Program-made: the position numbers and the translations under genes
Part shown: one piece after another, positions 1 through 54,481 of the stretch
How positions within the stretch are numbered: the stretch's first letter is position 1
Layout of the letters: each line of letters opens with the position of its first letter
The notes under the pieces: model-generated
What the model saw: the letters and a program-made list of their open reading frames with translations, nothing else
Told to the model about the DNA's origin: nothing
Database searches by the model: none
DNA from: an uncultured Dehalococcoidaceae bacterium
Lineage (GTDB): Bacteria > Chloroflexota > Dehalococcoidia > Dehalococcoidales > RBG-16-60-22
Assembly: GCA_964462865.1 (NCBI GenBank)
Contig: CAYWZO010000005.1
Coordinates: forward strand, 1 to 54,481
Length of the DNA stretch: 54,481 nt
Reading direction: 5' to 3'

Positions 1-36
1 CCAGTGGGAGCAGGACGGGTTTGCAAAAGTGGTGTA

Positions 37-113
37 TGGTAGCGCATACGGGATTCGAACCCGTGGTCTCCGCCTTGAGAGGGCGGCGTCCTTGGCCGCT
101 AGACGAATGCGCC
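37..113 (-). tRNA. tRNA-Glu (CTC)
   Basis: Reverse complement GGCGCATTCGTCTAGCGG...CCGCCCTCTCAAGGCGG...GTTCGAATCCCGTATGCGCTACCA folds as a cloverleaf; anticodon CTC; CCA encoded. Confidence 0.96.
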
Positions 114-125
114 CCGTATAAAACC

Positions 126-199
126 TGGCTGGGGAAGAAGGATTCGAACCTTCGCTGACGGATCCAGAGTCCGCTGTCCTACCACTAGACGATTCCCCA
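126..199 (-). tRNA. tRNA-Gln (CTG)
   Basis: Reverse complement TGGGGAATCGTCTAGTGGTAGGACAGCGGACTCTGGATCCGT...GGTTCGAATCCTTCTTCCCCAGCCA; anticodon CTG; CCA encoded. Confidence 0.96.
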
Positions 200-210
200 G
201 TGACACGTAA

Positions 211-239
211 ATTATATCATGGAGGTATCCCCCGCACAA
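211..239 (-). promoter_or_regulatory. sigma70-type promoter for the tRNA-Gln/tRNA-Glu pair
   Basis: Minus strand TTGTGC-17 nt-TATAAT with extended TG; 11 nt between the -10 and the tRNA-Gln 5' end. Confidence 0.65.
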
Positions 240-254
240 CCACCAGCCGCCTAT

Positions 255-283
255 TTGACACTCCCTGCCCGACGCATTATTGT
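255..283 (+). promoter_or_regulatory. sigma70-type promoter for rnc
   Basis: TTGACA (255-260)-17 nt-TATTGT (278-283), just upstream of the rnc ATG. Confidence 0.6.
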
Positions 284-306
284 TATTAATTGAAAGGTAT
301 TTCCTC

Positions 307-1008
307 ATGCCTGATATTAATACTTTGCAGAAGGCGCTGGGGGTAAAGCTGGATAATACGGCGCTGCTGGCACAGGCGTTGACTCACAGCTCCTATATCA
401 ATGAAAACCCCGCCGGCGCCGTGGGCCATAACGAGCGGCTGGAGTTCCTCGGCGACGCCGTGCTGGACTGCATCGTCGCGGAGAAGCTTTACCGCGACCT
501 GCCTGACCTTAGCGAGGGCGATTTGACCAAGCTGCGGGCGGCGCTGGTACGCCGGGATACCCTGGCCGGCATCGCCCGGGATATCAACCTCGGCGCTTTT
601 CTCGCCATGGGAAAAGGGGAAGAGGCCAGCGGCGGTCGCGATAAAGCGCCCAACCTGGCGAGCGCGTTGGAGGCGGTAATCGCCGCTGTTTATCTCGACC
701 GTGGTCTGGCCGCTACCGCCGAACTCGTTATCAGGCTGCTCGGTGAGACCTGGGCGCAGGCGGTCCGCCGGGGCACCGGCACCGACTATAAGTCCAGATT
801 GCAGGAAGTCGTGCAGTCGCGTTGGCAGTTGACGCCGTCCTACCGTCTTATTGCGGAGACCGGCCCGGACCACGATAAAACTTTCACCGTCGAAGTCCAG
901 GTCGGCAGCCGGGTCCTCGGCAGCGGCCGCGGCAAGAGTAAAAAGCTGGCCGAGACCGAGGCCGCGCGGGCGGCCTTGTCCCGCCTTAAAGAAGTCTTTA
1001 CCGGCTAG
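307..1008 (+). CDS. rnc: Ribonuclease III
   Basis: HNERLEFLGDAVL signature and C-terminal dsRBD (DYKSRLQE...GPDH...GRGKSKKLAETEAA). Start placed at ATG 307 rather than the track's 280. Confidence 0.97.
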   Translation: MPDINTLQKALGVKLDNTALLAQALTHSSYINENPAGAVGHNERLEFLGDAVLDCIVAEKLYRDLPDLSEGDLTKLRAALVRRDTLAGIARDINLGAFLAMGKGEEASGGRDKAPNLASALEAVIAAVYLDRGLAATAELVIRLLGETWAQAVRRGTGTDYKSRLQEVVQSRWQLTPSYRLIAETGPDHDKTFTVEVQVGSRVLGSGRGKSKKLAETEAARAALSRLKEVFTG

Positions 1009-1065
1009 GCTCTTTCTGCTAAACTGCTTATAAAAACAGTAAAAGTACGTCGGCGAGGTGATGTC

Positions 1066-1224
1066 GTGGGCAGTCGTGATTATAGCCATAGAGAGAAAAA
1101 GAAACAGAAAAAAGACGCCAAGAAAATATCCCCGGTGTCTGTGATGACAACCCCGGTTGAAGTAGAGGTTATCAAAAAAGGCAAACAACGGGAAGGCAGA
1201 AGGGTGGAGGAAGAGGAGGAATAG
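1066..1224 (+). CDS. 52-aa small charged protein (not in ORF track)
   Basis: GAGGTG Shine-Dalgarno just before GTG 1066; MGSRDYSHREKKKQKKDAKKISPVSVMTTPVEVEVIKKGKQREGRRVEEEEE-stop; fills the rnc-acyP gap on the same strand. Confidence 0.6.
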   Translation: MGSRDYSHREKKKQKKDAKKISPVSVMTTPVEVEVIKKGKQREGRRVEEEEE

Positions 1225-1264
1225 CCCTTTACCCCATGATGGGGGAAGACAGGAGTGGTTGACC

Positions 1265-1546
1265 ATGGCTGACCTGGCCTCACTTCAGGCGGTGGTGCGC
1301 GGCCGTGTCCACGGCGTCTTTTTCCGGGCTTCTGTGCAAACCAGGGCGGAAGATTTAAGACTCACCGGCTATGTGCGTAATCGGCCTGGCGGTACGGTGG
1401 AGGTGAGAGCGGAGGGCGAGAGGCAGAAGCTCGAGAAACTGGTCGAGTATCTCAAGGTGGGGCCGCCGGCAGCCAGGGTGGAGGAAGTGGTGGTGACCTG
1501 GGCGGAATACACCGGGGCGTTCTCCCGGTTCAGCGTAAGATACTAG
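1265..1546 (+). CDS. acyP: Acylphosphatase
   Basis: VRGRVHGVFFR and GYVRNRPGGTVEV motifs; AGGAG RBS before ATG 1265. Confidence 0.93.
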   Translation: MADLASLQAVVRGRVHGVFFRASVQTRAEDLRLTGYVRNRPGGTVEVRAEGERQKLEKLVEYLKVGPPAARVEEVVVTWAEYTGAFSRFSVRY

Positions 1547-1950
1547 CCGGAGATTTCCTGCAATCCGTAAAAGCTGTCGTTCTTCAGGATGCGTGCCAGC
1601 GCCTCCGGCGAGGTACGGTAAATATCTCCGGAACGTACCCGCCCGAGTTCGGAACTTAGTTCCCTAAGTGTCAGGGGCTGGTTATTATTGCGCAAAAATA
1701 CGCGGAAGGCCGATTCCAGAATAGGCAACTTATCGTGAATAAAGTCAGGTGTCTGCGAGCAGCAATCGGCGATGTTGGTGAACAGTACCTGGAGCGAGGG
1801 CTCTTTTTTGGCGCCAAGCCGCCGGGCGCACCCGGGGCACAGGTAGTCTTTCACCAGGGCTGAAGCCGAGCGATGATTAATCTGGAACCAGTCCAGGGCA
1901 ATGGCCCAGCGAGTCTCCACCAGTGGAGGATTTTCTTCTTTCTTGGGCAT
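1543..1950 (-). CDS. Hypothetical protein with CxxC motif
   Basis: 135-aa ORF ending the minus-strand mob/moe run; contains CPGC and a CC pair; no family recognised. Confidence 0.75.
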   Translation of the reverse strand: MPKKEENPPLVETRWAIALDWFQINHRSASALVKDYLCPGCARRLGAKKEPSLQVLFTNIADCCSQTPDFIHDKLPILESAFRVFLRNNNQPLTLRELSSELGRVRSGDIYRTSPEALARILKNDSFYGLQEISG

Positions 1951-1973
1951 TCCGTCACCATCCCGGGGATTTA

Positions 1974-2708
1974 TTAAGGCGCGCCAAGTTCCACTTTAGC
2001 CGACCTTATCAGGTCGAGGTAGCTTATCTTCAGTCCCAGGGCATCAGCCACTTCACGGTCGACATCGTAGGGTTCGCCGACGAATACCTTATCGTATTCT
2101 TCCACTTCACCCTCGCTGGGTTCCTGCTTCACGGCGAATTTCTGTCTCCCCTCGACGATACCGAGGTCAAAGGGCAGCGTAAAATAGAGGTCGGCCAGTA
2201 CTTTGTCAATGCCCAGACTATAAAGGCTCTCCCAGCCGCCTGTAGATTCCCCGTGGTACTTGCTGCTCGGCAGCAGGGAAAGGAGGTTCCTGATGGCGAA
2301 GCTGCCGGTACCGTTATAGGTTTTCAGAGGCGCGACGGTTATCAGATAATCACTGGACAATATGACGTTTGGCACCCAGAACGTCGGCATAGCGAACGGC
2401 TTGGGCAGCGGGTTGTCCACCTCAACGAAGATACAGTCCTTGACGTCCAGTGTGAGCACCCGCGGGAAATTATAGCCGAGGGCCTGGTAAATGGGGCGGG
2501 TAGGCATCCCTCCGGCGGTTCCTTCCAGCAGGAGGATATCGGCATCGCTGACACGCCGGATGCTGGCGATGATGGCTGCGAGCATATCGGCGCTGGTGGT
2601 GACCGGATAGGGCAGCGGGTAAGAGGCGCTGGGCTTGATAAGAACGCGCCGCGCCCTGGCTACCACCGACGGTACCTTGAAAATAAAATCCGAGGCTTCG
2701 TATATCAA
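1974..2708 (-). CDS. DUF362 domain protein
   Basis: VLIKPS...PVTTS, ILLLEG, LITVAPLK...IRNL pattern typical of DUF362; start overlaps the mobB stop. Confidence 0.75.
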   Translation of the reverse strand: MIYEASDFIFKVPSVVARARRVLIKPSASYPLPYPVTTSADMLAAIIASIRRVSDADILLLEGTAGGMPTRPIYQALGYNFPRVLTLDVKDCIFVEVDNPLPKPFAMPTFWVPNVILSSDYLITVAPLKTYNGTGSFAIRNLLSLLPSSKYHGESTGGWESLYSLGIDKVLADLYFTLPFDLGIVEGRQKFAVKQEPSEGEVEEYDKVFVGEPYDVDREVADALGLKISYLDLIRSAKVELGAP

Positions 2709-3352
2709 CTTTTCCTCCGCAGGGAAACATGCAGGCTTTTCACGCCGTTACCTTGGATGCCGGGTATCATGGCGAACAGGGTACGCGTCAGCAGGTCTTG
2801 CAGCGCCGGGGGAGTGGGCAGGCTGTCGCCATTGACCACGACCTCAAAATCACTTCCATTGTTGGATATATTTATCCGGCTTTCGATAAGGTCAGCGATA
2901 CCGGCCAGGTCGTCATGGGTGTACTGGGGGACTTCCAGTTCAACCGGTTCGTCCGTAACCACCGCTATTAGCTGCCGGGGGTCGGTGAGCAGCTCCTGGC
3001 CCTGGGCCGCCCGGCGGACTTCGATTTTGGGGTAAGGACTCCCCTTGAAACCTTCCGTCAGGATTATGTCATAATCCCAGAGAATGAACCGGGATATCTC
3101 CTGCGGGTCGAAGAAGTGGTCCATGCGCCGGTAAATGGCCAGGTGGTCAAGGGAGTTGATGGCTGAAAGCTCGCTGCCGGCCTGTGTGAACCGCCACGTG
3201 TCCTTCTCGGCGGTGTCCAGAGGGTCGGCATGGTGCGAGTGCTTGACGATGGCCACCTTATGGCCGCGCCGTTTCAGTTCGGCGATGAGTTTTTCCAGCA
3301 GGGTCGTCTTGCCCGAGCTTGATTTTCCCACTATCGATATTATCGTACGCAT
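2705..3352 (-). CDS. mobB: Molybdopterin-guanine dinucleotide biosynthesis protein B
   Basis: GKSSSGKTTLLEKLI Walker A, VAIVKHSHH, DIILTEGFK. Confidence 0.92.
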   Translation of the reverse strand: MRTIISIVGKSSSGKTTLLEKLIAELKRRGHKVAIVKHSHHADPLDTAEKDTWRFTQAGSELSAINSLDHLAIYRRMDHFFDPQEISRFILWDYDIILTEGFKGSPYPKIEVRRAAQGQELLTDPRQLIAVVTDEPVELEVPQYTHDDLAGIADLIESRINISNNGSDFEVVVNGDSLPTPPALQDLLTRTLFAMIPGIQGNGVKSLHVSLRRKS

Positions 3353-3366
3353 ATTTACATTTCAAT

Positions 3367-4617
3367 TTATAGATTTACTTCTTCGTTCCAGTCCAGCATC
3401 AAGGCCTGGACGGTTTCGCCCTTTCGCACCATTTGCTTTTCCTCGGGGATGAGCACCAGCCCGTTGGCCAGGGACATGGATTTCAGGATGCCCGAGCCCT
3501 GGGGGCCGGTCAACCGGGCGTAATAGTGCCCGTTGCGCCGTGCGATGATAGCCCGGTCGTAGATACGGCGGCCGGCATCGTTTTTAACGTTATCTTCGAT
3601 AATTGCTTCTACCACTGGTTTACCCAGGTTCTTTTTCCCCATCATCTTGAGGAGGGCCGGGCGGACGAACAGCTCGAAGCTCACCATACAGCTGACGGCA
3701 TTGCCAGGCAACCCCAGGTGGGGTATATCTCTCTTTTTGCCTTTAATCTTCCCGAAGGCCAGCGGTTTCCCGGGTTTCACCCGTACTTTCCAGAAGACCA
3801 TCCGGCCTTCCCGGGCCAGAATATCTTTCACCATGTCATAATCGCCCATGGAGACCCCGCCGGTGGTCAGGAGCATATCGGCGTCCTGGGCCTGGCGGAG
3901 CTTGTCCACGATTGATTTGTCCTCGTCACGCGCTATGCCGAGTATTTTGGGGATGCACCCGTAGCGCTTCACCAGCCCGGCGATGCTGTACAGGTTGCTA
4001 TCGTATATCTTCCCCTCGGGAAGGGGCTGGCCCATCTCTACCAGCTCGTTGCCGGTGGAGAGAATGGCGACCACCGGGCGGCGGATGGCTTTGACCCGGT
4101 GATAGCCCAGGGAGGCCATCAGGCCGACCTCGGCGGGGCGGATGACCGTGCCCTTTTTCAGGGCGAATGTCCCTCTGGCAATGTCTTCCCCGGCCTTCCT
4201 GACGTTGAGTTCTGGTGTGGCCTCGGCCAGAATCCCCACCTCGGTGGCGGGACTCTGGCGTTTGGTTTCATCCGTGTTTTCAAACTGGACGACGGCATCG
4301 GCCCCTCGGGGCAGGGGCGCGCCGGTCATAATACGCACAGCCGTACCCGGTTCAACTTCGCGCTTGGAGATAGAGCCGGCCATGACCGTATCGATAACTC
4401 GCAGGACTCTGGGCGAGGCGGCGCTGGCGCCAAGGGTATCCCGGGCGCGAACAGCGTAGCCGTCCATGGCGGAGTTGTCCAGCGGCGGCACGTTAATACC
4501 GGAGGTTATGTCCTCGGCGAGCACCTGCCCCAACGCTTCCAGGATGGGGACGGATTCCGCCTCGAGGACAGTTACTTCATCAAGTATCTTCTCGAGGGCT
4601 TCTTCAACACTTAACAT
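3367..4617 (-). CDS. moeA: Molybdopterin molybdotransferase
   Basis: SAMDGYAV, IMTGAP, STGNEL, TGGVSMGDYD, PGKP, GLPGN motifs. Confidence 0.96.
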   Translation of the reverse strand: MLSVEEALEKILDEVTVLEAESVPILEALGQVLAEDITSGINVPPLDNSAMDGYAVRARDTLGASAASPRVLRVIDTVMAGSISKREVEPGTAVRIMTGAPLPRGADAVVQFENTDETKRQSPATEVGILAEATPELNVRKAGEDIARGTFALKKGTVIRPAEVGLMASLGYHRVKAIRRPVVAILSTGNELVEMGQPLPEGKIYDSNLYSIAGLVKRYGCIPKILGIARDEDKSIVDKLRQAQDADMLLTTGGVSMGDYDMVKDILAREGRMVFWKVRVKPGKPLAFGKIKGKKRDIPHLGLPGNAVSCMVSFELFVRPALLKMMGKKNLGKPVVEAIIEDNVKNDAGRRIYDRAIIARRNGHYYARLTGPQGSGILKSMSLANGLVLIPEEKQMVRKGETVQALMLDWNEEVNL

Positions 4618-5225
4618 CAGTTCGCAGTTCCTCCGGCTATTTTCCTGGCCAGGTCCAGTTCTTCCCTGGTATTGATATTGAAAAAACTCAAATGCTGCGG
4701 GTCGAACCTCTCAACCTCGTCAGTTTCGACATATCTCACTTTAACATAGTTAAAAAGCTCGATGATGACTTTCTTGCCCTGGTTCAGGATGGACTCGATT
4801 GGCGCGATGCAGTTCTTCGAATAGATGGCATGCAGCGGCTCGAAAAGCCTGTTGACCCGCGGTAGGATGAAATCGAATCCATCTGAAATTCCAATCATAT
4901 ATCTCAATAAAGGCTCGTTCACAAATGGCATGTCCGCCGCAACGACAAGGTTATAAAATGAATTCGATTTAACCAATCCGGTATAAATGCCGCCCAGGGA
5001 ACCCTGACCGGGGAAAATGTCTGATACTGTTTTTACTTTCGGGCGGCTCGCCAGTTGTGTGAAGGCTCTCTCTTTCGCTGTTACAATAATAATTTCTTTA
5101 CTTAGCGAGTCAATACGGGAGATGACCTGTTCTAGTAAACTTGTATTGCCAACCTTTTCTAGGATTTTATCGTGACCCAGGCGCGCGCTTTTACCGCCGG
5201 CGAGGATAATAGAAGATGTTTCCAA
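4617..5225 (-). CDS. mobA: Molybdenum cofactor guanylyltransferase
   Basis: ILAGGKSARLGHDK, GSLGGIYTGL, AADMPF, FFNINT motifs. Confidence 0.93.
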   Translation of the reverse strand: METSSIILAGGKSARLGHDKILEKVGNTSLLEQVISRIDSLSKEIIIVTAKERAFTQLASRPKVKTVSDIFPGQGSLGGIYTGLVKSNSFYNLVVAADMPFVNEPLLRYMIGISDGFDFILPRVNRLFEPLHAIYSKNCIAPIESILNQGKKVIIELFNYVKVRYVETDEVERFDPQHLSFFNINTREELDLARKIAGGTAN

Positions 5226-5366
5226 ATTACCTGCCTGTTTTAAGAAACCTACCCCCTACATATAGTATTTTACCACAGGCAGTCAAGAGACGGAAGAGGT
5301 TTGGGCAGGATTTTTACTTTGTCTAAGTGGGTCTGGCGGATATTTTAACAGGGGGAAAAAGGGTTT

Positions 5367-6662
5367 TTAGTATTGAGGTTTGATAACCGGGTATTCCCAG
5401 TGGCTGTTATCTATTATCATATCCGCCGCCTTTTGAGGGGGGTATTGGCGCAGGTATTTACGCTGTGCGGGAAAGTATTTTACTTCATATTTTTGCCTGA
5501 CCTCTTCAGAGTCTCGCGACCGGGAGCGTTCCAAGCATATTTCTTCGGGGATATCCAGAAAAATTTTATAATCGATATATGCCGCGAGTTCTTTCCTGAA
5601 AAGAAATACGCCTTCGAAAATAACGATAGTTCGGTGACTAAAGGAGTATCCTTTGTTCGCTCCGAATTTGTTTGACGCCACATCGAACGCCTTGAGTGAA
5701 ACGGAATACTCACCTTTTTCCCGCACAGGTACCAGCAGCTTACGGATAATTGTCTGGATATCGAAGCTCCTATTGAAGTAGTTTTCAACTTGGTCGTCGC
5801 CGGAGTATCTCACTTTTTTAGGATTGGTGAAATCGTCCAGGTGGATAACCTGAGTGGGATAGTCCCGTGAGCTGAGGTACTTTTCCAGCGCCTCGGTAAA
5901 GACCGTTTTCCCCGAACAATCAATGCCGCTGATACCGATAACGAAAGGCTTTTCCGCAGATTTTGTCCGCTCGATTTTATCAGTTATCTTTTTGAAAATC
6001 GGCAACCTCCGGTCGAAGATGGAGAGCAGGTCATCGAACTTGTTAATCGTCAGGTCCGCCTCCTCCGGCTCGTTCTCGCCGTAGCCGAAGAGAACCCCGA
6101 TGGACAGGCAATCGCTGGCGCGGGCGGCCTCCACGTCATGGGACCTGTCGCCAACGATGGCGGCGGTCAGCCCGCCGAAATATCCCCGGATTTTCTTTAC
6201 CAGTTCCGGCTTGGTGAGGTTGTTGTCCTGGATGCACTCGATATAATCGAAATAATCTCTAAGCCCCAGGGATGACATGACGAGGTTCAGATACATGGTG
6301 GAGGCGTTGGTATATTGCGCCAGTTTATAACCCCTCTGGCGGAGTGTCTGCAGGGTCTCTTTCACGCCGGGATACGGCTGCGCCATTTCCCGGAATACTG
6401 CGTCGTACTCGGCGCGCACCCTTTCACGGATTTCCTGGACCGTCAGGTGGCTATCGGGCGGGGTGATGAACTCGTAGAGCCCGCCCGCGGTTGACGCCGT
6501 TGACACGCCGAAGAACTGGTTAATGTCCTCCGGGCTGAACGTGACCTGCCAGCCCAGCCTGGCGAATGCCCTTTTGATCGACTCGTAGACGGCGGGCAGG
6601 GAAGGGATAATCGTCCCGTCCATGTCGAAGATTATCAGGTTGACGTCATCAGGAATTATCAT
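5367..6662 (-). CDS. HAD-family hydrolase fused to a uridine-kinase-like P-loop domain
   Basis: N-terminal IFDMDGT (HAD motif I) and VGDRSHD (motif IV); C-terminal GISGIDCSGKT, HLDDF, IFEGVFL. Confidence 0.85.
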   Translation of the reverse strand: MIIPDDVNLIIFDMDGTIIPSLPAVYESIKRAFARLGWQVTFSPEDINQFFGVSTASTAGGLYEFITPPDSHLTVQEIRERVRAEYDAVFREMAQPYPGVKETLQTLRQRGYKLAQYTNASTMYLNLVMSSLGLRDYFDYIECIQDNNLTKPELVKKIRGYFGGLTAAIVGDRSHDVEAARASDCLSIGVLFGYGENEPEEADLTINKFDDLLSIFDRRLPIFKKITDKIERTKSAEKPFVIGISGIDCSGKTVFTEALEKYLSSRDYPTQVIHLDDFTNPKKVRYSGDDQVENYFNRSFDIQTIIRKLLVPVREKGEYSVSLKAFDVASNKFGANKGYSFSHRTIVIFEGVFLFRKELAAYIDYKIFLDIPEEICLERSRSRDSEEVRQKYEVKYFPAQRKYLRQYPPQKAADMIIDNSHWEYPVIKPQY

Positions 6663-6668
6663 GAAAGA

Positions 6669-7310
6669 TTACAGCGCCGGTTTCAGCACTATTATCTGGG
6701 CGCTGGCGGGCAGCTTGTCCGCCCTTAATTCGATTTCGCTGCCGGCGGCGCGGGTCACATTGCTCTTGCCTTTGAGGAAATCGTCCACACCGCTGATAGG
6801 GATGCCGATTTTATCGGTCTTGTAGTGCATGGGCAGGATAATCCTGGGTTTGAGCTGCTCGCAGACCTTGGTGGCCGCCGCGGCATCGATGGTGAAGTTG
6901 CCTCCCACCGGGACCATCAGCACGTCCACCTTGCCGATGGCCTTAACCTGCGCGTCGGTAAGCAGGTGCCCCAGGTCGCCGCAGTGGCAGATGTCTACGC
7001 CGTCCACGTTCAGGCAGAAGACGGTATTCGGGCCTCGCTGGCTTCCGCCGGCCTCGTCGTGGGCGGTGGGAACGCCCTTGATTTTGATGCCCTTGAATGT
7101 ACCGGAGTCCTTCACCACCTCCGGGTTGCCGCTGACGGCGGCCACGTTGTTATGGTCGCCGTGACCGTGGCTGACGGTTACGATATCGGCCGTCTCTTTG
7201 ATATCGCCGTGGCTGAAGTGCGGGTTGGTCTGGTAGGGGTCGGTGACAATCCGGGTGCCGGAATCGGCAGTGATGAGGAAGGCGGAATGGGCCAGCCATT
7301 TGATTTTCAT
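6669..7310 (-). CDS. Metallo-beta-lactamase fold hydrolase
   Basis: MKIKWLAHSAFLI, TDPY, VSHGHGDHN, CHCGDLG, PMHY; true start at ATG 7310. Confidence 0.9.
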   Translation of the reverse strand: MKIKWLAHSAFLITADSGTRIVTDPYQTNPHFSHGDIKETADIVTVSHGHGDHNNVAAVSGNPEVVKDSGTFKGIKIKGVPTAHDEAGGSQRGPNTVFCLNVDGVDICHCGDLGHLLTDAQVKAIGKVDVLMVPVGGNFTIDAAAATKVCEQLKPRIILPMHYKTDKIGIPISGVDDFLKGKSNVTRAAGSEIELRADKLPASAQIIVLKPAL

Positions 7311-7341
7311 TGTGGTAACCTCCTTTTTTATTCCTGTTCCC

Positions 7342-7469
7342 GTCATTCTGGCGAAGGCCAGAATCCACAACCCTTTTACCCCACTGCTGGATTCCAGCTT
7401 TCGCTGGAATGACTTTTTTATCTGGCGGTTGCCGTACCTCCCGATTTCATCGGGAAGGCTGGCAATGAC
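7342..7469. repeat. REP/REPIN-like hairpin cluster
   Basis: Inverted pair GTCATTCTGGCGAAGGCCAGAATCCA (7342-7367) and reverse-complement GTCATTCCAGCGAAAGCTGGAATCCA (7388-7413), plus a third GTCATT-headed hairpin ending at 7469. Confidence 0.75.
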
Positions 7470-7476
7470 AACTGAT

Positions 7477-8973
7477 TTACTCCTTTGCCATTTTTTCTAC
7501 CAGGTTGACCAGGGTGCGTACCGGAACACCGGTGGCGCCTTTAATCTGGTAACCCTTGTCTTTATCGGTCTCGCTGGTGCCGGCGATGTCCAGGTGCACC
7601 CAGGGGGTGCCGTTGATGAACTCGGCCAGGAACTTGGCCGCGGTGATGGCCCCGGCGTACCGGCCGCCGATGTTCTTGACATCGGCGATGTCGCTCTTAA
7701 TCTGCTCGTTGTATTCTTCGAACATCGGCAACTGCCAGGCGAGTTCGCCGACCTCGTTACCGGCGGCAATCAGCTTATCGGCCAGCGCCTGATTGTTGGT
7801 GAAAACGCCGGTGCATATCGTCCCCAGGGCCATCCGGCAGGCCCCGGTGAGCGTGGCGACATCGATGATTGTCTTGGCCCCAATCTTCCGGGCATAGCTC
7901 AAGGCGTCGGCCAGGATGAGGCGGCCTTCGGCATCGGTGTTGAGTATCTCGATGGTCTTGCCGTTCATCGCGGTGACGATGTCACCCGGCTTCTGGGCGG
8001 TGCCGCTGGGCATGTTTTCCGTGGCCGGCACCAGGGCGGTGACGTTCATCCCCGGCTTAAGGCGGGCTACCGCCATTAGCGTGCCCAGCACCGAGGCACC
8101 CCCGGCCATATCGCCCTTCATCTCGTGCATGCCCTCGTATGGCTTGATATCAATGCCGCCGGAATCGAAGGTGACGCCCTTGCCCACCAGAGCCACGTCG
8201 ACCTCGTCCGGTTCTTTGCCTTGGTAGCTAAGGATGATGAACCGGGGCGGCTGCTGGCTTCCCTGGGCCACGCCGAGCAGGGCGCCCATACCCAGCGACT
8301 CCATCTGCGGCTTTTCCAGCACCTCGATTTTCAGTCCGTAGTCGCCGGCGATTTTCCGGGCGGACTCGGCCATATCAGCCGGCGTCATGAAGTTGGACGG
8401 CTCGTTGACCAGGTCCCGAGCCCAGTTTACCGCCTCGGCGATTATCCTGCCCCGGCTGATGGCTTTTTCGAAGGTGTTTTCTTCCCGGCCGACGATGGTG
8501 AACTCTTTGACTTCGGTATAGCTGTTCTCCTTTTTTGTGATATGCTTGCGGAAGGCGTACAGGCCGAGCATAGCGCCTTCGGTGATGGCCTGGACGGTAT
8601 TTTCCATTTTTAGGCCGTTGACTCCTGCCCCCTGGAGACCGCTGGCGATACGGTCCACGCCCTTTTGCCTCAAGTAACGGCAGGTCTCGCCGACGGCACC
8701 GCGCACTTTGTCCAGCGTCAGTACTGCCTTCTTCCCCAGGCCGGTGACGACGACGCGGCCGGTCGGCAGTTTGCCCATACTGTGCAGAAGGGTGATTTCG
8801 TTGAGCTTGCCCTTGATATCGCCCTGCTTCACGAGCTGGCTGATCGCCCCGTTCAGGACGGCGTCCACAGCGGCGGCATCGCCGTCAAGCTGCTTTTCGT
8901 CCTCGAAACAGTTCACGATGATAGCGCCGGTTTCGATTTTAGAAATTTCTCCGGCAATGGTCTTGATTTCCAT
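7477..8973 (-). CDS. pepA: Leucyl aminopeptidase (M17)
   Basis: GKGVTFDSGG, MKGDMAG, NTDAEGRL, DVATLTG motifs. Confidence 0.96.
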   Translation of the reverse strand: MEIKTIAGEISKIETGAIIVNCFEDEKQLDGDAAAVDAVLNGAISQLVKQGDIKGKLNEITLLHSMGKLPTGRVVVTGLGKKAVLTLDKVRGAVGETCRYLRQKGVDRIASGLQGAGVNGLKMENTVQAITEGAMLGLYAFRKHITKKENSYTEVKEFTIVGREENTFEKAISRGRIIAEAVNWARDLVNEPSNFMTPADMAESARKIAGDYGLKIEVLEKPQMESLGMGALLGVAQGSQQPPRFIILSYQGKEPDEVDVALVGKGVTFDSGGIDIKPYEGMHEMKGDMAGGASVLGTLMAVARLKPGMNVTALVPATENMPSGTAQKPGDIVTAMNGKTIEILNTDAEGRLILADALSYARKIGAKTIIDVATLTGACRMALGTICTGVFTNNQALADKLIAAGNEVGELAWQLPMFEEYNEQIKSDIADVKNIGGRYAGAITAAKFLAEFINGTPWVHLDIAGTSETDKDKGYQIKGATGVPVRTLVNLVEKMAKE

Positions 8974-9215
8974 ACTGGTACTCCTTTCGGCGGGTCAATT
9001 AACTCCGCCGGTCATGGCGCCTAAAAGAAACGTATATCAAATACCGTTTATGATTATAAACGGTTTTAAGCGGTTTGGCTAGGCGGGGAAAATATGACCG
9101 GGCTGTAAATCATACCGAATATTGTTACATTTTTATGCTAACCGGAGTTACGTCACATACGTTATTTATTATAGGTGATATAATCAAATTGGTACCAACC
9201 GGGGGAGGGAAAAGA

Positions 9216-10496
9216 ATGAAGAAAGTAATGTTGTTAATCCTGACCGCCGTTCTCCTGTTAGCGGTGGTGGCCTGCAACCAGGCGGCGACGGCGGCGGAGG
9301 TGAAATCAAATATACCGCACGAAACGGCGCCGGCGACCAGTCCATCAGATTTAACCACTCTTGTCAACGGCAATAACGCTTTTGCCCTTAATCTTTACAA
9401 GCTATTGAGTAAAACCGACGGCAATATCTTTTATTCGCCGTACAGCATCTCGGAAGCCCTGGCGATGACCTACGGCGGCGCCCGCGGCGAGACCGAAAAG
9501 CAGATGGCTTCGGCGCTTCAGTTCCTGCTTTCGCAGGACAGGCTGCATCCTGCCTTTAACAGCATCGATATTGAGCTGGCGAAAAGGGGGGAGGTGGCTA
9601 AAGAGGGCAAGGACGAGAAAGGGTTCCGACTGAAAGTGGTCAACGCTATCTGGGGGCAGAAGGACTTTAAATTCGCCTCGGAGTACCTGGACTTGCTGGC
9701 CCGGAACTACGGGGCGGGGATGCGGATAGTCGATTATATCAACGCCGCCGAAAAGGCCCGGCAGACCATCAATCAGTGGGTCAGCGACCAGACCGAAGGC
9801 AGGATTGAAGACCTGCTGCCGCCGGGCTCCGTCGATTTCCTGACTAGGCTGGTGCTGACCAACGCCGTTTACTTCAACGCGGCCTGGGCCTCACAGTTTG
9901 AGGAGTCCGTTACTCGCGACGGCCGGTTCTATCTCCTGGACGGCGGTGAGGTCACCGTACCGATGATGTTCCAGATGAAATCGTTTAAATATGCCGAAGG
10001 CGCTGATTATCAGGCCGTGGAACTCCCTTACGATGGCTACCAGCTCTCCATGGTGGTCCTGCTGCCCAAGAATGGTCAATTCGAAGCTTTTGAAGCTAGC
10101 TTGGACAACCAGCAGTTGCAGGGGATAATCGGGCAGCTAAAGCCAAACCATGTCAATCTGACTATGCCCAGGTTCCAGATTGAGTCCGAGTTCAATCTGA
10201 AGCAGGCGCTCTCCGACCTGGGGATGCCGATAGCTTTCTCTGACTCCGAAGCGGATTTCTCCGGCATGGACGGCCGGCGAGACCTGTATATCACCGATGT
10301 CGTCCATAAGGCTTATGTCTCGGTGGATGAAAAGGGGACGGAGGCCGCCGCCGCTACCGGCGTAATCGTGGGGACGACCTCTATGCCGACGAATATCAAA
10401 GACATGACGCTGAACCGCCCTTACATCTTCCTTATCCGTGATATCCCCACCGGCACCATTCTCTTTCTGGGAAGGGTGATGAATCCGGTAGATTGA
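9216..10496 (+). CDS. Serpin family protein, predicted lipoprotein
   Basis: YSPYSIS, LTNAVYFNA, DEKGTEAAAATG hinge, NRPYIFLI, LFLGRV; signal peptide ending LAVVA-C; ATG 9216 after a GGAGG RBS. Confidence 0.95.
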   Translation: MKKVMLLILTAVLLLAVVACNQAATAAEVKSNIPHETAPATSPSDLTTLVNGNNAFALNLYKLLSKTDGNIFYSPYSISEALAMTYGGARGETEKQMASALQFLLSQDRLHPAFNSIDIELAKRGEVAKEGKDEKGFRLKVVNAIWGQKDFKFASEYLDLLARNYGAGMRIVDYINAAEKARQTINQWVSDQTEGRIEDLLPPGSVDFLTRLVLTNAVYFNAAWASQFEESVTRDGRFYLLDGGEVTVPMMFQMKSFKYAEGADYQAVELPYDGYQLSMVVLLPKNGQFEAFEASLDNQQLQGIIGQLKPNHVNLTMPRFQIESEFNLKQALSDLGMPIAFSDSEADFSGMDGRRDLYITDVVHKAYVSVDEKGTEAAAATGVIVGTTSMPTNIKDMTLNRPYIFLIRDIPTGTILFLGRVMNPVD

Positions 10497-10527
10497 CAGC
10501 CTTTGAAATAATGAGGGCATGCCAGTA

Positions 10528-10562
10528 AAAAGGGGCGGGCCGTAAGGCTCGCCCCTTTATTT
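10528..10562. terminator. Bidirectional intrinsic terminator between serpin and MarR
   Basis: AAAAGGGGCGGGCC-GTAA-GGCTCGCCCCTTTATTT hairpin flanked by A and T tracts between convergent genes. Confidence 0.8.
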
Positions 10563-10620
10563 GAAATATCTGTTATGCCCTGTCAGGTTGGGGGTGTTTT
10601 TCTCCAGCGTCTTAAGAATA

Positions 10621-11106
10621 TTATAAAAATGGCGGCTTGTAGTCCAGCCCCAACATTGAATGGACTTTTTTATATAGTTTTTCCAGGGAAGAGACGAGTA
10701 ATCTTTTTTCTTCATTGGATAATGAAGAGAAGGCCATGGTGATGGAATTTGTCGGCATCTTCTCGAACATATCACGCCCTTTTTCGGTTATCGATATTTG
10801 ATACTGTCTGGTTTCGGGTGTTTTGGCCCTGGCGACCAATTGGTTTCTTTCCATTCTCTTGATGATAGTGGATACGGAATTATGTTTTCTTAACACGTGA
10901 GTGGCTATTTCACTCATTGTCAGAGAACGGCCTGCTTCGTACATAATGCGGAGGATGTGGGATTGTTCACGGGTCAGGCCGTACCGGGTTAATTCCATCG
11001 TGCGAGCCCTGGCGATATACTCCATGGTATCGGCAAATAGTCCCCATATGGAGTAATCGTTTAATAAGCTCTCATTAAGAACATCAGTTTTTTGTTTCAT
11101 TCTCAC
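10621..11106 (-). CDS. MarR family transcriptional regulator
   Basis: YGLTREQSHIL, SLTMSEIA...VSTIIKRMERNQLVAR, ISITEKG winged HTH; start may be ATG 11100. Confidence 0.88.
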   Translation of the reverse strand: MRMKQKTDVLNESLLNDYSIWGLFADTMEYIARARTMELTRYGLTREQSHILRIMYEAGRSLTMSEIATHVLRKHNSVSTIIKRMERNQLVARAKTPETRQYQISITEKGRDMFEKMPTNSITMAFSSLSNEEKRLLVSSLEKLYKKVHSMLGLDYKPPFL

Positions 11107-11197
11107 TCTCCTTGACGGGAGCGTATATCAACAGTTCTTTGGGCAATCAAAATTTCAACGTTGCTTCGTATCAAGAATAATACTTCCGTACAATTAT

Positions 11198-11206
11198 ATT
11201 ATATCA
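11198..11206 (-). promoter_or_regulatory. Extended -10 promoter for MarR
   Basis: Minus strand TGaTATAAT in the AT-rich gap upstream of MarR. Confidence 0.5.
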
Positions 11207-11321
11207 AAAAATGCCCAGTTTCTTAAGAGGCTTTTGTTACTCACCTAAAAAACTTTCTTGGTCGTTCTTTCTATCGCTCCGTCCCATATGATTCGGTTTG
11301 AGGTGTTAACCTGTTTTCTCA

Positions 11322-12536
11322 TCAATTAATGATGCGTTTTTCTTTAAGTTTTTTGATTTCCTCATCGGAATAGCCTAATTCCCGGACAACGTCCTCCGTA
11401 TTCTCCCCGAAACGCGGTGCCGGGAGTTTAGCTTTCTCGTTGGTCAGGCTAAGCTTGACAGGATTGGACATTACCCTGATTTGACCATGTTTAGGATGAT
11501 TAAGAGGTGAGAAATGGTTGTTTGCTTCAGCCTGGGGGTCTTTAACCACTTCCGGGAGCGTCTGTATCGGGGCCCAGGGGAACCCCACTTCGGTCAGGAG
11601 AGGTTTCCATTCCTCCAGAGTTCTGGTAGGGAATGTCTGCTCTAAAGCGTCAAAAAGGGCCCCCACGTCGTGTTTTTCCGGCTGGCATGGATTCAACTTG
11701 GCATCATTTTCCCAATCCTCATGTCCCAGAGCGCGGCAGAACCTGGGCCAGTAAACGTCCTGCCGGGACATCATCAGGTACAGCCACCGGTTGTCTTTAG
11801 TACGGTAGATGTTCAATAGCGGTGTGCCGCGGTCTTTTCTGGATATAGCCTGCCTGTCTTTACCGGTGACCAGTGTCCCGGCGATATCGCTGGAAAGTAC
11901 GAAGACCAGACTGTTGAAGAGCGACACGTCAACTTCCTGGGCAATTCCGGTCTTCTCGCGGATTAGTAACGCTGTCATGATACCGTAGGCCAGTGTTACT
12001 CCGGTGATGAAATCCGCATAGGCGATTGGCGTCTGTACGGGCTCTGACCCAGGGACCTGGAGGATGTGGAGCAGCCCTGACCGGGAATCGCCGGCGGTAG
12101 GACCGAAACCAGGCTCATCTTTGTTCGGCCCTTTCCTCCCGAAGCCCGTCAGATTGCCGCAGATTAGCCTCGGATTGATTTTTTGCAGCGTTTTGTATTC
12201 CAGTTTGAACTTTTCCAGCTCGCGCGGGCGGAAATTATTCAGGAAAACATCAGCGCCTTCGAGCAGTTTGTAAAGGATAGCCCGTCCTTCTTCCTGGGCC
12301 AGGTCAAGGGCGATGCCGCGCTTATTGCAGTTAATATTTTGTTCCAGATAGTCAAAGTCCGCAGTTATCCTCCGCACATCACGTGTAGCGGGTGGCCGGT
12401 GCATCAAGCCTCCCCTGGTCGTCTGGTCAATATGGATGACCTCCGCTCCCCAGTCCGCCAGGAGACGGCCGACCATGGGAATAGCTACCGCGGAAGCCGC
12501 TTCAATTACTTTGATGCCTTCAATACCTGAACTCAT
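11322..12536 (-). CDS. Family III (CaiB/BaiF) CoA-transferase
   Basis: LADWGAEVIHI, NCNKRGIALDL, ADVFLNNFRP, YADF catalytic-Asp region, APRFGENT. Confidence 0.93.
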   Translation of the reverse strand: MSSGIEGIKVIEAASAVAIPMVGRLLADWGAEVIHIDQTTRGGLMHRPPATRDVRRITADFDYLEQNINCNKRGIALDLAQEEGRAILYKLLEGADVFLNNFRPRELEKFKLEYKTLQKINPRLICGNLTGFGRKGPNKDEPGFGPTAGDSRSGLLHILQVPGSEPVQTPIAYADFITGVTLAYGIMTALLIREKTGIAQEVDVSLFNSLVFVLSSDIAGTLVTGKDRQAISRKDRGTPLLNIYRTKDNRWLYLMMSRQDVYWPRFCRALGHEDWENDAKLNPCQPEKHDVGALFDALEQTFPTRTLEEWKPLLTEVGFPWAPIQTLPEVVKDPQAEANNHFSPLNHPKHGQIRVMSNPVKLSLTNEKAKLPAPRFGENTEDVVRELGYSDEEIKKLKEKRIIN

Positions 12537-12579
12537 TTCTCATTTCCTCCTTCTTAATATTAACCCGTCCGTGTTTAGC

Positions 12580-13392
12580 TTATTCTGCGGATGTGCGGCC
12601 TGTTCCCGGATACAGCTTTTGTGCTATCAGGGCCGCTCCGGTAGCGCCGACAATCTGCGGCTCGAAGCAGATGTGTGCCTTGGTGCCCAGCTTGTCTTCA
12701 ATCCTTCGTACCACTCCGATATTTTTCGCAATTCCCCCCGAGATTACCAGGTCATCTTTAACCCCGGTTCGCTGGAGTAACAGGAGTATCCGCTGCACCA
12801 GGGCGTCGCAATAAGCTGCCAGGACGACGTTTCTCGGCAGGCCGCGCCGCAGCATCCGGAGGGCTTCCGATTTAGCGAAGACCACGCAGGCGCTGCCCAA
12901 TTGCGGCGGCTTTTCCTGAACATCGAGTGACATCGGGCCGATGTCTTCAAGACGTACGTCAAGCAGCTTGGCCATGACCTCCATGGACCGGCCCGTGCCC
13001 GCCGCGCATTTTTCGTTCATAACGAAGGAGGTAACTCTCCCGTTTTCATCGCAGCTCACGGCTTTACAGTCCTGCCCGCCCATGTCCAGCACCGTTCGTG
13101 CCCCGGGGAAGAAGTAATGGGCGCCGCGAGCGTGGCAGGTAATCTCCGTCACGTTTTTACTGGCATACGGTACCTGGTAGCGGCCGTATCCCGTCCCCAC
13201 CACGTATTTGATATCGTCCCGGGAAATATCGATTCCCTGTAACGCCAGGTCGAGTACCTTGTAAGACGTTTCTTTTTTATCAATCCCTACGTTTATATTA
13301 CTGAACGAGAGGATAGTGCCGTTTTTTAATATGACCGCCTGGGCGCTCGACGAGCCGACGTCGATACCGGCCGTAATTAATTCGTGTTTCAT
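12580..13392 (-). CDS. ASKHA ATPase activase, benzoyl-CoA reductase BzdQ-like
   Basis: GIDVGS, GTGYGR, TEITCHARGA, LDMGGQDCKA, MNEKCAAGTG, CVVFAKSE. Confidence 0.88.
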   Translation of the reverse strand: MKHELITAGIDVGSSSAQAVILKNGTILSFSNINVGIDKKETSYKVLDLALQGIDISRDDIKYVVGTGYGRYQVPYASKNVTEITCHARGAHYFFPGARTVLDMGGQDCKAVSCDENGRVTSFVMNEKCAAGTGRSMEVMAKLLDVRLEDIGPMSLDVQEKPPQLGSACVVFAKSEALRMLRRGLPRNVVLAAYCDALVQRILLLLQRTGVKDDLVISGGIAKNIGVVRRIEDKLGTKAHICFEPQIVGATGAALIAQKLYPGTGRTSAE

Positions 13393-13406
13393 CTCAAGTC
13401 CTTATG

Positions 13407-14183
13407 CTACAATGTCTGTTTATCACGGGCGGTCAGGGCCGCCCCGATAGCGGTGATGATGCGCGGCTCTTCGGGAACGATAACGGCCAGGCCGAGCTTT
13501 TGCCCCAGCAAATCGACGATGCTTGGGTTCCGGGCCACTCCCCCGATGAACAGGATATCTTTTTCAATCCTTAATTCCTGCAACAGCGAGGCCGCCTTGG
13601 CGGCGATGGCATCGCATACCGCCCGGGCGATATCGTCTTTATGGGATCCTTCGTTTATTAAGGAAATAACCTCGGATTCGGCGAAAATCGTGCAGGTGCT
13701 GTTCAGGGTTATCTTGTTTTTGGAGAGGAGTGAGGCCCGGCTGATGTCTGCCGCGGATAACTCCAGGATAGAGGCCATCTCGGTGATGAAAGCGCCGGCG
13801 CCGGCCGCGCACTGGTCGTTGCGGACGTACTGTAAAATCCGGCCCTCGCCGTCAAGCACCATGGCCTGGCTCTGCTCTGCACCGATGTCGATGACCGTCC
13901 TCGTCCCCGGGAAAAGCCATACCGCCCCTCTGGCGCTGCAGGTGGATTCCGTGGTATGGACGGTAGCCAGGGTAGCGCTTTCTTTCCCCATGCCGGTGGC
14001 CCCGACGTGAGTGATTTTCCCGGGGTCCAGGCAGGCTTTTTCGACTGCCTCATCGAAGGCGTTCTGTAACGATGCCTGCGTATCCCAGCCGCTGGGGACC
14101 ACGCTGTAAGCCAGCAGGCGGTCACCTTCGATAACCGCTACCTTGGTGTTTTCGGCACCTATATCTATTCCGGTACTTAACAT
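13407..14183 (-). CDS. ASKHA ATPase activase, benzoyl-CoA reductase BzdP-like
   Basis: GIDIGA, IDIGAEQ, RNDQCAAGAG, CTIFAESE; DIGAE variant as recalled for BzdP. Confidence 0.85.
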   Translation of the reverse strand: MLSTGIDIGAENTKVAVIEGDRLLAYSVVPSGWDTQASLQNAFDEAVEKACLDPGKITHVGATGMGKESATLATVHTTESTCSARGAVWLFPGTRTVIDIGAEQSQAMVLDGEGRILQYVRNDQCAAGAGAFITEMASILELSAADISRASLLSKNKITLNSTCTIFAESEVISLINEGSHKDDIARAVCDAIAAKAASLLQELRIEKDILFIGGVARNPSIVDLLGQKLGLAVIVPEEPRIITAIGAALTARDKQTL

Positions 14184-14219
14184 AATTATCCCCGGATTAC
14201 ATTATCGGCGGGATAAGGC

Positions 14220-15563
14220 TTACCCCTCCGTATCACTGTCTTTTTCATCGAGTGAGCTGATTTTCGTCAGGCCGAGACTCTCGAAGAAACGGCTGAAATC
14301 TTCTCTCACGCGGGCCTCATTCCATTCCTTGGGGTCGCCTTCGCTGGCCTCGTAGGTAGCCAGCGGTATGCCCGCCGCGCGGATGTCCTGTATTCTCGTG
14401 TAAATCCCCTGGCAAAGGGCGGCACAGCGGCGCGCCAGGTGCATCATAATGCCGTCAATATGCCAGTCCTCGACCATACGCAGAAAGTGAAGGAGTCGCC
14501 ACTCCGGCGCATCGAAGTCCACGCCATCCTCTTCGGGCGGGTAACGTTGCTCCACCAGCGCCTGCAGGGCGTCCTCCCGGTTTTTCAGTTCAATCCCTCG
14601 CTCTTCCAGTGTCTGGCCCGGCATCCGGTGGCCATCGGCGGTATGGCGGAAAGTCCCGAAGGCCATCATGAATTCGCCCTGGTTGAAGGCGGCGCCGTAC
14701 TCTTCTGGCCACCGCAGCAGGTCCGGCCGGTACAGGGGGTGCAGGCCTTCGTGGGCCAAACGCTTTTTCTCGAAAGGCGCCCCGGATATTTTGTCTTTCA
14801 CGCGCTGCTGAATCTCGTGGTAGAGACTTTCCATGTATTCCGCCGTCCCCCGGCTGTAGGCGTAGGTGACGAGGGGCAGGCGCAATGACATGGCCTGCCG
14901 GTAGCTCATCGGCGCGGGAATAGCCTTCATCAGCTCGCAGATTTTAGCCCACAACACCCGGGAGCGGATATCATATTTGGTAGCCTCGATGAAACGTTCG
15001 TCGTCAAACTTGAGCTTGGTGCGTTTTTCAATCCACTCGATAACGTAGGAGAGCTGGGAAAGGAGATAATTACGGGTGTTGGCGGTATTTTTGGGCGGCG
15101 CCTCGATGACGAGCATGGGCAGGCCCAGTAAATCGGCGCATATCTGCCCTCCCTTATACTGCGCGTGGCAGCCCTGGGGCTGGAAAACAAAATCGGGCAT
15201 CATCTGCTTGCCTGATGAACCCCCGAACGAGGTCCCGGCGTACACCTGCCCCAGATGCGCCGCGATGGCCCCGCAGACCGGGGTCAAACCGCTGCCTTCC
15301 GCCAGGTTAACGAACTTTACCAGTCCTTCCGACCCGGCTCCCTCCCGTGCGATTCGTGTGAAATCCGTACCGGGTGAAGGATTGCCGAAATTACCGAAAC
15401 CGGCCAGCAGGGGAAGATATCCCCAGGCGAAACCGGTGACGCAGAGCCCGCCCTTGGTCTGGGCTTCAAAGGACAGCTTGTAACGCTCCCTCCGGAGCTC
15501 TTTCATCCGCATCCATACTTCGTCAGAAAAGGCCCTTGTCTCAAAATCCGGCTTTGTTTCCAT
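14220..15563 (-). CDS. 2-hydroxyacyl-CoA dehydratase family subunit, divergent BzdO-like
   Basis: 447 aa; PVCG, QGCH, WHIDGIMMHLARRC, YEASEGDP; lies between the N-like and P-like genes. Confidence 0.78.
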   Translation of the reverse strand: METKPDFETRAFSDEVWMRMKELRRERYKLSFEAQTKGGLCVTGFAWGYLPLLAGFGNFGNPSPGTDFTRIAREGAGSEGLVKFVNLAEGSGLTPVCGAIAAHLGQVYAGTSFGGSSGKQMMPDFVFQPQGCHAQYKGGQICADLLGLPMLVIEAPPKNTANTRNYLLSQLSYVIEWIEKRTKLKFDDERFIEATKYDIRSRVLWAKICELMKAIPAPMSYRQAMSLRLPLVTYAYSRGTAEYMESLYHEIQQRVKDKISGAPFEKKRLAHEGLHPLYRPDLLRWPEEYGAAFNQGEFMMAFGTFRHTADGHRMPGQTLEERGIELKNREDALQALVEQRYPPEEDGVDFDAPEWRLLHFLRMVEDWHIDGIMMHLARRCAALCQGIYTRIQDIRAAGIPLATYEASEGDPKEWNEARVREDFSRFFESLGLTKISSLDEKDSDTEG

Positions 15564-15607
15564 ATCATTACTTCCTTTGCTAACAGGTGATTAGCCTGGC
15601 TGTTATT

Positions 15608-16732
15608 TCATATGGCCGTGAGCATTTCCAGGAAAGCCTCGATGCGGGTACGGAATTGGCCCACGGGCACGGTGTAGTCCAGTTCGAGCTTGAGCATGGG
15701 GACGCCCTTTTCCTTGAAAAAAGATTCTACAGCCGGGTAGTCCAGGCCGTGGGCGTCGCATTGCCGCTGCATGGTGTAGATGGCCCCCTGGACTTTATAA
15801 TCGTTGATGAGCCTGGCATAGTGGTTGAGCCGCCACCTTTCTGGCAAATCATGCAAAGGGCATGGTGGCTTGTCAACCAGCCGGGCGGCGATGGCAGCCA
15901 GCCGGTCATCTTCCGGGACAACCTCCGTCTGGTAATAGCGGTTGCCCGTGCAGTAATCGTCGATGACCACCCGGCCCCCCAGGGAATCGATGAACCGGAT
16001 AAGTTCGATGTTATTGTTCACGCTGCCGAGGAGCATGAGCCTGGGGCCTTGCCGGGCTACACCGGCACGTTGCGGGATTTCTTTTATAGCTGCTTCGAGG
16101 AGGTGGTTGTGCTCTTCCCGGTCCATGAGCATCCCGGCCAGGGTTATTTCGGCCACCTCCGCCTCGGTCAGCGGCGGGGTGTCAGCTTGCATCGTGGCGG
16201 TAATTTTAGCCACCAGCTGGCGGTTCAGATTGTAGATATTTATTGCCCTGTCAATAGCCTCGCCGGTGATTGGCTTCCCCGTCCATTTCTCCAGCGATGC
16301 CTGGCACTCTACCAGCTCCCGGGCAAGGTACTCCTTGGCATACGGATTCTGCAGGCACATCGGCGAATGAATTTCATAACTATAGGCCACGGGTACGTGA
16401 CGCTGCCAGTCCAGGAATACCTCCCGGGCGTGCGGGCAGCATTGTGAGAAAATGATACCATCAATGTAGTCGTAACGACCCTGGAGGGCCTGCGCGAAGC
16501 AATCGCGGGCAAAGGAGCAAAAGGCCGCCTGAAAGATGTACGGCCGGGTGATATTCTCCGGTTCGTTGGTCCCCAGGAGGCGGACCGGAAGGATACCGGC
16601 AGCATAAATCAGTTCTTCCGGCAGGTTCGAGCACAGCGCCCCGATGACTCTGCCGCCCGTTTTCGATTTCCAGTCTCGCGCGGACTGGTGGGGATTCGTC
16701 ACGATAGCGTGAAATTCATCGAAAATACTCAT
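15608..16732 (-). CDS. 2-hydroxyacyl-CoA dehydratase family subunit, BzdN-like
   Basis: WKSKTGGRVIG, PEELIYAAGILPVR, FCSFARD, DDYCTGNRY, QRQCDAHGLD. Confidence 0.87.
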   Translation of the reverse strand: MSIFDEFHAIVTNPHQSARDWKSKTGGRVIGALCSNLPEELIYAAGILPVRLLGTNEPENITRPYIFQAAFCSFARDCFAQALQGRYDYIDGIIFSQCCPHAREVFLDWQRHVPVAYSYEIHSPMCLQNPYAKEYLARELVECQASLEKWTGKPITGEAIDRAINIYNLNRQLVAKITATMQADTPPLTEAEVAEITLAGMLMDREEHNHLLEAAIKEIPQRAGVARQGPRLMLLGSVNNNIELIRFIDSLGGRVVIDDYCTGNRYYQTEVVPEDDRLAAIAARLVDKPPCPLHDLPERWRLNHYARLINDYKVQGAIYTMQRQCDAHGLDYPAVESFFKEKGVPMLKLELDYTVPVGQFRTRIEAFLEMLTAI

Positions 16733-16789
16733 ATCATCCCCTCCGGGAACGGCCTGAAAACAGCCTCTTCATTCCCTAAGAAATTCATA

Positions 16790-17785
16790 TTAATTATCCG
16801 CGTTAACCTCTCCGTCCCTGGTAAAAAGTAAACACGCCACAAAATGCCCTGGACTCACTTCTTTCATCGCCGGGGCGGTCTGCGAACAAATCGGCATGGC
16901 GCTGGCGCACCGCGGGTGAAAGGCGCAACCGCCGGGAGGATTAATGGGACTGGGCACCTCACCGGGGAGGATATTCCTGGTCCTCTTGGCATCCGGGTTA
17001 TCGGGCAGGCTGGCAGCCAGCAGGGCCTTGGTGTAGGGGTGCAGCGGGTTACGGCTTAACTCCCGGCTGGTGGTGTTTTCCACGATTTTTCCCAGGTACA
17101 TCACGCTGATCCGGTGGCTCATGTATTTGACCGTGGCCAGGTCATGGGCGATAAATAGGTAGCTGATACCCATATTGTTTTGCAGGTCTTTGAGGATGTT
17201 CATCAATTGCGCGCGGATGGAAACATCCTGCGAAGATACCGGCTCGTCAAGGATAATAAGACGTGGATTGGATACCAGTGCCCTGGCGATGGCAATCCTC
17301 TGCCTTTGCCCGCCGCTGAATTCATGGGGGTATTTACGGGCATCGTTGGGGTCCAGGCCGGCCGCCAGCAGCGCTGCCTCCACCCTGTTCCTGACATCTT
17401 TTTTATCGGTTTTCACGCCGGTGGTAATCGGCTCGCTGATGATGCTGCCAACGTGCATTCTCGGGTCCAGCGAGGAAAGGGGATTTTGAAAGACCGCCTG
17501 GACACTGTGGCGGTATCGCTTGAGGTCTTCTCCGGAAAAACCCCGCAGGTCCTTACCTTTGAATTCGATAAGACCATCGGTCGGTGGCTCCAGCAGAAGC
17601 ACGAGCTTGCTTAAAGTGGTCTTGCCACAGCCTGATTCGCCGAGCAGTCCGAGAGTCTCCCCGTCGCCGATACGTATATCCACCCCGTCAACGGCTTTGA
17701 TCCACCCCAGTGTCTTGGCAAAGAGGAGTCCCTTGGTCACCGGGTAATATTTTTTAACGCCCTTGGTCTCCAGTATCGTTTCCAT
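16790..17785 (-). CDS. Dipeptide/oligopeptide-type ABC transporter ATP-binding subunit (DppF/OppF-like)
   Basis: GESGCGKTT, FSGGQRQRI, ILDEP, HPYT, GCAFHPRC; start ATG 17785 overlaps the upstream TAA. Confidence 0.93.
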   Translation of the reverse strand: METILETKGVKKYYPVTKGLLFAKTLGWIKAVDGVDIRIGDGETLGLLGESGCGKTTLSKLVLLLEPPTDGLIEFKGKDLRGFSGEDLKRYRHSVQAVFQNPLSSLDPRMHVGSIISEPITTGVKTDKKDVRNRVEAALLAAGLDPNDARKYPHEFSGGQRQRIAIARALVSNPRLIILDEPVSSQDVSIRAQLMNILKDLQNNMGISYLFIAHDLATVKYMSHRISVMYLGKIVENTTSRELSRNPLHPYTKALLAASLPDNPDAKRTRNILPGEVPSPINPPGGCAFHPRCASAMPICSQTAPAMKEVSPGHFVACLLFTRDGEVNADN

Positions 17786-18774
17786 TATTGCTGTCCCTGT
17801 GCTTGCCAGCATCTGGCATAATGGTCCGGTCCTACCTGTCTCAAAGGAGGCACTTCGCGGTGGCAGCCCTCGTTGGTCTGGGAACAACGCGGTGCAAAGC
17901 TGCACCCCTCGGGCACCCTGTCGAGCCTGGGCGGCTGTCCCTTGATGGAGACCAGTCTTTCGGTCTCCTTCTCCAGTTTGGGGACTGCCTTGAGTAGAGC
18001 TGCGGTGTACGGATGGACCGGCCGGAAGAAAATGTCCCTTACCGGGGCGGTTTCCACCACCTTGCCGGCGTACATCACGGCCACGCGGTCGCACATCGAA
18101 GCTACAATCCCGAAATCATGGGTAATGAATATCAACGACATCCCGAATTCATCCTGAAGGTCTTTGAGGAGTTGCAGGTATTGTGCCTGGATGGTCACAT
18201 CCAGAGAAGTGGTTGGTTCGTCAGCAATCAGCAAACGCGGGTGACAGGAGATGGATATGGCGCCAACAACCCGCTGCTTCATGCCCCCGCTCATCTGGTG
18301 GGGATAATCGCGGAGGCGTGCCTCGGGAGAGGGTATCTTCACGCGTTTGAGCATGTCAATGATTCTCGATGCGAGGTCTATCTTTTTAACTCGGGTATGC
18401 GTGGTGATGGCCTCGCCTATCTGGTCGCCGATATTGAACACCGGATTCAAGGACGCCATCGGGTCCTGCAAAATCATGGATATTTTTCTCCCGCGGAGCT
18501 TTTGCACCTGCTTTTCCGTCATCTTTAAAATATCTTCACCCTCGAAGAGGATTTGCCCGCCCACGATGTTACCGGCGGGCCGGGGCAATAATCTCAATAT
18601 GGAAAGCGAGGCCACGGTCTTGCCGCACCCTGATTCACCCACAATGCCCAGGGTCTCATTTTCATCAACGTGAAAACTGACTCCATCCACAGCTTTGACC
18701 GTAGAGTACGGTGTAATAAAATAAGATTTCAGGTCAATTACATCTAGCAACCGTTTCCCCAAAATTTCCTCCAC
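17785..18774 (-). CDS. Dipeptide/oligopeptide-type ABC transporter ATP-binding subunit (DppD/OppD-like)
   Basis: GESGCGKT, MSGGMKQR, IADEPTT, HPYT, GCSFAPRC. Confidence 0.93.
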   Translation of the reverse strand: MEEILGKRLLDVIDLKSYFITPYSTVKAVDGVSFHVDENETLGIVGESGCGKTVASLSILRLLPRPAGNIVGGQILFEGEDILKMTEKQVQKLRGRKISMILQDPMASLNPVFNIGDQIGEAITTHTRVKKIDLASRIIDMLKRVKIPSPEARLRDYPHQMSGGMKQRVVGAISISCHPRLLIADEPTTSLDVTIQAQYLQLLKDLQDEFGMSLIFITHDFGIVASMCDRVAVMYAGKVVETAPVRDIFFRPVHPYTAALLKAVPKLEKETERLVSIKGQPPRLDRVPEGCSFAPRCSQTNEGCHREVPPLRQVGPDHYARCWQAQGQQ

Positions 18775-18784
18775 AAGCTTTTTT

Positions 18785-19660
18785 CTAACGCCGGTGTATC
18801 AACGGGTTAAGCCAGTCGTTGAGCGCATCCCCCAGCAGGTTAAAGGTCAGCACGGTTAAAGCGATGGCAATGCCCGGAATGATACAGAGCCACCAGGCGG
18901 TAACGATGTATGACCTGCCTTCGGACACCATCGAACCCCAGTCGGCGGTGGGCGGCGGGATACCGACACCCAGAAAACTCAACGAGGCCTCGACGATAAC
19001 AATCGTACCTACCTGAAGGGTCGCCAGGATAATAATCGGACTGACGACGTTCGGGAATATATGGCGCGTCATGATACTTGCCCGGGAGCAGCCGGCAATC
19101 TTGGCCAGGGCAATAAAATCGAACTCTTTGACCTTTAGTGTCTCGGCCCTGGCCATCCTGGCGTAGCCGGCCCAGAGTGTAAAGCTGATTATCATGACCA
19201 GTATCTGAAAACTCGGCCCGAAGATAGCCCCCAGGAGCAGGGCCAGCAGTATGGCCGGCAGTGAAAAAACCAGGTCTACCGCTCTCATGATGATGATGTC
19301 GGCCCAGCCGCCGATATAGCCGGCGATGATGCCCAGGAGGGTCCCCAGGGTGCCGGCGATGATGACCACCAGGGCGCATACCGAGAGCGTCGTCCTGGCG
19401 CCGAAGATGATACGGCTTAATATGTCCCTGCCGAGCGTGTCGGTTCCCAGGGGGAAATCAGACCTGCCGCCTTCCTGCCAGACCGGCGGTAGCAGGCGGT
19501 TGTCCAGCACGCCGACATTGGGGTCGTGAGGCGCGACCCATGGCGCCAGTAGCGCCGTCAGTATTAATATCAGTCCGATAATGCTGAATATTATAACTGT
19601 CGGGCTAAGGCGTATTTTCCTACCTTTTACGTTCTTTTCATTTAATTGTATGTCGCTCAT
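18785..19660 (-). CDS. ABC transporter permease (DppC/OppC-like)
   Basis: LGTDTLGRDILSR, RHIFPN, EASLSFLGVG, DWG. Confidence 0.93.
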   Translation of the reverse strand: MSDIQLNEKNVKGRKIRLSPTVIIFSIIGLILILTALLAPWVAPHDPNVGVLDNRLLPPVWQEGGRSDFPLGTDTLGRDILSRIIFGARTTLSVCALVVIIAGTLGTLLGIIAGYIGGWADIIIMRAVDLVFSLPAILLALLLGAIFGPSFQILVMIISFTLWAGYARMARAETLKVKEFDFIALAKIAGCSRASIMTRHIFPNVVSPIIILATLQVGTIVIVEASLSFLGVGIPPPTADWGSMVSEGRSYIVTAWWLCIIPGIAIALTVLTFNLLGDALNDWLNPLIHRR

Positions 19661-19711
19661 AGGCTATTCTCGGGCCTGTTATATCATTCGTTCTTTTTCT
19701 TGAGCCGTTTT

Positions 19712-20632
19712 TTACGTATATCTGATACGAGGGTCGACATAGGCGTACAATATATCAACAACTAGGTTCGCGGTAACGAACATAAAGGTGATGAAAAGTA
19801 CCACCGCCTGAATCATGGGGAAATCCCGGGTGGAGACCGCTTCCCAGGCCAGGCGGCCCAGTCCCGGCCAGGCGAATATCGTCTCGATAACCACCACCCC
19901 GGTCATCAGTCCTGTCAGCAGCGTACCGAGAAATGTCAGCACCGGTATCAGGCTGTTGCTGAAGGCGTGCTTCCAGATGACCAACCTTTCGTCCAGCCCC
20001 TTGATTCTGGCCAGCTTAACGTACTCCCCGCTCAAGACATCCAGCATGCTAGAACGCGTCAGGCGGACGATGCCCGCTAAGGATATTCCGCTTAAAGCTA
20101 CCGCCGGCAAAATTATCTGCTTGAAGCTGCCGTAACCGGAGGTGGGCAGCAGGCGGAATTGCACGCTGATAACGTACATCAGGACGATACCGACCCAGAA
20201 AGCCGGCATGGACTGTCCCAGCATCGCCAGCACCCTGCCTGCGGTGTCCAGAAACGACCCACGGCGCACAGCGGAAATTACCCCTATCGGTATGCCGATG
20301 ATAATACTCAAGAGCATGGCGGCGACAGCCAGTTGAAAAGAAGCCGGTATCCTCTCCACGATCTGGTCCACCACCGGACGGCGCGCGCCCCGGATTGACC
20401 TGCCGAGGTCTCCCTGCAGCGCCTTTTTCAAGAAGATGGCGTATTGAACCGGTATTGGTTTGTCCAGCCCTAGTTCCCTGGTTACCAGCTCGACATCTTC
20501 CTTGGTGGCGAGGTCACCCAGCAACAGGGGTACCGGGTCGCCGCTCAATCTTCCCAGAAGGAAGACGATAATGCTCATCAGGAAGATGGTTATAATCGCC
20601 TGAATAATACGTTTGATAAGATATCGCTGCAT
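19712..20632 (-). CDS. ABC transporter permease (DppB/OppB-like)
   Basis: GDLGRS, SMPAFW, TRSSMLDVL...ARIKGL, ETIFAWPGLG, DPRIR. Confidence 0.93.
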   Translation of the reverse strand: MQRYLIKRIIQAIITIFLMSIIVFLLGRLSGDPVPLLLGDLATKEDVELVTRELGLDKPIPVQYAIFLKKALQGDLGRSIRGARRPVVDQIVERIPASFQLAVAAMLLSIIIGIPIGVISAVRRGSFLDTAGRVLAMLGQSMPAFWVGIVLMYVISVQFRLLPTSGYGSFKQIILPAVALSGISLAGIVRLTRSSMLDVLSGEYVKLARIKGLDERLVIWKHAFSNSLIPVLTFLGTLLTGLMTGVVVIETIFAWPGLGRLAWEAVSTRDFPMIQAVVLFITFMFVTANLVVDILYAYVDPRIRYT

Positions 20633-20939
20633 TTCCTTATTTCATCGAGTTCAGAAACCCGGTACGTTTACTCTCAAACGTCTCCTATAAATTATAAATA
20701 CATCACGTGTTATCAGCTATGCTTCAATAGCATGTGCAATTTATAGAAAATACCAGCTAGCACGGTCCTGGCGGAACAGAGGCATTATCCCGATATAACC
20801 TGACTATTACCTCTGTTCCGCCCAACGTTCTGATTAGACCGATGGCACTTTATCTTACGGCTGATAACCTTTATACTTCAACAGTCCGAAGTTATCCAAC
20901 CGGTGTCCAATATTCTATTTAAGCCGCTTATCATTATCA

Positions 20940-22649
20940 CTATTGCGCTTTGGTAATCTGGTCGAAGTTCGTGGGATAGTTGGTGATAGTCGGCCAGCTC
21001 CCGATTACCGGGTTGACGGCGTAGGGTTCCTCGGCGCTGATCAGGAAGATAAAAACAGCCTCGTCGGTAAGGTAGTCATAGATATCTTTTAATAACGCGA
21101 GCCTCTTGGCGGAGTCCGGCTCACTAAGGGCCGCGTCCGACATCTTATCGAGCTCCGGCGTGGTAAATATCGCGAACACGCTTTTATCCGTATAAGCCGC
21201 CGTCAGACCGCCCGGGTCGTCCAGAGCAATGGGTGCCCCATAGGTGTGGGTCCAGAACATGTTCTGGGCTTTCGCTCCGGTCCAGGATGCCCTGATAGTG
21301 GGATAGTCGGTCGGTATTATTTTTACATTAATACCTACGGCTTCCCAATAGGTAGCAACCGCCAATCCGATATCAGGGAGTTGCGCGCCTGGATTTCTGG
21401 CACAGGTGTAAAAAGTTACATCGAAACCATTGGGATAGCCTGCATCGGCTAACATTTGCTTTGCCTTAGCTTCGTTGTAGGGGTATGCCGGTGCTGCCTG
21501 GTCGACGAAATTGTGTGGATTGAAGTTGGACCTGGCCGCGCCGTGGAAAATGTTCCTGGCAATAGCGTCTTTATCGACAGCGTAGTTCAGGGCCTGGCGG
21601 ACTTCCTTTTTAGCCCAGGGGGCCGTTGGGTTATAACGAACAGGGTCGGTCTCCACCAGGCCGCCCATTAAGATTCTCGGCGCCCAGGAGTCTTTCTGGG
21701 CGAGGATGTTGAATTTTGAGGCCTTGACCGTATTGACGGAGTCCAGGCTGATGGGGGCCATATCGGCCTCGCCGACTTTCAGCATCGCCACCCGGGTTGA
21801 TTCCTCCGGTACGCCGTAAAAGATAATATCCTTAAATTCCGGGGTGACGCGCCAGTGGTTTTCCACGCCGGGAACGGTGGTTACTTTAATCGATACGCCG
21901 CGTTTATGTTCGGCCAGGGTATAGGCGCCGGTCCCGATGGGGTGAGAATCAGCCCTTTCATCACCCACCTGCTCAACGTACTTCTTACAGACGATATGGT
22001 TGGAAATGGTATTGGAAAGCCTGTTCCAGAACGTAAAGTCGGCGGTGTTAAGTTTAAAGACGGCCGTATATTTATCAGGGGTTTCGACGGTAAGATCAAA
22101 GGAGCGGAAAGTTGATGCTTGGGCTGCCTTGGAAGCAGGTTCAATTTGTCGTTCGAAAGTGTACTTGACGTCCGCGGATGTCAATTCGCCCCAGTTTTCA
22201 TGGAATTGAATGCCTTCCCGCAGCTTGATGGTCCAGGTCTTGCCGTCAGGCGTCATTTCCCAGGACTTTGCCAGACCGGGCAGGGGCAGTTTGGTGGCGG
22301 GGTCCAAGTAAAGCAGGTACTCGAAAATTGTATCGATGTAGAATTTCCGCCCTGAAGCACCGTTCCAGGGCAGGAAAGTCTCGTCCTCCAGACCGGGCAT
22401 GGCTACCTTTAAAACACCGGTGGGGGACTTCTTCGCCGCGGTAGGGGCGGTAGTGGTTGCCGGCGTCGTCTTCGGAGTGGTGGCCGTGGGTGTGGTGGTC
22501 GCCGCTGGTGTGGTGGTTACGACTGGTTTCGTGGTGGTTGCCGGAGCGGTCGTTGTCTCGGTTGTTTTACAGGAACCGACCAGGAGCATGAAGACCGTCA
22601 TCAGGATTAAGGCAAGACTACAGGCAAGGACTAACTTGTTTCTCTTCAT
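20940..22649 (-). CDS. Family 5 ABC substrate-binding lipoprotein with Thr/Pro-rich linker
   Basis: Lipobox LVGS-C; PGLAKSWE, LREGIQFH, PIGTGAY, VRQALNYAVD, AKQMLADAGYPNGF. Confidence 0.92.
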   Translation of the reverse strand: MKRNKLVLACSLALILMTVFMLLVGSCKTTETTTAPATTTKPVVTTTPAATTTPTATTPKTTPATTTAPTAAKKSPTGVLKVAMPGLEDETFLPWNGASGRKFYIDTIFEYLLYLDPATKLPLPGLAKSWEMTPDGKTWTIKLREGIQFHENWGELTSADVKYTFERQIEPASKAAQASTFRSFDLTVETPDKYTAVFKLNTADFTFWNRLSNTISNHIVCKKYVEQVGDERADSHPIGTGAYTLAEHKRGVSIKVTTVPGVENHWRVTPEFKDIIFYGVPEESTRVAMLKVGEADMAPISLDSVNTVKASKFNILAQKDSWAPRILMGGLVETDPVRYNPTAPWAKKEVRQALNYAVDKDAIARNIFHGAARSNFNPHNFVDQAAPAYPYNEAKAKQMLADAGYPNGFDVTFYTCARNPGAQLPDIGLAVATYWEAVGINVKIIPTDYPTIRASWTGAKAQNMFWTHTYGAPIALDDPGGLTAAYTDKSVFAIFTTPELDKMSDAALSEPDSAKRLALLKDIYDYLTDEAVFIFLISAEEPYAVNPVIGSWPTITNYPTNFDQITKAQ

Positions 22650-22792
22650 TCAAACGCCTCCTTTTAATTGGTTAATCATGAGGTTTTAAACGCGGGATAA
22701 TCACTATCTCGCCTGGCTCTCGTCTGAATCTCTTCGTCTTACCCCCTTTCCCGCGGTAATTTTCACAGCGTCTTTTAAACTCTTACATATCG

Positions 22793-24013
22793 TCAGATTA
22801 CTTTTTCTTCTTTAAACTGCGTAATATCATCCCAACTGTACCCCCCAAGCTCCTGAAGCACCTCCTCGGTATGCTGGCCGAACTCCGGCGCCGGGCTCTG
22901 GACACCCGCCGGTGTAGTGTGGAATTTTACCGGACATCCTACCGTTTTTATTCTTCCGAGTGAAGGCTGCTCGTATTCCACGACGTATTTGTTATCCAGA
23001 ATCTGCGGGTCATCGGCCACATCCAGTCCCTCGTTGATGGGAGAAAACATGATGCGATGATATTTGCCCACGATTTCCACCCACTCGTCGCGCGGTTTGG
23101 TAGCAAAGACTTGGTCTAAAATATCTATCAATTCCCGGCAGTTTTTCGCCCTGGCCGGGGTGCTTTCGAACTTCGGGTCCTTTTCAAGATTTTCGATGCC
23201 GGCGGCCTTACAAAAATCCGGCCATACCCTGTCCGTGGCCAGGATGCAGAAACTGATCCATTTGCCGTCCTTACATTTGTAATGATTGGCGAGGGGATTG
23301 CTGACTGATTTCCTGTCTTCCCGAAGGAGTTCCTTCTTGTAAAAAAAGGTGTTGGTCAGTCTGACATGCTGGAGCGCGACCATGGAGCCGGTGATGGAAA
23401 TATCGATTTCCTGGCCGATTCCCAGCCTTTCCCGGGCCAGCAGCGCCGCTAATATGCCGTCAACGGCGATAATTGAAGTCATATGGTCGGCCATGGCCCC
23501 GCCCACTGCCGCCGGTTCCCCGAGGAGCGCCGTCTGGTTGGTCATGAAGCCGGAACGTGCCTGGCCCACATAGTCATTGCCGCGGCGCCAGTTGTCCGGC
23601 CCGTCAGGGCCAAGGCTGGATATATTGGCGTAAATTATCTTGGGATTGTATTGGGAAATCGTCTTGTAATCTAAATTCGCACGGTCACGCACGGACTGCC
23701 TGAAGTTCTGCAGAAAAACATCGCACTTTTGCACGAGCCGGTATATTATTTCCTTGCCTTTAGGTGTGGTGACGTCTACGGTGATGCACTTTTTATTACG
23801 GTTCACGCCGGTATACATGAATTCTCTCTCGGCGGTGGTGCGTCCCGTCGCCATCCCTTCCAGCCGCGTGATGCCGCGGCTGGGGTCGCCGACGACGGGT
23901 TGTTCGATCTTGATTACTTCCGCGCCCATATCTCCGAGCATCATGGTTGCCCCCGGGCCCGCCAGCCATATTGCCCACTCTAAAATACGGATACCATCTA
24001 AAGGTTTAGCCAT
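22793..24013 (-). CDS. Family III (CaiB/BaiF) CoA-transferase
   Basis: LGDMGAEVIKIE, NRNKKCIT, DVFLQNFR, MADH, APEFGQHT. Confidence 0.93.
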   Translation of the reverse strand: MAKPLDGIRILEWAIWLAGPGATMMLGDMGAEVIKIEQPVVGDPSRGITRLEGMATGRTTAEREFMYTGVNRNKKCITVDVTTPKGKEIIYRLVQKCDVFLQNFRQSVRDRANLDYKTISQYNPKIIYANISSLGPDGPDNWRRGNDYVGQARSGFMTNQTALLGEPAAVGGAMADHMTSIIAVDGILAALLARERLGIGQEIDISITGSMVALQHVRLTNTFFYKKELLREDRKSVSNPLANHYKCKDGKWISFCILATDRVWPDFCKAAGIENLEKDPKFESTPARAKNCRELIDILDQVFATKPRDEWVEIVGKYHRIMFSPINEGLDVADDPQILDNKYVVEYEQPSLGRIKTVGCPVKFHTTPAGVQSPAPEFGQHTEEVLQELGGYSWDDITQFKEEKVI

Positions 24014-24140
24014 TGTATCATGCCTTTCTAAAAATGATTTTTTACTGTGGTATTTGTCTTGTTATTTCTCTTGTTCACGGATGTCCCGCTTTTAAAGGTT
24101 GAATCCGTCAATGAACAAGAAGTGAGAAATGAAATTCACT

Positions 24141-24171
24141 ACATCATATACTATATAGAATATGATGTCAA
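24141..24171 (-). promoter_or_regulatory. Near-consensus sigma70 promoter overlapped by a 28-bp palindromic operator
   Basis: Minus strand TTGACA (24171-24166)-17 nt-TATGAT (24148-24143); palindrome ACATCATATACTATATAGAATATGATGT (24141-24168) is 26/28 self-complementary. Confidence 0.8.
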
Positions 24172-24355
24172 TATCGATATTAAATGTTTTTTCATTTTCG
24201 GTGAAGGAAATGGGATACATTAAAGATATAAAGTAAGGAATACTTGAGAATTTGTTGCTGTTTTATAAGAAAGCTGGTTAGTGGCTTAAACGCGCCCGGC
24301 GCTTTGAATCAGATAGTTGCCAGTAAATATCACCGGTCCGGTGTCAGAACTGCGC

Positions 24356-26749
24356 TCAAGCCGTTTGGTATTCTGTCCGGGCGATGATTTCATCCTGTAT
24401 TACTTTACCCAGCCCCGTAAAGTAGGCGCTGTAACCGGCCACCCTGACAATCAGGTCGCGGTGTTTTTCTGGATGCTGCTGGGCGTCCAGAAGCGTCACC
24501 CTGTCAACGATGTTGAATTGGACATGCTTGCCGCCAAGTTCAAAATAGGTACTGATTAAAATGGCGAGCTTACGCCTGTCCTCTTCCGTCCCGAGTGCGG
24601 ATGTATGGAATTTCATGTTCAGCAGTGTTGCCTGGAGGGTACTCTGGTCAATTTTCGAGGCGCTTTTCATGACCGCCGTCGGGCCGCGTACGTCTTGGCC
24701 CTGTACCGGCGACATACCGCCGTCGGCCAGGAACGTACCGGAATATCTGCCGTCGGGGGTGGCGCCTGTTTGGGCTCCCCCGGGCCACTGCGCCGAGATG
24801 GAAATAGCCGAGGGTTTATGTGTCCCGCCTACTATCGTGGGGAAATTTGCGGTAATTTCTGAAAAATACCTGTAAAGCTCGGCAGCCAGAGAGTCCGCGT
24901 AATCATCGTCGTTTCCGTACTTGGGTGCTGCCATAAAGGCTTTCCTCATCGCCTCGTAGCCTGCCCAGTTGGCGTGCAGAGCGGCCTGTAGTTCTCTCAT
25001 GGTGTATTTCCGCTCTTCGAAGATGAGCTTTTTGACCGCCGCGAGGGAATCGACCACATTGACCATGCCCACGGTGTTGAGCACCGCGCCATTCTCGAAG
25101 GGATAGGTACGGTCGAGAAGGCTCCGTCCCACCCTGACAGGGTCATCCAGCAGAGCGGTACGCACCGGGTCGGGGAAGATATCGGCATGAGCGCTCATCC
25201 AGATGTTATTATACTCGGCGTTCAATTGCAGGAAGTAAGACAGCTGTTGTTTAAAGGCGTTCACGAGTTCGTCGAAAGATTGAAAGGTCTCCGAATCTCC
25301 CGTTTTCGGGCCGAGTTGCCTTCCTGTTTTCGGGTCCACGCCGTTGTTCAGGGTGATATCCAGCACCATCGGCGTGATGAACATGGCAAAGGCGCTGATG
25401 CGGGATTTCCCCGGGATACTGGCGTCAAGGCAGCCGCCCAGGGCGTAATTCCTTGCGTCTTCGAGCGGGACTCCCTGACGGCACAGATAACTGATATACG
25501 AATTATCACCAACAAAAGCAGGCAGGCCGATTCCGGTCTGAAGTACTTCGATACTTTTAAGTAACAGCGCCTCGGGTGTTTTTTCGTGCACTCTCACGGT
25601 GATGGTGTGATGGGGCGTGGGACAGCGCCGCGCCGCTTCCAGGATAAGGTAGGAAAGCTCATTGGTGGCGTCCTGCCCGTCACGCGTCTGACCGCCGATA
25701 ACACAGTTATGCCATTTGGCTTTGCCGGCATCTTTCTGTCGGTTCTCCTTGCCCGATATTCTGTTCAACTCCATGTCCTTGATGCGGAGGCACTGCAGCA
25801 GCTCAAGTGCTTCCTCATCGGAGATAAGTCCCTGCTCTATATCCCTTTTGTAATAGGGATAGAGATATTGGTCCATTCTGCCCATCCCCGCCACCGTGGA
25901 AGGGTTAATCATCAGGAAGGCAAACCAGAAAGACTGGATGGCTTCACGGAAAGTGCGCGCCGGATTGGCCGGCACCTGCCGGCACGTGGCGGCGATTATC
26001 TCCAGTTCTTTTTTACGTGCCGGGTCCTTTTCCCTTATCGCCGTCTGTGCCGCGAGTATGGCGAACCTGCTGGCGAAACGGACGACGGCGTTGAGTGAAA
26101 TAATCAGGGCATTAAGAAAATGTCCCTTTTCTACCGAGCCGGTATTCAGGAACGTGAGTTTTTGAAGTTCCTTCTCTGCCTCATTGATGATATCGAGCAG
26201 GCCGTGCTGGAGCACTTTCTCGTAATCTTCAACGTTATTGTAAAAGCCCGGGCCGAGTCCCATGCCGCTCTCGGCGTAGCCGCCGCCGCTCCCTTCCGCT
26301 TTGCTTTTCCAGGGCGCCAGCACCATGCCCGTTTGCATGAAGGGCCAGAGCCTTTCATCATCAAAAGAATGGCCTATCCTGGCAACGAGGCTCTTTCCTC
26401 TCCAGTATTCGTTGATAGCTTCAGCCTCTCTTAAATCGCGGTCGTTGATTAACCACCCCTCCTCTTTCAGGGCGTTTATTTCATCCTCCGGCCAGGGCCC
26501 GTAATTAAACTCCATCTCGACACCCAGGTAGGTGCTGGCCCCGTTGCCGACGATGAGTTCGCCCTCCCTGATGAAAATGGTGATGTTGTCCAGGGAATGA
26601 GCCAGGGCTTTAGCTCTTCTAAGAATCTCCGGTTCACCCTCGGTCTGCCGGAACACCTCCGTCATCAGCCGCGCCTTTTCAATGCAGACGGGATATTTTT
26701 CGACCCGGAGCCCTGCCTTCAGTTTTTCAATCCGTGTTGTGCTCATCAT
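24356..26749 (-). CDS. Glycyl radical enzyme (PFL-like family), unknown reaction
   Basis: C-terminal RVAGYS glycyl motif, HVQFNI, TPDGR, single-Cys loop GGCLD; 797 aa. Confidence 0.93.
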   Translation of the reverse strand: MMSTTRIEKLKAGLRVEKYPVCIEKARLMTEVFRQTEGEPEILRRAKALAHSLDNITIFIREGELIVGNGASTYLGVEMEFNYGPWPEDEINALKEEGWLINDRDLREAEAINEYWRGKSLVARIGHSFDDERLWPFMQTGMVLAPWKSKAEGSGGGYAESGMGLGPGFYNNVEDYEKVLQHGLLDIINEAEKELQKLTFLNTGSVEKGHFLNALIISLNAVVRFASRFAILAAQTAIREKDPARKKELEIIAATCRQVPANPARTFREAIQSFWFAFLMINPSTVAGMGRMDQYLYPYYKRDIEQGLISDEEALELLQCLRIKDMELNRISGKENRQKDAGKAKWHNCVIGGQTRDGQDATNELSYLILEAARRCPTPHHTITVRVHEKTPEALLLKSIEVLQTGIGLPAFVGDNSYISYLCRQGVPLEDARNYALGGCLDASIPGKSRISAFAMFITPMVLDITLNNGVDPKTGRQLGPKTGDSETFQSFDELVNAFKQQLSYFLQLNAEYNNIWMSAHADIFPDPVRTALLDDPVRVGRSLLDRTYPFENGAVLNTVGMVNVVDSLAAVKKLIFEERKYTMRELQAALHANWAGYEAMRKAFMAAPKYGNDDDYADSLAAELYRYFSEITANFPTIVGGTHKPSAISISAQWPGGAQTGATPDGRYSGTFLADGGMSPVQGQDVRGPTAVMKSASKIDQSTLQATLLNMKFHTSALGTEEDRRKLAILISTYFELGGKHVQFNIVDRVTLLDAQQHPEKHRDLIVRVAGYSAYFTGLGKVIQDEIIARTEYQTA

Positions 26750-26870
26750 AACTTCACCATACTTCTATCGTCAGTAAAAAGGTGCTTCAAGGCAATTATA
26801 CAATTATGTAGCAAGAGAATGATAACGGTTCTGCCTGTTATCGCCCCATGTGGTTCTTTTTGAAGCTAAG

Positions 26871-26971
26871 CGGGGAAAGGGTAGAGTCGAACTCCCACTG
26901 AAACACGATATATCCTAAAATGGCTTTCTGAGTTTGTTTCCGTGTCTAGCTTACTTTAGCTATGTATCCCC
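26871..26971 (-). ncRNA. tRNA-like cloverleaf with 33-nt anticodon loop (degenerate tRNA, att remnant or ncRNA)
   Basis: Reverse complement GGGGATA-CA-TAGC-TAAAGTAA-GCTA-G-ACACG-(33 nt)-CGTGT-TTCAGT-GGGAG-TTCGACT-CT(A)CCC-TTTCCCC-G; TATAAT 12 nt upstream. Confidence 0.45.
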
Positions 26972-27060
26972 TCTTTTTACGATATTATACCTGGTATTGT
27001 TTACGGGGCAGGTCACTCGGGGTCTCGGGGTATGTAAAGGTATTGCAAACTGATAAATGG

Positions 27061-27069
27061 TGGTATAAT
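27061..27069 (+). promoter_or_regulatory. Extended -10 promoter for the enolase-family gene
   Basis: TGGTATAAT about 30 nt upstream of AGGAG and ATG 27101. Confidence 0.6.
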
Positions 27070-27100
27070 CTACTACAACTTTACCTTGTGAGGAGTGAAA

Positions 27101-28285
27101 ATGAAGATATCCAAAATAGAATGCTTCCCGCTTAGCTTGGTTTACCCACCGCCCAGAAAGCGTACCGGCAAAGTCGTCCTGATAAAAATACATACCGACG
27201 AGGGTATCGTGGGGGTGGCCGAATGCGGAGATTTAATCAATACTTCGTACGACCAGGACATCGTGATGCTCATAATCAAAAGCTGGGAGCCTGTCCTGAT
27301 CGGGGCCAATCCCTTCGATAAAGAGCTTATCCTGGCTAAAATCAACCATCTTATCCATAACGTTACCGGCGGTCTGTCTTTCCCCAACGTGGTGGCACTG
27401 ATCGACTTCGCTTTATGGGACCTGGTGGGAAAGGCGTTGAACCAGCCCATTTACCAGCTCCTGGGGGGAAAAGCCTGTGACAAGCTGGCTGTCGATTACG
27501 TGATTGGCGACGTCGCCAACCTGTCACCCGCAGAGATAGCTAAAAAGGTAGAAAGGATTCTGGACAACGGCATCCGGACCGTTTGTCTCAAGGTGGGAGG
27601 TTTCTGGGGCAGCGATTTCGAACGCGATATCCTGAATGTGAAGACCGTTAGAAAAGCCATCGGCGACCGCGAAGACGTACACCTGTGCATCGATGCCAAC
27701 GGGGCCATGGATTACACCAAATCGCTGGAGCTAATCCGCCGCCTGGAGGACTGTAACCTGTACAAGTTCGAGCAGCCCACGTTTTCGTGGGACGTGGATG
27801 GCCTGGCGCGTTTACGCAAGAGTACCAAAGTCGCTATCTGCCCGCATGAGAGCAGTACCACGGTTTCTGCCCTGATGGAGGTCATTAAAAAAGACGCCGG
27901 CGACTTCGCAGGCACCAAGCTTGCCTGGGCGGGCGGTATCTCCGAGGGGGTGAAGTGGGGAGCCGTCGCCAAAGCGGCTGACCTAGGTGTGTATTGCGGC
28001 TCTATGAACGGGCCTTATGAGGCGGTGTTCCAGGCACAATGGCTGGCTTCAGACGCCTGGTACGGTAAACTTGCCCATGCCAATTTCTTTCCTATGATGT
28101 TCCATGATACCTTTGATACTACCCGCGACCTACAACGGGAAGATATCGTCGTCAGACCTATGGCCTACAAGGATGGCTACTTCTATCCGCCTGATGGGCC
28201 AGGCGTAGGTCTGGAGCTGAATGAAAAGGCCCTCCCTAATTTCATTACGCCGGGAATGAGCCCCATCACGATTGGGGGGAAATAG
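27101..28285 (+). CDS. Enolase superfamily protein (mandelate racemase/muconate lactonizing enzyme type)
   Basis: TDEGIVGVAE, IDFALWDLVGK, DANG, FEQP, PDGPGVG; AGGAG RBS before ATG 27101. Confidence 0.9.
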   Translation: MKISKIECFPLSLVYPPPRKRTGKVVLIKIHTDEGIVGVAECGDLINTSYDQDIVMLIIKSWEPVLIGANPFDKELILAKINHLIHNVTGGLSFPNVVALIDFALWDLVGKALNQPIYQLLGGKACDKLAVDYVIGDVANLSPAEIAKKVERILDNGIRTVCLKVGGFWGSDFERDILNVKTVRKAIGDREDVHLCIDANGAMDYTKSLELIRRLEDCNLYKFEQPTFSWDVDGLARLRKSTKVAICPHESSTTVSALMEVIKKDAGDFAGTKLAWAGGISEGVKWGAVAKAADLGVYCGSMNGPYEAVFQAQWLASDAWYGKLAHANFFPMMFHDTFDTTRDLQREDIVVRPMAYKDGYFYPPDGPGVGLELNEKALPNFITPGMSPITIGGK

Positions 28286-28442
28286 CACACCTTCGACTGT
28301 ACAGGACCTTATTCAACTAAAAAGAATAAGCGACTACAAAACGCCGGGAGGTGTCAGGTTCCGGCGCCAGAGGCTATTCTGACTGTGACTTAAGAAGTGG
28401 TATCATTATTGGGGGCAGGTCAGAAAAAGGAAGGCTATTAAT

Positions 28443-31118
28443 ATGACAAACGATTTATTTGAAGACCGTCATGAGGCCGGTCATCACCAGAAAAAAGCGC
28501 AGGCAGGATTGGACAAAACTGTATATAAATCACTTGGCCTTATGGGCTTGATGGGTGGTGGAGGACCTTGCGCCGTGGATGTCAGGAACGGAAAGATACT
28601 GAGAGTCAGGCCATTACATTTCGACTCTAAATATACCCGCGAGCATATCGAAGTCTTTAAGTTTAAAAGGAACGGCAAGGTCTTCGAGCCGTTGCTGAAA
28701 TCTTTGCCTTACCCGATTGCGCTGGCCTACAAGAAACGGTCTTATTCCCCTAACCGTATCAAATACCCGCTCCAGCGCATTGACTGGGACCCGGCCGGAG
28801 ACAGGCATGCCGAGAACCGTGGTATAAGCAAATATAAAAGAATATCCTGGGATGAAGCTGCCTCCATCATCGCCGGGGAAATCAGGAGGATTCAAAGGCA
28901 GTACGGTACGGCGGCCATCCTGGCCCAGGCGGACGGCCATGCAGAGTGCAAGAGTGTCCATGCCCCTCACGGTTGTCAAACACTCCTCCTCAGTAAAATC
29001 GGGGAATATACGCAGCAGGTAAGGAACCCGGATAGCTGGGAAGGCTGGTACTGGGGCTCGATGCACGTATGGGGCGATGGTGACGTCGGTTTGATGAACC
29101 CGAGTTTGAACACGGCCAAAGACTGCACCGAACACTCGGAAATGCTGCTTTTTTGGGGATGTGACCCGGAAACGACGCCCGGCGGGGCCGGTTCACAGTC
29201 AGCCTCCGCTTTATGCTTTTTCTGGTCGCAGGTGGGCATCAAACAGGTTTATATCTGCCCCGATTTAAACTACGGTGCCGCCGTCCATGCCGATAAATGG
29301 ATACCGGTGCTGCCCAATACGGACGCGGCCATGCAATTGGCGATAATCTACACGTGGCTTACCGAGGGCACCTATGACAAAGAATACATAAAAACTCACA
29401 CGGTGGGGCTGGAAAAAGTAGCCGATTATGTCCTGGGCAGGGAAGACGGTATACCCAAAACTCCGGCCTGGGCATCGGCGAAGTGTGGCGTCCCGGAGTG
29501 GACGATAAAAGCCCTGGCCAGGGAGTTTGCCTCTAAAACAACTTCGATTATGCATGTGCTCGGCGGCTCATTTATTAGAGGTCCCTATTCCACCGAGCCT
29601 GCCCGGCTGGAATCCATCTTGCTGGGCATGCAGGGGTTGGGGAAACCGGGCGTCCACCAGTGCGCTAACGTCGGCACTCTGCCCAGGACTTCCTGGATGT
29701 CGCGAACTTCCCTGCATATACATAATCTGGCGTCTCAAGCCGCCCGGGACGCTGCTAATAACCGTATTCTCCGTCCGCACCTGGCTACCCGCAACGTCTT
29801 CACCAAGCAGCAACTCCCCAAGACGCTCATTCAAGAAGCCATCCTCAATCCTCCCGTCAGTTTTTGGGGCAACGGTGCCATCGATTCTCCGCGCGAAGAC
29901 CAATTTAAAAAGTACACTTATCCCCTCCGCAGTGAAGAGGGAGGGTCGGAAATACACATGATATGGACTGACACCCCTTGCCGCACCACCTGCTGGAATA
30001 ACGGCAACAGGACTATCGAAGCCCTGAGAAGTCCCAAGATTGAATGTATCGTGGCCCAGCACCCCTGGCTGGAAAACGACTGCCTGCTGGCGGATATTAT
30101 CCTGCCCACCAACACTACCATGGAAGTAGAAGATATTATGGCTAACACCCGGGGTAATATACCCTGCGCGGCAGTCACTTACCAGGAAAAGGCGATTGAA
30201 CCTATCGGAGAATCCAAGAGCGACTATGAAGCAGTCCTGGAAGTAGCCAAGAAGCTGGATCTATATGATAAAGTGACAGGTGGTAAGACTGCGGAAGAGT
30301 GGATTAAGGATGTTTTTGATACCAATATGGCCAATTTTGTAAGCTGGGAAGAACTAAGAGAAAAGGGGTATTATCCTTTCCCGGCGGCCAGGGACTGGGA
30401 AGATGACCCGCCTGGCCTGAGAAAATTTTATGAAGACCCTGTAAAAAATCCCCTGTCCACGCCAAGCGGAAAACTGGAGTTTTACTCCGCGAGAATAGCA
30501 CAGGTTTTTCCCGATGACCCTGAAAGACCACCGGTTCCCAGATGGATTGAAAAGGGGATTACTCATGATGAGAGGCTTTCCAGTGAAAGAGCCAGGATGT
30601 TTCCTTTGCTCCTGATGTCCAATCATGGTAGGTGGAGGGTGCATGCTCAATGTGATGATATATCTTGGACCAGGGAAGCTCCCACCTGCAAAGTCAAAGG
30701 TTGGGATGGCTACATGTATGAGCCACTCTGGATTAACCCGAAGGACGCGGAAACAAGAAGCATTAAGACTGGAGATATTGTTAAAATCTACAATGAAAGA
30801 GGCACGGTGCTTGGTGGAGCCTATGTAACTGAGAGACTGATGCCAGGGGTTGCCTATATTGACCATGGGGCGAGGTGTGATTGGATTATTCCGGGAAAGC
30901 TGGACCGAGGAGGCGCTATTAACTTGATTTCTCCATGCGGAATTATTTCCCAGCATGCTGGTGGAGAAGCTACCAGCGCCTACCTTGTGGAGGTGGAAAA
31001 AGTAAGCATGCAGCAAATGGATGAGTGGAAGAGGCAATATACCGATGCATTTGAAAGACAGTATAACCCGGCGTCCGGGTTGCAGTTTAACGCCTGGGTC
31101 GAAGGAGGAATAGACTAA
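28443..31118 (+). CDS. Mo/W-bisPGD oxidoreductase, pyrogallol transhydroxylase large subunit (AthL)-like clade
   Basis: NPDSWEGW Ser-ligand motif, PNTDAA, ADIILP, TPSGKLEFYS, HAQ; no N-terminal FeS Cys motif; no Tat signal. Confidence 0.88.
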   Translation: MTNDLFEDRHEAGHHQKKAQAGLDKTVYKSLGLMGLMGGGGPCAVDVRNGKILRVRPLHFDSKYTREHIEVFKFKRNGKVFEPLLKSLPYPIALAYKKRSYSPNRIKYPLQRIDWDPAGDRHAENRGISKYKRISWDEAASIIAGEIRRIQRQYGTAAILAQADGHAECKSVHAPHGCQTLLLSKIGEYTQQVRNPDSWEGWYWGSMHVWGDGDVGLMNPSLNTAKDCTEHSEMLLFWGCDPETTPGGAGSQSASALCFFWSQVGIKQVYICPDLNYGAAVHADKWIPVLPNTDAAMQLAIIYTWLTEGTYDKEYIKTHTVGLEKVADYVLGREDGIPKTPAWASAKCGVPEWTIKALAREFASKTTSIMHVLGGSFIRGPYSTEPARLESILLGMQGLGKPGVHQCANVGTLPRTSWMSRTSLHIHNLASQAARDAANNRILRPHLATRNVFTKQQLPKTLIQEAILNPPVSFWGNGAIDSPREDQFKKYTYPLRSEEGGSEIHMIWTDTPCRTTCWNNGNRTIEALRSPKIECIVAQHPWLENDCLLADIILPTNTTMEVEDIMANTRGNIPCAAVTYQEKAIEPIGESKSDYEAVLEVAKKLDLYDKVTGGKTAEEWIKDVFDTNMANFVSWEELREKGYYPFPAARDWEDDPPGLRKFYEDPVKNPLSTPSGKLEFYSARIAQVFPDDPERPPVPRWIEKGITHDERLSSERARMFPLLLMSNHGRWRVHAQCDDISWTREAPTCKVKGWDGYMYEPLWINPKDAETRSIKTGDIVKIYNERGTVLGGAYVTERLMPGVAYIDHGARCDWIIPGKLDRGGAINLISPCGIISQHAGGEATSAYLVEVEKVSMQQMDEWKRQYTDAFERQYNPASGLQFNAWVEGGID

Positions 31119-31128
31119 TTTTAATAAG

Positions 31129-32223
31129 GTGGACGATATGTCGCAACGCAAGGCAGCCATGACTGAAGGGCAACGCTTGGCCGCTGTATTAAACCGGGAA
31201 AAGCCAGACAGGGTCCCTAACTGGCCTTTTTTTGATTTAACCGGTTTTTCTGCCGTATACCACCAGCGTCCTGTTGCGGCTGCGTACCTTGACCCCCGGG
31301 AGTCGCTGGATATGCAGCGCGCCGTCTGCCGGGACTTCCAATGGATATGCAGCCCCTTCTTCGCACTCTTTGGTGCTAACGAGTTCGGCGGTGAGGTGAA
31401 ATTACCGGATAGCCAGTATGCGCAGGCCCCGACCATTACCCGTTTCCCTGTGGAAAAGGAAGAAGACGTCCGGAAGCTAAAGATACCGGATATCAAGAAT
31501 TCGCCCAGCGTCGCCAGGGAGATTGAGTTCTATCAAATAGCGTCTAAAGAGCGCTTTGACAACGAGCCGTTCCGGGTTTATCTACCAAGCATCGAACCTT
31601 TTGGCTTTGTTGGCAAGTTATGCCGGCTGGAACTGCTAGCCAGGTGGATGCTCCGGAAACCGGAGATCGTCCTGGAGTTATTGCAGTTCGCTGATAGCTA
31701 TCTAGCAGAGATGATAAAACACTGGCGCGATATCTTCGGCACGGAAGACGTTATCGCCAGGAGCGGCGGTGTAATATCGAGTAACCAGCTAATCTCCCCG
31801 CGACTGTTCGAGCGGTTCGTGTTTCCTTTCCTGAAGGAGAGCCACCGGAAAGTGCTGGAAATGGGCTATCGGCACATCTACTGCCATATCTGTGGTGACC
31901 ATAACATGAATATGAAGTATTGGGCGCAGGTCCCTATGGGGGACCCCGGAATAGTAAGTATCGGCCATGAGGTGGAACTGGAAACGGCAGCGCAATATTT
32001 CCCCGACGACATCATCCTGGGCAACCTGGAGCCATCAATCCTGCAGACGGGCACAGCGGATGAGGTCTATGAAGCCACCAGGAAGGTGGTTGAAAAAGGA
32101 AAAAGGTTGTCTGGTGGCTATATCTTCTCATTGGGTTGCCAGTTTCCTCCGAGGGCTAGCCTGGATAACGCCCGCGCCATGAACCAGGCCATTGAGGATT
32201 ACGGGTGGTACGATAAGGTCTGA
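31129..32223 (+). CDS. UroD-fold methyltransferase (MtaA/CmuA-like)
   Basis: PDRVP, ISPRLFERF, CHICGD, ILGNLEP, LGCQ; start may be ATG 31138. Confidence 0.85.
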   Translation: MDDMSQRKAAMTEGQRLAAVLNREKPDRVPNWPFFDLTGFSAVYHQRPVAAAYLDPRESLDMQRAVCRDFQWICSPFFALFGANEFGGEVKLPDSQYAQAPTITRFPVEKEEDVRKLKIPDIKNSPSVAREIEFYQIASKERFDNEPFRVYLPSIEPFGFVGKLCRLELLARWMLRKPEIVLELLQFADSYLAEMIKHWRDIFGTEDVIARSGGVISSNQLISPRLFERFVFPFLKESHRKVLEMGYRHIYCHICGDHNMNMKYWAQVPMGDPGIVSIGHEVELETAAQYFPDDIILGNLEPSILQTGTADEVYEATRKVVEKGKRLSGGYIFSLGCQFPPRASLDNARAMNQAIEDYGWYDKV

Positions 32224-32236
32224 TTAATGGATAAAG

Positions 32237-32908
32237 GTGGTAAAGAGAATGGCTAGCGAAGCAAGGAAACAAGAACTGATAAAGTCAATTTACCACGCGG
32301 TCATTGACATGGATGAAGCGAAAACACGCAAGCTCTGCCTGGAGGCTCTTGATGAGGGGATTGACGCTTACCATACCGTAACTCATGGGCTAACAGCGGC
32401 GATGGACAGGGTGGGTGTGCTCTACGCCGAAAGAACATATTTTGTCCCGGAGCTTTTGCTGTGCTCGGATGCGCTTTACGCAGGACTGGAGGTGTTACGC
32501 CCGTACCTCAAGATAAACGAACTGGCCACCAGGAGGCAGATTATCATCGGCACCGTTGAAGGCGATATCCATGATATCGGCAAGAACCTGGTGAAGATAA
32601 TGTTCGAGGCCGCCGGCTGGGAGGTGCGCGACTTGGGGAGGGATGTCGCTTTACCAAGATTCCTCGAGGAATATAAAAAGCAACGCGCCGATATCATCGC
32701 CATTTCTGCCCTGATGACGACGAGCATGCTGGCCATGCCCAGAGTAATCAAGATGGTCAGGGCGGAGTACCCGGATGTAGCCATCATGGTTGGCGGCGCT
32801 CCCCTGACCAGGGAGATAGCTACAAGTTATGGAGCCGACGGCTACGCCGAGAATGCCGGGACAGCCGTGCCCGAAGCGCAAACGATGCTGGCAAGGCTGG
32901 GTAAATGA
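32237..32908 (+). CDS. Corrinoid (B12-binding) protein
   Basis: GTVEGDIHDIGKNLV (DxHxxG), SALMTT, MVGGAP, GADGY; N-terminal cap domain. Confidence 0.93.
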   Translation: MVKRMASEARKQELIKSIYHAVIDMDEAKTRKLCLEALDEGIDAYHTVTHGLTAAMDRVGVLYAERTYFVPELLLCSDALYAGLEVLRPYLKINELATRRQIIIGTVEGDIHDIGKNLVKIMFEAAGWEVRDLGRDVALPRFLEEYKKQRADIIAISALMTTSMLAMPRVIKMVRAEYPDVAIMVGGAPLTREIATSYGADGYAENAGTAVPEAQTMLARLGK

Positions 32909-33963
32909 AACGGGATAAAATGACACCGAAGGAAAGGTTGACAGCCTTCAGGAAGGGAGAAGCGACAGACCGCGTACCGTTTTTGTCTTTCACCCTCGGT
33001 TTTTGCGCCAGGAATGTCGGCTATCCGGTATCGGCCATCTACGCCGACCCGGAGAAAAGCTTTCGCGCGCAGCTGCGGACCAGGGAGCAGTACGGCTGTG
33101 ACAGCGAGCCTTTTTTTGGTTACGCCTCTTACGGGGGCTGGGAGTTCGGTGGAGAAATTGAGCTACCCGACGGGGAATACGAACAGGCACCATCCCACGG
33201 ACGGTTCGCCGTTAATGACGCGACGGATGTAGAGAAGCTTCAAAGGCCCGACGTGGCAACGGCGGGCATGCTGCCACTGGCGATGCAATTCTCACGGATA
33301 CAGGAAAAAAACGGCATCGGGCCCTCGGTAGTCGTCGGCGGGCCTTTAACTATCTCGGCAAATATCTGCCCGGTAGCCACACTATGCCGATGGATGGTAA
33401 AAAAGCCAGAGCTGGTGCAAAGACTCCTTCGGCTGGCTACCGATCATATCCTGGATATCGCACGCTACTGGATAAAGAGCTTCGGCAGGGGCCGGGTAGG
33501 AATGCAGATATGGGAGCCGGTGGCAACAAATGACCTCATTTCCCCCAAGCAATTCGAAAATCTGGTATTACCTTATCAGGTTGAACTACATGAAAAGCTA
33601 TTGAAAATGGGCATCCTCTATATTCTCTGCCATATCTGCGGGGAACAGATATTAAACCTTCCCGCCTGGGCAAGCGTACCGATGGATAATGGCATCGTCA
33701 GCGTCGGTCAAGAAATCGATATAGATACGGCGATAAAATACTTTGGGGACAGGTGTGCTATTGCCGGTAATATTGAGCCGGCGTTACTTCAGACCGGGAC
33801 GCCCGATGAAATCTGCGAACTCTGCCGGAGGGCCATCGAAAAGGGAAAGCGTGCCCCGCACGGCTATGCCCTGATGCCAGGGTGCGAAGTGCCGGTGAAT
33901 ACCCCGCCCGATAACCTTTACGCGATGAAAAAGGCTGTTAGCGAATTTGGCTGGTATGAATAA
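32905..33963 (+). CDS. UroD-fold methyltransferase (MtaA/CmuA-like)
   Basis: MTPKERL...DRVP, ISPKQFE, CHICGE, IAGNIEP, PGCEV; start overlaps the corrinoid gene stop. Confidence 0.87.
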   Translation: MKRDKMTPKERLTAFRKGEATDRVPFLSFTLGFCARNVGYPVSAIYADPEKSFRAQLRTREQYGCDSEPFFGYASYGGWEFGGEIELPDGEYEQAPSHGRFAVNDATDVEKLQRPDVATAGMLPLAMQFSRIQEKNGIGPSVVVGGPLTISANICPVATLCRWMVKKPELVQRLLRLATDHILDIARYWIKSFGRGRVGMQIWEPVATNDLISPKQFENLVLPYQVELHEKLLKMGILYILCHICGEQILNLPAWASVPMDNGIVSVGQEIDIDTAIKYFGDRCAIAGNIEPALLQTGTPDEICELCRRAIEKGKRAPHGYALMPGCEVPVNTPPDNLYAMKKAVSEFGWYE

Positions 33964-34086
33964 GGTCTCTGATTGCCGTCCATCTGAAGGGTAAAATCAG
34001 AAACAGGTTTGATAACCGACTTAAAGGTTCTTTGATTCTTTACGCTCACCCCCGCCAGAAAAAATATAATCCCTGACAAAGTTAAT

Positions 34087-34647
34087 TCATGATAATTTTT
34101 CTACCCGTTTCAAGATAATGAGCGCAGGTCGGGTCGGCCCGGGATATCGCTCTGATATCTTCCCCTTTGCCGTTTCAATGGGTGCGTTGATATCACCAAA
34201 CCTAAGGGCCCCGGTCGGGCAGTGGACAGCGCAAAAAGGTTCCGAACCGAGTCCGGTACAATAATCGCATTTCTGCATCTTACCATCCTGCCCGAATTGT
34301 GGCATACCGTAAGGGCAGGCGGTGAAGCACTCTTTACAGCCGTTGCATTTTTCATCGTCGACCAGCACCAGTCCGTCTTCAGATCGTTTATAGATGGCTC
34401 CGGTAGGACAGATACTCATACACGCCGGCTCGGCACAATGCATGCAGGATATCGACAAAAAAGTCCTTTTTACCTCGGGAAACTCACCTTGCCATGCTTC
34501 CTGGGTCTTTCGCCAGTAGAGTCCGGCTTCAATGTTACGCGCACTTTTGCAGGCTGCCTCACAGGTACGACAGCGGACACACCTGCTCTGGTCATAAATA
34601 AAACCTAGTTGGACCGGCATATCTTCAATCATGTTGGAATTATTCAT
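34087..34647 (-). CDS. 4Fe-4S dicluster electron-transfer subunit (DmsB-like)
   Basis: CVRCRTC, CMHCAEPAC, CNGCKECFTACP, KCDYC...CAVHCP; start overlaps the Mo-enzyme stop. Confidence 0.92.
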   Translation of the reverse strand: MNNSNMIEDMPVQLGFIYDQSRCVRCRTCEAACKSARNIEAGLYWRKTQEAWQGEFPEVKRTFLSISCMHCAEPACMSICPTGAIYKRSEDGLVLVDDEKCNGCKECFTACPYGMPQFGQDGKMQKCDYCTGLGSEPFCAVHCPTGALRFGDINAPIETAKGKISERYPGPTRPALIILKRVEKLS

Positions 34648-36821
34648 GCGGATAGTTTCATGACCTCAACAAGAGTCTGTTTTGGCATCGCCGTAACGAC
34701 CGGGTCAAATGCCTTTTCAGGGTCAGTGGTGTACAGCAAGTTCGTATTAGCGCCTCCATCGAGTAGATCATAACCCGACAATCCGAGTTCATCACAACCC
34801 TGCCACCAGCCGTGAAGACCCATAACAACTTTAGGGTTTATACCGGGGAATAGTACTGCCTTGGCCTTAATCCGGCCATGGGGAGACTCTACGGTAGTCC
34901 AATCGCCGTTTTCAATACCACGTTCTTTAGCCGTATCGGGATGTATGTATATCCAGGGGTCCGGCTCCAACTCACGCAGCAGGGGGATATTACGCAACCA
35001 GCCGTGATTATATACATCAGATGTGTGAGTATCGAAAAAAACGAGGGGATATTTTGTCAGGAGTTCGGGCGTGCTGGATGGTCCTTCCGGAGGGGCTGTC
35101 CATTCAGGTAGTGGATTAAACCCGTTTTCCTCAAAACCTGTATTAAATATAGCGACTTTACCCTGCGGGAGATAAGGGGCTTTAGAAAGCCGGGGACTGG
35201 GAGTGGCGAATGTCTTTTCATATTTCTCAAAGACCATCGGTCCCGGTTCGTAGATGATTCCGGTGGGGTATTTTCTCAATTCCTCCATTGTCATGCCGAA
35301 GTTTTCCAGCTGGTAATTCATGCACGCTATTATGTCGCCGTTCCAGAAGTCATCCCCGTAACCCATCTTTATGGCGAGGTCGAGCCAGAATTGAAAGTCA
35401 GATTTATAATTTCCCAGGGGCTCGATAACCTTATTTCTGGCCATTATCCAGTTCTTGGTAACCTCAAAGGGATGGTCGCATTCATACATACTGGTAACAG
35501 GAATGACAACGTCTGCCCATGGCATTGATGCGTTCTCCATAACGTCGATGACTACAAAGAAATCAAGTTTTTTCAGGGCTTCGATGACTCTCGGGGTCCC
35601 GCGGGTGATTACGGTGGGTTGAGTTCCAGGAGCGATGATTGTTTTCACAGGGTACGGCTTTTCGGTGAGGACACTGTCAAGACAACGGAAATAGGCGGAA
35701 GAGGTGCCTTCGGTGAATGGCTGGAAACAACTTGCTATCTCCGGGCCGACAAGATTGTCTACCCACTGTTGAGTATATTTTTCCCGGATGTGGACAGGTT
35801 TTAGTACTGGCATGGTTCCCGGAACGGGAATAACGTTTCCGCCAGGCCTATCGAGATTGCCGGTGATGGCGATCAACGTCGCGATGGCACGTACAGCATT
35901 GTTTGAATTTACCGTCTGATCAAAGGCATTGCCAACCCGGATACAGGCTGATTTTGCACTGCCGTACATCCGGCTTACTTCACGTATCCGGGCTGCCGGA
36001 ATTCCGGTTATGGGAGCGGCCCATTCCGGGGTATACTTCTGGACATGGCTTTTAAGTTGATCAAAACCATAACACCACTTGGTTACAAAATTTTTATCAT
36101 ATAGTTCCTCGGTAATAATGACGTTTAACATCGCCAGGGCCAAAGCCGCATCCGTTCCCGGTATAACCGGAATCCAGACATCCGCCTTGGCGGCGTCTGG
36201 CTGTAGCGCGGGTTTGATTACGATCAATTTGGCACCCTGCTCCCGGGCATTCAAAATTCGGTAGAAATCTCCTCGTGGAGTTCCGGAGTAAGCGGGGTTT
36301 GCTCCCCAAATGATGATCAAGTCAGTATTATCATAATCTTCTGTGAGCCGTGGCGCGCCCAGGGTATAGGCAAATCCGAAGGCGCGCTGGATCGCGCAGA
36401 TACCGCTATGGCCATAGTTTGGACTTCCATGTACCATGAGGAACCGGTAAAGATAATCGCTGTAGGTTCGCCTCTGGGGGGAAAGAATTGCCAGAGTTTT
36501 CGGTCCATATATTTCCTTCTGTTCGAGAAGCTTCCCAGAAATGATATCGATAGCTTCGTCCCAATCAATTCTCTTGAATTTTCCTTTCCCTTTTTCACCT
36601 GCCCTCTTTAATGGGTACCTCAATCGCTGTGGAGAATATAACCATTGGGCTGATGCAAATGCCTTGGCGCACAGTTTCCCTCGATTGATGGGAGATTCCT
36701 TCATTCCTTCGATTCTAACGAGTCTTCCATCCTTAACATAACAATTAATGCCACACCCCGCACTGGGACCGCATAGCGAACAAAATGTCCGTATTAATTG
36801 TTCTTTAGAATTTGATTTCAT
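34644..36821 (-). CDS. Mo/W-bisPGD oxidoreductase with N-terminal 4Fe-4S, probably Cys-ligated
   Basis: CSLC...GC...LCAK cluster motif, GSPNYGHSGIC, WGANP, PGTDAA, ITGNLDRPGG; no Tat signal. Confidence 0.9.
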   Translation of the reverse strand: MKSNSKEQLIRTFCSLCGPSAGCGINCYVKDGRLVRIEGMKESPINRGKLCAKAFASAQWLYSPQRLRYPLKRAGEKGKGKFKRIDWDEAIDIISGKLLEQKEIYGPKTLAILSPQRRTYSDYLYRFLMVHGSPNYGHSGICAIQRAFGFAYTLGAPRLTEDYDNTDLIIIWGANPAYSGTPRGDFYRILNAREQGAKLIVIKPALQPDAAKADVWIPVIPGTDAALALAMLNVIITEELYDKNFVTKWCYGFDQLKSHVQKYTPEWAAPITGIPAARIREVSRMYGSAKSACIRVGNAFDQTVNSNNAVRAIATLIAITGNLDRPGGNVIPVPGTMPVLKPVHIREKYTQQWVDNLVGPEIASCFQPFTEGTSSAYFRCLDSVLTEKPYPVKTIIAPGTQPTVITRGTPRVIEALKKLDFFVVIDVMENASMPWADVVIPVTSMYECDHPFEVTKNWIMARNKVIEPLGNYKSDFQFWLDLAIKMGYGDDFWNGDIIACMNYQLENFGMTMEELRKYPTGIIYEPGPMVFEKYEKTFATPSPRLSKAPYLPQGKVAIFNTGFEENGFNPLPEWTAPPEGPSSTPELLTKYPLVFFDTHTSDVYNHGWLRNIPLLRELEPDPWIYIHPDTAKERGIENGDWTTVESPHGRIKAKAVLFPGINPKVVMGLHGWWQGCDELGLSGYDLLDGGANTNLLYTTDPEKAFDPVVTAMPKQTLVEVMKLSA

Positions 36822-37016
36822 TACTATCTCTTAGTGAGTAATCATTATCAATTTTATCATTTATTCCGTTATTATACGAAATCAAAGTTACTTGCGGTCG
36901 TTCATAAATAAGATTGTTGTTCAAGGAACCGAGGGCAAGATCTGCTATAAGCCGCCGGTGCCGCCGAAATGGCAAGAAAACGATGAGTTTTCAGTTCTGC
37001 CTATTGAACCCCCGAG

Positions 37017-37098
37017 TGGGGAAGGGGGGACTCGAACCCCCACGCATTGCTGCACTGGATCCTAAGTCCAGCCCGTCTGCCAGTTCCGGCACTCCCCC
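37017..37098 (-). tRNA. tRNA-Leu (TAG)
   Basis: Reverse complement GGGGGAGTGCCGGAACTGGCAGACGGGCTGGACTTAGGATCCAGTGCAGCAATGCGTGGGGGTTCGAGTCCCCCCTTCCCCA; long variable arm; CCA not encoded. Confidence 0.95.
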
Positions 37099-37139
37099 GC
37101 GGTAGAAATGCCGCCGTCACCCCGCGACCGCCCTACCGT

Positions 37140-37168
37140 AATATAGCATTTTAACCAACCTGCCACAA
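37140..37168 (-). promoter_or_regulatory. sigma70-type promoter for tRNA-Leu
   Basis: Minus strand TTGTGG-17 nt-TATATT with extended TG. Confidence 0.55.
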
Positions 37169-37218
37169 GTAAAATATTTTCATCTGCCTCTTGCAAAGGG
37201 CATAAATCTCTGATAGTA

Positions 37219-37247
37219 TTGACGTACATAGATGTTCTAAGTAATGT
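37219..37247 (+). promoter_or_regulatory. sigma70-type promoter for the PadR operon
   Basis: TTGACG-17 nt-TAATGT; spacer contains the palindrome ACATAGATGT. Confidence 0.6.
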
Positions 37248-37265
37248 TAGACCGAGGTGATTGGC

Positions 37266-37607
37266 GTGGTACAGAGACGTGACTTGATGAAAAGTAGTTC
37301 CGACTCCCTCCTGCTTTCGCTGCTGGACAGGCAGCCGATGTATGGCTATAAAATCGTGAAAGAGCTCGATGAGAGAAGCCAGGGGTATTTTAAATTCAAA
37401 GAGGGCACGCTCTATCCAGCCCTCCACCGGCTGGAAAAGTCGGGCCTGATAACGGGCCGATGGCAGGCCGTGCCTAACGGTCGGCAGCGGCGTTATTATT
37501 ATATTACTCCCAGAGGAAGGGCTAAGCTGGCCATGGAAAAGTCACAGTGGCAGGACTTCCTGGAGGCAGTGAAACTGATATTGGAGCCACACCCTTCAAG
37601 TCCCTGA
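37266..37607 (+). CDS. PadR family transcriptional regulator
   Basis: MYGYKIVKEL, EGTLYPALHRLEKSGLI, RRYYYIT; GAGGTG RBS favours GTG 37266 (track start 37257). Confidence 0.92.
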   Translation: MVQRRDLMKSSSDSLLLSLLDRQPMYGYKIVKELDERSQGYFKFKEGTLYPALHRLEKSGLITGRWQAVPNGRQRRYYYITPRGRAKLAMEKSQWQDFLEAVKLILEPHPSSP

Positions 37608-37619
37608 AAGGTGCAGGTG

Positions 37620-38603
37620 ATGACACCGGAGCTGATTCAATATCTGGAGAGCATAAAATTTAGATCGAGGCTCGATCCCTCCGAGGAAAAAGGGATAATG
37701 AGCGAGCTTGAGGCCCACCTCGAGGATAAGCTCAAGGAACTGACTGAATCCGGCCTTAACAGGGAAGAGGCGATGAAGGCCTGCCTGGGGCAGATGGGTG
37801 GTGCCGGGCTCATCGCCCGCCGGATATACGAAGCCTACAGCCAGGGAAGCTGGACACAGGTATTGCTGGCATCTATGCCTCACCTGCTTTTCGGTTTATT
37901 ATTTGTACTTAACTGGTGGCATTACCCTGGCTGGCTGACGCTGGTGTTGCTACTCACCCTCGCTACGACGGTTTACGGCTGGTGGCATGGGAAACCTGCC
38001 TGGGTCTTCTCGTGGCTGGGCTACACCCTGCTGCCGGTGCTGATGCTTGGTATCATGCTGCTTTACCTGCCCAGGCTATGGTCGCTGTTGACGTTGCTTA
38101 TCTATTTCCCTCTGGCGTTATGGTGGCTTTTCCGGCTTATTATTCAAACCACCAAGAGGGATTGGCTTTTCAGTTCGTTGATGTTGCTTCCTCTACCCAT
38201 CATCATCGGGTGGTTCCTGGCGGTATCTCCCGAAGGGAAATTCACGGAAACCAGCCTGCAACGCCTTAATTCCTTTGCCCCCTGGATAGGGATCAGCTTC
38301 ATCGCCCTGGCGCTTACCATCGCGGTTTTTCTCCGTTTACGCCAGCGTACCCTGCGCGTTGGGTTGCTAGCGGCGTCGGGGCTGCTGACGCTGACCCTCG
38401 TGGTCTATTACACGACGGGCCGGCTCAATACGTTCACCTTTTTAGGGCTGGTGCTGGTTATGTGGGGCGTGCTGCTGGTGCCTCCGCTTCTGGAACGTTA
38501 CGTAAGAGGTGGCGAACAGATATCCAGCCGGAGTGCACCTGATGACAGGTATAGAGATTATCTGGATAGTAGCACCGAGGGCCTATGCCGACGACAAAAG
38601 TAG
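37620..38603 (+). CDS. Membrane protein with N-terminal HAAS/permease-prefix domain
   Basis: YLESI...ELEAHLEDK...GLNREEAMKACLGQMG N-terminus followed by many hydrophobic helices; directly follows PadR. Confidence 0.75.
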   Translation: MTPELIQYLESIKFRSRLDPSEEKGIMSELEAHLEDKLKELTESGLNREEAMKACLGQMGGAGLIARRIYEAYSQGSWTQVLLASMPHLLFGLLFVLNWWHYPGWLTLVLLLTLATTVYGWWHGKPAWVFSWLGYTLLPVLMLGIMLLYLPRLWSLLTLLIYFPLALWWLFRLIIQTTKRDWLFSSLMLLPLPIIIGWFLAVSPEGKFTETSLQRLNSFAPWIGISFIALALTIAVFLRLRQRTLRVGLLAASGLLTLTLVVYYTTGRLNTFTFLGLVLVMWGVLLVPPLLERYVRGGEQISSRSAPDDRYRDYLDSSTEGLCRRQK

Positions 38604-39445
38604 CTATCATGACGGACAGTCTGGCCTGCCTTACCAGAGAACTGGCGGCGCAGTATGAAATAGAGATTATCCCTATTAATTTTTATGCCGGCGGTAAAAT
38701 ATACCGAGACTGGGTAGATATCACCCCGTCCGAGGCCTACCAGCTGTTCCTGAAGGACCCCGATTCCTTTAAATCTTCGGCAGCTTCACCCGAAGCCTGC
38801 CTGCAAGCTTATCGTACTGTCAGTCAGCGAGCCTCTCAAATCTTCTGCGTCACCGTTTCCTCCAGACTAAGTATGATGAATGAAGCTGCCAATAAAGCCA
38901 GAGAAATCGCCCGGACCGAGATGCCCGGGACGATTATTGAGGTCATGGACTCCAACTCGGCCACTCCCTCGGAAGGGATGATAGTCCTGGCCGCCGCCCG
39001 CGCTGCCGCCGCTGGTAAAGACCTGCCTGAAGTCATCCAGGCAGCCGAGAAGGTGAAGGCTAGGGTCGGCGTCCTCATACTGCTGGATACGATACGCCAT
39101 GTTTACCGCTCCGGGCGCGTCCCCAAGATCGCCTCACTGGTGGGCTCGGCGCTTAACATCAAGCCTATCCTGACCGTCTCCGGGGCGGTGCATTTCAGCG
39201 GTATGGTGCGCAGCCGGAAGCAGGGCATCGAGCGGATGCTGCAGATGATGAGAAACAGAGTGGGTGACCGTCCGGTGCATGCGGCGGTGACCCATGCCTA
39301 CGCCTTGGATGAAGCGGAAAAATTGAAGGAGCGTATTGCCGCCGAGTTTAACTGCTCCGAGCTCTGGCTTTCCGAGTTCAGTCCGGTGATGGGCTACGCC
39401 TGCGGTACCGGGACGGTCGGTGTGGCTTTTTACCCTGAAGAATAA
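38585..39445 (+). CDS. DegV (FakB-like) fatty-acid-binding protein
   Basis: AIMTDS, KSSAASP, VSSRLS, DTIRHVYRSGR, LNIKPIL, SPVMG. Confidence 0.92.
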   Translation: MPTTKVAIMTDSLACLTRELAAQYEIEIIPINFYAGGKIYRDWVDITPSEAYQLFLKDPDSFKSSAASPEACLQAYRTVSQRASQIFCVTVSSRLSMMNEAANKAREIARTEMPGTIIEVMDSNSATPSEGMIVLAAARAAAAGKDLPEVIQAAEKVKARVGVLILLDTIRHVYRSGRVPKIASLVGSALNIKPILTVSGAVHFSGMVRSRKQGIERMLQMMRNRVGDRPVHAAVTHAYALDEAEKLKERIAAEFNCSELWLSEFSPVMGYACGTGTVGVAFYPEE

Positions 39446-39457
39446 AAAGGGAGACGC

Positions 39458-40090
39458 ATGGTCTGGCAAATCGTGGCGGCTATTATTATCGGGTATTTAC
39501 TGGGTTCCATCCCCTTCGCCTATATCATTACCCGTTTGAAATTGGGGATTGATGTTCGGGAGAAGGGCAGCGGCAATGTCGGCGCCCTGGCCGTCTGGCG
39601 TGAGGTCGGGCCCTTCTACGGCGTTGTCGGCCTGGCTGCTGATATGGGTAAAGGTGTCCTGACCGTTTACACGGCAAAGTGGCTGGGGCTGGAGACAATC
39701 TGGGTTTGCGTTGCCGGGTTTGCCGCTGTGGTCGGACATAACTGGCCGGTCTTCCTGGGTTTTCGGGGAGGCAAGGGGGCTGCCACCATCATGGGTGTGC
39801 TCCTGGCACTGATGCCCGTCCAGTTTGCCATCGGTCTGGGTCTCGCCGTTCTGGCTATCGTCCCCACCAGCAACGTCAGGCTGGGCATGATAGGCCTGGC
39901 CTGTATCCCGCTGATTGCTTGGCTCTTTCATAAAGATATGATATATATTTATTACTCGCTTTTTCTTATCCTTTTCCTGGCGGTCTATACCCTCATCGGC
40001 TTAAAGGGGGAGATAGCCCGGGCGGGAGAGAAAAAGCCTGTCATCGTCGATAAAAAATATAATTTCTGGCAGACCAAAAAAGATGGATAA
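39458..40090 (+). CDS. plsY: Glycerol-3-phosphate acyltransferase
   Basis: YLLGSIP, GSGNVGA, DMGKG, GHNWPVF, FRGGKGAAT. Confidence 0.93.
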   Translation: MVWQIVAAIIIGYLLGSIPFAYIITRLKLGIDVREKGSGNVGALAVWREVGPFYGVVGLAADMGKGVLTVYTAKWLGLETIWVCVAGFAAVVGHNWPVFLGFRGGKGAATIMGVLLALMPVQFAIGLGLAVLAIVPTSNVRLGMIGLACIPLIAWLFHKDMIYIYYSLFLILFLAVYTLIGLKGEIARAGEKKPVIVDKKYNFWQTKKDG

Positions 40091-40099
40091 CCGGGACCG

Positions 40100-40969
40100 A
40101 TGAATAAGGTAGCTATCGTCACCGATACCACTGCCTGCGTGCCACCTGAATACGTGGCCGATCTTGGCATCGAAGTTGTGCCGGTGCAGCTTATCATCGA
40201 AGAGAAAACATACCGTGATGGGATAGACATTTCTCCGGCCGAGTTCTATGCCCTATTGCGCAAGGCCAAAAAAACGCCTACCACTTCCAGTTCCTCACCG
40301 GCGCCGTATTTAGACGCGTTCTATAAGGCCAGCGAGCGGGCGTCGGGCATCCTCTGTCTCACCGAGCCGGCTAAATTCAGTGCCATGTACGCCTCGGCGC
40401 GGGTAGCCAGAGAAACAGCACTGAAAACCCTTAAAGATGTAGCAATTGAGGTAATGGATTGTACCACCGCCGCCGCCGGGCAGGGGCTGGTGGTGATAGC
40501 CGCCGCCCGGGCCGGTATAATGGGTAAAACGCTGGAAGAAGTCAAGAAGACTGCGGGGGAAGTCATGTCCCGGGTAAACCTTTACGCCACTCTGGACACC
40601 CTGCAATATCTGGCCAGAAGCGGGCGTGTCCCGCAGGCCGCCGCGCTGGTCAACTCGATATTGAGCATCAAACCAATCTTCACCCTCGACCATGCTGACC
40701 CGCACACCGTGGCCCTGCCGCGGACGATGCAGAGTGCCATGGACCGCATGATGAAACTGATGCACAAGGCGGCGGTGACGGGACAAAAATTGCACGTGGC
40801 GGTGATGCATGCCGATGCTTTAAAGCAGGCCGCCGCCTTAAAAGAACGAATCACCTCCCGGTTCGATTGCCGGGAGGTGATTATTACCGAGTTCACGCCG
40901 GTCATGGGGGTGCATACCGGTCCGGGGCTAATCGGCGTGGCTTTCTATGGCGAGGCGCTGGAAGTCTAG
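40100..40969 (+). CDS. DegV (FakB-like) fatty-acid-binding protein
   Basis: AIVTDT, PTTSSSSP, LDTLQYLARSGR, LSIKPIF, TPVMGVHTGPG. Confidence 0.93.
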   Translation: MNKVAIVTDTTACVPPEYVADLGIEVVPVQLIIEEKTYRDGIDISPAEFYALLRKAKKTPTTSSSSPAPYLDAFYKASERASGILCLTEPAKFSAMYASARVARETALKTLKDVAIEVMDCTTAAAGQGLVVIAAARAGIMGKTLEEVKKTAGEVMSRVNLYATLDTLQYLARSGRVPQAAALVNSILSIKPIFTLDHADPHTVALPRTMQSAMDRMMKLMHKAAVTGQKLHVAVMHADALKQAAALKERITSRFDCREVIITEFTPVMGVHTGPGLIGVAFYGEALEV

Positions 40970-41034
40970 GACCGGCGGGTTTTTCCGGATGCGCCGAGGA
41001 CTTAAAATAGCCTGGCGGTTTAATAGCTGGTTGA

Positions 41035-41355
41035 CTAACTGGCTGCCGTATTAGTCCGGTCCCGGTAGACTCTGTCGAGGAGCGCCCTGATTTCCCGGAG
41101 CCTTTCTGTCTCCCGGGCTATGTTACCCAGGCGCTGGCTGGCCCACTTTTCGATTACCGAATCGGCCACCCCGAGAGCTCTTGCCGTGTTCACGGTCTCG
41201 TCGGTCACTTTCCTGGAAAAATTGGTAGACTCTTCGAGACGTGCCTGGACTCCACAGGCGATAGCCTCCATTTTGTCAAAAAGTGAATGCCTGCGGGTGT
41301 TGATGTTCGGTCTGCAGACTACCGTGTCAACCTGCTTTGTTCTCGTCTGCATCAT
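41035..41355 (-). CDS. Hypothetical helical protein
   Basis: 106-aa ORF with a strong GAGAGGTGA RBS and its own AT-rich upstream region. Confidence 0.65.
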   Translation of the reverse strand: MMQTRTKQVDTVVCRPNINTRRHSLFDKMEAIACGVQARLEESTNFSRKVTDETVNTARALGVADSVIEKWASQRLGNIARETERLREIRALLDRVYRDRTNTAAS

Positions 41356-41568
41356 AAATCACCTCTCTTTCCTGGCCTTTCACTTTAATTTGGCGCGGTC
41401 CTTTAACCCGGGTATTGAATGTATCAAAGTATACAAATTTAACATATCCTTTTCTTAACTTAATAATAATGATGCGTAATTACAGATAAATCACAAAATC
41501 GGTAAAAGAAGTCACAAAAAAGTCACAAGACAGGTTTTTCACACCTGTTTTTTAATTTTAATTAAAGC

Positions 41569-41597
41569 TTGACGTAGCTGTTACGTTGTTTGATAAT
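41569..41597 (+). promoter_or_regulatory. sigma70-type promoter for the ModE-like gene
   Basis: TTGACG-17 nt-GATAAT upstream of ATG 41631. Confidence 0.65.
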
Positions 41598-41630
41598 ATA
41601 CGATATCCTCACTGAAATGGGGGACGGAAT

Positions 41631-42017
41631 ATGACTGAACCCAGGATACCGGAATTTGGTGTCAAGCACCTGTCCCGCTCCGGTCATGAACCGGAAACCG
41701 GCATCGTCGTGAAGACCAAGGTCTGGCTGGAGAAAGACGGCAAGCTTTTAATGGGATGGGGGAGGGCAACGCTGCTGGAGCGTATTGACCAGCTCGGTTC
41801 GATATCTGCGGCCGCCAAATCGATGAAGCTGGCTTACCGCAACGCCTGGCTCTGGGTGGAAGCGATGAACCGGCTGGCCAATATCCCCCTGGTGGAAAAA
41901 GCCACCGGCGGGGCGCACGGGGGTTACGCGCGTTTGACCGATGAGGGGCGGAGAATCGTCCGGGAATACCTGGAACGGCGGGCCCGCGTCCACGAAATGC
42001 TCAAGAAGAAAATATAG
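41631..42017 (+). CDS. ModE N-terminal-like winged-HTH regulator (no molybdate-binding domain)
   Basis: KVWLE...GRATLLERIDQLGSISAAAKSMKLAYRNAW...MN...LVEK..GG..GG..LT. Confidence 0.88.
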   Translation: MTEPRIPEFGVKHLSRSGHEPETGIVVKTKVWLEKDGKLLMGWGRATLLERIDQLGSISAAAKSMKLAYRNAWLWVEAMNRLANIPLVEKATGGAHGGYARLTDEGRRIVREYLERRARVHEMLKKKI

Positions 42018-42141
42018 AATAACGGGTGTTCTTCTTTCAGAGGCCGCGTTACCTGCCGTCAAAATATCTTCGCTTTAACGTAACTTTTTTATACGCGGGA
42101 CGTATTATATAGTGGAAACGCAATACCAAAAGGAGAGTGTG

Positions 42142-43260
42142 ATGAGAAAGATTGTACTGGGAGTGTTGCTGGTTATCCTGCTGGCCGGGACTTTCGCCTG
42201 TTCACAGACGTCTGAATCCGTCAGGACCATGGTCCCCGCGACAACAACTACCGCGTATGCAGGCAAAGGAGTGCCGCCGCCGGTAGTCGTCACGCAGGCA
42301 CCGGCTCCGGTAGCACAGGAAGATTCAGCCTACTATAATGCCAGCCAGTCCGCCGCAACCGACCGCATGATAATCCGCAACGGCTATCTGCAACTGGTGG
42401 TTGACGATGTGAACGCCGCCATGGCGCAGATTACCAGCCTCGCCGGTACTTACGGCGGTTTCGTGGTAAACTCGAACGTCCAGGAGAACCAGAACCGGTT
42501 GGTCGGAACTATCAGCATCAGGGTGCTCTCGGAGCATTTCAATGACGTCCTGACGGCGCTACGCGCCATGGCCGTGGAGGTGAGGTCGGAAAGCACCTCC
42601 GGCCAGGACGTGACCGAGGAATATACTGACCTGACTGCCAAGCTGCGCAATCTTGAGGCCGCCGAGGCACAGCTGCTCAAGCTCATGGAGCAGGCGGGTC
42701 AGGTGACCGATATCCTCGAAGTACAGCGCGAGCTCGTCAAGACGCGCGGTGAAATTGAGCAGACCAAGGGACGCATGCAGTACCTGGAGCAGAGCTCGGA
42801 CCTGGCGTTCATTCAGGTCACCCTGGAGCAGTCCAAGCTCACCGTCGAGTTCACGGCCAATACCCGGAACGTCAGGGAAGGGGAAAAAGTCCAGTTTACA
42901 CCCACCGTCTCCGGCGGCTTTTCACCCTACAGTTACGAGTGGGACTTCGGCGACGGCCAGACCAGCACCGAGGAAAGGCCGGCCCACGCCTACCGGCAAG
43001 ATGGCGTCTACTCCGTTTCCCTGAAAGTCACTGACGACCGCGGCAACATAGCTCCATATAATAAAGACAAATACGTCACCGTCCTCTCCGGTTGGGAAGC
43101 CGGCAATACCGCCCGAAGTGCCTGGAACGGGTTCGTCGGTTTTGTGCATTTCTTTGTCAACCTCGTTGTCTGGGTGGGCATCTTCAGCCCCTTATGGATT
43201 GCGATTTTGGTAATTCTCTACTTCGCCTGGTGGCGCCGGCGGAAAAAGGATAACAAATAG
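42142..43260 (+). CDS. DUF4349 lipoprotein with PKD domain and C-terminal TM helix
   Basis: Lipobox-like FA-C; RMIIRNG, DVTEEYTDL, ILEVQREL (DUF4349); YEWDFGDG...HAY...YSVSLKVTD (PKD). Confidence 0.85.
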   Translation: MRKIVLGVLLVILLAGTFACSQTSESVRTMVPATTTTAYAGKGVPPPVVVTQAPAPVAQEDSAYYNASQSAATDRMIIRNGYLQLVVDDVNAAMAQITSLAGTYGGFVVNSNVQENQNRLVGTISIRVLSEHFNDVLTALRAMAVEVRSESTSGQDVTEEYTDLTAKLRNLEAAEAQLLKLMEQAGQVTDILEVQRELVKTRGEIEQTKGRMQYLEQSSDLAFIQVTLEQSKLTVEFTANTRNVREGEKVQFTPTVSGGFSPYSYEWDFGDGQTSTEERPAHAYRQDGVYSVSLKVTDDRGNIAPYNKDKYVTVLSGWEAGNTARSAWNGFVGFVHFFVNLVVWVGIFSPLWIAILVILYFAWWRRRKKDNK

Positions 43261-43283
43261 CAGGGCAAATCATTGAAAGCAGG

Positions 43284-43313
43284 AGGGGGGCCGGCCGGCC
43301 CCCCTTTTCATTT
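43284..43313. terminator. Intrinsic terminator after the DUF4349 gene
   Basis: AGGGGGGCCGGCCGGCCCCCCTTTTCATTTC GC-rich hairpin plus T tract. Confidence 0.75.
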
Positions 43314-43332
43314 CAGTTCGCCTCTCGACTCA

Positions 43333-43974
43333 CTACTTCTTAACGTAAGGGTTATCGCGGCGTTCGTCGCCGATGGTCGTTTCCCGGCCGTGACCCGGGT
43401 AAATGATGGTCTCGTCCGGCAGCACCATCAAACGGGACTGGATGCTGGCCAGCAACTGCGGGCGACTGCTCCCGGGCATGAGCGTGGTCCCGATGCCGCG
43501 GCGGAAGATGGTATCACCGGTGAAGACCATGTTACCGGCCAGGAGGCAGATGCTGCCGGGCGTATGGCCCGGGGTATGGATTACGGTAAAAGGCAAGCCG
43601 CCGCAGTCGATAACGTCCCCTTCACGCAGGAGGCGGTCCGGCGGGTGGGGGGTCTTGTAGGAGATGCCGAACTGTGAGCTGAAAGAGCCGCGTCCTTCCA
43701 GGAAATCGGCGTCTTCGATGTGGATGGCCACCTGCGCGCCGGTACGGTCCTGGATATCGTACAGGGCGGCGATATGGTCGGAATGGCCGTGCGTCAGGAC
43801 GATGGTTTTTATCGCCAGCCTGGAATCGGTGATGGCCTGGAGGATTTCCCGCTCGTTACCGCCGGGGTCGATAACCATGCCCTCGCCTGAAGATTCCCGG
43901 CCGACGATGTAACAATTGGCTGACAGATATCCCACCACCAGCCTTTTGATAATTAAAGTATCAGCCATTCCCAT
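43333..43974 (-). CDS. Metallo-beta-lactamase fold hydrolase (glyoxalase II-like)
   Basis: ANCYI, IDPG, THGHSDHI, HTPGHTPGS, TGDT, PGHG. Confidence 0.92.
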   Translation of the reverse strand: MGMADTLIIKRLVVGYLSANCYIVGRESSGEGMVIDPGGNEREILQAITDSRLAIKTIVLTHGHSDHIAALYDIQDRTGAQVAIHIEDADFLEGRGSFSSQFGISYKTPHPPDRLLREGDVIDCGGLPFTVIHTPGHTPGSICLLAGNMVFTGDTIFRRGIGTTLMPGSSRPQLLASIQSRLMVLPDETIIYPGHGRETTIGDERRDNPYVKK

Positions 43975-44212
43975 TATTTATGGTTATCCCGGGATTAAAG
44001 CTACTCAAGAAGTAATAATTGCCTTTCCATTCTAAAAGACCGGCAATTTACGGTTAAACCGGGGTGTGTAACTGATATTTCCAAAATAGCAGAGTCAGGA
44101 AAATTGTGCAAGTCAGGATGGTAACCCCGTCATCTTGGCAGGACTTGTCCCGTACAACGATACGGGGCCAGCATGACATAATGATATAGCTTCGATTTAT
44201 CGATATATAATG

Positions 44213-45052
44213 CTAAGCCCTGACGAGCAAGAGTGGGGAGTTGCCTGCCAGGAGGACTTTCTGGGCGACGCTTCCCAGCGGCCAGAGACTGCCAATGTTA
44301 TGATTATGCGTGCACATGGCTACCAGGTCGCAGGCGGACTCGTCGGCCAGGTCGATGATATGGTCGGCGGGGGAACCAGCTCTGATTTCATATTTCGAGG
44401 TGATACCCTTTTCCGCCAGCCGCTCGCACCAGTCCTGGAGGTAGGTTTCCACTTCAGACAGCGAATGGTTCATCCGGGGCAGCACCCTTAGCAGGGAAAT
44501 CTCCATCTGAAGATTGGACGCTAAAGTGGTTATCACGGGCATCACTGCCTCGCTCTCCATTGAACCGTCCAGCGGCAGGAGGGCCTTTTTGAAAATACGC
44601 TTGGCGCGCACGTCCGGGTGGGCACCTTTAGCCCGGATAAGCAGCAGCGGCTGTCTCGTGGTTGACCTGACGACCTTATCAGCCACGCTGCCTACCGCCC
44701 AGCGGCTGATACCGGAACGACCGTGCGTGGCCATGACCACCAGGCATAGGTGCCCTCTATCAATATAGTCCAGGATTCCCTGGGCGGCATTGCCCATGCG
44801 GGTGGCTGTGCACACTGTACATTTGGGGTGTCCGTTGCCGTGAGCATATTTCTCGACCTGATGGATGGTGAGGTCGACAATCTTTTCCATGTAAGTATAG
44901 TTATTACGGTATTCCTCGGTTTCCTCCGAAGGCAGCACCGATAGCAGCACCATCTCGGAGCCTATCTTGCCGGCTATTTCTTCGGCGTAGGGCAGGGCTA
45001 CCTCGGCCAACGGCGAGCCATCCAGGGGGACGACTATTTTTCTATATATCAT
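44213..45052 (-). CDS. Universal stress protein (two USP domains)
   Basis: KIVVPLDGS, VMATHGRSG...GSVADKV, second LLPLDGS...GSVAQKV. Confidence 0.92.
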   Translation of the reverse strand: MIYRKIVVPLDGSPLAEVALPYAEEIAGKIGSEMVLLSVLPSEETEEYRNNYTYMEKIVDLTIHQVEKYAHGNGHPKCTVCTATRMGNAAQGILDYIDRGHLCLVVMATHGRSGISRWAVGSVADKVVRSTTRQPLLLIRAKGAHPDVRAKRIFKKALLPLDGSMESEAVMPVITTLASNLQMEISLLRVLPRMNHSLSEVETYLQDWCERLAEKGITSKYEIRAGSPADHIIDLADESACDLVAMCTHNHNIGSLWPLGSVAQKVLLAGNSPLLLVRA

Positions 45053-45085
45053 ATCCAGCTTCTCAAATAATTCGGTGTAACATTT

Positions 45086-45475
45086 TTATCGGGAGATGAT
45101 GGAGATGGGTTGCCTTGTATAAGAGCGTTGCAACAGGGAGTTCATTCGCGCCAGGAGCTCCAGGGGGCCGAAGGATTTTCTTAGAAAGTAATCAGCGCCG
45201 GAGTTGATAGCCCTGACACAGGTTTCCGTGCTGGCATTCAGGCTGATGACGATGAGAGGAATATAGGTCAGGTTTCGTATTCTTTCGCAAATCGTCCAGC
45301 TTTCCACGGCGGGACTTTCCAGCAGGATAATGATATCGTACGCCTGCTGCCCGAGTTTTAACAGGCCCGTATCCACGTTGTGTTCCAGGTCGACTTCGTA
45401 GCCGAGTTTAGACAGGAGGCCGGGAATTAAAAGAAGCGACCTGGCATTGTTGATAAATAATACTTTTTTACCCAT
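45086..45475 (-). CDS. Stand-alone atypical response-regulator receiver domain
   Basis: Receiver fold pattern (GYEV, IPLIVIS, GADYFLRKSF, ELLAR) with a degenerate acidic pocket. Confidence 0.8.
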   Translation of the reverse strand: MGKKVLFINNARSLLLIPGLLSKLGYEVDLEHNVDTGLLKLGQQAYDIIILLESPAVESWTICERIRNLTYIPLIVISLNASTETCVRAINSGADYFLRKSFGPLELLARMNSLLQRSYTRQPISIISR

Positions 45476-45681
45476 TCTTACATTTCAATGTAATCTATCC
45501 GGCCTGCCGGTGAAAAGCAAAAAAACCTCTATTTTGTTTAAGGGTTTGCCCCCATTATGCAGAATAAAGGATATCCACCAGAAGAAATGCTGACTGGTAC
45601 GGATGCTAGATGCGAGGGTAACCGTTACATTAGTACTATACGGTGAGGATAATAAAACGGCCGCAAGGGTAATTTTTTTAT

Positions 45682-46041
45682 ATGCAGGAAAAACAGGTAG
45701 CCGGCTTTTTTCTGGAAATTTGGGTGGTTGTGGTTATACTGGGTCTGCTGGCGGCCATAACGCTTCCCAATGTCGGCAAGATGCTGGGTAAAAGCAGGGA
45801 CGTATCCGCGGAGATGGAATTACAGAACGTCCAGACGGCCGTGACCGAAATGCTGTGCGATAGCGAAGCCGGTACACTGGAACCGGTTGGCCCCACCGGT
45901 AACTTGAGCGAGGTACATACCTGTGATATTCCGCCGCTGTATCTATCTGACTATTTGCTGGATGGCGGCGATGGCCCGGACGAACTGGTCTGCACTTACA
46001 GCTTTACTGCCGATGGCACGGTAGACCAGATGGAACCTTAA
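45682..46041 (+). CDS. Type IV pilin/pseudopilin-like protein
   Basis: GFFLEIWVVVVILGLLAAITLP class III signal-like N-terminus followed by ELQNVQTAV. Confidence 0.75.
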   Translation: MQEKQVAGFFLEIWVVVVILGLLAAITLPNVGKMLGKSRDVSAEMELQNVQTAVTEMLCDSEAGTLEPVGPTGNLSEVHTCDIPPLYLSDYLLDGGDGPDELVCTYSFTADGTVDQMEP

Positions 46042-46085
46042 ATATTTCTCCTCTTCGGGTGGATTACAGATAATCCTCCGGGATG

Positions 46086-47099
46086 TTAATAACCCCTCTT
46101 CCGGCTTATCACGTTTATCAGTTTTTTCCCTGTAAGGTAGCGTTTGAGGTTTTCGCAGAATAAGGCCGTGGCGTGCATCAGATAGTTATCCTGGTTCCCG
46201 GAGACATGAGGGGTGAGAACGATGTTATCGAAGTCCCAGAGGCGACTGGTGGGAGGGAGGGGCTCGACGACGGTGACGTCCAGGCCGGCCCCGGCGATCC
46301 ATTTTTCTTCGAGGGCTCTAATCAGAGCATCTTCATTGATAATGCCGCCCCGGCTGATATTTATCAGGTAGGCAGTCCTCTTCATTGCCTGCAACTCTTT
46401 TTCTCCAATCAGCTTGCTGGTCTTGGGTGTGAGGGGCACGCAGGATACCACGAAATCGCTCTCGGCGAGCAATTGGTTTAGCTGACTTACCGGCAGCATC
46501 TTATCTACGTTCCTGACGGGTCTTATCCCCCTGATCTCATCTACGGCCAGCACCCTCATACCGAAGGCCTTGGCCAGGCGCGCTACTTCCCGCCCGATAT
46601 GCCCCAGCGCAATGATGCCCACGGTGCTGCCGTGAAGCAGCCGCGGCGTGAATCTTTGCCACTGTCGTTTTTGCTTCATCCGGAAGCTCTGCGCCGTATC
46701 TTTGGCGAAGAAGAGCATCGTCCCGATGACGTACTCGCTGATGGGCGTAGCGTGGATGCCGCTGACCCCGGTGATGATTACCCGGCTCTGCCAGATTTCG
46801 CTCCGGGCTATGCCGTCGGCCCCGGCGGACATCAGTTGCACCCATTTCAGATTGGGTGCCCGTTTCAGGAGGTCGTGGGGCGGGGCAAACCCCACGATTA
46901 TTTCAGTCTTGGCCAGCAGCGCGTCCAGTTTCTTTGTAGATTCCACCTCGCCCCGCAGTTCGGCGGCCACCAGGCCGGAGGCGTCCGTGACCCTGACGGA
47001 CGGGTCGACCTGTCTTATCTTCTCCAGAAGCCTATCGTCTATCCGCGGAGTAGCCACACGGACCGGGGAAATAACGACAATTATATTCAACGTTTTCAT
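46086..47099 (-). CDS. D-2-hydroxyacid dehydrogenase
   Basis: LKWVQLMSAGAD, ALGHIG, PLTPKT, NISRG, GAGLDV..EPL, TPHVSG. Confidence 0.93.
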   Translation of the reverse strand: MKTLNIIVVISPVRVATPRIDDRLLEKIRQVDPSVRVTDASGLVAAELRGEVESTKKLDALLAKTEIIVGFAPPHDLLKRAPNLKWVQLMSAGADGIARSEIWQSRVIITGVSGIHATPISEYVIGTMLFFAKDTAQSFRMKQKRQWQRFTPRLLHGSTVGIIALGHIGREVARLAKAFGMRVLAVDEIRGIRPVRNVDKMLPVSQLNQLLAESDFVVSCVPLTPKTSKLIGEKELQAMKRTAYLINISRGGIINEDALIRALEEKWIAGAGLDVTVVEPLPPTSRLWDFDNIVLTPHVSGNQDNYLMHATALFCENLKRYLTGKKLINVISRKRGY

Positions 47100-47130
47100 A
47101 GGGGTGCCTCTCCTTTTTCAGCCCCGGCGT

Positions 47131-47922
47131 TTATTTACCCAGCACAATACCGGCCGGGTCTATCTCCTGGCGCAATAGCCGCAAATCTTCGGGGGCCGGC
47201 TCGGGGCTTCTTTCAATCTGGTCAGGGATGATAATATCGAAACTGCTGTTCTCCCTGACTTCATCCAGGCTGGCGCCGGGATGCAGTGATAGAAGTTTTA
47301 GCTTTTTCGTTTTCTCATCGAAACTATAGACCCCCAGCTGGGTGATTACCCGGTACGGCCCGGAACCACGGGGCAGTCCGGCCCTTTCCCGGCTACCCGG
47401 CCCATCCAGATAGCCGGGGGTGGTCAGGAAATCAACCTTGTCCACAAAAGTCCTTTTCGACTGGTTGGCGATGATAATGATGAGCCTCTGGGAGAAAGAG
47501 CCGGCATCATTGGCACCGCCGCTGCCGGGCAGGCGTACCGTCGGCAGGTCATGGTCACCGATAACGGTGGTATTGATGTTTCCGTAAACGTCTATCTGGG
47601 CGGCCCCCAGAAAGCCGTAATCGGCGTAGCCTGCCTGGGAGAGCGACATCACGTCGTGCATGGTCGAGGCGCAGACGCCCTTGTAAAAAGTCCGGGACTC
47701 GCCTACTGATATGGGCAGTTCGGGTAACAGGGGCCCAATGCCGCCGGCTTCAAATAATATCAACAGACGGGGTGCGTGTGTCTTCTGGGCCAGCATGGAC
47801 GCAATGATAGGCAGCCCGGTACCTACGAAGACGGACTTTTCATCTTCCAGAACGCCGGCCCCGAGGAATGCCAGGTACTCCCTTAAATTATAAGTATTTT
47901 CTACTGAACCTTTTTTTGCCAT
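47131..47922 (-). CDS. Family I CoA-transferase beta subunit (GctB-like)
   Basis: VFVGTGLP, LFEAG catalytic Glu, GAAQIDVYGNINTT, LPGSGGAND, VITQLG. Confidence 0.9.
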   Translation of the reverse strand: MAKKGSVENTYNLREYLAFLGAGVLEDEKSVFVGTGLPIIASMLAQKTHAPRLLILFEAGGIGPLLPELPISVGESRTFYKGVCASTMHDVMSLSQAGYADYGFLGAAQIDVYGNINTTVIGDHDLPTVRLPGSGGANDAGSFSQRLIIIIANQSKRTFVDKVDFLTTPGYLDGPGSRERAGLPRGSGPYRVITQLGVYSFDEKTKKLKLLSLHPGASLDEVRENSSFDIIIPDQIERSPEPAPEDLRLLRQEIDPAGIVLGK

Positions 47923-47946
47923 GAGTTACAACCCCTTTCTGATGGT

Positions 47947-48966
47947 CTAAGCCGTTTTCCGCCACGGTGCCGTCATCGGTTCCCGTAGAAACTCCCGTTT
48001 CTTCAGATAGTTCAGCTTCCTGATGCCGCCGCAAAGCTGTAAATATTCTTCGAAGTCCGCGACGCCGAAAACATATTTGTCCAGGTACTCGGCGATACCC
48101 TCATCCGTCTTGGAAAGATCCAGCCACTTGGCGATATGTTCCTCGTCATAGTAATACATCACGGGCATCTCGCAGGGGTGAGAGCCGAAGGGGACTTCGA
48201 CCACCGCGTCCACGACGAAAAACGGAATGACCGTCTTCCAGGGCTCTCTCCGGATGACTTCATTATCCACTATCTGTTCGGTTGTGATTATCAGGCGCCG
48301 CGCGCATCTCGCCAGTTCGAAGTCTTCGACCAGCGTACCATCCACCTGGGCGTTACCGTACATATCGCAGCGGTGGACATGGATGAAGGCGATGTCCGGG
48401 TAGGCCGCCGGAATGATATTGACCGGTTTGCCGGTGAACGGATCCTGGATGACTTTGCAGGAGCTGTATTTAATGGTATCGGTCCCGAGCATATTGCGGC
48501 CGGGTACAAAGGATAGCCCCATCATCGCGGCCAGCCATCGCCACTGGTAGCCGGCGTTTGAGGTCTCGGCCACTACTTTGCACCGGCCCGTTTGCACCAT
48601 CCGGCGCGAGGCCGGGGACAGGCCCCGGAGTTCATGGCCGAAGGAATACGCGGCCTCGACCCGGTTGACGCAGCCCGAACCCACCAGGATATCCAGGTCG
48701 TGGACCGCCGTCTTCCCGGCCAGTATCAGATTCTTCTTTTTCTGCCGGATTATTTCGTAGACGATGGCCATTGATATTCTGACGTGCCCGAAGCCACCGC
48801 TGGCCGTGAAATCGCCGTCATGAACGAATTTGGCCACGGCCTCCGCGGCCGACATCGTCTTGTCCTTCAAGGCGCGGGACTTATTTTTCATGACCCATTC
48901 GCGGGCATCATCAGGGTCATGCCAGCCAACTAACTCACCCTGGCCTTCGTACAGGATATCCGTCAT
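47947..48966 (-). CDS. Family I CoA-transferase alpha subunit (GctA-like)
   Basis: KTMSAAEAV, PDIAFIHVHRCDMYGNAQ, VDAVVEVPFGSHP. Confidence 0.9.
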   Translation of the reverse strand: MTDILYEGQGELVGWHDPDDAREWVMKNKSRALKDKTMSAAEAVAKFVHDGDFTASGGFGHVRISMAIVYEIIRQKKKNLILAGKTAVHDLDILVGSGCVNRVEAAYSFGHELRGLSPASRRMVQTGRCKVVAETSNAGYQWRWLAAMMGLSFVPGRNMLGTDTIKYSSCKVIQDPFTGKPVNIIPAAYPDIAFIHVHRCDMYGNAQVDGTLVEDFELARCARRLIITTEQIVDNEVIRREPWKTVIPFFVVDAVVEVPFGSHPCEMPVMYYYDEEHIAKWLDLSKTDEGIAEYLDKYVFGVADFEEYLQLCGGIRKLNYLKKREFLREPMTAPWRKTA

Positions 48967-49272
48967 AATCTAACTCCTTTCGCCTGTCTCCGATAAAAGA
49001 ACTTTGTCCCTGTAATATTTTCAGGATAAAGTATACAACACATTTTACCATCTGGATTTGCCAATGGCTAATCGGTATAAATTCAGTTTACTGGCGAATA
49101 GTGAATAACGGGCGGGCACTTACGCACCGGAGACGGCAGGTGTAAGTTGGCATCTTGCGTCGCATAAATAACAAGAAATTACGCATCGCCGATAATATTT
49201 TTGAAATTATTGGCAATACACGATAATATTTTAAAAATTATATTGATATGCGATTATTGTAGGATATTTAGC

Positions 49273-49301
49273 TTGCATTTTCAATGACGTGATGCTATCA
49301 T
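49273..49301 (+). promoter_or_regulatory. sigma70-type promoter for the tandem Mo-enzyme genes
   Basis: TTGCAT-17 nt-TATCAT with extended TG. Confidence 0.6.
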
Positions 49302-49380
49302 TTTAGGGATTTGCCTACCAGGTAAATCCATCGGGCAAGCCTTCCTTTCTGGTCTCAATCGTAATACCGAGGTGTGAAAA

Positions 49381-51972
49381 ATGCCGGAAAAAGAAAGAAC
49401 GGTGGTGAAAGGACTCTCCGGGGCAGGTGTCACCGAAGATTCCAACTGCGTCCAGGTCGACATCAGGGACGGGAAAATCATCAGAATCAGGCCTTTTCAC
49501 TTCAACTGGAAATACGACCGCAAGCCCTGGAAGATAAAGGCCCGCGGCCAGGTCTTTGAAGCCAGCATGAAGACGTTGATACCCCCCTTTACCCTGGCCT
49601 ACAAGAACCGCGTCCATTCCCCCAACCGCACCCTCTACCCCCTCAAGCGCGTTGACTGGGACCCCAGCGGCGAGCGCAACCCGCAGAACCGCGGCCAGAG
49701 CAGGTACGTGCGTATTTCCTGGGATGAGGCCACCAGCATTATCGCCGGTGAAATTAAAAGGATCCAGAAAAAATACGGCCATACGGCCATTCTCCTGCAG
49801 GCGGACGGACACGGAGAGACCAAGGTGGTGCACGCCGCCCACGGCTGCAGCCGCAGGCTGCTTTCGCTGATGGGCGGTTACACCTGGCAGACCCGCAACT
49901 CGGACAGCTGGGAAGGCTGGTACTGGGGTGCCAAGCATGTCTGGGGCTGCGAGCCGGTTGGCAAGGCGGCCTACCAGTCTAATATTGTCCCGGATATCGC
50001 CGAGCATACCAATATGCTGCTTTTTATCGGCTGTGACCCGGAGACCACCACCTGGGGCTGGGGCGGGCAGACGGTCAGCCGCCTGTGCTACTGGTTCTCC
50101 GACCTGGGCATCAAGCAGGTCTATGTCTGCCCGGACCTGAACTACGGCGCCGCCGTCCACGCCGATAAGTGGATTCCGATACTGCCCAACACCGATGCCG
50201 CCCTGTACCTGGCCATCGCCTATCTCTGGCTGACACAGGGTACCTATGATAAAGAATACGTCAAGACCCACGTCGTCGGCTTTGAAAAGTTCGAGGCCTA
50301 TGTTCTGGGGGAAGAAGACGGCGTACCCAAGACGCCCACCTGGGCCTCGGCAAAAACCGGCGTACCCACGCGGATTATCAAGGCCCTAGCTAAAGCCTGG
50401 GCTGCCGGAGCGACCACCACCGTGCATGCTAATGGCGGTAACCTGGCCCGGGCGCCTTACTGCACGGAGAACATGCGCCTCGAGGTGTGCCTGCTGGGCA
50501 TGCAGGGCCTGGGTAAACCGGGGCGCCACATGTTCACCACCATCGAGTGGGGCCTCTTCGGCAATATGGACCCGCCGGAGTGGACCTTCGGCAAGACGAT
50601 CCCGGTCCCGCGCCATATGGTCTATCCCAACCTGGTGCCGGCCAACCGCGGCTTCGCCGTGGTGGGTGACGACCTGCCAGCCCAGATTATCTCCAAGGTG
50701 ATGATTACCGAGGCCCTGAATAATCCCCCCATTTCCTGGTACGGCACCACGCTCTGCCGCCAGCTCACGGAAAACCAGTTCGTGCAATACAAATATCCGG
50801 TGGACGGTTGCTCCGAGATTCACATGATTTGGACGGACACGCCGGCCCTGATGACCTGCTGGAACGATTCTAATTATACCGCCAAAGGCTACCGGAACCC
50901 CAAGATTGAATTCATGCTGGCGCAGCACCCCTGGATAGAAAACGACTGTCAGTTCGCCGATATTATCCTGCCGGTGACCACCAAGTTCGAGATTGATGAC
51001 ATCGGTATTGATAACTTTACCGCCGAGTTCGGCACCCTCTATCTCGACCAGAAATGCATCGAGCCCCGCGGCGAGTCACGCAGCGATTATGAGGTGGTCT
51101 GCGCCATTGCCGAGAAACTGGGCCTGCTGGAAGAATACACCGGCGGTAAGACTATCGACGAATGGATTAAACACGGCTTCGATAACTGCGGCGTCAAGCA
51201 CCTGGTATCCTGGGAAGAGTTCAAAGAGAAGGGCCACTTCGTCATCCCCAACGACCCGGACTGGGAGAAGTACGATATCGGCTTGAGAAAATTCGCCGAA
51301 GACCCGGAGAACAACCCCATTTCCACGCCGACCGGTAAGCTGGAATACTATTCACAGCGGCTGGCTGACCACTTCCCGGACGATAAGGAAAGGCCGCCCC
51401 TCCCCCGCTGGATTGAGCGGGGCGAGAGCCACGACGAGCGGCTCTCCGGCGACCGGGCGAAAAAATATCCCTTCCTCTGCTGCTCCAACCACCCCCGCTG
51501 GCGCGTCCACTCCCAGCACGACGATATGCAGTGGCTCCGGGAAATCCCCACCTGCAAGATAAAGGGGCCGGACGGCTACGCCTACCAGACGATGTGGATT
51601 AACCCCGCCGATGCCGCTAGAAAAGGCATTAAGACCGGCGATGTCGTCAAAGTGTTTAACGACAGGGGAGGCGTGCTCCTCGGCGCCTATGTCAACGAAA
51701 GGATTAGGCCCGGCGTTATCTACGTCGACCACGGCGCCAGGTACGACCCCATCGTTCCGGGCGAGCTGGACAGGGGCGGGGCCATCAACACCATTACCCC
51801 CCGTAAGACTGTCTCGAAGAACGCTACCGGCATGGTCTCCGGCGGTTTCCTGCTGGACGTGGAGCGCGTTAACCTGGACGAAATGCAAAGGCAGTACCCG
51901 GAGGCTTTCAACCGGCCTTATCATCGCGGTTCCGGCCTGACACTGGAAAGAATGTTCGCTGAAAAACAGTGA
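49381..51972 (+). CDS. Mo/W-bisPGD oxidoreductase, AthL-like clade
   Basis: NSDSWEGW, PNTDAA, ADIILP, TPTGKLEYYS, HSQ; clear paralog of 28443..31118; no Tat signal. Confidence 0.9.
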   Translation: MPEKERTVVKGLSGAGVTEDSNCVQVDIRDGKIIRIRPFHFNWKYDRKPWKIKARGQVFEASMKTLIPPFTLAYKNRVHSPNRTLYPLKRVDWDPSGERNPQNRGQSRYVRISWDEATSIIAGEIKRIQKKYGHTAILLQADGHGETKVVHAAHGCSRRLLSLMGGYTWQTRNSDSWEGWYWGAKHVWGCEPVGKAAYQSNIVPDIAEHTNMLLFIGCDPETTTWGWGGQTVSRLCYWFSDLGIKQVYVCPDLNYGAAVHADKWIPILPNTDAALYLAIAYLWLTQGTYDKEYVKTHVVGFEKFEAYVLGEEDGVPKTPTWASAKTGVPTRIIKALAKAWAAGATTTVHANGGNLARAPYCTENMRLEVCLLGMQGLGKPGRHMFTTIEWGLFGNMDPPEWTFGKTIPVPRHMVYPNLVPANRGFAVVGDDLPAQIISKVMITEALNNPPISWYGTTLCRQLTENQFVQYKYPVDGCSEIHMIWTDTPALMTCWNDSNYTAKGYRNPKIEFMLAQHPWIENDCQFADIILPVTTKFEIDDIGIDNFTAEFGTLYLDQKCIEPRGESRSDYEVVCAIAEKLGLLEEYTGGKTIDEWIKHGFDNCGVKHLVSWEEFKEKGHFVIPNDPDWEKYDIGLRKFAEDPENNPISTPTGKLEYYSQRLADHFPDDKERPPLPRWIERGESHDERLSGDRAKKYPFLCCSNHPRWRVHSQHDDMQWLREIPTCKIKGPDGYAYQTMWINPADAARKGIKTGDVVKVFNDRGGVLLGAYVNERIRPGVIYVDHGARYDPIVPGELDRGGAINTITPRKTVSKNATGMVSGGFLLDVERVNLDEMQRQYPEAFNRPYHRGSGLTLERMFAEKQ

Positions 51973-52038
51973 TTTTCAGGTAATCGGTATATCGTAAAAA
52001 AAGAGACCAAAAAGTATAATTATCTGGGAGGAGAGCAA

Positions 52039-54481
52039 ATGCCGGAACAGGTTTTTATACAGTGCACGGTCGGCGGCCCCGTCAAGGTATACGTTAAAGA
52101 TGGTAAAATAACCAAGATGCGCCCTATAATCTTTGATGATAAGACGGACGCGCCGTCCTGGGTCATCAACGCCCGGGGACGCAAATTCACCCCGCCCCGT
52201 AAGACCACCCTCCAGACCTATGAAGTCCCGGAGAGGACCCGGGTCTACGCCGAGAACCGGATTAAATACCCGCTCCGGCGTAAGCATTTCGACCCCAAAG
52301 GCGAGCGCCATCCGGAGCTGCGTGGCAAGGACGAGTATGTCCGCATCTCCTGGGACGAGGCGCTGGACATCGTCGCCGGTGAAATCAAGCGTATCCGGCA
52401 GACCTACGGCCCGGCGGCCATCACGGCCATGACCTCCTCCCATCATAACTGGGGCTTCCTCCATTATAAACTCGGCCCGCTGGGGCGCTTCTTCAATATC
52501 CTGGGCTATACCTGCCTGTTCGATAACCCGGACAGCTGGGAAGGCTGGCAGTGGGGGGCAGTGCATACCTGGGGTTTCTGGTGGCGGCTGGGGCACTGCG
52601 AGCAGTCCGAGCTTTTGCAGGACGCCCTGAAGCATACCGAGCAGATTATCTTCTGGTCGGTCGACCCCAACAGCACCTCCTATATGTACAGCGGCCAGGA
52701 CAATCTGATATGGCGTATCTGGATGAAGGAACTGGGCATCAGGTTCGTGGTCATCGACCCCTATTGCAACTGCACCGCCAGTACCATGGGCGATAAATGG
52801 CTGGCCCCCCGCCCCGGTACGGACGCCGCTCTGGCAGAGGCCATCGGCTACGTGTGGATTAAAGAGGGGACTTACGATAAGTTCTTCGTCGAGAACCGCA
52901 CCTACGGCTTCGAGGAATGGAATAAGCATATTCTGGGCGAGACCGACGGCACGCCGAAGACGCCGGAATGGGCCGCCAGAATCTGCGACATCCCCGCCCA
53001 TGACATTAAGGCGCTGGCCCGGGAATGGGCGGCGAAAAAGACCATGCTGGCGGTGGGGAGTATCTTCGGCGCGACGGGCGCCTGCCGCGAGGCCTATGCC
53101 ACCGAGTGGGCGCGCCTGTGCGTCCTGCTCATGGCGATGCAGGGCTTCGGTAAGCCCGGCGTGAACTTCTGGGGCGGTACCGGCGGGGCGGCCCCGGTAG
53201 ATTATAGATTTAATATGCCGGGCTACTCCGAGAACGGCTGGGACGCCTTTGGCATCGTCGCCGATAAATCGTATTTCCCGGAGGGGAACAGTGTCACGCA
53301 GAAAGCCTACCGCCTGCTCCTGCCGGAAATCGTCATGAACCCGCCGGTAAGCTGGATAGGGGAGGGTTTCTGCGGCAACTCCGTCGAGCAGCAGTTCCAG
53401 CGTTTTACCTGTCCCGAGCCCGGCCCCAACGGCGCGCCCATCAAAATGATATACCGCCATGGCGGCTCATTCATCAGCACCATGACGGAGACCAACCGCT
53501 GGGTGCGCATGTACCAGCACCCCAACCTGGAGTTCGTGGTGATGCAGGACTGCCACTGGCAGAGCGAGACCAGGTTCGGCGACATCATCCTGCCCGCCTC
53601 CACCAACTTCGAGCACACCGACCTCTCCGAGTGGAACAGCGCCGGCGGCTACGGCTGCAATGATATGAACAACAACCACCGCGTTATCATCTACCAGCAA
53701 CAGTGCATCGAGCCGTTGTGGGAGTCCAAGCCGGACTACGAGATTTATACCCTGCTGGCGGACCGGCTCGGCTTCAAGGACAAGTATACCGAGGGCAACT
53801 CCTTTGAGGACTGGAACAAGAAGGTCTTCGAGTACTCCGATTTGCCCAAGTACGTTAAGTACGAAGACTTTAAAAAGAAGGGCTACTTCGTGGTGCCTTC
53901 CATGCCGCCCGACGCCGAGCCGCTGGTGTCCTTCCGCTGGTTCTACGAAGGGCGGCCCTGCGACCTGTACTCCGAGCCCAAGAATCCCTTCATCGGCACC
54001 GAGCGGGCGCACCTGCTGGGCACCCCCAGCGGCAAGGTCGAGTTCGTCTCCCAGACACTTCAGAAATTTGACCCCGATGATAAAGAAAGACCTCCGATGC
54101 CCCGCTACATCCCCTCCTGGGAAGGTTACAATACGAAGAAACTCACGAAAAAATACCCGCTGCAGCTGGTAAGCCCGCACCCCCGTTTCTCCTACCATAC
54201 GCATAACGACAACAAGAGCTACTGGCTGGATGATATCCCGCAGCACCGCGTTAGGAAAGACGGCTACACCTGGTGGCCGGTGCGCATCCATCCGGTGGAT
54301 GCGGACAAACGGGATATACATGATGGCGATATCGTCAAGGTCTATAACGGCCGCGGCGCGGTGCTCTGCGCCGCCCACGTGACCGAGCGCATCCGGCCGG
54401 GGACGGTGCACTCTTACGAGGCCGGGGCCAAGTACGACCCGCTGGAGCCGGGCAAGCCGGGCAGCATCGATAAAGGCGGCT
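52039..54481 (+). CDS. Pyrogallol transhydroxylase large subunit (AthL)-like Mo enzyme, 3' end beyond window
   Basis: Hand translation from ATG 52039 (GGAGGAG RBS): MPEQVFIQCTVGGPVKVYVKDGKI...TSSHHNWG...NPDSWEGWQWG...PGTDAA...PGYSE...SPHPRFSYH...IDKGG. The frame stays open to the window end; absent from the track because there is no stop. Confidence 0.92.
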   Translation, partial: MPEQVFIQCTVGGPVKVYVKDGKITKMRPIIFDDKTDAPSWVINARGRKFTPPRKTTLQTYEVPERTRVYAENRIKYPLRRKHFDPKGERHPELRGKDEYVRISWDEALDIVAGEIKRIRQTYGPAAITAMTSSHHNWGFLHYKLGPLGRFFNILGYTCLFDNPDSWEGWQWGAVHTWGFWWRLGHCEQSELLQDALKHTEQIIFWSVDPNSTSYMYSGQDNLIWRIWMKELGIRFVVIDPYCNCTASTMGDKWLAPRPGTDAALAEAIGYVWIKEGTYDKFFVENRTYGFEEWNKHILGETDGTPKTPEWAARICDIPAHDIKALAREWAAKKTMLAVGSIFGATGACREAYATEWARLCVLLMAMQGFGKPGVNFWGGTGGAAPVDYRFNMPGYSENGWDAFGIVADKSYFPEGNSVTQKAYRLLLPEIVMNPPVSWIGEGFCGNSVEQQFQRFTCPEPGPNGAPIKMIYRHGGSFISTMTETNRWVRMYQHPNLEFVVMQDCHWQSETRFGDIILPASTNFEHTDLSEWNSAGGYGCNDMNNNHRVIIYQQQCIEPLWESKPDYEIYTLLADRLGFKDKYTEGNSFEDWNKKVFEYSDLPKYVKYEDFKKKGYFVVPSMPPDAEPLVSFRWFYEGRPCDLYSEPKNPFIGTERAHLLGTPSGKVEFVSQTLQKFDPDDKERPPMPRYIPSWEGYNTKKLTKKYPLQLVSPHPRFSYHTHNDNKSYWLDDIPQHRVRKDGYTWWPVRIHPVDADKRDIHDGDIVKVYNGRGAVLCAAHVTERIRPGTVHSYEAGAKYDPLEPGKPGSIDKGG

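What the first reader, a model, noticed from the sequence alone, without database searches (positions are those of the whole stretch)
10621..26749. 16-kb co-oriented radical-catabolism locus: GRE, CoA-transferase, ABC, BzdNOPQ-like, CoA-transferase, MarR
Seen: all genes are on the minus strand and combine uptake, CoA activation, an ATP-driven FeS reductase/dehydratase, a glycyl radical enzyme and a MarR. Established: several MarR proteins sense aryl-CoA thioesters, and family III CoA-transferases can replace CoA ligases. Inference: an uncharacterised anaerobic pathway for an imported aromatic or heteroaromatic acid. I do not recognise this combination as a described pathway.
Basis: inference. 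Interest (0 to 1): 0.75.

Follow-up and report, generated by a model that had tools for sequence, protein, structure and literature searches.

The report
CoA-cycling FeS radical-enzyme operon plus GRE
A rare 12-gene Dehalococcoidia operon (acid uptake, two CoA-transferases, an ATP-driven iron-sulfur enzyme that resembles benzoyl-CoA reductase but lacks its catalytic residues, and a MarR regulator) lies beside a separately transcribed, uncharacterised glycyl radical enzyme, so it is probably an undescribed anaerobic pathway, not benzoate degradation.

Summary
Thirteen minus-strand genes occupy 10621-26749 with the stated domains.

The region is two units, not one.

**Unit 1 (10621-24013).** This is a 12-gene operon: CoA-transferase, Opp-type SBP, two permeases, two ATPases, BzdN/O/P/Q-like subunits, a second CoA-transferase and MarR.
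- The same gene order occurs in four other Dehalococcoidia lineages.
- All four loci with DNA in hand share a promoter containing a palindrome upstream of the first gene.
- The N subunit keeps all six cysteines of the [8Fe-9S] double cubane.
- The O subunit keeps its three cluster cysteines but lacks BzdO's Glu65, His131, Tyr97, Gln274 and Tyr298. It is therefore not a benzoyl-CoA reductase.
- The SBP lacks the aspartate that anchors a peptide's amino terminus.

**Unit 2 (GRE, 24356-26749).** The GRE is intact and belongs to a large uncharacterised clade with an invariant Cys-x-Asp loop. Every characterised eliminase or isomerase has Cys-x-Glu.
- No activase gene lies in the 54-kb window.
- The closest relative genome carries its orthologue on another contig.
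- A 48%-identical Cys-x-Asp paralogue with its activase abuts the same operon in two other lineages, in two orientations.

The GRE link is therefore recurrent but facultative. Substrate and chemistry remain unknown.

The parts
10621..11106 (-). MarR-family regulator, last gene of the conserved block
   Evidence: Pfam MarR_2/MarR. The best NCBIfam hit is HpaR, far below its cutoff. A MarR gene sits in the same position in L001 (cut by the contig end), L019 and the P0129 contig.
11198..11226 (-). Promoter-like site upstream of MarR (TTAAGA-17-TATAAT with an extended TG)
   Evidence: Consensus scan only. Its conservation in other loci was not tested.
11322..12536 (-). Family III CoA-transferase 2 (CoAT2)
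   Evidence: Pfam CoA_transf_3, 319 bits. All NCBIfam hits are below equivalog cutoffs. It is 34% identical to CoAT1. An Asp aligns with CoAT1 Asp175 at the position where I recall the catalytic Asp of family III CoA-transferases.
12580..13392 (-). BcrAD/BzdQ-like electron-activating ATPase (Q)
   Evidence: Pfam BcrAD_BadFG. NCBIfam BzdQ scores 288 bits against a cutoff of 380. Two Cys motifs are present, which from my knowledge of HgdC could bridge a [4Fe-4S] cluster.
13407..14183 (-). Second BcrAD-type ATPase (P), 33% identical to Q
   Evidence: Pfam BcrAD_BadFG. NCBIfam CoA_E_activ domain, 200 bits. Pairwise identity.
14220..15563 (-). BzdO-like substrate-binding [4Fe-4S] subunit with a non-BCR active site
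   Evidence: Closest structure is 8s02_A BzdO, 169 bits. Cys97, Cys132, Cys380, Trp47 and Gln128 are kept. The counterparts of BzdO Glu65, His131, Tyr97, Gln274, Tyr298 and Glu381-Gly382 are not kept. The subfamily has its own conserved His133 and His275. The subfamily is a single 50%-identity cluster among 1.84 billion representatives.
15608..16732 (-). BzdN-like subunit with the complete [8Fe-9S] double-cubane ligand set
   Evidence: Closest structure is 8s02_B BzdN, 318 bits. Cys34, 72, 99, 261, 291 and 325 align with BzdN Cys36, 73, 100, 263, 293 and 327. Arg51, Arg265 and His328 are also kept (residue list from PMC11971306).
16790..17785 (-). Opp/Dpp-type ABC ATPase (F-like)
   Evidence: Pfam ABC_tran + oligo_HPY. 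The start at 17785 is inferred from orthologue lengths and its overlap with the upstream stop codon.
17785..18774 (-). Opp/Dpp-type ABC ATPase (D-like)
   Evidence: Pfam ABC_tran + oligo_HPY.
18785..19660 (-). ABC permease (C-like)
   Evidence: Pfam BPD_transp_1 + OppC_N.
19712..20632 (-). ABC permease (B-like)
   Evidence: Pfam BPD_transp_1 + BPD_transp_1_N.
20940..22649 (-). Lipoprotein substrate-binding protein, SBP_bac_5 family, not a canonical peptide binder
   Evidence: Pfam SBP_bac_5. It has a signal peptide with a VGSC lipobox and a Thr/Pro-rich linker. The counterpart of DppA Arg355 is conserved in orthologues, but the counterpart of DppA Asp408 is Thr/Ile.
22793..24013 (-). Family III CoA-transferase 1 (CoAT1), first gene of the operon
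   Evidence: Pfam CoA_transf_3, 355 bits. The closest solved structure is the succinate-hydroxymethylglutarate CoA-transferase; the BbsF subunit of benzylsuccinate CoA-transferase scores 129 bits. It is 72-91% identical in L001, L019, L020 and L022.
24141..24171 (-). Operon promoter (TTGACA-17-TATGAT) enclosing a 28-bp palindrome, a candidate MarR operator
   Evidence: This is the best promoter match in 10-28 kb, 11 of 12 positions. The palindrome spans 24141-24168 and is 93% complementary. The TTGACATC...TAT..AT block is conserved upstream of CoAT1 in L001, L019 and L022. Operator function is inferred, not tested.
24331..24343 (-). Short GC hairpin 13 nt after the GRE stop codon
   Evidence: Terminator-like scan. 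The signal is weak because the T-tract is poor.
24356..26749 (-). Glycyl radical enzyme of an uncharacterised Cys-x-Asp clade ('GRE-A')
   Evidence: Pfam PFL-like + Gly_radical. No NCBIfam equivalog cutoff is reached; the best is HpsG at 583 bits against 1000. It is roughly equidistant from GDH, CutC, PD and AAD structures at about 500 bits. The Gly loop is RVAGY. The Cys loop G-C-[LI]-D is invariant in 120 of 120 homologues.

Best explanation
The region holds two transcription units.

**Unit 1 (10621-24171)** is a self-contained operon, specific to Dehalococcoidia in this form, that cycles CoA around a radical enzyme.
1. A lipoprotein SBP and an Opp-type ABC importer take up a carboxylic acid that has no free alpha-amino group.
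2. A family III CoA-transferase converts the acid to its CoA thioester.
3. The heterodimeric P/Q ATPase uses ATP to push a low-potential electron through the [8Fe-9S] cluster of the N subunit to the [4Fe-4S] cluster of the O subunit. There the acyl-CoA undergoes a ketyl or radical-anion reaction.
4. The second CoA-transferase hands CoA on or back.
5. MarR represses the operon at the palindrome inside its promoter until the acid or its thioester accumulates.

I commit to a two-electron reduction of an unsaturated or aromatic acyl-CoA other than benzoyl-CoA as the most likely chemistry. A redox-neutral dehydration of the Had/Fld type is the main alternative.

**Unit 2** is an intact GRE of an uncharacterised Cys-x-Asp clade. 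It is transcribed on its own and activated by an activase encoded elsewhere in the genome. It is an accessory partner that acts on a free acid of the same substrate family, either before or after the CoA-dependent step.

**Shown:** gene content, conservation of gene order, cluster-ligand conservation, loss of the BzdO catalytic residues, the Cys-x-Asp motif, and the conserved promoter.

**Inferred:** the direction of CoA flow, the type of chemistry, the MarR operator, the identity of the substrate, and the functional link to the GRE.
For: - **Conserved gene order.** The 12 genes keep the same order in the window, L001, the P0129 contig and L019. The first six recur in L022-L024.
- **Own promoter.** A conserved promoter with a palindrome lies upstream of CoAT1 in all four loci with DNA, whatever lies further upstream.
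- **N subunit.** It is closest to the BzdN structure (318 bits) and keeps all six double-cubane cysteines and the flanking Arg/His residues.
- **O subunit.** It keeps the three cluster cysteines and Trp46.
- **ATPases.** There are two paralogues at 33% identity, and each carries two Cys motifs of the kind that bridge a cluster in HgdC (my recollection).
- **CoA-transferases.** There are two paralogues at 34% identity, and each has an Asp at the position where I recall the family's catalytic Asp.
- **SBP.** It keeps the counterpart of the carboxylate-binding Arg and loses the counterpart of the amine-binding Asp.
- **GRE link.** A different Cys-x-Asp GRE, 48% identical, lies with its activase next to the same operon in L019 (same direction) and in L022-L024 (divergent).
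- **Neighbouring genes hint at aromatic substrates.** The window carries an O-demethylase-like module and two AhtL-like Mo enzymes. L022 carries VprA-like flavoproteins, and L019 carries an M20 amidohydrolase of the TIGR01891 family.
Against: - No substrate is identified.
- The O subunit lacks the proton donors needed for Birch-type reduction (Glu65, His131), and position 131 is hydrophobic or Gln. This resembles HadB, where the BzdNO paper reports Ala at that position.
- No ferredoxin or other electron-donor gene, and no enzyme for a reduced-ring product, lies in the operon. No enoyl-CoA hydratase family hit was found in the 54-kb window.
- The GRE next to the operon is not orthologous between loci. 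It is absent in five of eight lineages examined. Elsewhere the GRE-A clade sits alone with IclR or GntR regulators and TRAP transporters.
- The ABC genes are missing from the L020 and L021 variants.
- Promoter, terminator and operator calls are pattern matches only.
Confidence: 0.5

Rival explanations
1. The N/O/P/Q enzyme is a 2-hydroxyacyl-CoA dehydratase-type ketyl radical enzyme, as in the Had and Fld systems. A 2-hydroxy acid is imported and activated by the family III CoA-transferase. It is dehydrated redox-neutrally after a catalytic, ATP-driven one-electron activation. The enoyl-CoA product then passes its CoA to the next substrate molecule. The GRE handles a sister acid, for example an arylacetate, as in aromatic amino-acid fermentation.
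For: - From established knowledge, a family III CoA-transferase next to HGD-D subunits and a BcrAD ATPase is the layout of the hadAIBC and fldAIBC operons. The Pfam content here matches it.
- The O subunit lacks the BCR proton donors, and position 131 is hydrophobic or Gln. HadB has Ala there according to PMC11971306.
- The operon has no ferredoxin gene and no genes for processing a reduced product.
- A D-2-hydroxyacid dehydrogenase gene lies elsewhere in the window, at 46086-47099.
Against: - Both catalytic subunits are much closer to BzdN/BzdO (318 and 169 bits) than to HadC/HadB (143 and 30 bits).
- The N subunit has the full double-cubane ligand set.
- The operon encodes two different ATPase subunits rather than one homodimeric activator.
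- No 2-hydroxyacid dehydrogenase gene lies in the operon in any locus examined.
Confidence: 0.25
2. The locus is one 16-kb pathway in which a genuine aryl-CoA (benzoyl-CoA-type) dearomatising reductase and the GRE are both obligatory steps in degrading an imported aromatic or heteroaromatic acid.
For: - The four-subunit Bzd-type architecture is present, and BzdN, BzdO and BzdQ are the best NCBIfam hits.
- GRE adjacency recurs in three lineages.
- Modules for aromatic metabolism lie nearby in the window.
Against: - All Bzd equivalog cutoffs are missed.
- The counterparts of BzdO Glu65, His131, Tyr97, Gln274 and Tyr298 are absent. Among 104 full-length family representatives, 33 carry the Glu65/Tyr97/His131 triad, and those inspected are only about 30% identical to this protein.
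- No dienoyl-CoA hydratase, dehydrogenase or ring-hydrolase genes and no ferredoxin gene were found.
- The GRE has its own promoter region, has no activase nearby, and lies on another contig in the nearest relative.
Confidence: 0.12
3. The GRE is an unrelated neighbour. Dehalococcoidia genomes are compact and rich in both GREs and BCR-like clusters, so the adjacency arose by rearrangement and carries no functional meaning.
For: - The 84% GRE orthologue in the sister MAG lies on a different contig from the 84-91% identical operon.
- The P0129 contig, L020, L021 and L002 have no GRE next to the operon.
- GRE-A homologues in other phyla sit with IclR or GntR regulators and TRAP transporters, with no CoA-transferase or HGD-D genes nearby.
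- The window has no activase, and the GRE has separate transcription signals.
Against: - Two different Cys-x-Asp GRE paralogues abut the same end of the same operon in three lineages and in two orientations. That is hard to obtain by chance if GREs are about 0.5% or less of genes, a figure I assumed and did not measure.
- In L017, two GREs of this clade also sit beside another BcrAD/HGD-D cluster.
Confidence: 0.35

Closest known systems
Bzd-type class I benzoyl-CoA reductase BzdNOPQ (Aromatoleum sp. CIB; PDB 8S02; PMC11971306)
   Same: - It has four subunits in the order N-O-P-Q.
- The N subunit keeps all six cysteines of the [8Fe-9S] double cubane.
- The O subunit keeps a [4Fe-4S] site with three cysteines and an open iron position.
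- Two BcrAD-type ATPases are present.
- BzdN and BzdO are the best structural and NCBIfam matches.
   Different: - The O subunit lacks the counterparts of Glu65, His131, Ser44, Tyr97, Gln274, Tyr298, Leu302 and Glu381-Gly382. It carries conserved His133 and His275 instead.
- All equivalog cutoffs are missed.
- The substrate would be activated by CoA-transferases rather than by a CoA ligase.
- No bzdM-type ferredoxin gene and no bzdWXY-type downstream genes are present.
- An ABC importer is embedded in the operon.
2-Hydroxyacyl-CoA dehydratase systems HadA/HadI/HadBC and FldA/FldI/FldBC
   Same: - A family III CoA-transferase is encoded next to two HGD-D subunits and a BcrAD-type ATPase.
- The logic of cycling CoA between product and substrate fits.
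- The O subunit has no BCR-type proton donors, as in HadB.
   Different: - Sequence similarity to HadB and HadC is much lower than to BzdO and BzdN.
- The partner subunit has a double-cubane ligand set.
- There are two different ATPases and two different CoA-transferases.
- No 2-hydroxyacid dehydrogenase, acyl-CoA dehydrogenase or Etf genes are present.
GRE 1,2-eliminases and isomerases (GDH, PD, CutC, HypD, IslA, HpsG, HplG, YbiW) and arylacetate decarboxylase AAD (PDB 7E7L)
   Same: - The protein has the full-length PFL2-type fold signature, an RVAGY glycine loop and a catalytic Cys loop.
- It scores about 400-520 bits against all of these structures.
- The GMGRMDQ segment resembles AAD.
   Different: - The Cys loop is Cys-x-Asp, not the Cys-x-Glu kept by every characterised eliminase and isomerase.
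- The counterparts of GDH His164, His281-Ser282 and Asp447 are absent.
- No equivalog cutoff is reached.
- No activase gene is adjacent in the window.
Anaerobic toluene pathway parts (BSS, BbsEF CoA-transferase, benzoyl-CoA reductase)
   Same: It also combines a GRE, two family III CoA-transferase genes and a class I BCR-like enzyme.
   Different: - The GRE is not an X-succinate synthase: TutD scores only about 350 bits and no small-subunit genes were noted.
- No beta-oxidation (bbs) genes are present.
- The two CoA-transferases lie 10 kb apart.
- An ABC importer makes little sense for a hydrocarbon substrate.

Membership tests
Class I benzoyl-CoA reductase, Bzd type | Four subunits: two HGD-D catalytic subunits (N, O) and two BcrAD ATPases (P, Q) | tested here: met
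   Pfam and NCBIfam hits, with gene order N-O-P-Q.
Class I benzoyl-CoA reductase, Bzd type | BzdN has six cysteines ligating the [8Fe-9S] double cubane (Cys36, 73, 100, 263, 293, 327) | tested here: met
   All six align with Cys34, 72, 99, 261, 291 and 325 (residue list).
Class I benzoyl-CoA reductase, Bzd type | BzdO has a [4Fe-4S] cluster held by Cys95, Cys128 and Cys380 | tested here: met
   They align with Cys97, Cys132 and Cys380, which are conserved in 38-40 of 40 subfamily members.
Class I benzoyl-CoA reductase, Bzd type | BzdO has the catalytic acid/base pair Glu65 and His131 at the Fe-OH2 site | tested here: not met
   Glu65 aligns with a gap or Thr66. His131 aligns with Gln135, and the subfamily has Leu, Ile or Gln there. 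The Glu/His pair reappears only in hits at about 30% identity.
Class I benzoyl-CoA reductase, Bzd type | Residues that bind the thioester and benzoyl ring: Tyr97, Gln274, Tyr298, Leu302 | tested here: not met
   The aligned residues are Ala99, Leu274 and Phe298, and Leu302 aligns with a gap or Phe.
Class I benzoyl-CoA reductase, Bzd type | Scores reach the NCBIfam equivalog cutoffs for BzdN, BzdO and BzdQ | tested here: not met
   Scores against cutoffs are 317 vs 454, 180 vs 449 and 288 vs 380 bits.
Class I benzoyl-CoA reductase, Bzd type | A dedicated ferredoxin and dienoyl-CoA hydratase, dehydrogenase and ring-hydrolase genes lie in the cluster | tested here: not met
   None was found in the operon. 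No enoyl-CoA hydratase family hit was found in the 54-kb window.
Class I benzoyl-CoA reductase, Bzd type | ATP-dependent reduction of benzoyl-CoA to a dienoyl-CoA | not testable with these tools
   This needs an enzyme assay.
2-Hydroxyacyl-CoA dehydratase system (Had/Fld type) | A family III CoA-transferase is encoded with two HGD-D subunits and a BcrAD activator | tested here: met
2-Hydroxyacyl-CoA dehydratase system (Had/Fld type) | The catalytic subunits are closest to HadB/HadC-type proteins | tested here: not met
   HadC scores 143 bits against 318 for BzdN. HadB scores 30 bits against 169 for BzdO.
2-Hydroxyacyl-CoA dehydratase system (Had/Fld type) | A single homodimeric activator and an adjacent 2-hydroxyacid dehydrogenase | tested here: not met
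   There are two ATPase paralogues at 33% identity. No dehydrogenase gene lies in the operon in any locus.
Glycyl radical enzyme superfamily | PFL-like domain, C-terminal glycine loop (RVxGY) and a catalytic Cys loop | tested here: met
   Pfam scores of 594 and 115 bits. RVAGY starts at residue 769, and the catalytic Cys lies in GGCLD at residues 438-442.
GRE 1,2-eliminases and isomerases | [quoted passage not shown] | tested here: not met
   The loop is C-L-D. Asp is invariant in 120 of 120 homologues. The CXE rule comes from PMC13450708.
GRE 1,2-eliminases and isomerases | Scores reach an NCBIfam equivalog cutoff (HpsG, CutC, HypD, IAD, HPAD, PFL) | tested here: not met
   The best score is 583 bits against a cutoff of 1000.
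GRE 1,2-eliminases and isomerases | A cognate radical SAM activase is encoded nearby | tested here: not met
   No radical SAM gene or remnant lies in the window. Activases are present next to GRE-B in L019 and L022.
Opp/Dpp (PepT) peptide ABC importer | An SBP_bac_5 protein, two permeases and two ATPases with the oligo_HPY domain | tested here: met
Opp/Dpp (PepT) peptide ABC importer | The SBP has an Asp anchoring the peptide alpha-amino group (DppA Asp408; residue role recalled from memory) | tested here: not met
   The position aligns with Thr in the FWTH-T motif and with Thr or Ile in orthologues. The counterpart of Arg355 is conserved. The alignment is at only about 25% identity, so this is moderate evidence.
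Family III CoA-transferases | CoA_transf_3 fold with the catalytic Asp | tested here: inconclusive
   The Pfam matches are full length. An Asp (CoAT1 Asp175) is aligned between the two paralogues. Its equivalence to Frc Asp169 rests on my recollection of the motif and was not tested by alignment to Frc.
MarR-family ligand-responsive repressors | A winged-helix MarR domain, and a palindromic operator overlapping the regulated promoter | tested here: inconclusive
   The domain is present. A 28-bp palindrome lies between the -35 and -10 elements and is conserved in kind in four loci. Binding was not tested.

The most novel reading that the evidence does not exclude
The N/O/P/Q enzyme catalyses a new ATP-driven [8Fe-9S]/[4Fe-4S] radical reaction on a CoA thioester, using His133 and His275 in place of the Glu/His pair of benzoyl-CoA reductase. 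Together with a new Cys-x-Asp class of glycyl radical enzymes, it forms an undescribed anaerobic route by which wetland and sediment Dehalococcoidia degrade plant-derived aromatic acids or their N-acyl conjugates.
Probability: 0.25. Interest if true: 0.8.

Novelty: new variant of a known kind. Interest (0 to 1): 0.6.

Why it matters
- **Annotation of Dehalococcoidia genomes.** Metagenomic surveys count 'bcr/bzd' genes in Dehalococcoidia as evidence for anaerobic benzoate or aromatic degradation (for example the papers listed). This subfamily has the BCR architecture but not its active site, so such inferences are unsafe for it.
- **A defined target for enzymology.** The operon is compact and conserved, and it carries its own transporter, regulator and operator. 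That makes it tractable for finding a new reaction of the BCR/HAD radical enzyme family.
- **An unassigned GRE clade.** The GRE belongs to a clade with an invariant Cys-x-Asp loop, found across several phyla, and no function has been assigned. A recent review lists only Cys-x-Glu enzymes among eliminases and isomerases.
- **Carbon turnover in anoxic sediments.** If the two units act on one substrate, they would define a new anaerobic pathway in an abundant, uncultured sediment and wetland lineage.

Tried and rejected
**Look-ups that failed**
- Exact-sequence look-ups of the window's GRE, as the 797-aa translation and as P0001, found nothing on record.
- The P0129 contig came back without DNA, so only its gene table could be used.
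- The full GRE of L019 could not be retrieved.

**Searches that returned little**
- The genome-contig scan with BzdN found only two relatives.
- The metagenome scan found one close fragment plus more distant paralogues.
- Rfam found only three tRNAs and no riboswitch in the operon leader.
- No activase remnant was found by tblastn in the window, L001 or L003.
- Literature searches found no description of this gene combination or of a Cys-x-Asp GRE.

**Readings rejected**
- *Genuine benzoyl-CoA reductase.* The catalytic residues are absent.
- *X-succinate synthase or toluene-like pathway.* The GRE type is wrong and there are no bbs genes.
- *Diol, choline, hydroxyproline or sulfonate eliminase.* There is no CXE motif and the GDH residues are missing.
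- *Plain peptide transporter inserted by chance.* The ABC genes are embedded under the operon promoter in five lineages, and the SBP lacks the amine anchor.
- *MR_MLE gene at 27095 as a conserved partner of the GRE.* It is absent from every other GRE-A locus.

**Not attempted**
- Structure prediction was not run, because the tools would not report active-site geometry.

Full report
**Observation**

ORF listing and Pfam/NCBIfam scans confirm thirteen co-oriented minus-strand genes between 10621 and 26749. In map order they are:
- MarR
- a family III CoA-transferase (CoAT2)
- two BcrAD-type ATPases (Q-like, P-like)
- two HGD-D subunits (O-like, N-like)
- two Opp-type ATPases
- two permeases
- an SBP_bac_5 lipoprotein
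- a second family III CoA-transferase (CoAT1)
- a 797-aa glycyl radical enzyme

None of these proteins reaches an NCBIfam equivalog cutoff. The second ABC ATPase most likely starts at 17785, not at the start of the longer mechanical ORF.

**Origin**

The closest relatives are Dehalococcoidia MAGs. Other related loci come from JGI and ENA metagenome assemblies.

**A conserved 12-gene operon**

Local BLAST of the window proteins against the fetched loci shows one gene order: CoAT1, SBP, two permeases, two ATPases, N, O, P, Q, CoAT2, MarR.

| Locus | What is conserved | Amino-acid identity |
|---|---|---|
| L001 | all 12 genes (MarR cut by contig end) | 66-91% |
| L019 | all 12 genes | 51-87% |
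| P0129 contig | all 12 genes (gene table only) | not computed |
| L022-L024 | first six genes | 67-85% |
| L014, L007 | short fragments, consistent with the order | 80-92% |
| L020 (Thermodesulfobacteriota) | CoAT1-N-O with no ABC genes between | 62-72% |
| L002, L021 | decayed copies with truncated CoA-transferase and ABC relics | - |

The strongest sigma-70-like promoter in 10-28 kb lies at 24171-24143, upstream of CoAT1. It reads TTGACA-17-TATGAT and encloses a 28-bp palindrome. The same promoter block with an ATCATAT/ATATGAT-type inverted repeat lies upstream of CoAT1 in L001, L019 and L022. The operon therefore has its own regulated promoter whatever lies further upstream. MarR is the obvious candidate for the repressor, but that is an inference.

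**The FeS enzyme**

The closest solved structures are BzdN and BzdO of Aromatoleum (8S02), at 318 and 169 bits. These scores are well above HadC and HadB, at 143 and 30 bits. I used the residue lists from the BzdNO structure paper (PMC11971306).
- The N subunit keeps all six [8Fe-9S] cysteines and also Arg53, Arg267 and His330.
- The O subunit keeps Cys95, Cys128, Cys380, Trp46 and Gln124.
- The O subunit loses the proposed proton donors Glu65 and His131, and also Ser44, Tyr97, Gln274, Tyr298, Leu302 and Glu381-Gly382.

A 71-sequence alignment shows these losses hold for the whole subfamily at 50% identity or more. That subfamily instead conserves His133 and His275. The BzdO signature returns only in hits at about 30% identity.

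An exhaustive HMMER search of 1.84 billion cluster representatives returns one representative for this subfamily and only 64 hits at E ≤ 1e-30. Among 104 full-length representatives, 33 carry the Glu/Tyr/His triad and the window's group does not.

The enzyme therefore has the Bzd-type electron-delivery machinery but a different active site. It is not a benzoyl-CoA reductase. Neither the operon nor the window encodes a dedicated ferredoxin or dienoyl-CoA-processing enzymes.

**Transport and activation**

The SBP is a lipoprotein with a Thr/Pro-rich linker. Aligned to E. coli DppA, the counterpart of the carboxylate-binding Arg355 is conserved in all orthologues. The counterpart of Asp408, which binds the peptide amino group (role recalled from memory), is Thr or Ile. 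This argues against ordinary peptides and for a carboxylate ligand without a free alpha-amine.

The two CoA-transferases are 34% identical. Each carries an Asp at the position where I recall the family's catalytic Asp. Their nearest characterised relatives use dicarboxylates; CoAT1's closest solved structure is SUGCT, with BbsF more distant.

**The GRE**

The GRE is intact, with an RVAGY glycine loop and a catalytic Cys. It is about equally distant from the glycerol and diol dehydratases, CutC and the arylacetate decarboxylase AAD. It lacks the counterparts of GDH His164, His281-Ser282 and Asp447. Its Cys loop is G-C-L-D, and the Asp is invariant in all 120 closest homologues, which are 59-84% identical and come from several phyla. 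A 2026 review states that all characterised eliminases and isomerases keep Cys-x-Glu and does not mention a Cys-x-Asp class.

**Is the GRE part of the pathway?**

Evidence against:
- A hairpin and the operon promoter separate the GRE from CoAT1.
- The window contains no activase gene or remnant.
- In the nearest relative assembly (GCA_964645025.1), the 84% GRE orthologue lies on contig 26 beside another SBP_bac_5 gene and an aldo-keto reductase. The operon lies on contig 8 with no GRE upstream.
- The P0129 contig, L020, L021 and L002 also lack an adjacent GRE.
- In other phyla this GRE clade sits with IclR or GntR regulators and TRAP transporters.

Evidence for:
- In L019, a GRE and its activase lie directly upstream of CoAT1 in the same direction.
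- In L022-L024, a GRE and its activase lie divergently next to CoAT1.
- That GRE has a G-C-V-D loop and is only 48% identical to the window's GRE, while the core proteins are 67-85% identical. It is therefore a paralogue.
- A third Dehalococcoidales genome places two GREs related to the window's clade (62% and 56% identical to the window's GRE) beside a different BcrAD/HGD-D cluster.

Two different Cys-x-Asp GREs at the same end of the same operon, in two orientations, suggest a facultative functional link. I could not compute a formal enrichment.

**Substrate hints**

These are weak.
- The window carries an O-demethylase-like methyltransferase/corrinoid module and two pyrogallol-transhydroxylase-like Mo enzymes.
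- In L022, the GRE and activase are followed by flavoproteins whose best hit is vinyl phenol reductase, below its cutoff.
- In L019, an M20 amidohydrolase of the TIGR01891 family follows MarR. From memory, that family includes hippuricase-type N-acyl-amino-acid hydrolases.
- L021 carries a chalcone-isomerase-like gene.

Together with the SBP features, these hints point to plant-derived aromatic acids or their N-acyl conjugates. Nothing here demonstrates it.

**Verdict**

The best-supported reading is a conserved, self-regulated operon that cycles CoA around a radical enzyme with a novel BzdO-like active site. An accessory GRE of an uncharacterised clade sits beside it.

I rate it a new variant of a known kind (the BCR/HAD radical enzyme systems), with moderate to high interest.

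Noticed in passing
window 27095-33963 (+): Divergent from the GRE lies a run of five genes: an MR_MLE enolase-superfamily gene, an AhtL-like (pyrogallol transhydroxylase-like) molybdoenzyme, and a URO-D-like methyltransferase / corrinoid protein / URO-D-like methyltransferase trio. The trio looks like an aromatic O-demethylase system.
   Followed up: partly
window 49381-51972 (+) and 34087-36821 (-): There is a second AhtL-like molybdoenzyme, and a separate Mo-bisPGD oxidoreductase with a 4Fe-4S dicluster partner. Mo-cofactor genes MobB, MoeA and MobA lie at 2705-5225.
   Followed up: no
window 46086-48966 (-): A D-2-hydroxyacid dehydrogenase lies next to the two subunits of a family I CoA-transferase. 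This could belong to a hydroxy-acid pathway. It is 20 kb from the operon.
   Followed up: no
window 9075-10496 (+); L002 6267-7541: A serpin gene lies just downstream of MarR in the window. A 50-52% identical serpin lies about 2.5 kb upstream of the BzdNOPQ-like genes in L002.
   Followed up: no
L002 9242-14848; L021 8004-12350: Both loci hold decayed copies of the operon. L002 keeps N/O/P/Q but only residues 116-327 of the F-like ATPase and residues 1-201 of CoAT2. L021 keeps only residues 301-406 of CoAT1, and has N, O and P but no Q and no CoAT2.
   Followed up: partly
L017 1-14952 (Dehalococcoidales CP070842): Two divergent GREs related to the window's clade (62% and 56% identical to the window's GRE) lie beside another HGD-D/BcrAD cluster. 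That cluster also has a ferredoxin, a large Fe-S flavoprotein, a thiolase with a zf-ChsH2 protein (a BbsAB-like pair) and a PrpD-family gene.
   Followed up: partly
L022 11054-16844 (-): Four FAD-dependent oxidoreductase genes follow the GRE-B/activase pair. Two of them hit vinyl phenol reductase VprA best, at 272-304 bits against a cutoff of 600.
   Followed up: partly
L019 14962-16137 (+): An M20 amidohydrolase of the TIGR01891 family lies immediately downstream of MarR. From memory, that family includes N-acyl-amino-acid and hippurate hydrolases. Together with the SBP's missing amine anchor, this suggests N-acyl amino-acid conjugates as possible substrates.
   Followed up: no
window 40-199 (-) and 37017-37098 (-): Three tRNA genes were found. 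There were no other Rfam matches in the window.
   Followed up: no

What the first reader, a model, noticed from the sequence alone, without database searches (positions are those of the whole stretch)
12580..16732. Class I benzoyl-CoA-reductase-like quartet with a strongly divergent O subunit
Seen: order N-O-P-Q with two separate activases (DIGAE and DMGGQ types). Compared from memory, N, P and Q resemble Bzd subunits closely while O does so only weakly. No ferredoxin or dch/had/oah genes are in the window. Inference: a non-benzoyl substrate or a new reaction. Alternative: a 2-hydroxyacyl-CoA dehydratase for amino-acid fermentation, since a peptide-type ABC, pepA, CoA-transferases and a 2-hydroxyacid dehydrogenase are all in this window.
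Basis: partly seen in the sequence, partly recalled or inferred. Interest (0 to 1): 0.6.

Follow-up and report, generated by a model that had tools for sequence, protein, structure and literature searches.

The report
Bzd-like reductase with rebuilt active site
A salt-marsh Dehalococcoidia bacterium carries a four-gene, ATP-driven iron-sulfur reductase built like benzoyl-CoA reductase, but its catalytic subunit lacks every residue that enzyme uses to reduce benzoyl-CoA, so it probably acts on a different, still unknown CoA-bound acid.

Summary
Four co-oriented genes at 12580-16732 (minus strand) encode BzdN-, BzdO-, BzdP- and BzdQ-type proteins. All score below NCBI's equivalog cut-offs, and O is the most divergent.

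- **Conserved parts:** N keeps all six cysteines of the [8Fe-9S] double cubane. P and Q carry the BzdP (D-I-G-A-E) and BzdQ (D-M-G-G-Q) signatures. O keeps its three cluster cysteines and models as a BzdO fold (TM 0.87-0.90).
- **Lost parts in O:** Glu65, His131, Tyr97, Gln274, Tyr298 and Glu381 are absent. These are invariant in the canonical BzdO sequences examined, a 48-member clade from many phyla. The glutamate is also present in MbdO and HadB.
- **Phylogeny:** O sits in a rare, separate clade; an AU test rejects union with canonical BzdO.
- **Context:** the clade is linked to two family III CoA-transferases (0 of 44 canonical loci have one). In this genus an ABC importer and a MarR with a conserved operator also belong to the block. 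No dch/had/oah gene was found in the genome.

Best reading: an ATP-driven low-potential reductase of a non-benzoyl acyl-CoA, in an accessory uptake, CoA-transfer and reduction cassette. The substrate and exact chemistry are unknown. It is a new variant of a known kind.

The parts
24141..24171 (-). Promoter-like site (TTGACA-17-TATGAT, 11 of 12) overlapped by a 28-bp palindrome; probable operator and start of the operon
   Evidence: The palindrome is kept upstream of the CoAT2 orthologue in G002 (23/28) and L140 (26/28). A terminator-like hairpin at 24343-24331 separates it from the upstream glycyl radical enzyme gene.
22793..24013 (-). CoAT2, family III CoA-transferase (406 aa)
   Evidence: PF02515 355 bits. 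Below all NCBIfam equivalog cut-offs. The nearest solved relatives act on dicarboxylates (SUGCT, Frc, BbsF). It is 73-91 % identical next to N-O in G002, L033, L140 and L148.
20940..22649 (-). Family 5 solute-binding protein (569 aa) of the ABC importer
   Evidence: PF00496 218 bits. Weak hits only to NikA/GsiB/DppA. Syntenic in G002 and L140. L033 has a 27 %-identical orphan SBP_bac_5 in the same place.
16790..20632 (-). Dpp/Opp-type ABC permeases (19712-20632, 18785-19660) and ATPases (17785-18774; 16790-18094 as the longest ORF, whose true start is probably near 17790)
   Evidence: Pfam BPD_transp_1, ABC_tran and oligo_HPY. NCBIfam alignments of the last ATPase begin at residue ~102. Syntenic in G002 and L140.
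15608..16732 (-). N: BzdN-type subunit with a predicted [8Fe-9S] double cubane (374 aa)
   Evidence: 8S02_B E 7.5e-94. Cys34/72/99/261/291/325 match BzdN Cys36/73/100/263/293/327. Arg53, Arg267, His330, Gln324 and Ser239 are kept; Arg290 is Lys.
14220..15563 (-). O: BzdO-fold catalytic subunit with a remodelled, apolar active site (447 aa)
   Evidence: 8S02_A E 1.7e-48. AF2 pLDDT 91, TM 0.87-0.90 to 8S02. Cys97/132/380, Trp47, Gln128 and Leu383 are kept. Glu65, His131, Ser44, Tyr97, Gln274, Tyr298 and Glu381 are replaced by Gly/Thr, Gln, Phe, Ala, Leu, Phe and Ala.
13407..14183 (-). P: BzdP-type ATPase subunit (258 aa)
   Evidence: PF01869; CoA_E_activ 200 bits. D-I-G-A-E-Q and N-D-Q-C-A-A-G-A-G motifs are shared with canonical BzdP, and both cluster cysteines are present.
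12580..13392 (-). Q: BzdQ-type ATPase subunit (270 aa)
   Evidence: bzdQ 288 bits (cut-off 380). D-M-G-G-Q-D-C-K and C-A-A-G-T-G-R are identical to canonical BzdQ, and both cluster cysteines are present.
11322..12536 (-). CoAT1, second family III CoA-transferase (404 aa), about 30 % identical to CoAT2
   Evidence: PF02515 319 bits; PDB neighbours. It lies next to N-O/NOPQ in G002, L033, L138-L140, L145, L147, L148, L151 and L154.
10621..11106 (-). MarR-family regulator (161 aa) with its own promoter-like site at 11226-11198
   Evidence: PF12802/PF01047; promoter scan. Orthologues flank the cassette in G002, L140 and L033.

Best explanation
The quartet is an ATP-driven, low-potential iron-sulfur reductase of the Bzd (class I benzoyl-CoA reductase) architecture. 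It belongs to an uncharacterised clade that acts on a CoA thioester other than benzoyl-CoA. Proposed flow: an organic acid is imported by the family 5 SBP/ABC system; one or both family III CoA-transferases load it onto CoA and probably recycle CoA from the product; a reduced ferredoxin encoded elsewhere reduces the bridging [4Fe-4S] of the P-Q heterodimer; ATP hydrolysis drives electrons into the [8Fe-9S] double cubane of N and on to the three-Cys [4Fe-4S] of O, where the acyl-CoA sits in a pocket without protic side chains. The Glu/His proton relay and the Tyr/Tyr/Gln thioester clamp are gone. I therefore favour chemistry in which the substrate interacts directly with the open iron site, such as ketyl-type reductive elimination or reduction of a hydrophobic unsaturated or aromatic acyl group, over the Birch-type protonation described for BzdO. 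MarR represses the operon at the conserved palindrome until the acid or its CoA ester appears. Shown: gene content, cofactor-binding residues, loss of catalytic residues, phylogenetic separation and conserved gene linkage. Inferred: electron path, CoA recycling, regulation and type of reaction. Unknown: the substrate.
For: Bzd-type architecture: gene order N-O-P-Q and best family hits. N keeps six of six double-cubane Cys and their surroundings. P and Q carry BzdP- and BzdQ-specific motifs and both cluster Cys. The O model matches BzdO best. CoA substrate: the K-E-L-R stretch of O aligns with the start of the helix (residues 15-32) that PMC11971306 describes as contacting CoA in BzdO, and CoA-transferases are adjacent in every sufficiently long orthologous contig. 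Not benzoyl-CoA: Glu65, His131, Tyr97, Gln274, Tyr298 and Glu381 are invariant in all canonical BzdO sequences tabulated (a 48-member clade) and absent here. The glutamate also aligns with Glu in MbdO and HadB. The clade is separate with 100 % SH-aLRT support and union with canonical BzdO is rejected (AU p 1.1e-8). 0 of 44 canonical loci against 5 of 11 divergent loci have a family III CoA-transferase within 6 kb. No dch/had/oah gene is above cut-off in the genome. Operon and regulation: promoter, palindrome and its conservation.
Against: There are no biochemical or expression data; no RNA holder is listed. Residue mapping rests on sequence alignments to one crystal structure. A compensating acid or base from elsewhere cannot be excluded without coordinates (candidates: His133, His275, Tyr278, Glu74, Asp67). 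Thauera-type BCRs are only about 25 % identical to BzdNO yet reduce benzoyl-CoA (PMC11971306), so low identity alone proves nothing. The family III CoA-transferase plus HGD-D pattern is, from my recollection of the literature, also that of the Fld/Had dehydratases. In more distant clade members the ATPase genes are not adjacent, or only a P-type gene is (L145, L147, L148, L154), so ATP stoichiometry is open. No ferredoxin gene lies in the operon.
Confidence: 0.5

Rival explanations
1. It is a radical eliminase of the 2-hydroxyacyl-CoA dehydratase type. P-Q injects one electron catalytically. O forms a ketyl radical on a 2-substituted acyl-CoA made by the CoA-transferase and eliminates water or another leaving group. 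The product CoA ester hands CoA back to fresh substrate, as in the Fld and Had systems.
For: The family III CoA-transferase plus HGD-D heterodimer plus ATPase pattern recalls fldAIBC and hadAIBC (my recollection of the literature; gene content). The O pocket is apolar and lacks His131, as reported for HadB (PMC11971306). P's best solved match is the HadI activator. Some clade members have only a P-type ATPase next to O (L153, L154).
Against: N keeps the full six-Cys double cubane, which HAD enzymes have lost according to PMC11971306. P and Q are a BzdP/BzdQ-type heterodimer, not one homodimeric activator. The Glu that aligns with HadB's Y-P-E-N-Q is missing. No 2-hydroxyacid dehydrogenase or acyl-CoA dehydrogenase/ETF gene lies in the conserved block, and the window's 2-Hacid_dh operon at 46-49 kb is not within 20 kb of the quartet in G003. 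Overall sequence and fold are closer to BzdO (180 bits, TM 0.87-0.90) than to HadB (44 bits, TM 0.76).
Confidence: 0.22
2. It is a true benzoyl-CoA (or simple substituted benzoyl-CoA) reductase whose active site has drifted, with proton delivery taken over by other residues or by water.
For: The N-O-P-Q order and the best hits of all four subunits are Bzd. Trp46, Leu383 and Gln124 are kept. Marine Dehalococcoidia Bzd-like genes are read as BCR in the literature (PMC5736913). A MarR regulator and aromatic-metabolism genes lie nearby.
Against: All six protic active-site residues are lost although they are invariant in the canonical BzdO sequences examined across many phyla. All three models that scored are below their equivalog cut-offs. 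The AU test rejects grouping with canonical BzdO. No dch/had/oah gene is above cut-off in the genome. No CoA ligase lies in the operon, only CoA-transferases, and no canonical locus has those.
Confidence: 0.08
3. It is a DCCP-like reductase of a small, non-CoA molecule, and the CoA-transferases are merely neighbours.
For: N scores 173 bits on the double-cubane reductase model. The physiological substrates of DCCPs are unknown (PMC11971306).
Against: O has only three cluster Cys and scores 35 bits on that model. The K-E-L-R stretch that aligns with BzdO's CoA-contacting helix is kept. Linkage with the CoA-transferases holds across 49-88 % identical orthologues despite rearrangement.
Confidence: 0.05

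Closest known systems
[quoted passage not shown] CIB (BzdNO structures 8S02/8S1T/8S2R; PMC11971306)
   Same: Same gene order. N has the six-Cys [8Fe-9S] site. O has the three-Cys [4Fe-4S] site, Trp46 and the BzdO fold (TM 0.87-0.90). P and Q carry the BzdP and BzdQ motifs.
   Different: Identity is only 32-51 %. O lacks Glu65, His131, Ser44, Tyr97, Gln274, Tyr298 and Glu381. It has CoA-transferases instead of a CoA ligase. No ferredoxin gene lies in the operon and no dch/had/oah gene above cut-off was found in the genome. It forms a separate clade.
(R)-2-hydroxyisocaproyl-CoA dehydratase HadBC with activator HadI and CoA-transferase HadA (Clostridioides difficile; 3O3M, 4EHT)
   Same: HGD-D alpha/beta pair; apolar surroundings of the catalytic cluster; a family III CoA-transferase in the operon (the HadA family assignment is from my memory, not checked here); P's best solved match is HadI.
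   Different: The N subunit keeps a double cubane. There are two different ATPase subunits. The Glu that aligns with HadB Y-P-E-N-Q is missing. Identity to HadB is only about 17 % in the fold alignment. No dehydrogenase or ETF partners are present.
3-methylbenzoyl-CoA reductase MbdONPQ of Thauera chlorobenzoica (9G87, 9GAI)
   Same: An ATP-dependent class I aryl-CoA reductase with a non-benzoyl preferred substrate. Q's best solved match is MbdQ.
   Different: It is of the Thauera type. O matches MbdO only by fold (TM 0.77, 18 % identity). MbdO keeps the glutamate.
Double-cubane cluster protein DCCP with its reductase DCCP-R (6ENO, 7YYL)
   Same: ATPase-driven electron delivery to an [8Fe-9S] cluster, as predicted for N.
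   Different: DCCP is a homodimer with a double cubane in each subunit and no CoA substrate. Here only N has it.
[quoted passage not shown]
   Same: A class I BCR-like, ATP-dependent enzyme acting on a non-benzoyl aryl-type CoA ester.
   Different: It is embedded in a 22-gene beta-oxidation-like operon with a ferredoxin. Its sequences could not be fetched here, so relatedness was not tested.

Membership tests
Bzd-type class I benzoyl-CoA reductase (BzdNOPQ) | Four genes in the order N-O-P-Q: two HGD-D subunits and two BcrAD_BadFG ATPases | tested here: met
Bzd-type class I benzoyl-CoA reductase (BzdNOPQ) | Scores above the NCBIfam equivalog cut-offs (TIGR03190 bzdN, TIGR03191 bzdO, TIGR03192 bzdQ) | tested here: not met
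   317 of 454, 180 of 449 and 288 of 380 bits.
Bzd-type class I benzoyl-CoA reductase (BzdNOPQ) | N subunit with six Cys ligands of the [8Fe-9S] double cubane | tested here: met
   All six Cys plus Arg53, Arg267 and His330 are aligned.
Bzd-type class I benzoyl-CoA reductase (BzdNOPQ) | O subunit with three Cys ligands of the catalytic [4Fe-4S] | tested here: met
   Cys97, Cys132 and Cys380.
Bzd-type class I benzoyl-CoA reductase (BzdNOPQ) | Catalytic Glu65 and His131 next to the Fe-bound water | tested here: not met
   Gly65/Thr66 and Gln135 in two independent alignments. Both residues are invariant in all canonical sequences tabulated.
Bzd-type class I benzoyl-CoA reductase (BzdNOPQ) | Thioester-oxygen clamp Tyr97, Gln274, Tyr298 | tested here: not met
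   Ala99, Leu274 and Phe298.
Bzd-type class I benzoyl-CoA reductase (BzdNOPQ) | Heterodimeric BzdP/BzdQ ATPase with a bridging-cluster Cys pair in each subunit | tested here: met
   P- and Q-specific motifs and both Cys are shared with canonical loci.
Bzd-type class I benzoyl-CoA reductase (BzdNOPQ) | O groups with characterised BzdO in a tree | tested here: not met
   Separate clade. The AU test rejects union, p 1.1e-8 on a 44-row subset, but the group was named after seeing the tree.
Bzd-type class I benzoyl-CoA reductase (BzdNOPQ) | Pathway partners dch, had and oah | tested here: not met
   No dch/had/oah gene is above cut-off in the 90 %-complete genome. CoA-transferases take the place of a ligase in the operon. 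A benzoate-CoA ligase and a BzdM-type ferredoxin were not searched for genome-wide.
Bzd-type class I benzoyl-CoA reductase (BzdNOPQ) | ATP-dependent reduction of benzoyl-CoA to the 1,5-dienoyl-CoA | not testable with these tools
   Needs an anaerobic enzyme assay.
2-hydroxyacyl-CoA dehydratase (Hgd/Had/Fld/Lcd) | HGD-D alpha/beta heterodimer | tested here: met
   PF06050 on N and O.
2-hydroxyacyl-CoA dehydratase (Hgd/Had/Fld/Lcd) | Beta subunit with a single [4Fe-4S]-type cluster; double cubane lost (PMC11971306) | tested here: not met
   N keeps all six double-cubane Cys.
2-hydroxyacyl-CoA dehydratase (Hgd/Had/Fld/Lcd) | Alpha-subunit glutamate (HadB Y-P-E-N-Q) at the position of BzdO Glu65 | tested here: not met
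   Profile alignment to 3O3M_A. The window's own HAD-like alphas keep P-E, while O has G-T-D.
2-hydroxyacyl-CoA dehydratase (Hgd/Had/Fld/Lcd) | One homodimeric activator gene | tested here: not met
   Two different ATPase genes of BzdP and BzdQ type.
2-hydroxyacyl-CoA dehydratase (Hgd/Had/Fld/Lcd) | Operon partners: 2-hydroxyacid dehydrogenase and acyl-CoA dehydrogenase/ETF | tested here: not met
   Absent from the conserved block in the window, G002, L033 and L140. The distant 2-Hacid_dh gene is not syntenic.
Double-cubane cluster protein (DCCP) | Double cubane in every subunit; NF040772 above 350 bits | tested here: not met
   N 173 bits, O 35 bits. O has only three cluster Cys.

The most novel reading that the evidence does not exclude
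The clade represents a third kind of chemistry in the BCR/HAD radical-enzyme family. It keeps the Bzd-type ATP-driven double-cubane electron engine, but its catalytic subunit has lost the glutamate found in BzdO, MbdO and HadB and all protic pocket residues. It would perform a so far undescribed low-potential reaction on a CoA ester supplied by a dedicated pair of CoA-transferases, for example reductive C-O or C-X cleavage, or reduction of a non-benzoyl ring or unsaturated system. It would be one of many such specialised N-O modules that have radiated in Dehalococcoidia.
Probability: 0.4. Interest if true: 0.8.

Novelty: new variant of a known kind. Interest (0 to 1): 0.6.

Why it matters
Class I benzoyl-CoA reductases and 2-hydroxyacyl-CoA dehydratases are the two reaction types established for CoA esters in this ATP-driven iron-sulfur family. 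The first BzdNO structure (2025) now allows active sites to be read from sequence. Read that way, this enzyme keeps the electron-delivery machinery but has none of the catalytic residues. So do a whole group of Dehalococcoidia paralogues that metagenomic studies routinely annotate as benzoyl-CoA reductase, taken as evidence of anaerobic aromatic degradation. That has two consequences. Such annotations in sediment Chloroflexota need revisiting. The compact cassette (importer, two CoA-transferases, reductase, MarR with a defined operator) also offers a tractable route to a new low-potential reaction and its substrate.

Tried and rejected
- Contexts came from the genome search, genome contigs and metagenome contigs instead.
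- **Technical failures:** alignment A1 was too diverse for a locus scan and too large for a family scan. The AU test on the full 99-row tree did not finish in three tries and was rerun on 44 rows under LG+G4.
- **Expression:** no RNA holder is listed for the stretch, and read laying was not used. The DNA holders are marsh and salt-marsh metagenomes only.
- **Uninformative searches:** the ESM Atlas gave only generic HGD-D clusters. No paper on the MbdONPQ structures was found, and none describes this clade.
- **Rejected links:**
  - The glycyl radical enzyme is absent from G002 and G003 and is separated from the operon by a terminator-like hairpin and a promoter-like site.
  - The MR_MLE gene (mandelate racemase/muconate-lactonizing enzyme family) and the 2-Hacid_dh/family I CoA-transferase operon have no synteny with the quartet.
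  - pepA is absent near the quartet in G003.
- **Substrate clues:** the CoA-transferases and the SBP gave only weak leads (dicarboxylate-type CoA-transferase relatives; NikA/GsiB-like SBP) and no assignment.
- **Not tested:** relatedness to ThnBCDE, because its sequences could not be fetched.

Full report
**What is there.** The interval 12580-16732 holds four tightly spaced minus-strand genes.
- N: 15608-16732, 374 aa.
- O: 14220-15563, 447 aa.
- P: 13407-14183, 258 aa.
- Q: 12580-13392, 270 aa.

N and O are HGD-D family proteins; P and Q are BcrAD_BadFG ATPases. The best NCBIfam models are the Bzd-type benzoyl-CoA reductase subunits, but none of the four reaches an equivalog cut-off: bzdN 317 of 454 bits, bzdO 180 of 449, bzdQ 288 of 380 for Q, and P only 119 bits on the bzdQ model. 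Against solved structures, N matches BzdN (8S02_B, E 7.5e-94) and O matches BzdO (8S02_A, E 1.7e-48).

**Electron-delivery parts are conserved.** I used the residue numbers published with the BzdNO structure (PMC11971306).
- N keeps all six cysteines of the [8Fe-9S] double cubane. Window Cys34/72/99/261/291/325 correspond to BzdN Cys36/73/100/263/293/327.
- N also keeps Arg53, Arg267, His330, Gln324 and Ser239; Arg290 is Lys.
- The same holds for nearly all of the 74 N partners of O-like genes from every clade examined.
- P and Q each keep the two cysteines of the bridging [4Fe-4S].
- P carries D-I-G-A-E-Q and C-A-A-G-A-G; Q carries D-M-G-G-Q-D-C-K and C-A-A-G-T-G-R. These are exactly the features that separate canonical BzdP from BzdQ in Aromatoleum, Rhodocyclus and other canonical loci.

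**The catalytic subunit is remodelled.** O keeps the three [4Fe-4S] cysteines (Cys97, Cys132, Cys380), Trp46, Gln124 and Leu383. An AlphaFold2 model (pLDDT 91, pTM 0.91) matches BzdO best, with TM 0.87-0.90. HadB follows at 0.76-0.85 and MbdO at 0.77. Two independent alignments (HMMER to 8S02_A; MAFFT of 99 sequences) agree on these replacements:

| BzdO residue | Role given in PMC11971306 | In O |
|---|---|---|
| Glu65 | proposed proton donor | Gly65/Thr66 |
| His131 | contacts the Fe-bound water | Gln135 |
| Ser44 | hydrogen-bonds Glu65 | Phe45 |
| Tyr97 | thioester-oxygen clamp | Ala99 |
| Gln274 | thioester-oxygen clamp | Leu274 |
| Tyr298 | thioester-oxygen clamp | Phe298 |
| Glu381 | contacts the cluster | Ala381 |

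The glutamate is not only a BzdO feature. In a profile alignment it is also present in MbdO (F-P-E-I-N) and HadB (Y-P-E-N-Q). It is also present in the two HAD-like alpha subunits of the same genome. The O clade therefore lacks a residue shared by both characterised reaction types of the family.

**Phylogeny.** The tree has 99 O-like proteins (IQ-TREE, LG+C20, rooted on the genome's own HAD-like alphas).
- Canonical BzdO forms a tight 48-member clade with 100 % SH-aLRT support. It includes Aromatoleum, Rhodocyclus, Sulfuritalea and Rhodoferax, and members of more than ten phyla.
- Every canonical sequence tabulated shows the invariant signature [S/G]-A-W, E65, Y97, Q124 (Thr in one), H131, Q274, Y298, L302, E381-G-L.
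- The window's O lies in a 12-member clade (100 % support, stem 0.51) inside a 35-member, Dehalococcoidia-dominated group (99 %). That group has almost uniformly lost the relay and the clamp.
- Forcing the clade together with canonical BzdO costs 204 log-likelihood units (AU p 1.1e-8). This used a 44-row subset under LG+G4, and the group was named after seeing the tree.
- Canonical O is more conserved than canonical N between phyla: 61-70 % against 53-60 % identity to Aromatoleum. For the window the order flips, with O at 32-34 % and N at 40 %.

N, P (37 %) and Q (51 %) are not 'close' either.

**Distribution.**
- Orthologues with at least 50 % identity are rare. About 40 clusters at 90 % identity exist, from Chloroflexota/Dehalococcoidia and Thermodesulfobacteriota metagenomes. 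They fall into a single 50 % cluster among 1.84 billion representatives.
- Two of four congeners have an orthologue (G002 at 89 %, G003 at 83 %). G001 and G004, 91-94 % complete, gave none with this query.
- One other species representative has one: Dehalococcoidia W403, locus L033, at 56 %.
- None of 400 sampled class members exceeded 41 %.
- In G003 the cassette is a remnant. Only the C-terminal half of the last ABC ATPase and the N-terminal half of CoAT1 flank an intact NOPQ.
- The stretch is held only by marsh and salt-marsh metagenomes.

**Context.** In the window the genes run CoAT2, SBP, four ABC genes, N-O-P-Q, CoAT1, MarR.
- They follow a near-consensus promoter-like site (24171-24143) that is overlapped by a 28-bp palindrome (24141-24168). 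A terminator-like hairpin lies just downstream of the preceding glycyl radical enzyme gene.
- The same block and palindrome occur in G002, where it is flanked by GroEL instead of the radical enzyme, and in metagenome contig L140.
- L033 has MarR, an orphan SBP_bac_5, CoAT2, NOPQ and CoAT1.
- More distant clade members keep N-O next to one or both CoA-transferases in other orders: N-O-CoAT2-CoAT1 in L148, CoAT2-CoAT1-N-O in L151, N-O-CoAT1 in L145.
- Those distant members often lack adjacent ATPase genes, or have only a P-type one (L154).

Across all fetched loci with at least 3 kb of flank:

| Group | Family III CoA-transferase within 6 kb | ATPase genes directly downstream |
|---|---|---|
| Canonical | 0 of 44 | 43 of 44 |
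| Divergent 35-member group | 5 of 11 | 1 of 11 |

The two transferases are about 30 % identical to each other. Both are below every equivalog cut-off, and their nearest solved relatives act on dicarboxylates (SUGCT, Frc, YfdE, BbsF).

The genome has no dch, had or oah gene above cut-off and no canonical BCR. Its other HGD-D systems (a trio on contig C10, a second quartet on C15, a single gene on C7) are uncharacterised HAD/DCCP-like members. The window's pepA, 2-hydroxyacid dehydrogenase, family I CoA-transferase, MR_MLE (enolase-superfamily) and radical-enzyme genes are not syntenic with the quartet elsewhere.

**Interpretation.** The machinery that stores and energises electrons is intact and of Bzd type. 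This favours a net, ATP-coupled reduction over a catalytic one-electron dehydratase cycle. The K-E-L-R stretch that aligns with BzdO's CoA-contacting helix, together with the obligatory CoA-transferases, points to an acyl-CoA substrate. That substrate would be made from an imported acid and released again by CoA transfer. The complete loss of protic residues in O argues against the water/Glu/His-mediated Birch-type mechanism and against benzoyl-CoA as substrate.

I therefore commit, at about 0.5, to an ATP-driven reductase of a different and probably hydrophobic acyl-CoA. The chemistry would occur at or directly on the open iron site. A HAD-like eliminase is the main rival (about 0.2), and a drifted true BCR is unlikely (below 0.1). 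The substrate cannot be named from these data.

**Comparison with the literature and novelty.** Bzd-like genes and benzylsuccinate-CoA-transferase-like pairs in marine Dehalococcoidia have been read as benzoyl-CoA reductase and aromatic-acid activation (PMC5736913; PMC4959651). The residue-level reading possible since the 2025 BzdNO structure shows that this clade, and many Dehalococcoidia paralogues, cannot be equated with BCR. I found no paper describing the clade. I rate it a new variant of a known kind, with interest 0.6.

**Limits.** There are no expression or biochemical data. ThnBCDE and BcrB references could not be placed in the tree.

Noticed in passing
Loci L034-L057, L067-L094 and L113-L137 (marine Dehalococcoidia MAGs ETNP2_MAG_23, Arabian11_MAG_76, SCS2bin.13, BS2bin.63, B4_bin.11; handles G108, G131, G150, G168, G185, G202): Some 1.6-3.3 Mb Dehalococcoidia genomes carry many paralogous Bzd-like N-O pairs. 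Five to eight appear per MAG among the best loci, and the first look found 30-52 candidates per genome. Almost all lack adjacent P/Q genes. N always keeps the double-cubane Cys, while the O pocket differs from clade to clade. This suggests a radiation of substrate-specific N-O modules served by shared ATPases.
   Followed up: partly
L094, L074, L091, L107 (O-like genes): One clade has His at the Glu65 position and Glu at the His131 position, an apparent swap of the acid/base pair. It keeps Tyr97 and Tyr298.
   Followed up: no
G003:C1 about 1016600-1022100 (L015/L016): A congener keeps intact NOPQ but only the C-terminal half of the last ABC ATPase and the N-terminal half of CoAT1, with no CoAT2, SBP or permeases. 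The cassette appears to be decaying or rearranged.
   Followed up: partly
Own genome G000:C15:26882-31160, C10:31199-34378, C7:1441-2475 and C7:33427-35121: Three further BCR/HAD-family systems are present: a second alpha-beta-ATPase-ATPase quartet, an alpha-beta-activase trio, and a lone HGD-D gene. A 1481-aa ORF elsewhere on C7 holds two ATPase domains. None reaches any equivalog cut-off.
   Followed up: partly
window 46086-48966 (-): A D-2-hydroxyacid dehydrogenase gene is followed by a family I CoA-transferase alpha/beta pair. This looks like a separate hydroxyacid-activation operon.
   Followed up: partly
window 49381-51972 (+) and 28443-31118 (+): Two AhtL-like (pyrogallol hydroxytransferase-type) molybdoenzymes lie in one window. 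The window also holds MoeA/MobA/MobB cofactor genes at 2705-5225 and a corrinoid methyltransferase set at 31129-33963.
   Followed up: no
window 9075-10496 (+): A 473-aa serpin with an N-terminal extension of about 95 residues lies next to the cassette. A 52 %-identical serpin lies next to the remnant cassette in G003.
   Followed up: no
window 16790-18094 (-): The longest ORF of the last ABC ATPase overlaps the preceding ATPase gene by about 310 nt. Family alignments start at residue ~102, so the true start is probably near 17790.
   Followed up: no

Follow-up and report, generated by a model that had tools for sequence, protein, structure and literature searches.

A glycyl radical enzyme with a Cys-x-Asp loop from a salt marsh Dehalococcoidaceae bacterium belongs to a widespread environmental clade and is probably activated in trans

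PFL-like glycyl radical enzymes (GREs) carry a defining RVxG[FWY] fingerprint in which the radical Gly lies close to the C terminus (PMC11528403), and the loop after barrel strand beta1 lines their active sites and substrate channels (PMC13450708). All eliminases and isomerases in this group are marked by an acid two residues after the catalytic Cys (Cys+2), within a C-x-E motif, and 4-hydroxyphenylacetate decarboxylase (HPAD) has Cys503 and Glu505 together with a small subunit (PMC13450708). An earlier note on the DNA studied here had named GCVE for eliminases and GGCLE plus a small subunit for HPAD. In a second decarboxylase, IAD, the Glu (E502) is set back, and the proton reaches the Cys by way of a water (PMC13598205). 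A further decarboxylase is the AAD of Olsenella scatoligenes (PDB 7E7L; Lu et al. 2021, cited in PMC13450708 and PMC13285125). Activation of more than one GRE by a single activase has a precedent in Escherichia coli, where PflA activates both PflB and TdcE, which share a Gly loop, and Gly loop identity is a known correlate of activase cross-reactivity (PMC13450708). According to this June 2026 review, whole GRE clades remain untested (PMC13450708).

The gene examined here lies in a 54,481-nucleotide stretch of DNA (the window) from an uncultured Dehalococcoidaceae bacterium of salt marsh sediment. It encodes a protein of 797 amino acids (aa) with an ATG start and no internal stops; in the database the gene is called from the second Met, giving 796 aa. 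Pfam searches detected the PFL-like domain (PF02901; E = 5.5e-178, 594 bits) and the Gly_radical domain (PF01228; E = 2.6e-33, 115 bits), and the barrel and glycyl radical domains, the RVxG[FWY] fingerprint and the Cys of the Cys loop place the protein among the PFL-like GREs (IPR004184). As read in the earlier note, the RVAGYS loop is intact and the GGCLD loop holds a single Cys; Cys440 has no neighboring Cys, and the adjacent Cys-Cys pair of PFL, or any other CC dipeptide, is absent from the protein. An AF2 model (pLDDT 85, with residues 653-686 poorly modeled) had the standard GRE fold, with TM scores of 0.90-0.92 to glycerol dehydratase (GD), propanediol dehydratase (PD) and CutC, and a fold search did not tell the GRE classes apart, as every class scored a TM of 0.85-0.92 at 28-36% identity. 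Contigs from four independent salt marsh runs spanned the gene with SNPs only and no indels, indicating that the sequence is no assembly artifact, and an intact gene was present in runs of both 2019 and 2025. No transcripts of the gene were found in the RNA runs searched. The closest match in a contig search was an 84%-identical GRE on a Dehalococcoidaceae MAG contig, and comparison of the two genes gave a dN/dS of 0.11, indicative of purifying selection. The window gene very probably encodes a functional GRE, an oxygen-sensitive radical enzyme.

Conservation of the Cys loop was high among 119 relatives with at least 59% identity, which were derived from sediment and digester MAGs and spanned several phyla. 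G439, C440 and D442 were present in all 119, giving an invariant G-C-[LI]-D motif, and RVAGYSA was likewise invariant. This invariance indicates that the Asp at Cys+2 did not arise by chance. The C-x-D motif was seen in none of ~75 more distant GREs. The idea that it is unique to the clade was ruled out by its sporadic occurrence in 5 of ~120 other representatives. The wider clade comprised at least 18 clusters at 50% identity, 13 of them with C-x-D, and a remodeled active site was common to the clade. A C-x-E motif was detected inside the clade in a 54%-identical paralog (locus L083, minus strand) and in representative P0121, indicating that D and E interchange. Clade members were found in salt marsh, in freshwater and marine sediments and in digesters, and those with C-x-D were from Dehalococcoidia, Desulfobacterota and Bacillota of anoxic sediments, with several paralogs per genome. 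No published description of the clade was found in literature on Dehalococcoidia, Syntrophorhabdus and Chloroflexi contexts. Judged by sequence, the window GRE is one member of a large environmental clade that has already been sequenced and has no characterized member.

Identity to solved GREs was at most 38% (GD, 38%; AAD, 36%), and the protein fell under every NCBIfam cutoff. Scores and cutoffs were 583 and 1,000 bits for HpsG, 481 and 1,000 for HpfG, 548 and 1,050 for CutC, 524 and 1,100 for HypD, 464 and 1,109 for PflD, 620 and 678 for the TIGR01774 subfamily model, 424 and 1,150 for HPAD (NF033715), 515 and 1,100 for IAD (NF033718; in three stretches) and 139 and 994 for PFL (TIGR01255). 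In a neighbor-joining (NJ) tree, the clade was sister to the AAD clade in 96 of 100 bootstraps, with each clade recovered in 100 of 100; the trees used simple distances and a sampling biased to the query, with PAD, HPAD, IAD, PFL and BSS left out. The same relation was recovered in 69 of 100 bootstraps in a smaller sequence set. The window GRE lay outside the AAD clade proper, in keeping with its sister position and 36% identity, and no characterized GRE was close to it. These comparisons support a discrete clade with its own active-site signature, and the "new GRE class" of the earlier note holds in that sense, qualified by the previous sequencing of other members.

An alternative assignment is that of a 1,2-eliminase or isomerase (a dehydratase or a C-N, C-S or C-O lyase), in which Asp442 replaces Glu and deprotonates a substrate hydroxyl after hydrogen abstraction by Cys440. 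The acid at Cys+2 and the D/E interchange within the clade are consistent with such an enzyme, and GD, CutC, PD and HpsG were the top full-length matches in the PDB and NCBIfam searches, with the overall scores to GD and HpsG being slightly above that to AAD. However, the scores were about 400-600 bits under every eliminase equivalog cutoff, the motif is C-L-D and not C-x-E, and the NJ trees set the clade with AAD and away from the GCVE clades. Residues H164, S282 and D447 of GD were unmatched in alignments, falling at indel positions or opposite Val and Ala; the sulfonate-binding Arg/Gln/Arg positions were not kept; the beta1 loop was rebuilt; and the strand at residues 645-652 presented Ile/Ser. 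Sulfonate-lyase loci are laid out as GntR, TRAP and GRE genes, a layout also found in this family. Aldehyde dehydrogenase, alcohol dehydrogenase and microcompartment genes are typical of eliminase loci, and none was present in any annotated family locus. An eliminase or isomerase is considered unlikely.

The features that distinguish the active site, and the genes that neighbor the GRE, are listed in Table 1.

TABLE 1 Coordinates of the GRE gene, its putative active-site elements and neighboring features in the window
Feature	Position	Strand	Basis or remark
GRE gene	24356-26749	-	
Clade-specific insertion LAPWKSKAEGSGGGYAESGMGLGPGFY, loop after barrel strand beta1	26240-26320	-	Alignment
AKWHN strand (K345, W346, H347, N348)	25706-25720	-	Invariant in family
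PHHTITVRVH strand, clade-specific His380, His381, His388	25586-25615	-	Invariant in family
Cys loop GGCLD, aa 438-442	25424-25438	-	Alignment to GD and AAD; motif invariant in 119 relatives
Thiyl-radical Cys440	25430-25432	-	Aligns with GD C433 and AAD C447
Asp442, in place of the usual Glu	25424-25426	-	Aligns with GD Glu435
GKSRI, after the Cys loop in the protein	25397-25411	-	S449 and R450 at least 90% conserved; absent in AAD and GD
Gly loop RVAGYS, aa 769-774	24428-24445	-	Motif match; RVAGYSA invariant in relatives
Gly772, radical bearing	24434-24436	-	Within RVAGYS
Terminator-like hairpin	24331-24343		Between GRE and CoA-transferase; weak signal
Promoter-like site	24143-24171		Between GRE and CoA-transferase; weak signal
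Family III CoA-transferase, immediately 3' of GRE	22793-24013	-	Pfam
Opp/Dpp-type ABC importer, 3' of GRE	16790-22649	-	Pfam; candidate substrate importer
SBP_bac_5 binding protein	20940-22649	-	Pfam
Importer permeases	19712-20632, 18785-19660	-	Pfam
Importer ATPases	17785-18774, ~16790-17790	-	Pfam

The beta1-loop insertion was present in all family members and in the 50%-cluster representatives P0121-P0140 and was missing from GD, AAD and other GREs. W346 takes the position of GD Tyr339, and the counterpart of WHN is FHN in AAD and YQN, FQN or FIN in eliminases. Similarly, the counterpart of PHHTITVRVH is PHPTLSVRWH in AAD and PQPSLSVRIW in GD. Arg450 may serve to anchor an anionic group.

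The earlier note had seen neither a radical-SAM activase nor a small Cys-rich subunit gene nearby, and both observations were upheld. No CxxxCxxC motif was detected in any stop-to-stop frame of at least 60 aa across the whole window, and Pfam scans of all large window ORFs found neither Radical_SAM nor Fer4_12; applied to 75 comparison loci, the same regex picked up an activase next to almost all distant GREs. Neither of the intergenic regions flanking the GRE (~340 bp each) contained a credible ORF for a small Cys-rich subunit, and the Cys-rich short frames near the GRE each lay inside a larger gene in another frame. Within the subclade of the window GRE (subclade A), none of 14 loci had a GRE activase, versus 44 of 86 loci in the rest of the family; the 84%-identical homologue likewise lacked a local activase. 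When the comparison was confined to loci flanked by 3 kb or more on each side, the proportions were 0 of 8 and 22 of 30, respectively (Fisher p = 2.6e-4). A radical-SAM gene at locus L087 was rejected as an activase, being an AmmeMemoRadiSam enzyme, and the apparently truncated activase at L083 was interrupted by a stretch of Ns in the deposited sequence and not by mutation. As far as these loci can be compared, the missing local activase is a lineage trait of subclade A.

The family activases pass the TIGR02494 cutoff and have an N-terminal motif in common, and on one contig two family GREs 12.5 kb apart were accompanied by a single activase. Paralogs shared the Gly loop sequence RVAGYSAYF whether or not an activase lay beside them. 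The subclade-wide absence of an activase, its usual presence beside sister paralogs, the shared Gly loop and purifying selection together argue for activation in trans, which had been suggested in the earlier note and which we regard as probable. A contrary reading of the absence of an activase from the window and from 13 other subclade A loci is that the genome has none and that the GRE is inactive or decaying. This is highly improbable given the low dN/dS, the catalytic residues invariant across several phyla and the persistence of an intact gene between the 2019 and 2025 runs; functionless retention by a whole subclade is implausible.

A TRAP or SBP_bac_5 gene adjoined the GRE at most subclade A loci, and the conserved core of these loci consisted of a regulator (GntR/IclR), the GRE and either TRAP DctP(QM) or SBP_bac_5. 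In the window, the ABC importer was the only neighbor with an orthologue (47-64% identity) beside another family GRE (L086). This layout and the orthologous importer suggest that the GRE acts on an imported anionic small molecule, a reading that seems likely. No specific ligand emerged from NCBIfam and PDB searches with the binding proteins, MmgE/PrpD, PGA_cap, URO-D and an enolase-superfamily neighbor, and no riboswitch was found 5' of the GRE, an Rfam scan of the window detecting three tRNAs only.

Aromatic-catabolism genes surround the GRE, which forms part of a 15-kb co-directional cluster with the CoA-transferase, the ABC importer, BzdN/O-like genes, two BcrAD ATPases, a second CoA-transferase and MarR. 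This cluster could indicate an undescribed GRE reaction on an aliphatic di-/tricarboxylate or an amino-acid/opine-like acid, the product of which would feed the CoA-transferase and then a BzdNOPQ-like ATP-dependent enzyme. Such a reaction would suit the heavily remodeled active site with its clade-specific K345, H347, H380, H381, H388 and R450. It would also suit the affinity of the CoA-transferase to dicarboxylate-type enzymes (best solved relative, succinate-hydroxymethylglutarate CoA-transferase; E = 1.6e-57) and the recurrence of CoA_transf_3, HGD-D, MmgE/PrpD, PGA_cap (MslH-like epimerase) and an enolase-superfamily gene near family GREs. However, neighbors other than the importer were not orthologous between loci, with the CoA-transferases beside other family GREs being only 28-30% identical to that of the window, and the conserved core of subclade A holds nothing beyond regulator, GRE and transporter. 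Furthermore, promoter- and terminator-like signals part the GRE from the cluster, although these are weak and their counts were not above shuffle expectation. Because genomes of this kind commonly encode family III CoA-transferases, the adjacency may be due to chance. Overall, this reading is unlikely, the link of the adjacent CoA-transferase to the GRE is uncertain, and the CoA-transferase and BzdNOPQ-like cluster was downgraded as a key to the substrate. A monocarboxylate decarboxylase would not need an adjacent CoA-transferase, if the two are linked at all.

The CoA-transferase also matched benzylsuccinate CoA-transferase (E = 2.5e-36), which, with the surrounding aromatic-catabolism genes, raised the prospect of a hydroalkylase of the X-succinate-synthase-like type. 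The adjoining enzyme would then activate its succinate-derivative product, as BbsEF does for benzylsuccinate. This prospect is barely credible, as the CoA-transferase better matched succinate-hydroxymethylglutarate and formyl-CoA transferases, no small ORFs for beta/gamma subunits were found, BSS and MASS were among the weakest PDB matches, and the Cys loop is unlike the NCMS type, sequences of which were in a distant part of the tree.

The overall reading that we prefer, for which the chances seem about even, is of a competent GRE of the AAD-sister clade that is activated in trans and acts on an imported organic anion, most likely by decarboxylation. As comparison of the loci suggests, a radical-SAM activase specific to the clade, with its gene elsewhere in the genome and probably next to that of a paralogous GRE, would take a hydrogen from Gly772. 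The Gly772 radical would then generate a thiyl radical on Cys440, in line with the general GRE mechanism, for which the residues are present and aligned. The thiyl radical may attack the anion imported by the neighboring binding-protein-dependent transporter, and Asp442, one methylene shorter than Glu, would serve as acid/base, probably via a bound water; the shorter side chain would favor a water-relay geometry like that of IAD. The likeliest reaction would be a radical decarboxylation (Kolbe-type or HAT), in which a carboxylate loses CO2 and Asp442 returns a proton to the Cys440 thiolate. At a guess, the substrate could be an arylacetate or another lignin- or amino-acid-derived acid.

Decarboxylation is proposed tentatively, at somewhat less than even probability, on the basis of the AAD sister clade, features shared with AAD only, the acid at Cys+2 in HPAD and IAD and the absence of eliminase-type genes. 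The arylacetate-type decarboxylase of the earlier note thereby gains weak to moderate support, from the sister position and the lack of a small subunit; the low identity to AAD and the Leu, rather than an acid, at Cys+2 of AAD count against it and against decarboxylation. Subclade B loci often contained MmgE/PrpD, PGA_cap (epimerase-like), AMP-ligase and HGD-D genes, which suggest pathways beyond simple decarboxylation. It is also conceivable, if somewhat unlikely, that the C-x-D clade performs a GRE reaction not yet listed, with paralogs tuned to different imported acids and served by one shared activase. Such a reaction might be, for instance, the radical decarboxylation of non-aryl di-/tricarboxylates or amino-acid-derived acids, or cleavage of their C-C or C-N bonds. 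If true, the superfamily would gain a further functional class and a hub-and-spoke mode of activation, with a part to play in the turnover of carbon in sediments.

The clade is large, widespread and easily recognized by an invariant Asp in place of the Glu used by eliminases, isomerases, HPAD and IAD and by a rebuilt substrate loop. As a neighbor of AAD, the clade may be of use in settling how GRE decarboxylases work. The activase-less and activase-linked subclades provide a natural test of the reach of one activase over several enzymes, which is also a practical bottleneck in the study of GREs. Should the substrate prove to be an acid derived from lignin or an osmolyte, the GRE would be relevant to anaerobic carbon turnover in coastal sediments.

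Among known systems, the highest full-length scores were obtained with the C-x-E eliminases and isomerases (E = 7e-154, 38% identity, TM 0.90-0.92), for which GD (1R8W), PD, CutC, HypD, HpsG, IslA, HplG and YbiW were compared. These enzymes have in common with the window GRE the acid at Cys+2 and the RVAGYSA Gly loop; the window GRE differs in its Asp, in substrate-binding residues that are not conserved and in the lack of an adjacent activase and of aldehyde-processing genes. In HPAD (E505) and IAD (E502), the acid at Cys+2 is the proton donor in decarboxylation, the role proposed for Asp442. HPAD, a comparison made in the earlier note, proved a poor one, as it was among the most distant matches (E = 3e-88, in two stretches) and needs a small subunit for which no ORF was found beside the window GRE. 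HPAD and IAD also have N-terminal and internal extensions (PMC13598205) that are absent from the window GRE. E. coli PflA serves a different GRE class, and sharing of an activase in the window clade is deduced from gene distribution. Descriptions of AAD-type genes usually include a dedicated activase. Three features of the window GRE are missing from AAD, namely the 10-residue PPWK...GGG insertion, the second His in PHHT and the Arg in GKSR; AAD also has Leu (GGCVLHQ) where the window GRE has Asp. AAD was nonetheless the nearest characterized lineage in the NJ phylogeny and the best PDB match across the Cys-loop region (E = 2.5e-18). The two are alike in GGC up to the catalytic Cys, the [FW]HN strand, GMGRMDQ and PH.T..VR.H, and both have a single subunit and no small Fe-S subunit, a described property of AAD (PMC13450708); of these features, [WF]HN, GMGRMDQ, GGC and the absence of a small subunit are shared by the window GRE with AAD only.

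The gene for the glycyl radical enzyme (GRE) of the window was an uninterrupted open reading frame (ORF); the public gene call takes the second Met as the start, giving 796 aa. Pfam assigned the protein a complete PFL-like domain (E, 5.5e-178) together with a glycyl radical domain (E, 2.6e-33). The single Cys of GGCLD and the intact RVAGYS reported in the earlier note were confirmed, and no Cys-Cys pair was found anywhere in the protein. In HMMER alignments, Cys440 corresponded to catalytic Cys433 of B12-independent glycerol dehydratase (GD; PDB 1R8W) and to Cys447 of the Olsenella scatoligenes arylacetate decarboxylase (AAD; PDB 7E7L), and Asp442 corresponded to Glu435 of GD. An AlphaFold2 model built from 59 relatives (pLDDT, 85; pTM, 0.89) gave TM values of 0.85 to 0.92 with every solved GRE. 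Four independent metagenome runs on salt marsh, from 2019 and 2025, gave contigs that covered the gene with point differences only. In salt-marsh runs X1, X3 and X5, contig depth doubled at 24344-24460, several contigs diverged exactly at the end of the glycyl radical domain, and a spurious joint skipping 24447-25850 was also seen; this pattern fits the presence, in those communities, of paralogous GREs with identical words there.

Features of the window and of its GRE
Feature	Position	Strand	Remark
tRNA genes (three)	40-113, 129-199, 37017-37098	minus	sole Rfam matches in the window
Bacterial serpin	9075-10496		473 aa; Pfam Serpin, E 4.8e-119; adjoins M17 leucyl aminopeptidase
MarR regulator	10621-11106	minus	
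Second family III CoA-transferase	11322-12536	minus	
Two different BcrAD ATPases	12580-14183	minus	
BzdO-like subunit	14220-15563	minus	180 bits (cutoff, 449)
BzdN-like subunit	15608-16732	minus	317 bits (cutoff, 454)
Bzd/BcrAD-like set	11322-16732	minus	four subunits
Opp/Dpp-type ABC importer	16790-22649	minus	after CoA-transferase
Family III CoA-transferase	22793-24013	minus	after GRE; closest match, succinate-hydroxymethylglutarate CoA-transferase
AT-rich intergenic region with sigma-70-like match	24140-24200	minus	TTGACA-17-TATGAT
GRE gene	24356-26749	minus	797 aa
Cys loop GGCLD	residues 438-442		Cys440, sole Cys in loop
Gly loop RVAGYS	residues 769-774		contains Gly772
Enolase-superfamily gene	27095-28285	divergent	upstream of GRE
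AhtL-like enzymes and methyltransferase trio	28443-33963, 49381-51972		
Family I CoA-transferase alpha/beta pair and D-2-hydroxyacid dehydrogenase	46086-48966	minus	third, separate CoA-transferase system

The BzdN- and BzdO-like subunits and the BcrAD ATPases resembled a class I benzoyl-CoA reductase. The set is flanked by the second family III CoA-transferase and the MarR regulator. As its scores fell under the equivalog cutoffs, it was assigned only tentatively and could represent an aryl-CoA reductase or a dehydratase. A reaction type so far undescribed, possibly connected with this CoA-dependent cluster, was considered somewhat unlikely for the GRE; the ABC importer was the only neighbor with an ortholog (47 to 64% identity) beside another family GRE (locus L086), and CoA-transferases at other loci of the family, that is, of the relatives of the window GRE, had only 28 to 30% identity. 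A hairpin follows the stop codon of the GRE gene, and the region's best promoter-like site also falls in the gap before the CoA-transferase gene, but such sites showed no enrichment over shuffles. This sigma-70-like match, in AT-rich intergenic DNA, sits inside a near-palindrome (ATATCGATATTGACATCATATTCTATATAGTATATGAT) that could act as an operator. Beyond the enolase-superfamily gene lay an AhtL-like molybdoenzyme and then a URO-D/B12-binding/URO-D methyltransferase set. The two AhtL-like (pyrogallol hydroxytransferase large-subunit-like) molybdopterin enzymes and the methyltransferase trio look like an O-demethylation and trihydroxybenzene module, which gives the window the look of an island for aromatics derived from lignin or tannin.

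No stop-to-stop frame of at least 60 aa across the whole 54,481-bp window contained CxxxCxxC, and no Radical_SAM or Fer4_12 domain was detected by Pfam among its large ORFs. The motif search was sensitive, since it recovered an activase (radical-SAM GRE-activating enzyme; RTxVFxKGCPLRCxWCxNPE) adjoining almost every one of ~75 distant GREs. Neither intergenic region flanking the GRE contained a credible small ORF, and every search for a Cys-rich frame standing on its own near the gene was negative. The vicinity thus lacked both an activase and a small Cys-rich subunit gene, as the earlier note had stated.

A total of 93 family loci were collected and divided by phylogeny into the window's own subclade (subclade A) and the rest of the family. 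An activase was present at 0/14 subclade A loci versus 44/86 others (Fisher P = 2.0e-4), at 0/10 versus 30/46 when both flanks extended at least 1.5 kb (P = 1.5e-4), and at 0/8 versus 22/30 when both extended at least 3 kb (P = 2.6e-4). The sole radical-SAM gene near a subclade A member (locus L087) was rejected as a GRE activase, being an AmmeMemoRadiSam enzyme. Outside subclade A, the GRE-activase gap was often 9 to 114 bp; family-linked activases passed the TIGR02494 cutoff (354 versus 174 bits) and had a common N-terminal motif. Judged from these sequences, the absence of a local activase is a lineage trait of subclade A. Paralogs were frequent, with two or three family GREs at many loci, and one 49.7-kb contig carried two family GREs 12.5 kb apart and a single activase. 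The Gly loop RVAGYSAYF was common to paralogs with and without an adjoining activase, and activase cross-reactivity correlates with Gly-loop identity, e.g., for PflA with PflB and TdcE (PMC13450708, section 2.5). Between the window gene and an 84% homologue, both without a local activase, dN/dS was 0.11. Taken together, the distribution, paralogs, Gly-loop sharing and dN/dS argue for a working enzyme that would be activated in trans, and an orphan protein is unlikely. Activation in trans, as proposed previously, thus gained good comparative support, and for this genome we infer it. At deltaproteobacterial loci L002, L003, L004, L082 and L096, a conserved block upstream of the GRE encoded an EFR1-type flavodoxin-ferredoxin, a TPR protein, DUF4037, DUF4125 and GntR; a distant activase could receive electrons from the flavodoxin-ferredoxin.

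Among 5.8 billion proteins searched, >120 clusters had 59 to 84% identity to the window GRE, all unnamed or generically named and derived from metagenome-assembled genomes (MAGs) of Syntrophorhabdaceae, Syntrophus, other Desulfobacterota, Dehalococcoidia/Chloroflexota, Dethiobacter, Bacillota and Spirochaetes; the closest genome match (84%) was an uncultured Dehalococcoidaceae MAG. Gly439, Cys440, Asp442 and RVAGYSA were unvarying in 119 full-length relatives, and residue 441 was Leu or Ile. Among 50%-identity representatives, a wider clade of 18 clusters (39 to 55% identity) was found, of which 13 had C-x-D and the remainder had E, G, P or Y in place of the Asp; one lacked the Cys entirely. 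C-x-D was not found among ~75 more distant GREs sampled from genomes and was sporadic among other representatives outside the clade (5 of ~120). A clade-only insertion of ~10 residues (PPWKxxxEGxGGG...G.G), missing from other GREs, lay in the loop after strand beta1, which in GREs helps to form the active site and the substrate channel (PMC13450708, section 4.3). Also common to the clade were AKWHN, PHHT.T.RVH and, after the Cys loop, G.SR, all missing from other GREs, and, unlike other GREs, a 3- to 4-residue deletion before GRxDQ. Two window-clade cluster representatives, P0143 (Ala for the catalytic Cys in GALS; odd Gly loop RLGGGSCYF) and P0127 (RIGGCSAYF with C-L-G), may be noncatalytic or differently wired paralogs. 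GRE homologues in L040 (5123-5284 and 14837-14989) and L073 (11803-11961) had Thr for the radical Gly (RVSTYSAYF, RVATYSAFF and RVATFSSYF); they belong to the AARE class of threonyl radical enzymes (PMC11528403), two of them within one Oscillospiraceae locus.

The window protein scored under every NCBIfam cutoff, including that of the general TIGR01774 subfamily model (620 versus 678 bits). In neighbor-joining trees, based on simple distances and sampling biased to the query, the family was monophyletic (100/100) and paired with AAD in 69/100 bootstraps among 86 GREs. In a broader tree, for which 66 taxa were picked among the top 150 representatives, the window and AAD clades (each 100/100) were united in 96/100. 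PAD, 4-hydroxyphenylacetate decarboxylase (HPAD), indoleacetate decarboxylase (IAD), PFL and BSS were compared through PDB and NCBIfam scores alone, outside the trees; an X-succinate synthase was considered unlikely. Identity of the window protein was 38.5% to GD and 36.2% to AAD, with no characterised GRE close to it. The new GRE class of the earlier note survives as a distinct, uncharacterised clade, but the window protein is one member of a large clade and not a singular novelty. Discovery of such a clade is in itself unsurprising; this one is a well-defined, tractable target.

The unit conserved across subclade A comprised the GRE, a regulator (GntR or IclR) and a transporter (TRAP DctP(QM) or SBP_bac_5), which points to an imported organic anion as the substrate; searches with the binding proteins and other neighbors yielded no specific ligand. 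Subclade B loci of the family frequently had extra MmgE/PrpD, PGA_cap (related to MslH epimerase), AMP-ligase, CoA-transferase and HGD-D genes. No aldehyde dehydrogenase, alcohol dehydrogenase or microcompartment gene occurred in any annotated family locus. In GREs, the activase generates a Gly radical, which produces a Cys thiyl radical that attacks the substrate. Here, the Gly and Cys matched catalytic positions in solved GREs by alignment, and the carboxylate at Cys+2 was unvarying; Asp442 would serve as acid/base. Radical decarboxylation of a carboxylate was tentatively preferred because of the sister relation to AAD, the build from a single subunit, the minimal module of regulator, GRE and importer, and the absent aldehyde-handling genes, taken together. 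An eliminase or isomerase using Asp as the base was rated somewhat unlikely, with Asp and Glu swapping within the clade and eliminases having a slight edge in full-length scores.

Among the seven GRE classes of a June 2026 review, C-x-E is kept by all eliminases (GD, PD, HpfG, HypD, HpyG, HpzG, CutC, IslA/IseG and HpsG) and all isomerases (HplG, YbiW and PflD); HPAD has Cys503/Glu505 and a small subunit, IAD has Cys500/Glu502, Gln484 is essential in PAD, and AAD has Cys447 without a small subunit (PMC13450708). No characterised GRE has Asp at Cys+2, in contrast to the window GRE. In the IAD structure, the C-x-E Glu is set back from its usual place and replaced there by a water that passes a proton to the Cys thiolate, fitting Kolbe-type decarboxylation (PMC13598205). 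Asp442, shorter by one methylene, would naturally leave space for such a water under the preferred decarboxylation. The arylacetate-type decarboxylase suggested earlier is tied to the family through AAD and not through HPAD. The AAD Cys loop is GGCVLHQ, with Leu at Cys+2; AAD was the top PDB match for the Cys-loop segment of the window GRE, and AAD alone has [FW]HN, GMGRMDQ and GGC in common with the family.

Follow-up and report, generated by a model that had tools for sequence, protein, structure and literature searches.

The cloverleaf-like segment on the minus strand of positions 26870–26971 is very probably the decayed attR-type junction of an ssrA-specific genomic island of the kind known from Dehalococcoides, and most likely neither a tRNA, nor an intron-bearing tRNA, nor a leader of the neighboring glycyl radical enzyme (GRE) gene. 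It lies in the window (the entire 54,481-nt stretch of DNA analyzed here) within a 352-nt spacer separating two divergent genes, the GRE gene (24356–26749, minus strand; PFL-like and Gly_radical domains) and an enolase-superfamily gene (MR_MLE; 27101–28285, plus strand). According to our model, a DsiB-type large serine recombinase would have inserted an island in the T loop of tmRNA, such that the right-arm core of the island (26887–26905) became joined to a repeat of ssrA's 3' end (26868–26886) that is degenerate today. As the end of tmRNA is a tRNA-like domain, the junction is tRNA-like in appearance. The remaining parts of the cloverleaf (GGGGATA, the D-like hairpin, and the ACACG/CGTGT stem) would derive from the island right arm, and their pairing register may have arisen by accident or, in any case, have nothing to do with tRNA function. 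The junction would now be a fossil that has lost the recombinase gene and the clean repeat and is abutted by the GRE promoter module.

Probable junction of an island arm and a tmRNA 3' end

In Dehalococcoides, ssrA-specific islands are arranged in tandem, with ssrA and 20-bp repeats of its 3' end as their boundaries (PMC3146451, PMC2764846). They are inserted by a large serine recombinase of the DsiB family, with the crossover halfway through the T loop of tmRNA; the right end of the island imitates ssrA just upstream of the crossover, beyond which follows the copy of about 20 bp of the ssrA 3' end (PMC3146451). A TTCAG... motif of island origin is found directly upstream of every ssrA repeat, and the 3' end of dsiB always overlaps attL (PMC3146451). 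Traces of similarity extend over about 150 bp around each repeat (McMurdie et al. 2009, PMC2764846). A 2026 paper describes the same kind of island in Dehalogenimonas.

Read from 26971 to 26871 on the minus strand, the segment consists of GGGGATA-CA-TAGC-TAAAGTAA-GCTA-G-ACACG, a 33-nt loop, and CGTGT-TTCAGT-GGGAG-TTCGACT-CTACC-C-TTTCCCC-G. From the island right-arm core, TGTTTCAGTGGGAGTTCGA (26887–26905, minus strand), come the 3' strand of the anticodon stem, the variable region, the 5' strand of the T stem, and the T loop's first half; this core imitates ssrA just upstream of the crossover without being identical to it. The same core is present in the strain contigs L018 and L019 as well as in the relatives L026 (two copies) and L027, and dozens of recombinase fragments terminate in its antisense translation, '..RTP(P/T)ET..'. 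[quoted passage not shown] The junction is thus in mid-T loop and has a right-arm motif starting with TTCAG upstream, 16 nt from the repeat. Although the copy of the ssrA 3' end has decayed to 12/19 in the window, this repeat is intact in the 90%-identical L026 copy.

Across the junction, the 18-mer GGGAGTTCGACTCTACCC (26879–26896, minus strand) matches the T arm of a genuine Dehalococcoidia tmRNA (L036, 7609–7260) at 17 of 18 positions, with an alignment score of 31 compared with a mean of 18.4 and a maximum of 32 for 500 shuffled sequences. When T arm and repeat are taken together as a 30-mer, 22 of 30 positions agree with tmRNA, at the sole such site in the window; a binomial estimate puts the chance of such a match at about 0.004 per window. 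The window, both L026 copies (A and B), and tmRNA share the core and diverge exactly after GGAGTTCGA. This homology to tmRNA and att sequences also explains the one tRNA hallmark that the segment displays, a TTCRANY T loop closed by a G-C pair (GGGAG TTCGACT CTACC).

No recombinase relic overlapping or following the repeat was detected in the window by local alignments (z of 0.6–1.1). As 15 of 31 islands are devoid of an integration module (PMC3146451), such a recombinase overlap at the repeat is not obligatory. A MAFFT alignment had hinted at a relic in window 26790–26886 and in the regions upstream of the GRE orthologs of L001 and L002, which was discarded as local alignments scored at the shuffle level. 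The 54-kb contig harbors neither an ssrA (tmRNA) gene nor a second repeat; it is therefore the 90% identity with the clean L026 copy on which the assignment of the window copy depends. Two other kinds of mobile element were considered for the segment and rejected. An island at the tRNA-Leu gene (37016–37098), with the segment as its distal repeat, fitted in geometry, and the 3' ends looked alike to about 76% by eye; here, the nearby genes encode molybdopterin and Fe-S oxidoreductases and no integrase, and the match to tmRNA is better. A MITE or IS framed by terminal inverted repeats (GAACTCC.../...GGGGCAGGTCA; 12/17 by eye) was dropped since the core corresponds to the T-arm region of tmRNA.

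The synteny break coincides with the repeat: homology on the GRE side extends to about 26832, while that on the enolase side begins at 27035 (L004) or 26879 (L026). Thus, as in the Dehalococcoides islands, a fragment of the tmRNA 3' end resides in an intergenic spacer at a break of synteny, directly preceded by a right-arm motif starting with TTCAG. Unlike in these islands, the copy in the window is degenerate (12/19), its recombinase is lost, and no ssrA gene is visibly within reach on this 54-kb contig; islands of this type are located downstream of, and within about 100 kb of, a single ssrA gene. Further differences are the lineage, here represented by a metagenome-assembled genome of the uncultured Dehalococcoidales/Dehalococcoidaceae, the sequence of the right-arm motif, which deviates from TTCAGRSMGMRKCCA of Dehalococcoides islands, and the neighboring genes, which encode an enolase-family enzyme, a molybdopterin oxidoreductase, and corrinoid methyltransferases instead of reductive dehalogenases.

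The tmRNA gene and recombinase relics in relatives

A genuine tmRNA gene adjoins smpB in L036 and L037 (identified by ARAGORN, tag AEPVMVAA, and by Rfam RF00023 with 169 bits). Its 3' end reads ...GGACGGGGAGTTCGACTCTCCCCCGTCTCCACCA, also written as ...CTTCTGGACGGGGAGTTCGACTCTCCCCCGTCTCCACCA. In L026, the sequence after GGAGTTC continues with TACCCTCCCCCGTCTCCACCAG..., and an open reading frame on the opposite strand ends with ...SSLFLVETGEGRTPPET. From GGAGTTC onward, L026 is 88% identical to the L036 tmRNA end and the antisense recombinase (score 189 versus 18.6 ± 2.3 for shuffled sequences). The L026 copy also contains, without any deviation, the primer TGGTGGAGACGGGGGAGGG, which was designed by McMurdie et al. 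for the ssrA direct repeat of Dehalococcoides (PMC3146451).

What is left of the C-terminus of a DsiB-like large serine recombinase overlaps the ssrA repeat of L026. The relic peptide has 526 homologs, many of them named 'site-specific DNA recombinase' and originating from Chloroflexota or Dehalococcoidales, and all of these homologs are short fragments among the matches listed. About 90 fragments whose sequence was examined represent C-terminal ends of DsiB-like recombinases, with tails that translate antisense tmRNA or island-arm DNA; they match the C-terminus of full-length relatives (546 and 540 aa) composed of the Resolvase, Recombinase, and Zn_ribbon_recom domains. One of them, P0149, is present in both L036 and L037, where it adjoins smpB and overlaps the genuine tmRNA gene. 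Antisense to the tmRNA end lies the coding sequence of the conserved recombinase end, ...FLVETGE(S/G)RTP.., after which the tails fall into two classes: the first, RTPRPEE..LQA, is the antisense of genuine ssrA, and the second, RTPPET..., that of the island right-arm core TGTTTCAGGTGGAGTTC; the window reads RTPTET. The 3' end of a DsiB-like recombinase over the repeat (L026, L036, and L037) and the exact primer match (L026) are further features shared with the ssrA islands of Dehalococcoides.

Partial copies of T arm and acceptor at island borders are also known from integration events that duplicate the 3' part of a tRNA-like gene. Most integrases targeting tRNA and tmRNA genes are tyrosine recombinases, unlike the enzyme here, which is a serine recombinase.

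Several observations were made alongside. One of the recombinase fragments is named 'ethanolamine ammonia-lyase large subunit' in its source record, and another 'regulation of enolase protein 1'. A Moco (molybdenum cofactor) riboswitch (66.5 bits) is located a few hundred nucleotides past the recombinase relic adjoining ssrA (L036, 6407–6532; L037, 891–1016); in L036, it precedes a minus-strand cluster that includes a gene with a faint Oxidored_molyb match. In viral contigs, the island-arm core pattern gave seven matches, none of them in a tRNA, and the recombinase search retrieved nothing.

Linkage of the segment to the divergent genes

The first-pass annotation had considered the segment a processing or regulatory leader of the GRE transcript. 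Such a tRNA-like leader or processing signal of the GRE mRNA would be compatible with the position of the segment, which shares its strand with the GRE gene and precedes the start codon region by 120 nt, and with the TATAAT hexamer upstream of the segment; we nevertheless regard this possibility as extremely unlikely in view of both flanks of the spacer. The two closest GRE orthologs (L001 and L002; 84% amino acid identity) occupy other genomic contexts and have only the proximal promoter and 5' UTR in common with the window (about 26750–26832), including an invariant TATAAT (26800–26795, minus strand); the GRE promoter, with this -10 hexamer, is therefore located downstream of the cloverleaf. 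The element itself is absent from L001 and L002, which share the conserved -10 hexamer and 5' UTR. Immediately upstream of the conserved GRE promoter, window 26821–26842 (minus strand) forms an imperfect palindrome, GATAACAGGCAGAACCGTTATC, which may be an operator; no T tract follows it, and its 3' end (..TATCATTCTCTT) is partly common to L001.

Instead, the element goes with the enolase-family gene at a locus where the GRE is absent. In L026 and L027, a block corresponding to 26879–27100 and 90–91% identical to the window is present upstream of an enolase-family gene of at least 90% identity, in a different context and with no GRE nearby. A 94% identical enolase ortholog (L004) aligns with the window only from position 27035. 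Strain contigs of 99% identity are also informative: L018 and L019 contain the entire spacer with one substitution, and L020 lacks 58 nt (26860–26917), a deletion that removes the core, the decayed repeat, and the entire 3' half of the cloverleaf; L020 retains a complete enolase gene, and its GRE gene is unchanged as far as it is present on this contig. Based on the block in L026/L027 that occurs without a GRE and on these ortholog and strain comparisons, the element is linked to the enolase gene and not to the GRE gene. The -10 hexamer of the divergent enolase-family gene (TGGTATAAT, extended -10; 27064–27069, plus strand) is kept in L004, L011, L026, and L028. The element thus presumably plays no role in GRE expression and would be part of a spacer between two independently conserved divergent promoters.

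In L026/L027, a second copy of the core (copy B, TGTTTCAGGTGGAGTTCGA; L026 3946–3964, L027 1512–1530) is located downstream of the enolase-family gene, which is thus bracketed by direct core copies. Copies A and B of L026 align locally with a score of 43 (16.7 ± 2.5 for shuffled sequences). As copy B is not followed by an ssrA repeat in L026, not every core copy represents a textbook att site.

The surroundings of the enolase-family gene yielded further observations. Enolase-family genes of at least 90% amino acid identity occur in at least four neighborhoods (L004; L023–L025; L026–L027; L028; and the window), and the gene behaves like mobile cargo; in L023–L025 it has been called as two pieces of 65 and 182 aa, the latter matching MR_MLE_C. 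Two independent short-read contigs break at or in the element (L008/L021 start at the equivalent of window position 26974, L027 at that of 26890), as expected for a repeat or a site of strain variation. The enolase-family gene is flanked by two equally oriented copies of the motif GGGGCAGGTCA (27005–27015 and 28412–28422), embedded in about 26 nt of similarity (TGGTAT..TT..GGGGCAGGTCA) and also found in L026; the motif could be an IS end or an operator. Just 3' of the enolase-family gene, the C-terminal relic of an IS3-family transposase was identified (window 28367–28393, L026 4040–4215; rve_3, E = 1.4e-8; NCBIfam transpos_IS3). The L026 version is frameshifted and about 170 nt long, and merely the last ~11 codons are left in the window, apparently because the sequence between CCGGCRC microhomologies was deleted. 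In L009, three tandem copies of a unit of about 95 nt (…GAGGTTCGGGATACTTCCTTTTTAAATCTCCAAGCTTGGGGGATAAAGGGGGTTGACCTTGACTTCTTCAGCAATCTATCAG…) precede an enolase homolog of 74% (about 330–620).

On the opposite side of the spacer, the minus-strand interval 11322–26749 begins with the GRE gene and continues with genes for a family III CoA-transferase, a peptide-type ABC transporter, 2-hydroxyacyl-CoA dehydratase subunits along with their BcrAD/BadFG-type activator, and another CoA-transferase. Among the ORFs scanned in this interval, which did not include 13407–14183 and several others, none encodes a radical SAM enzyme for GRE activation. Farther away, a gene for a 473-aa serpin (9075–10496; Pfam Serpin, E = 5e-119) is present on this bacterial contig.

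The tRNA-like fold and its meaning

All base pairs listed in the first-pass annotation, comprising the D stem, the anticodon stem, and the spacing between helices, could be traced on the minus strand from 26971 to 26871. The same applies to the finer details: the TTCGACT T loop is flanked by GGGAG and CTACC, the pairing of which involves either a G.A mismatch together with an additional C, or else a bulged A, and the acceptor stem has a single T.T mismatch between GGGGATA and the 3' strand TTTCCCC. The over-long anticodon loop measures 33 nt, the D loop is devoid of G18G19 (G18-T19 is read instead), and TATAAT precedes the cloverleaf by 12 nt, compared with 11 nt for the tRNA-Gln gene in the window. 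This hexamer (26984–26989, minus strand) has neither a -35 element nor a TG extension, was not listed by the promoter scan, and is kept in L026 together with the whole block. With the tRNAs and tRNA pseudogenes of RF00005 the segment shares the TTCGACT T loop, a G53-C61-type closing pair, and four helices in cloverleaf order. Unlike these tRNAs, it has a 33-nt 'anticodon loop' in place of a 7-nt loop and a 6-nt variable region (TTCAGT), lacks U8, G10, A14, and G18G19 (positions 8, 10, and 14 being C, T, and T), and has no match to the model; CCA is absent as well.

Scoring by ARAGORN, which had been proposed as a check, and by Rfam did not support a tRNA. ARAGORN made no call on the segment with its default, -i, or -ps settings, and Rfam returned no tRNA or tmRNA match in the spacer, be it at the gathering score, at E ≤ 10 on 651 nt, or with the 3' half alone. 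Across the window, Rfam recognized only three real tRNAs; RF00023 gave no match, and the window thus contains no full-length tmRNA by this model (L036 control, 169 bits). The segment was accepted by ARAGORN, as 'tRNA-Tyr(ata)' with a 28-nt intron, only at thresholds of ≤91% with introns of 0–60 nt allowed. Under this relaxed setting (91%, introns), 79 matches were obtained per 2.18 Mb of dinucleotide shuffles, corresponding to about two per window, and the window itself gave three further matches with coordinates inside listed ORFs.

We consider it very unlikely that the segment is a decayed ordinary tRNA gene carrying a 26- to 28-nt insertion in its anticodon loop. Its cloverleaf register and a TATAAT spacing similar to that of the tRNA-Gln gene would fit such an origin, and after excision of 28 nt by hand ARAGORN accepts the sequence at a 97% threshold, at which 2.18 Mb of intronless shuffles gave no match. 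The cut, however, was chosen post hoc, and the fair, intron-allowed test yields the about two matches per window mentioned above. In addition, Rfam remained silent even on the 3' half alone, the conserved nucleotides U8, G10, A14, and G19 are missing, those of the D arm included, and the 5' half is unlike any tRNA at hand. The 3' half is already accounted for by homology to tmRNA and att sites, with an exact ssrA repeat in L026. Of the 'decayed tRNA' originally suggested, one part can be retained, in that the tRNA-like domain encoded by the tmRNA gene ssrA was either the source of T arm and 3' strand at an island attachment site or is imitated by them; decay of a tRNA gene finds no support in a segment with no tRNA-model signal and a 5' half that resembles neither tRNA nor tmRNA.

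That an AT-rich spacer would fold into a cloverleaf by pure chance, with no historical tie to a tRNA-like gene, is highly unlikely for the segment as a whole. The frequency of false positives under relaxed ARAGORN settings would be in line with such a coincidence, as would the origin of the segment from a scan and its modest folding energy (MFE of -25.6 kcal/mol, z = -1.65; 10 of 200 shuffled sequences fold equally well). Chance is contradicted for the 3' half by the T arm and core that tmRNA and island junctions have in common to an extent far beyond random expectation. For the 5' half, it would remain a component of the best explanation. With explicit rules tailored to the candidate, 40 shuffled windows yielded no match, which indicates that the cloverleaf is uncommon, though it had been selected post hoc. 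When T arm and 3' strand were held fixed and the 5' part was shuffled, again with rules fitted post hoc, the tRNA register was reproduced in 2 of 20,000 sequences under strict pairing, in 5 with up to one mismatch, and in 82 with up to two. Only the T arm is demonstrably non-random, and homology explains it; the full cloverleaf is unusual, chosen post hoc, and not validated.

The rarity of the 5'-half register in shuffled sequences (2–5 of 20,000) speaks against the interpretation as an att scar, which leaves this register to chance. The distal right arm (26906–26971, minus strand) contains GGGGATA, the hairpin TAGC-TAAAGTAA-GCTA, ACACG, and most of the 33-nt loop, and is about 90% identical in L026. 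It was also considered as an internally deleted ssrA 5' end or a tRNA, and was dismissed as such for lack of significant similarity to tmRNA and the tRNAs at hand; a protein search with a spurious ORF reading through the right arm retrieved no homolog. Alternatively, the integration might have created a chimeric tRNA-like RNA, in which the right arm would provide the 5' two thirds together with TATAAT, and the displaced ssrA end would complete the structure; this RNA might be recognized by RNase P, the CCA-adding enzyme, or AlaRS. We judge this improbable, and a small probability is retained because the register recurs in so few 5'-part shuffles. Further points in its favor are that the L026 acceptor forms six of seven pairs including a G3.T70 wobble and ends with ACCA, that TATAAT is found 12 nt upstream in the window and L026 copies alike, and that these copies agree at each of the 25 stem positions in the 5' part, whereas the D loop and the long loop differ. 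Against this, the stem positions are merely invariant, with no compensatory changes, L026 is the only one of the relatives compared that differs, the loop differences are clustered and may represent one event, and the 3' strand has been replaced. Moreover, Rfam found no match to a tRNA or tmRNA model in the window or in L026, relaxed ARAGORN was silent at this position in L018, L019, and L026, and G3.U70 and CCA are lost in the window, as is the 3' half in strain L020. The tail of P0171, the sole more distant right-arm homolog visible, is similar only near the core and not in the D-arm/acceptor region, the TATAAT hexamer has no -35 and escaped the promoter scan, and the shuffle rules had been fitted post hoc. 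That the right arm itself would encode the 5' two thirds of a promoter-bearing tRNA-like RNA, complete only beside a displaced tmRNA end, seems very improbable to us. If true, the intact L026 form would have a G3.U70 acceptor and an encoded CCA and could be an integration-dependent sRNA that is alanylated or recognized by RNase P.

A tRNA-like sequence on the same island family has been described before: a 76-bp 'pseudo-tRNA' resembling tRNA-Gly is part of the mom gene in integration modules of ssrA islands (PMC3146451). Compared by description only, the latter resides about 4.4 kb from attL in a coding gene and has a 5-nt anticodon loop, whereas the element in the window is intergenic, has a 33-nt loop, and marks the opposite (right) end of an island.

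We thus return to the att junction as the preferred reading, which accounts for the resemblance to a tRNA: the segment would be a fossil left by island traffic at the tmRNA gene. For annotation, this means that sub-threshold tRNA calls at such junctions are att scars, that short proteins listed by the hundreds in metagenome catalogues as 'site-specific recombinase' or 'hypothetical' are C-terminal fragments, and that the GRE gene here has an ordinary promoter of its own. Features of this kind have already been described in Dehalococcoides and are found here in a new lineage with different neighboring genes. Integration of the ssrA/DsiB type, as known from Dehalococcoides mccartyi, very probably extends to uncultured Dehalococcoidales, where it is associated with genes other than those for dehalogenases, namely with an enolase-family gene (in at least four contexts) beside molybdopterin oxidoreductase and corrinoid methyltransferase genes.
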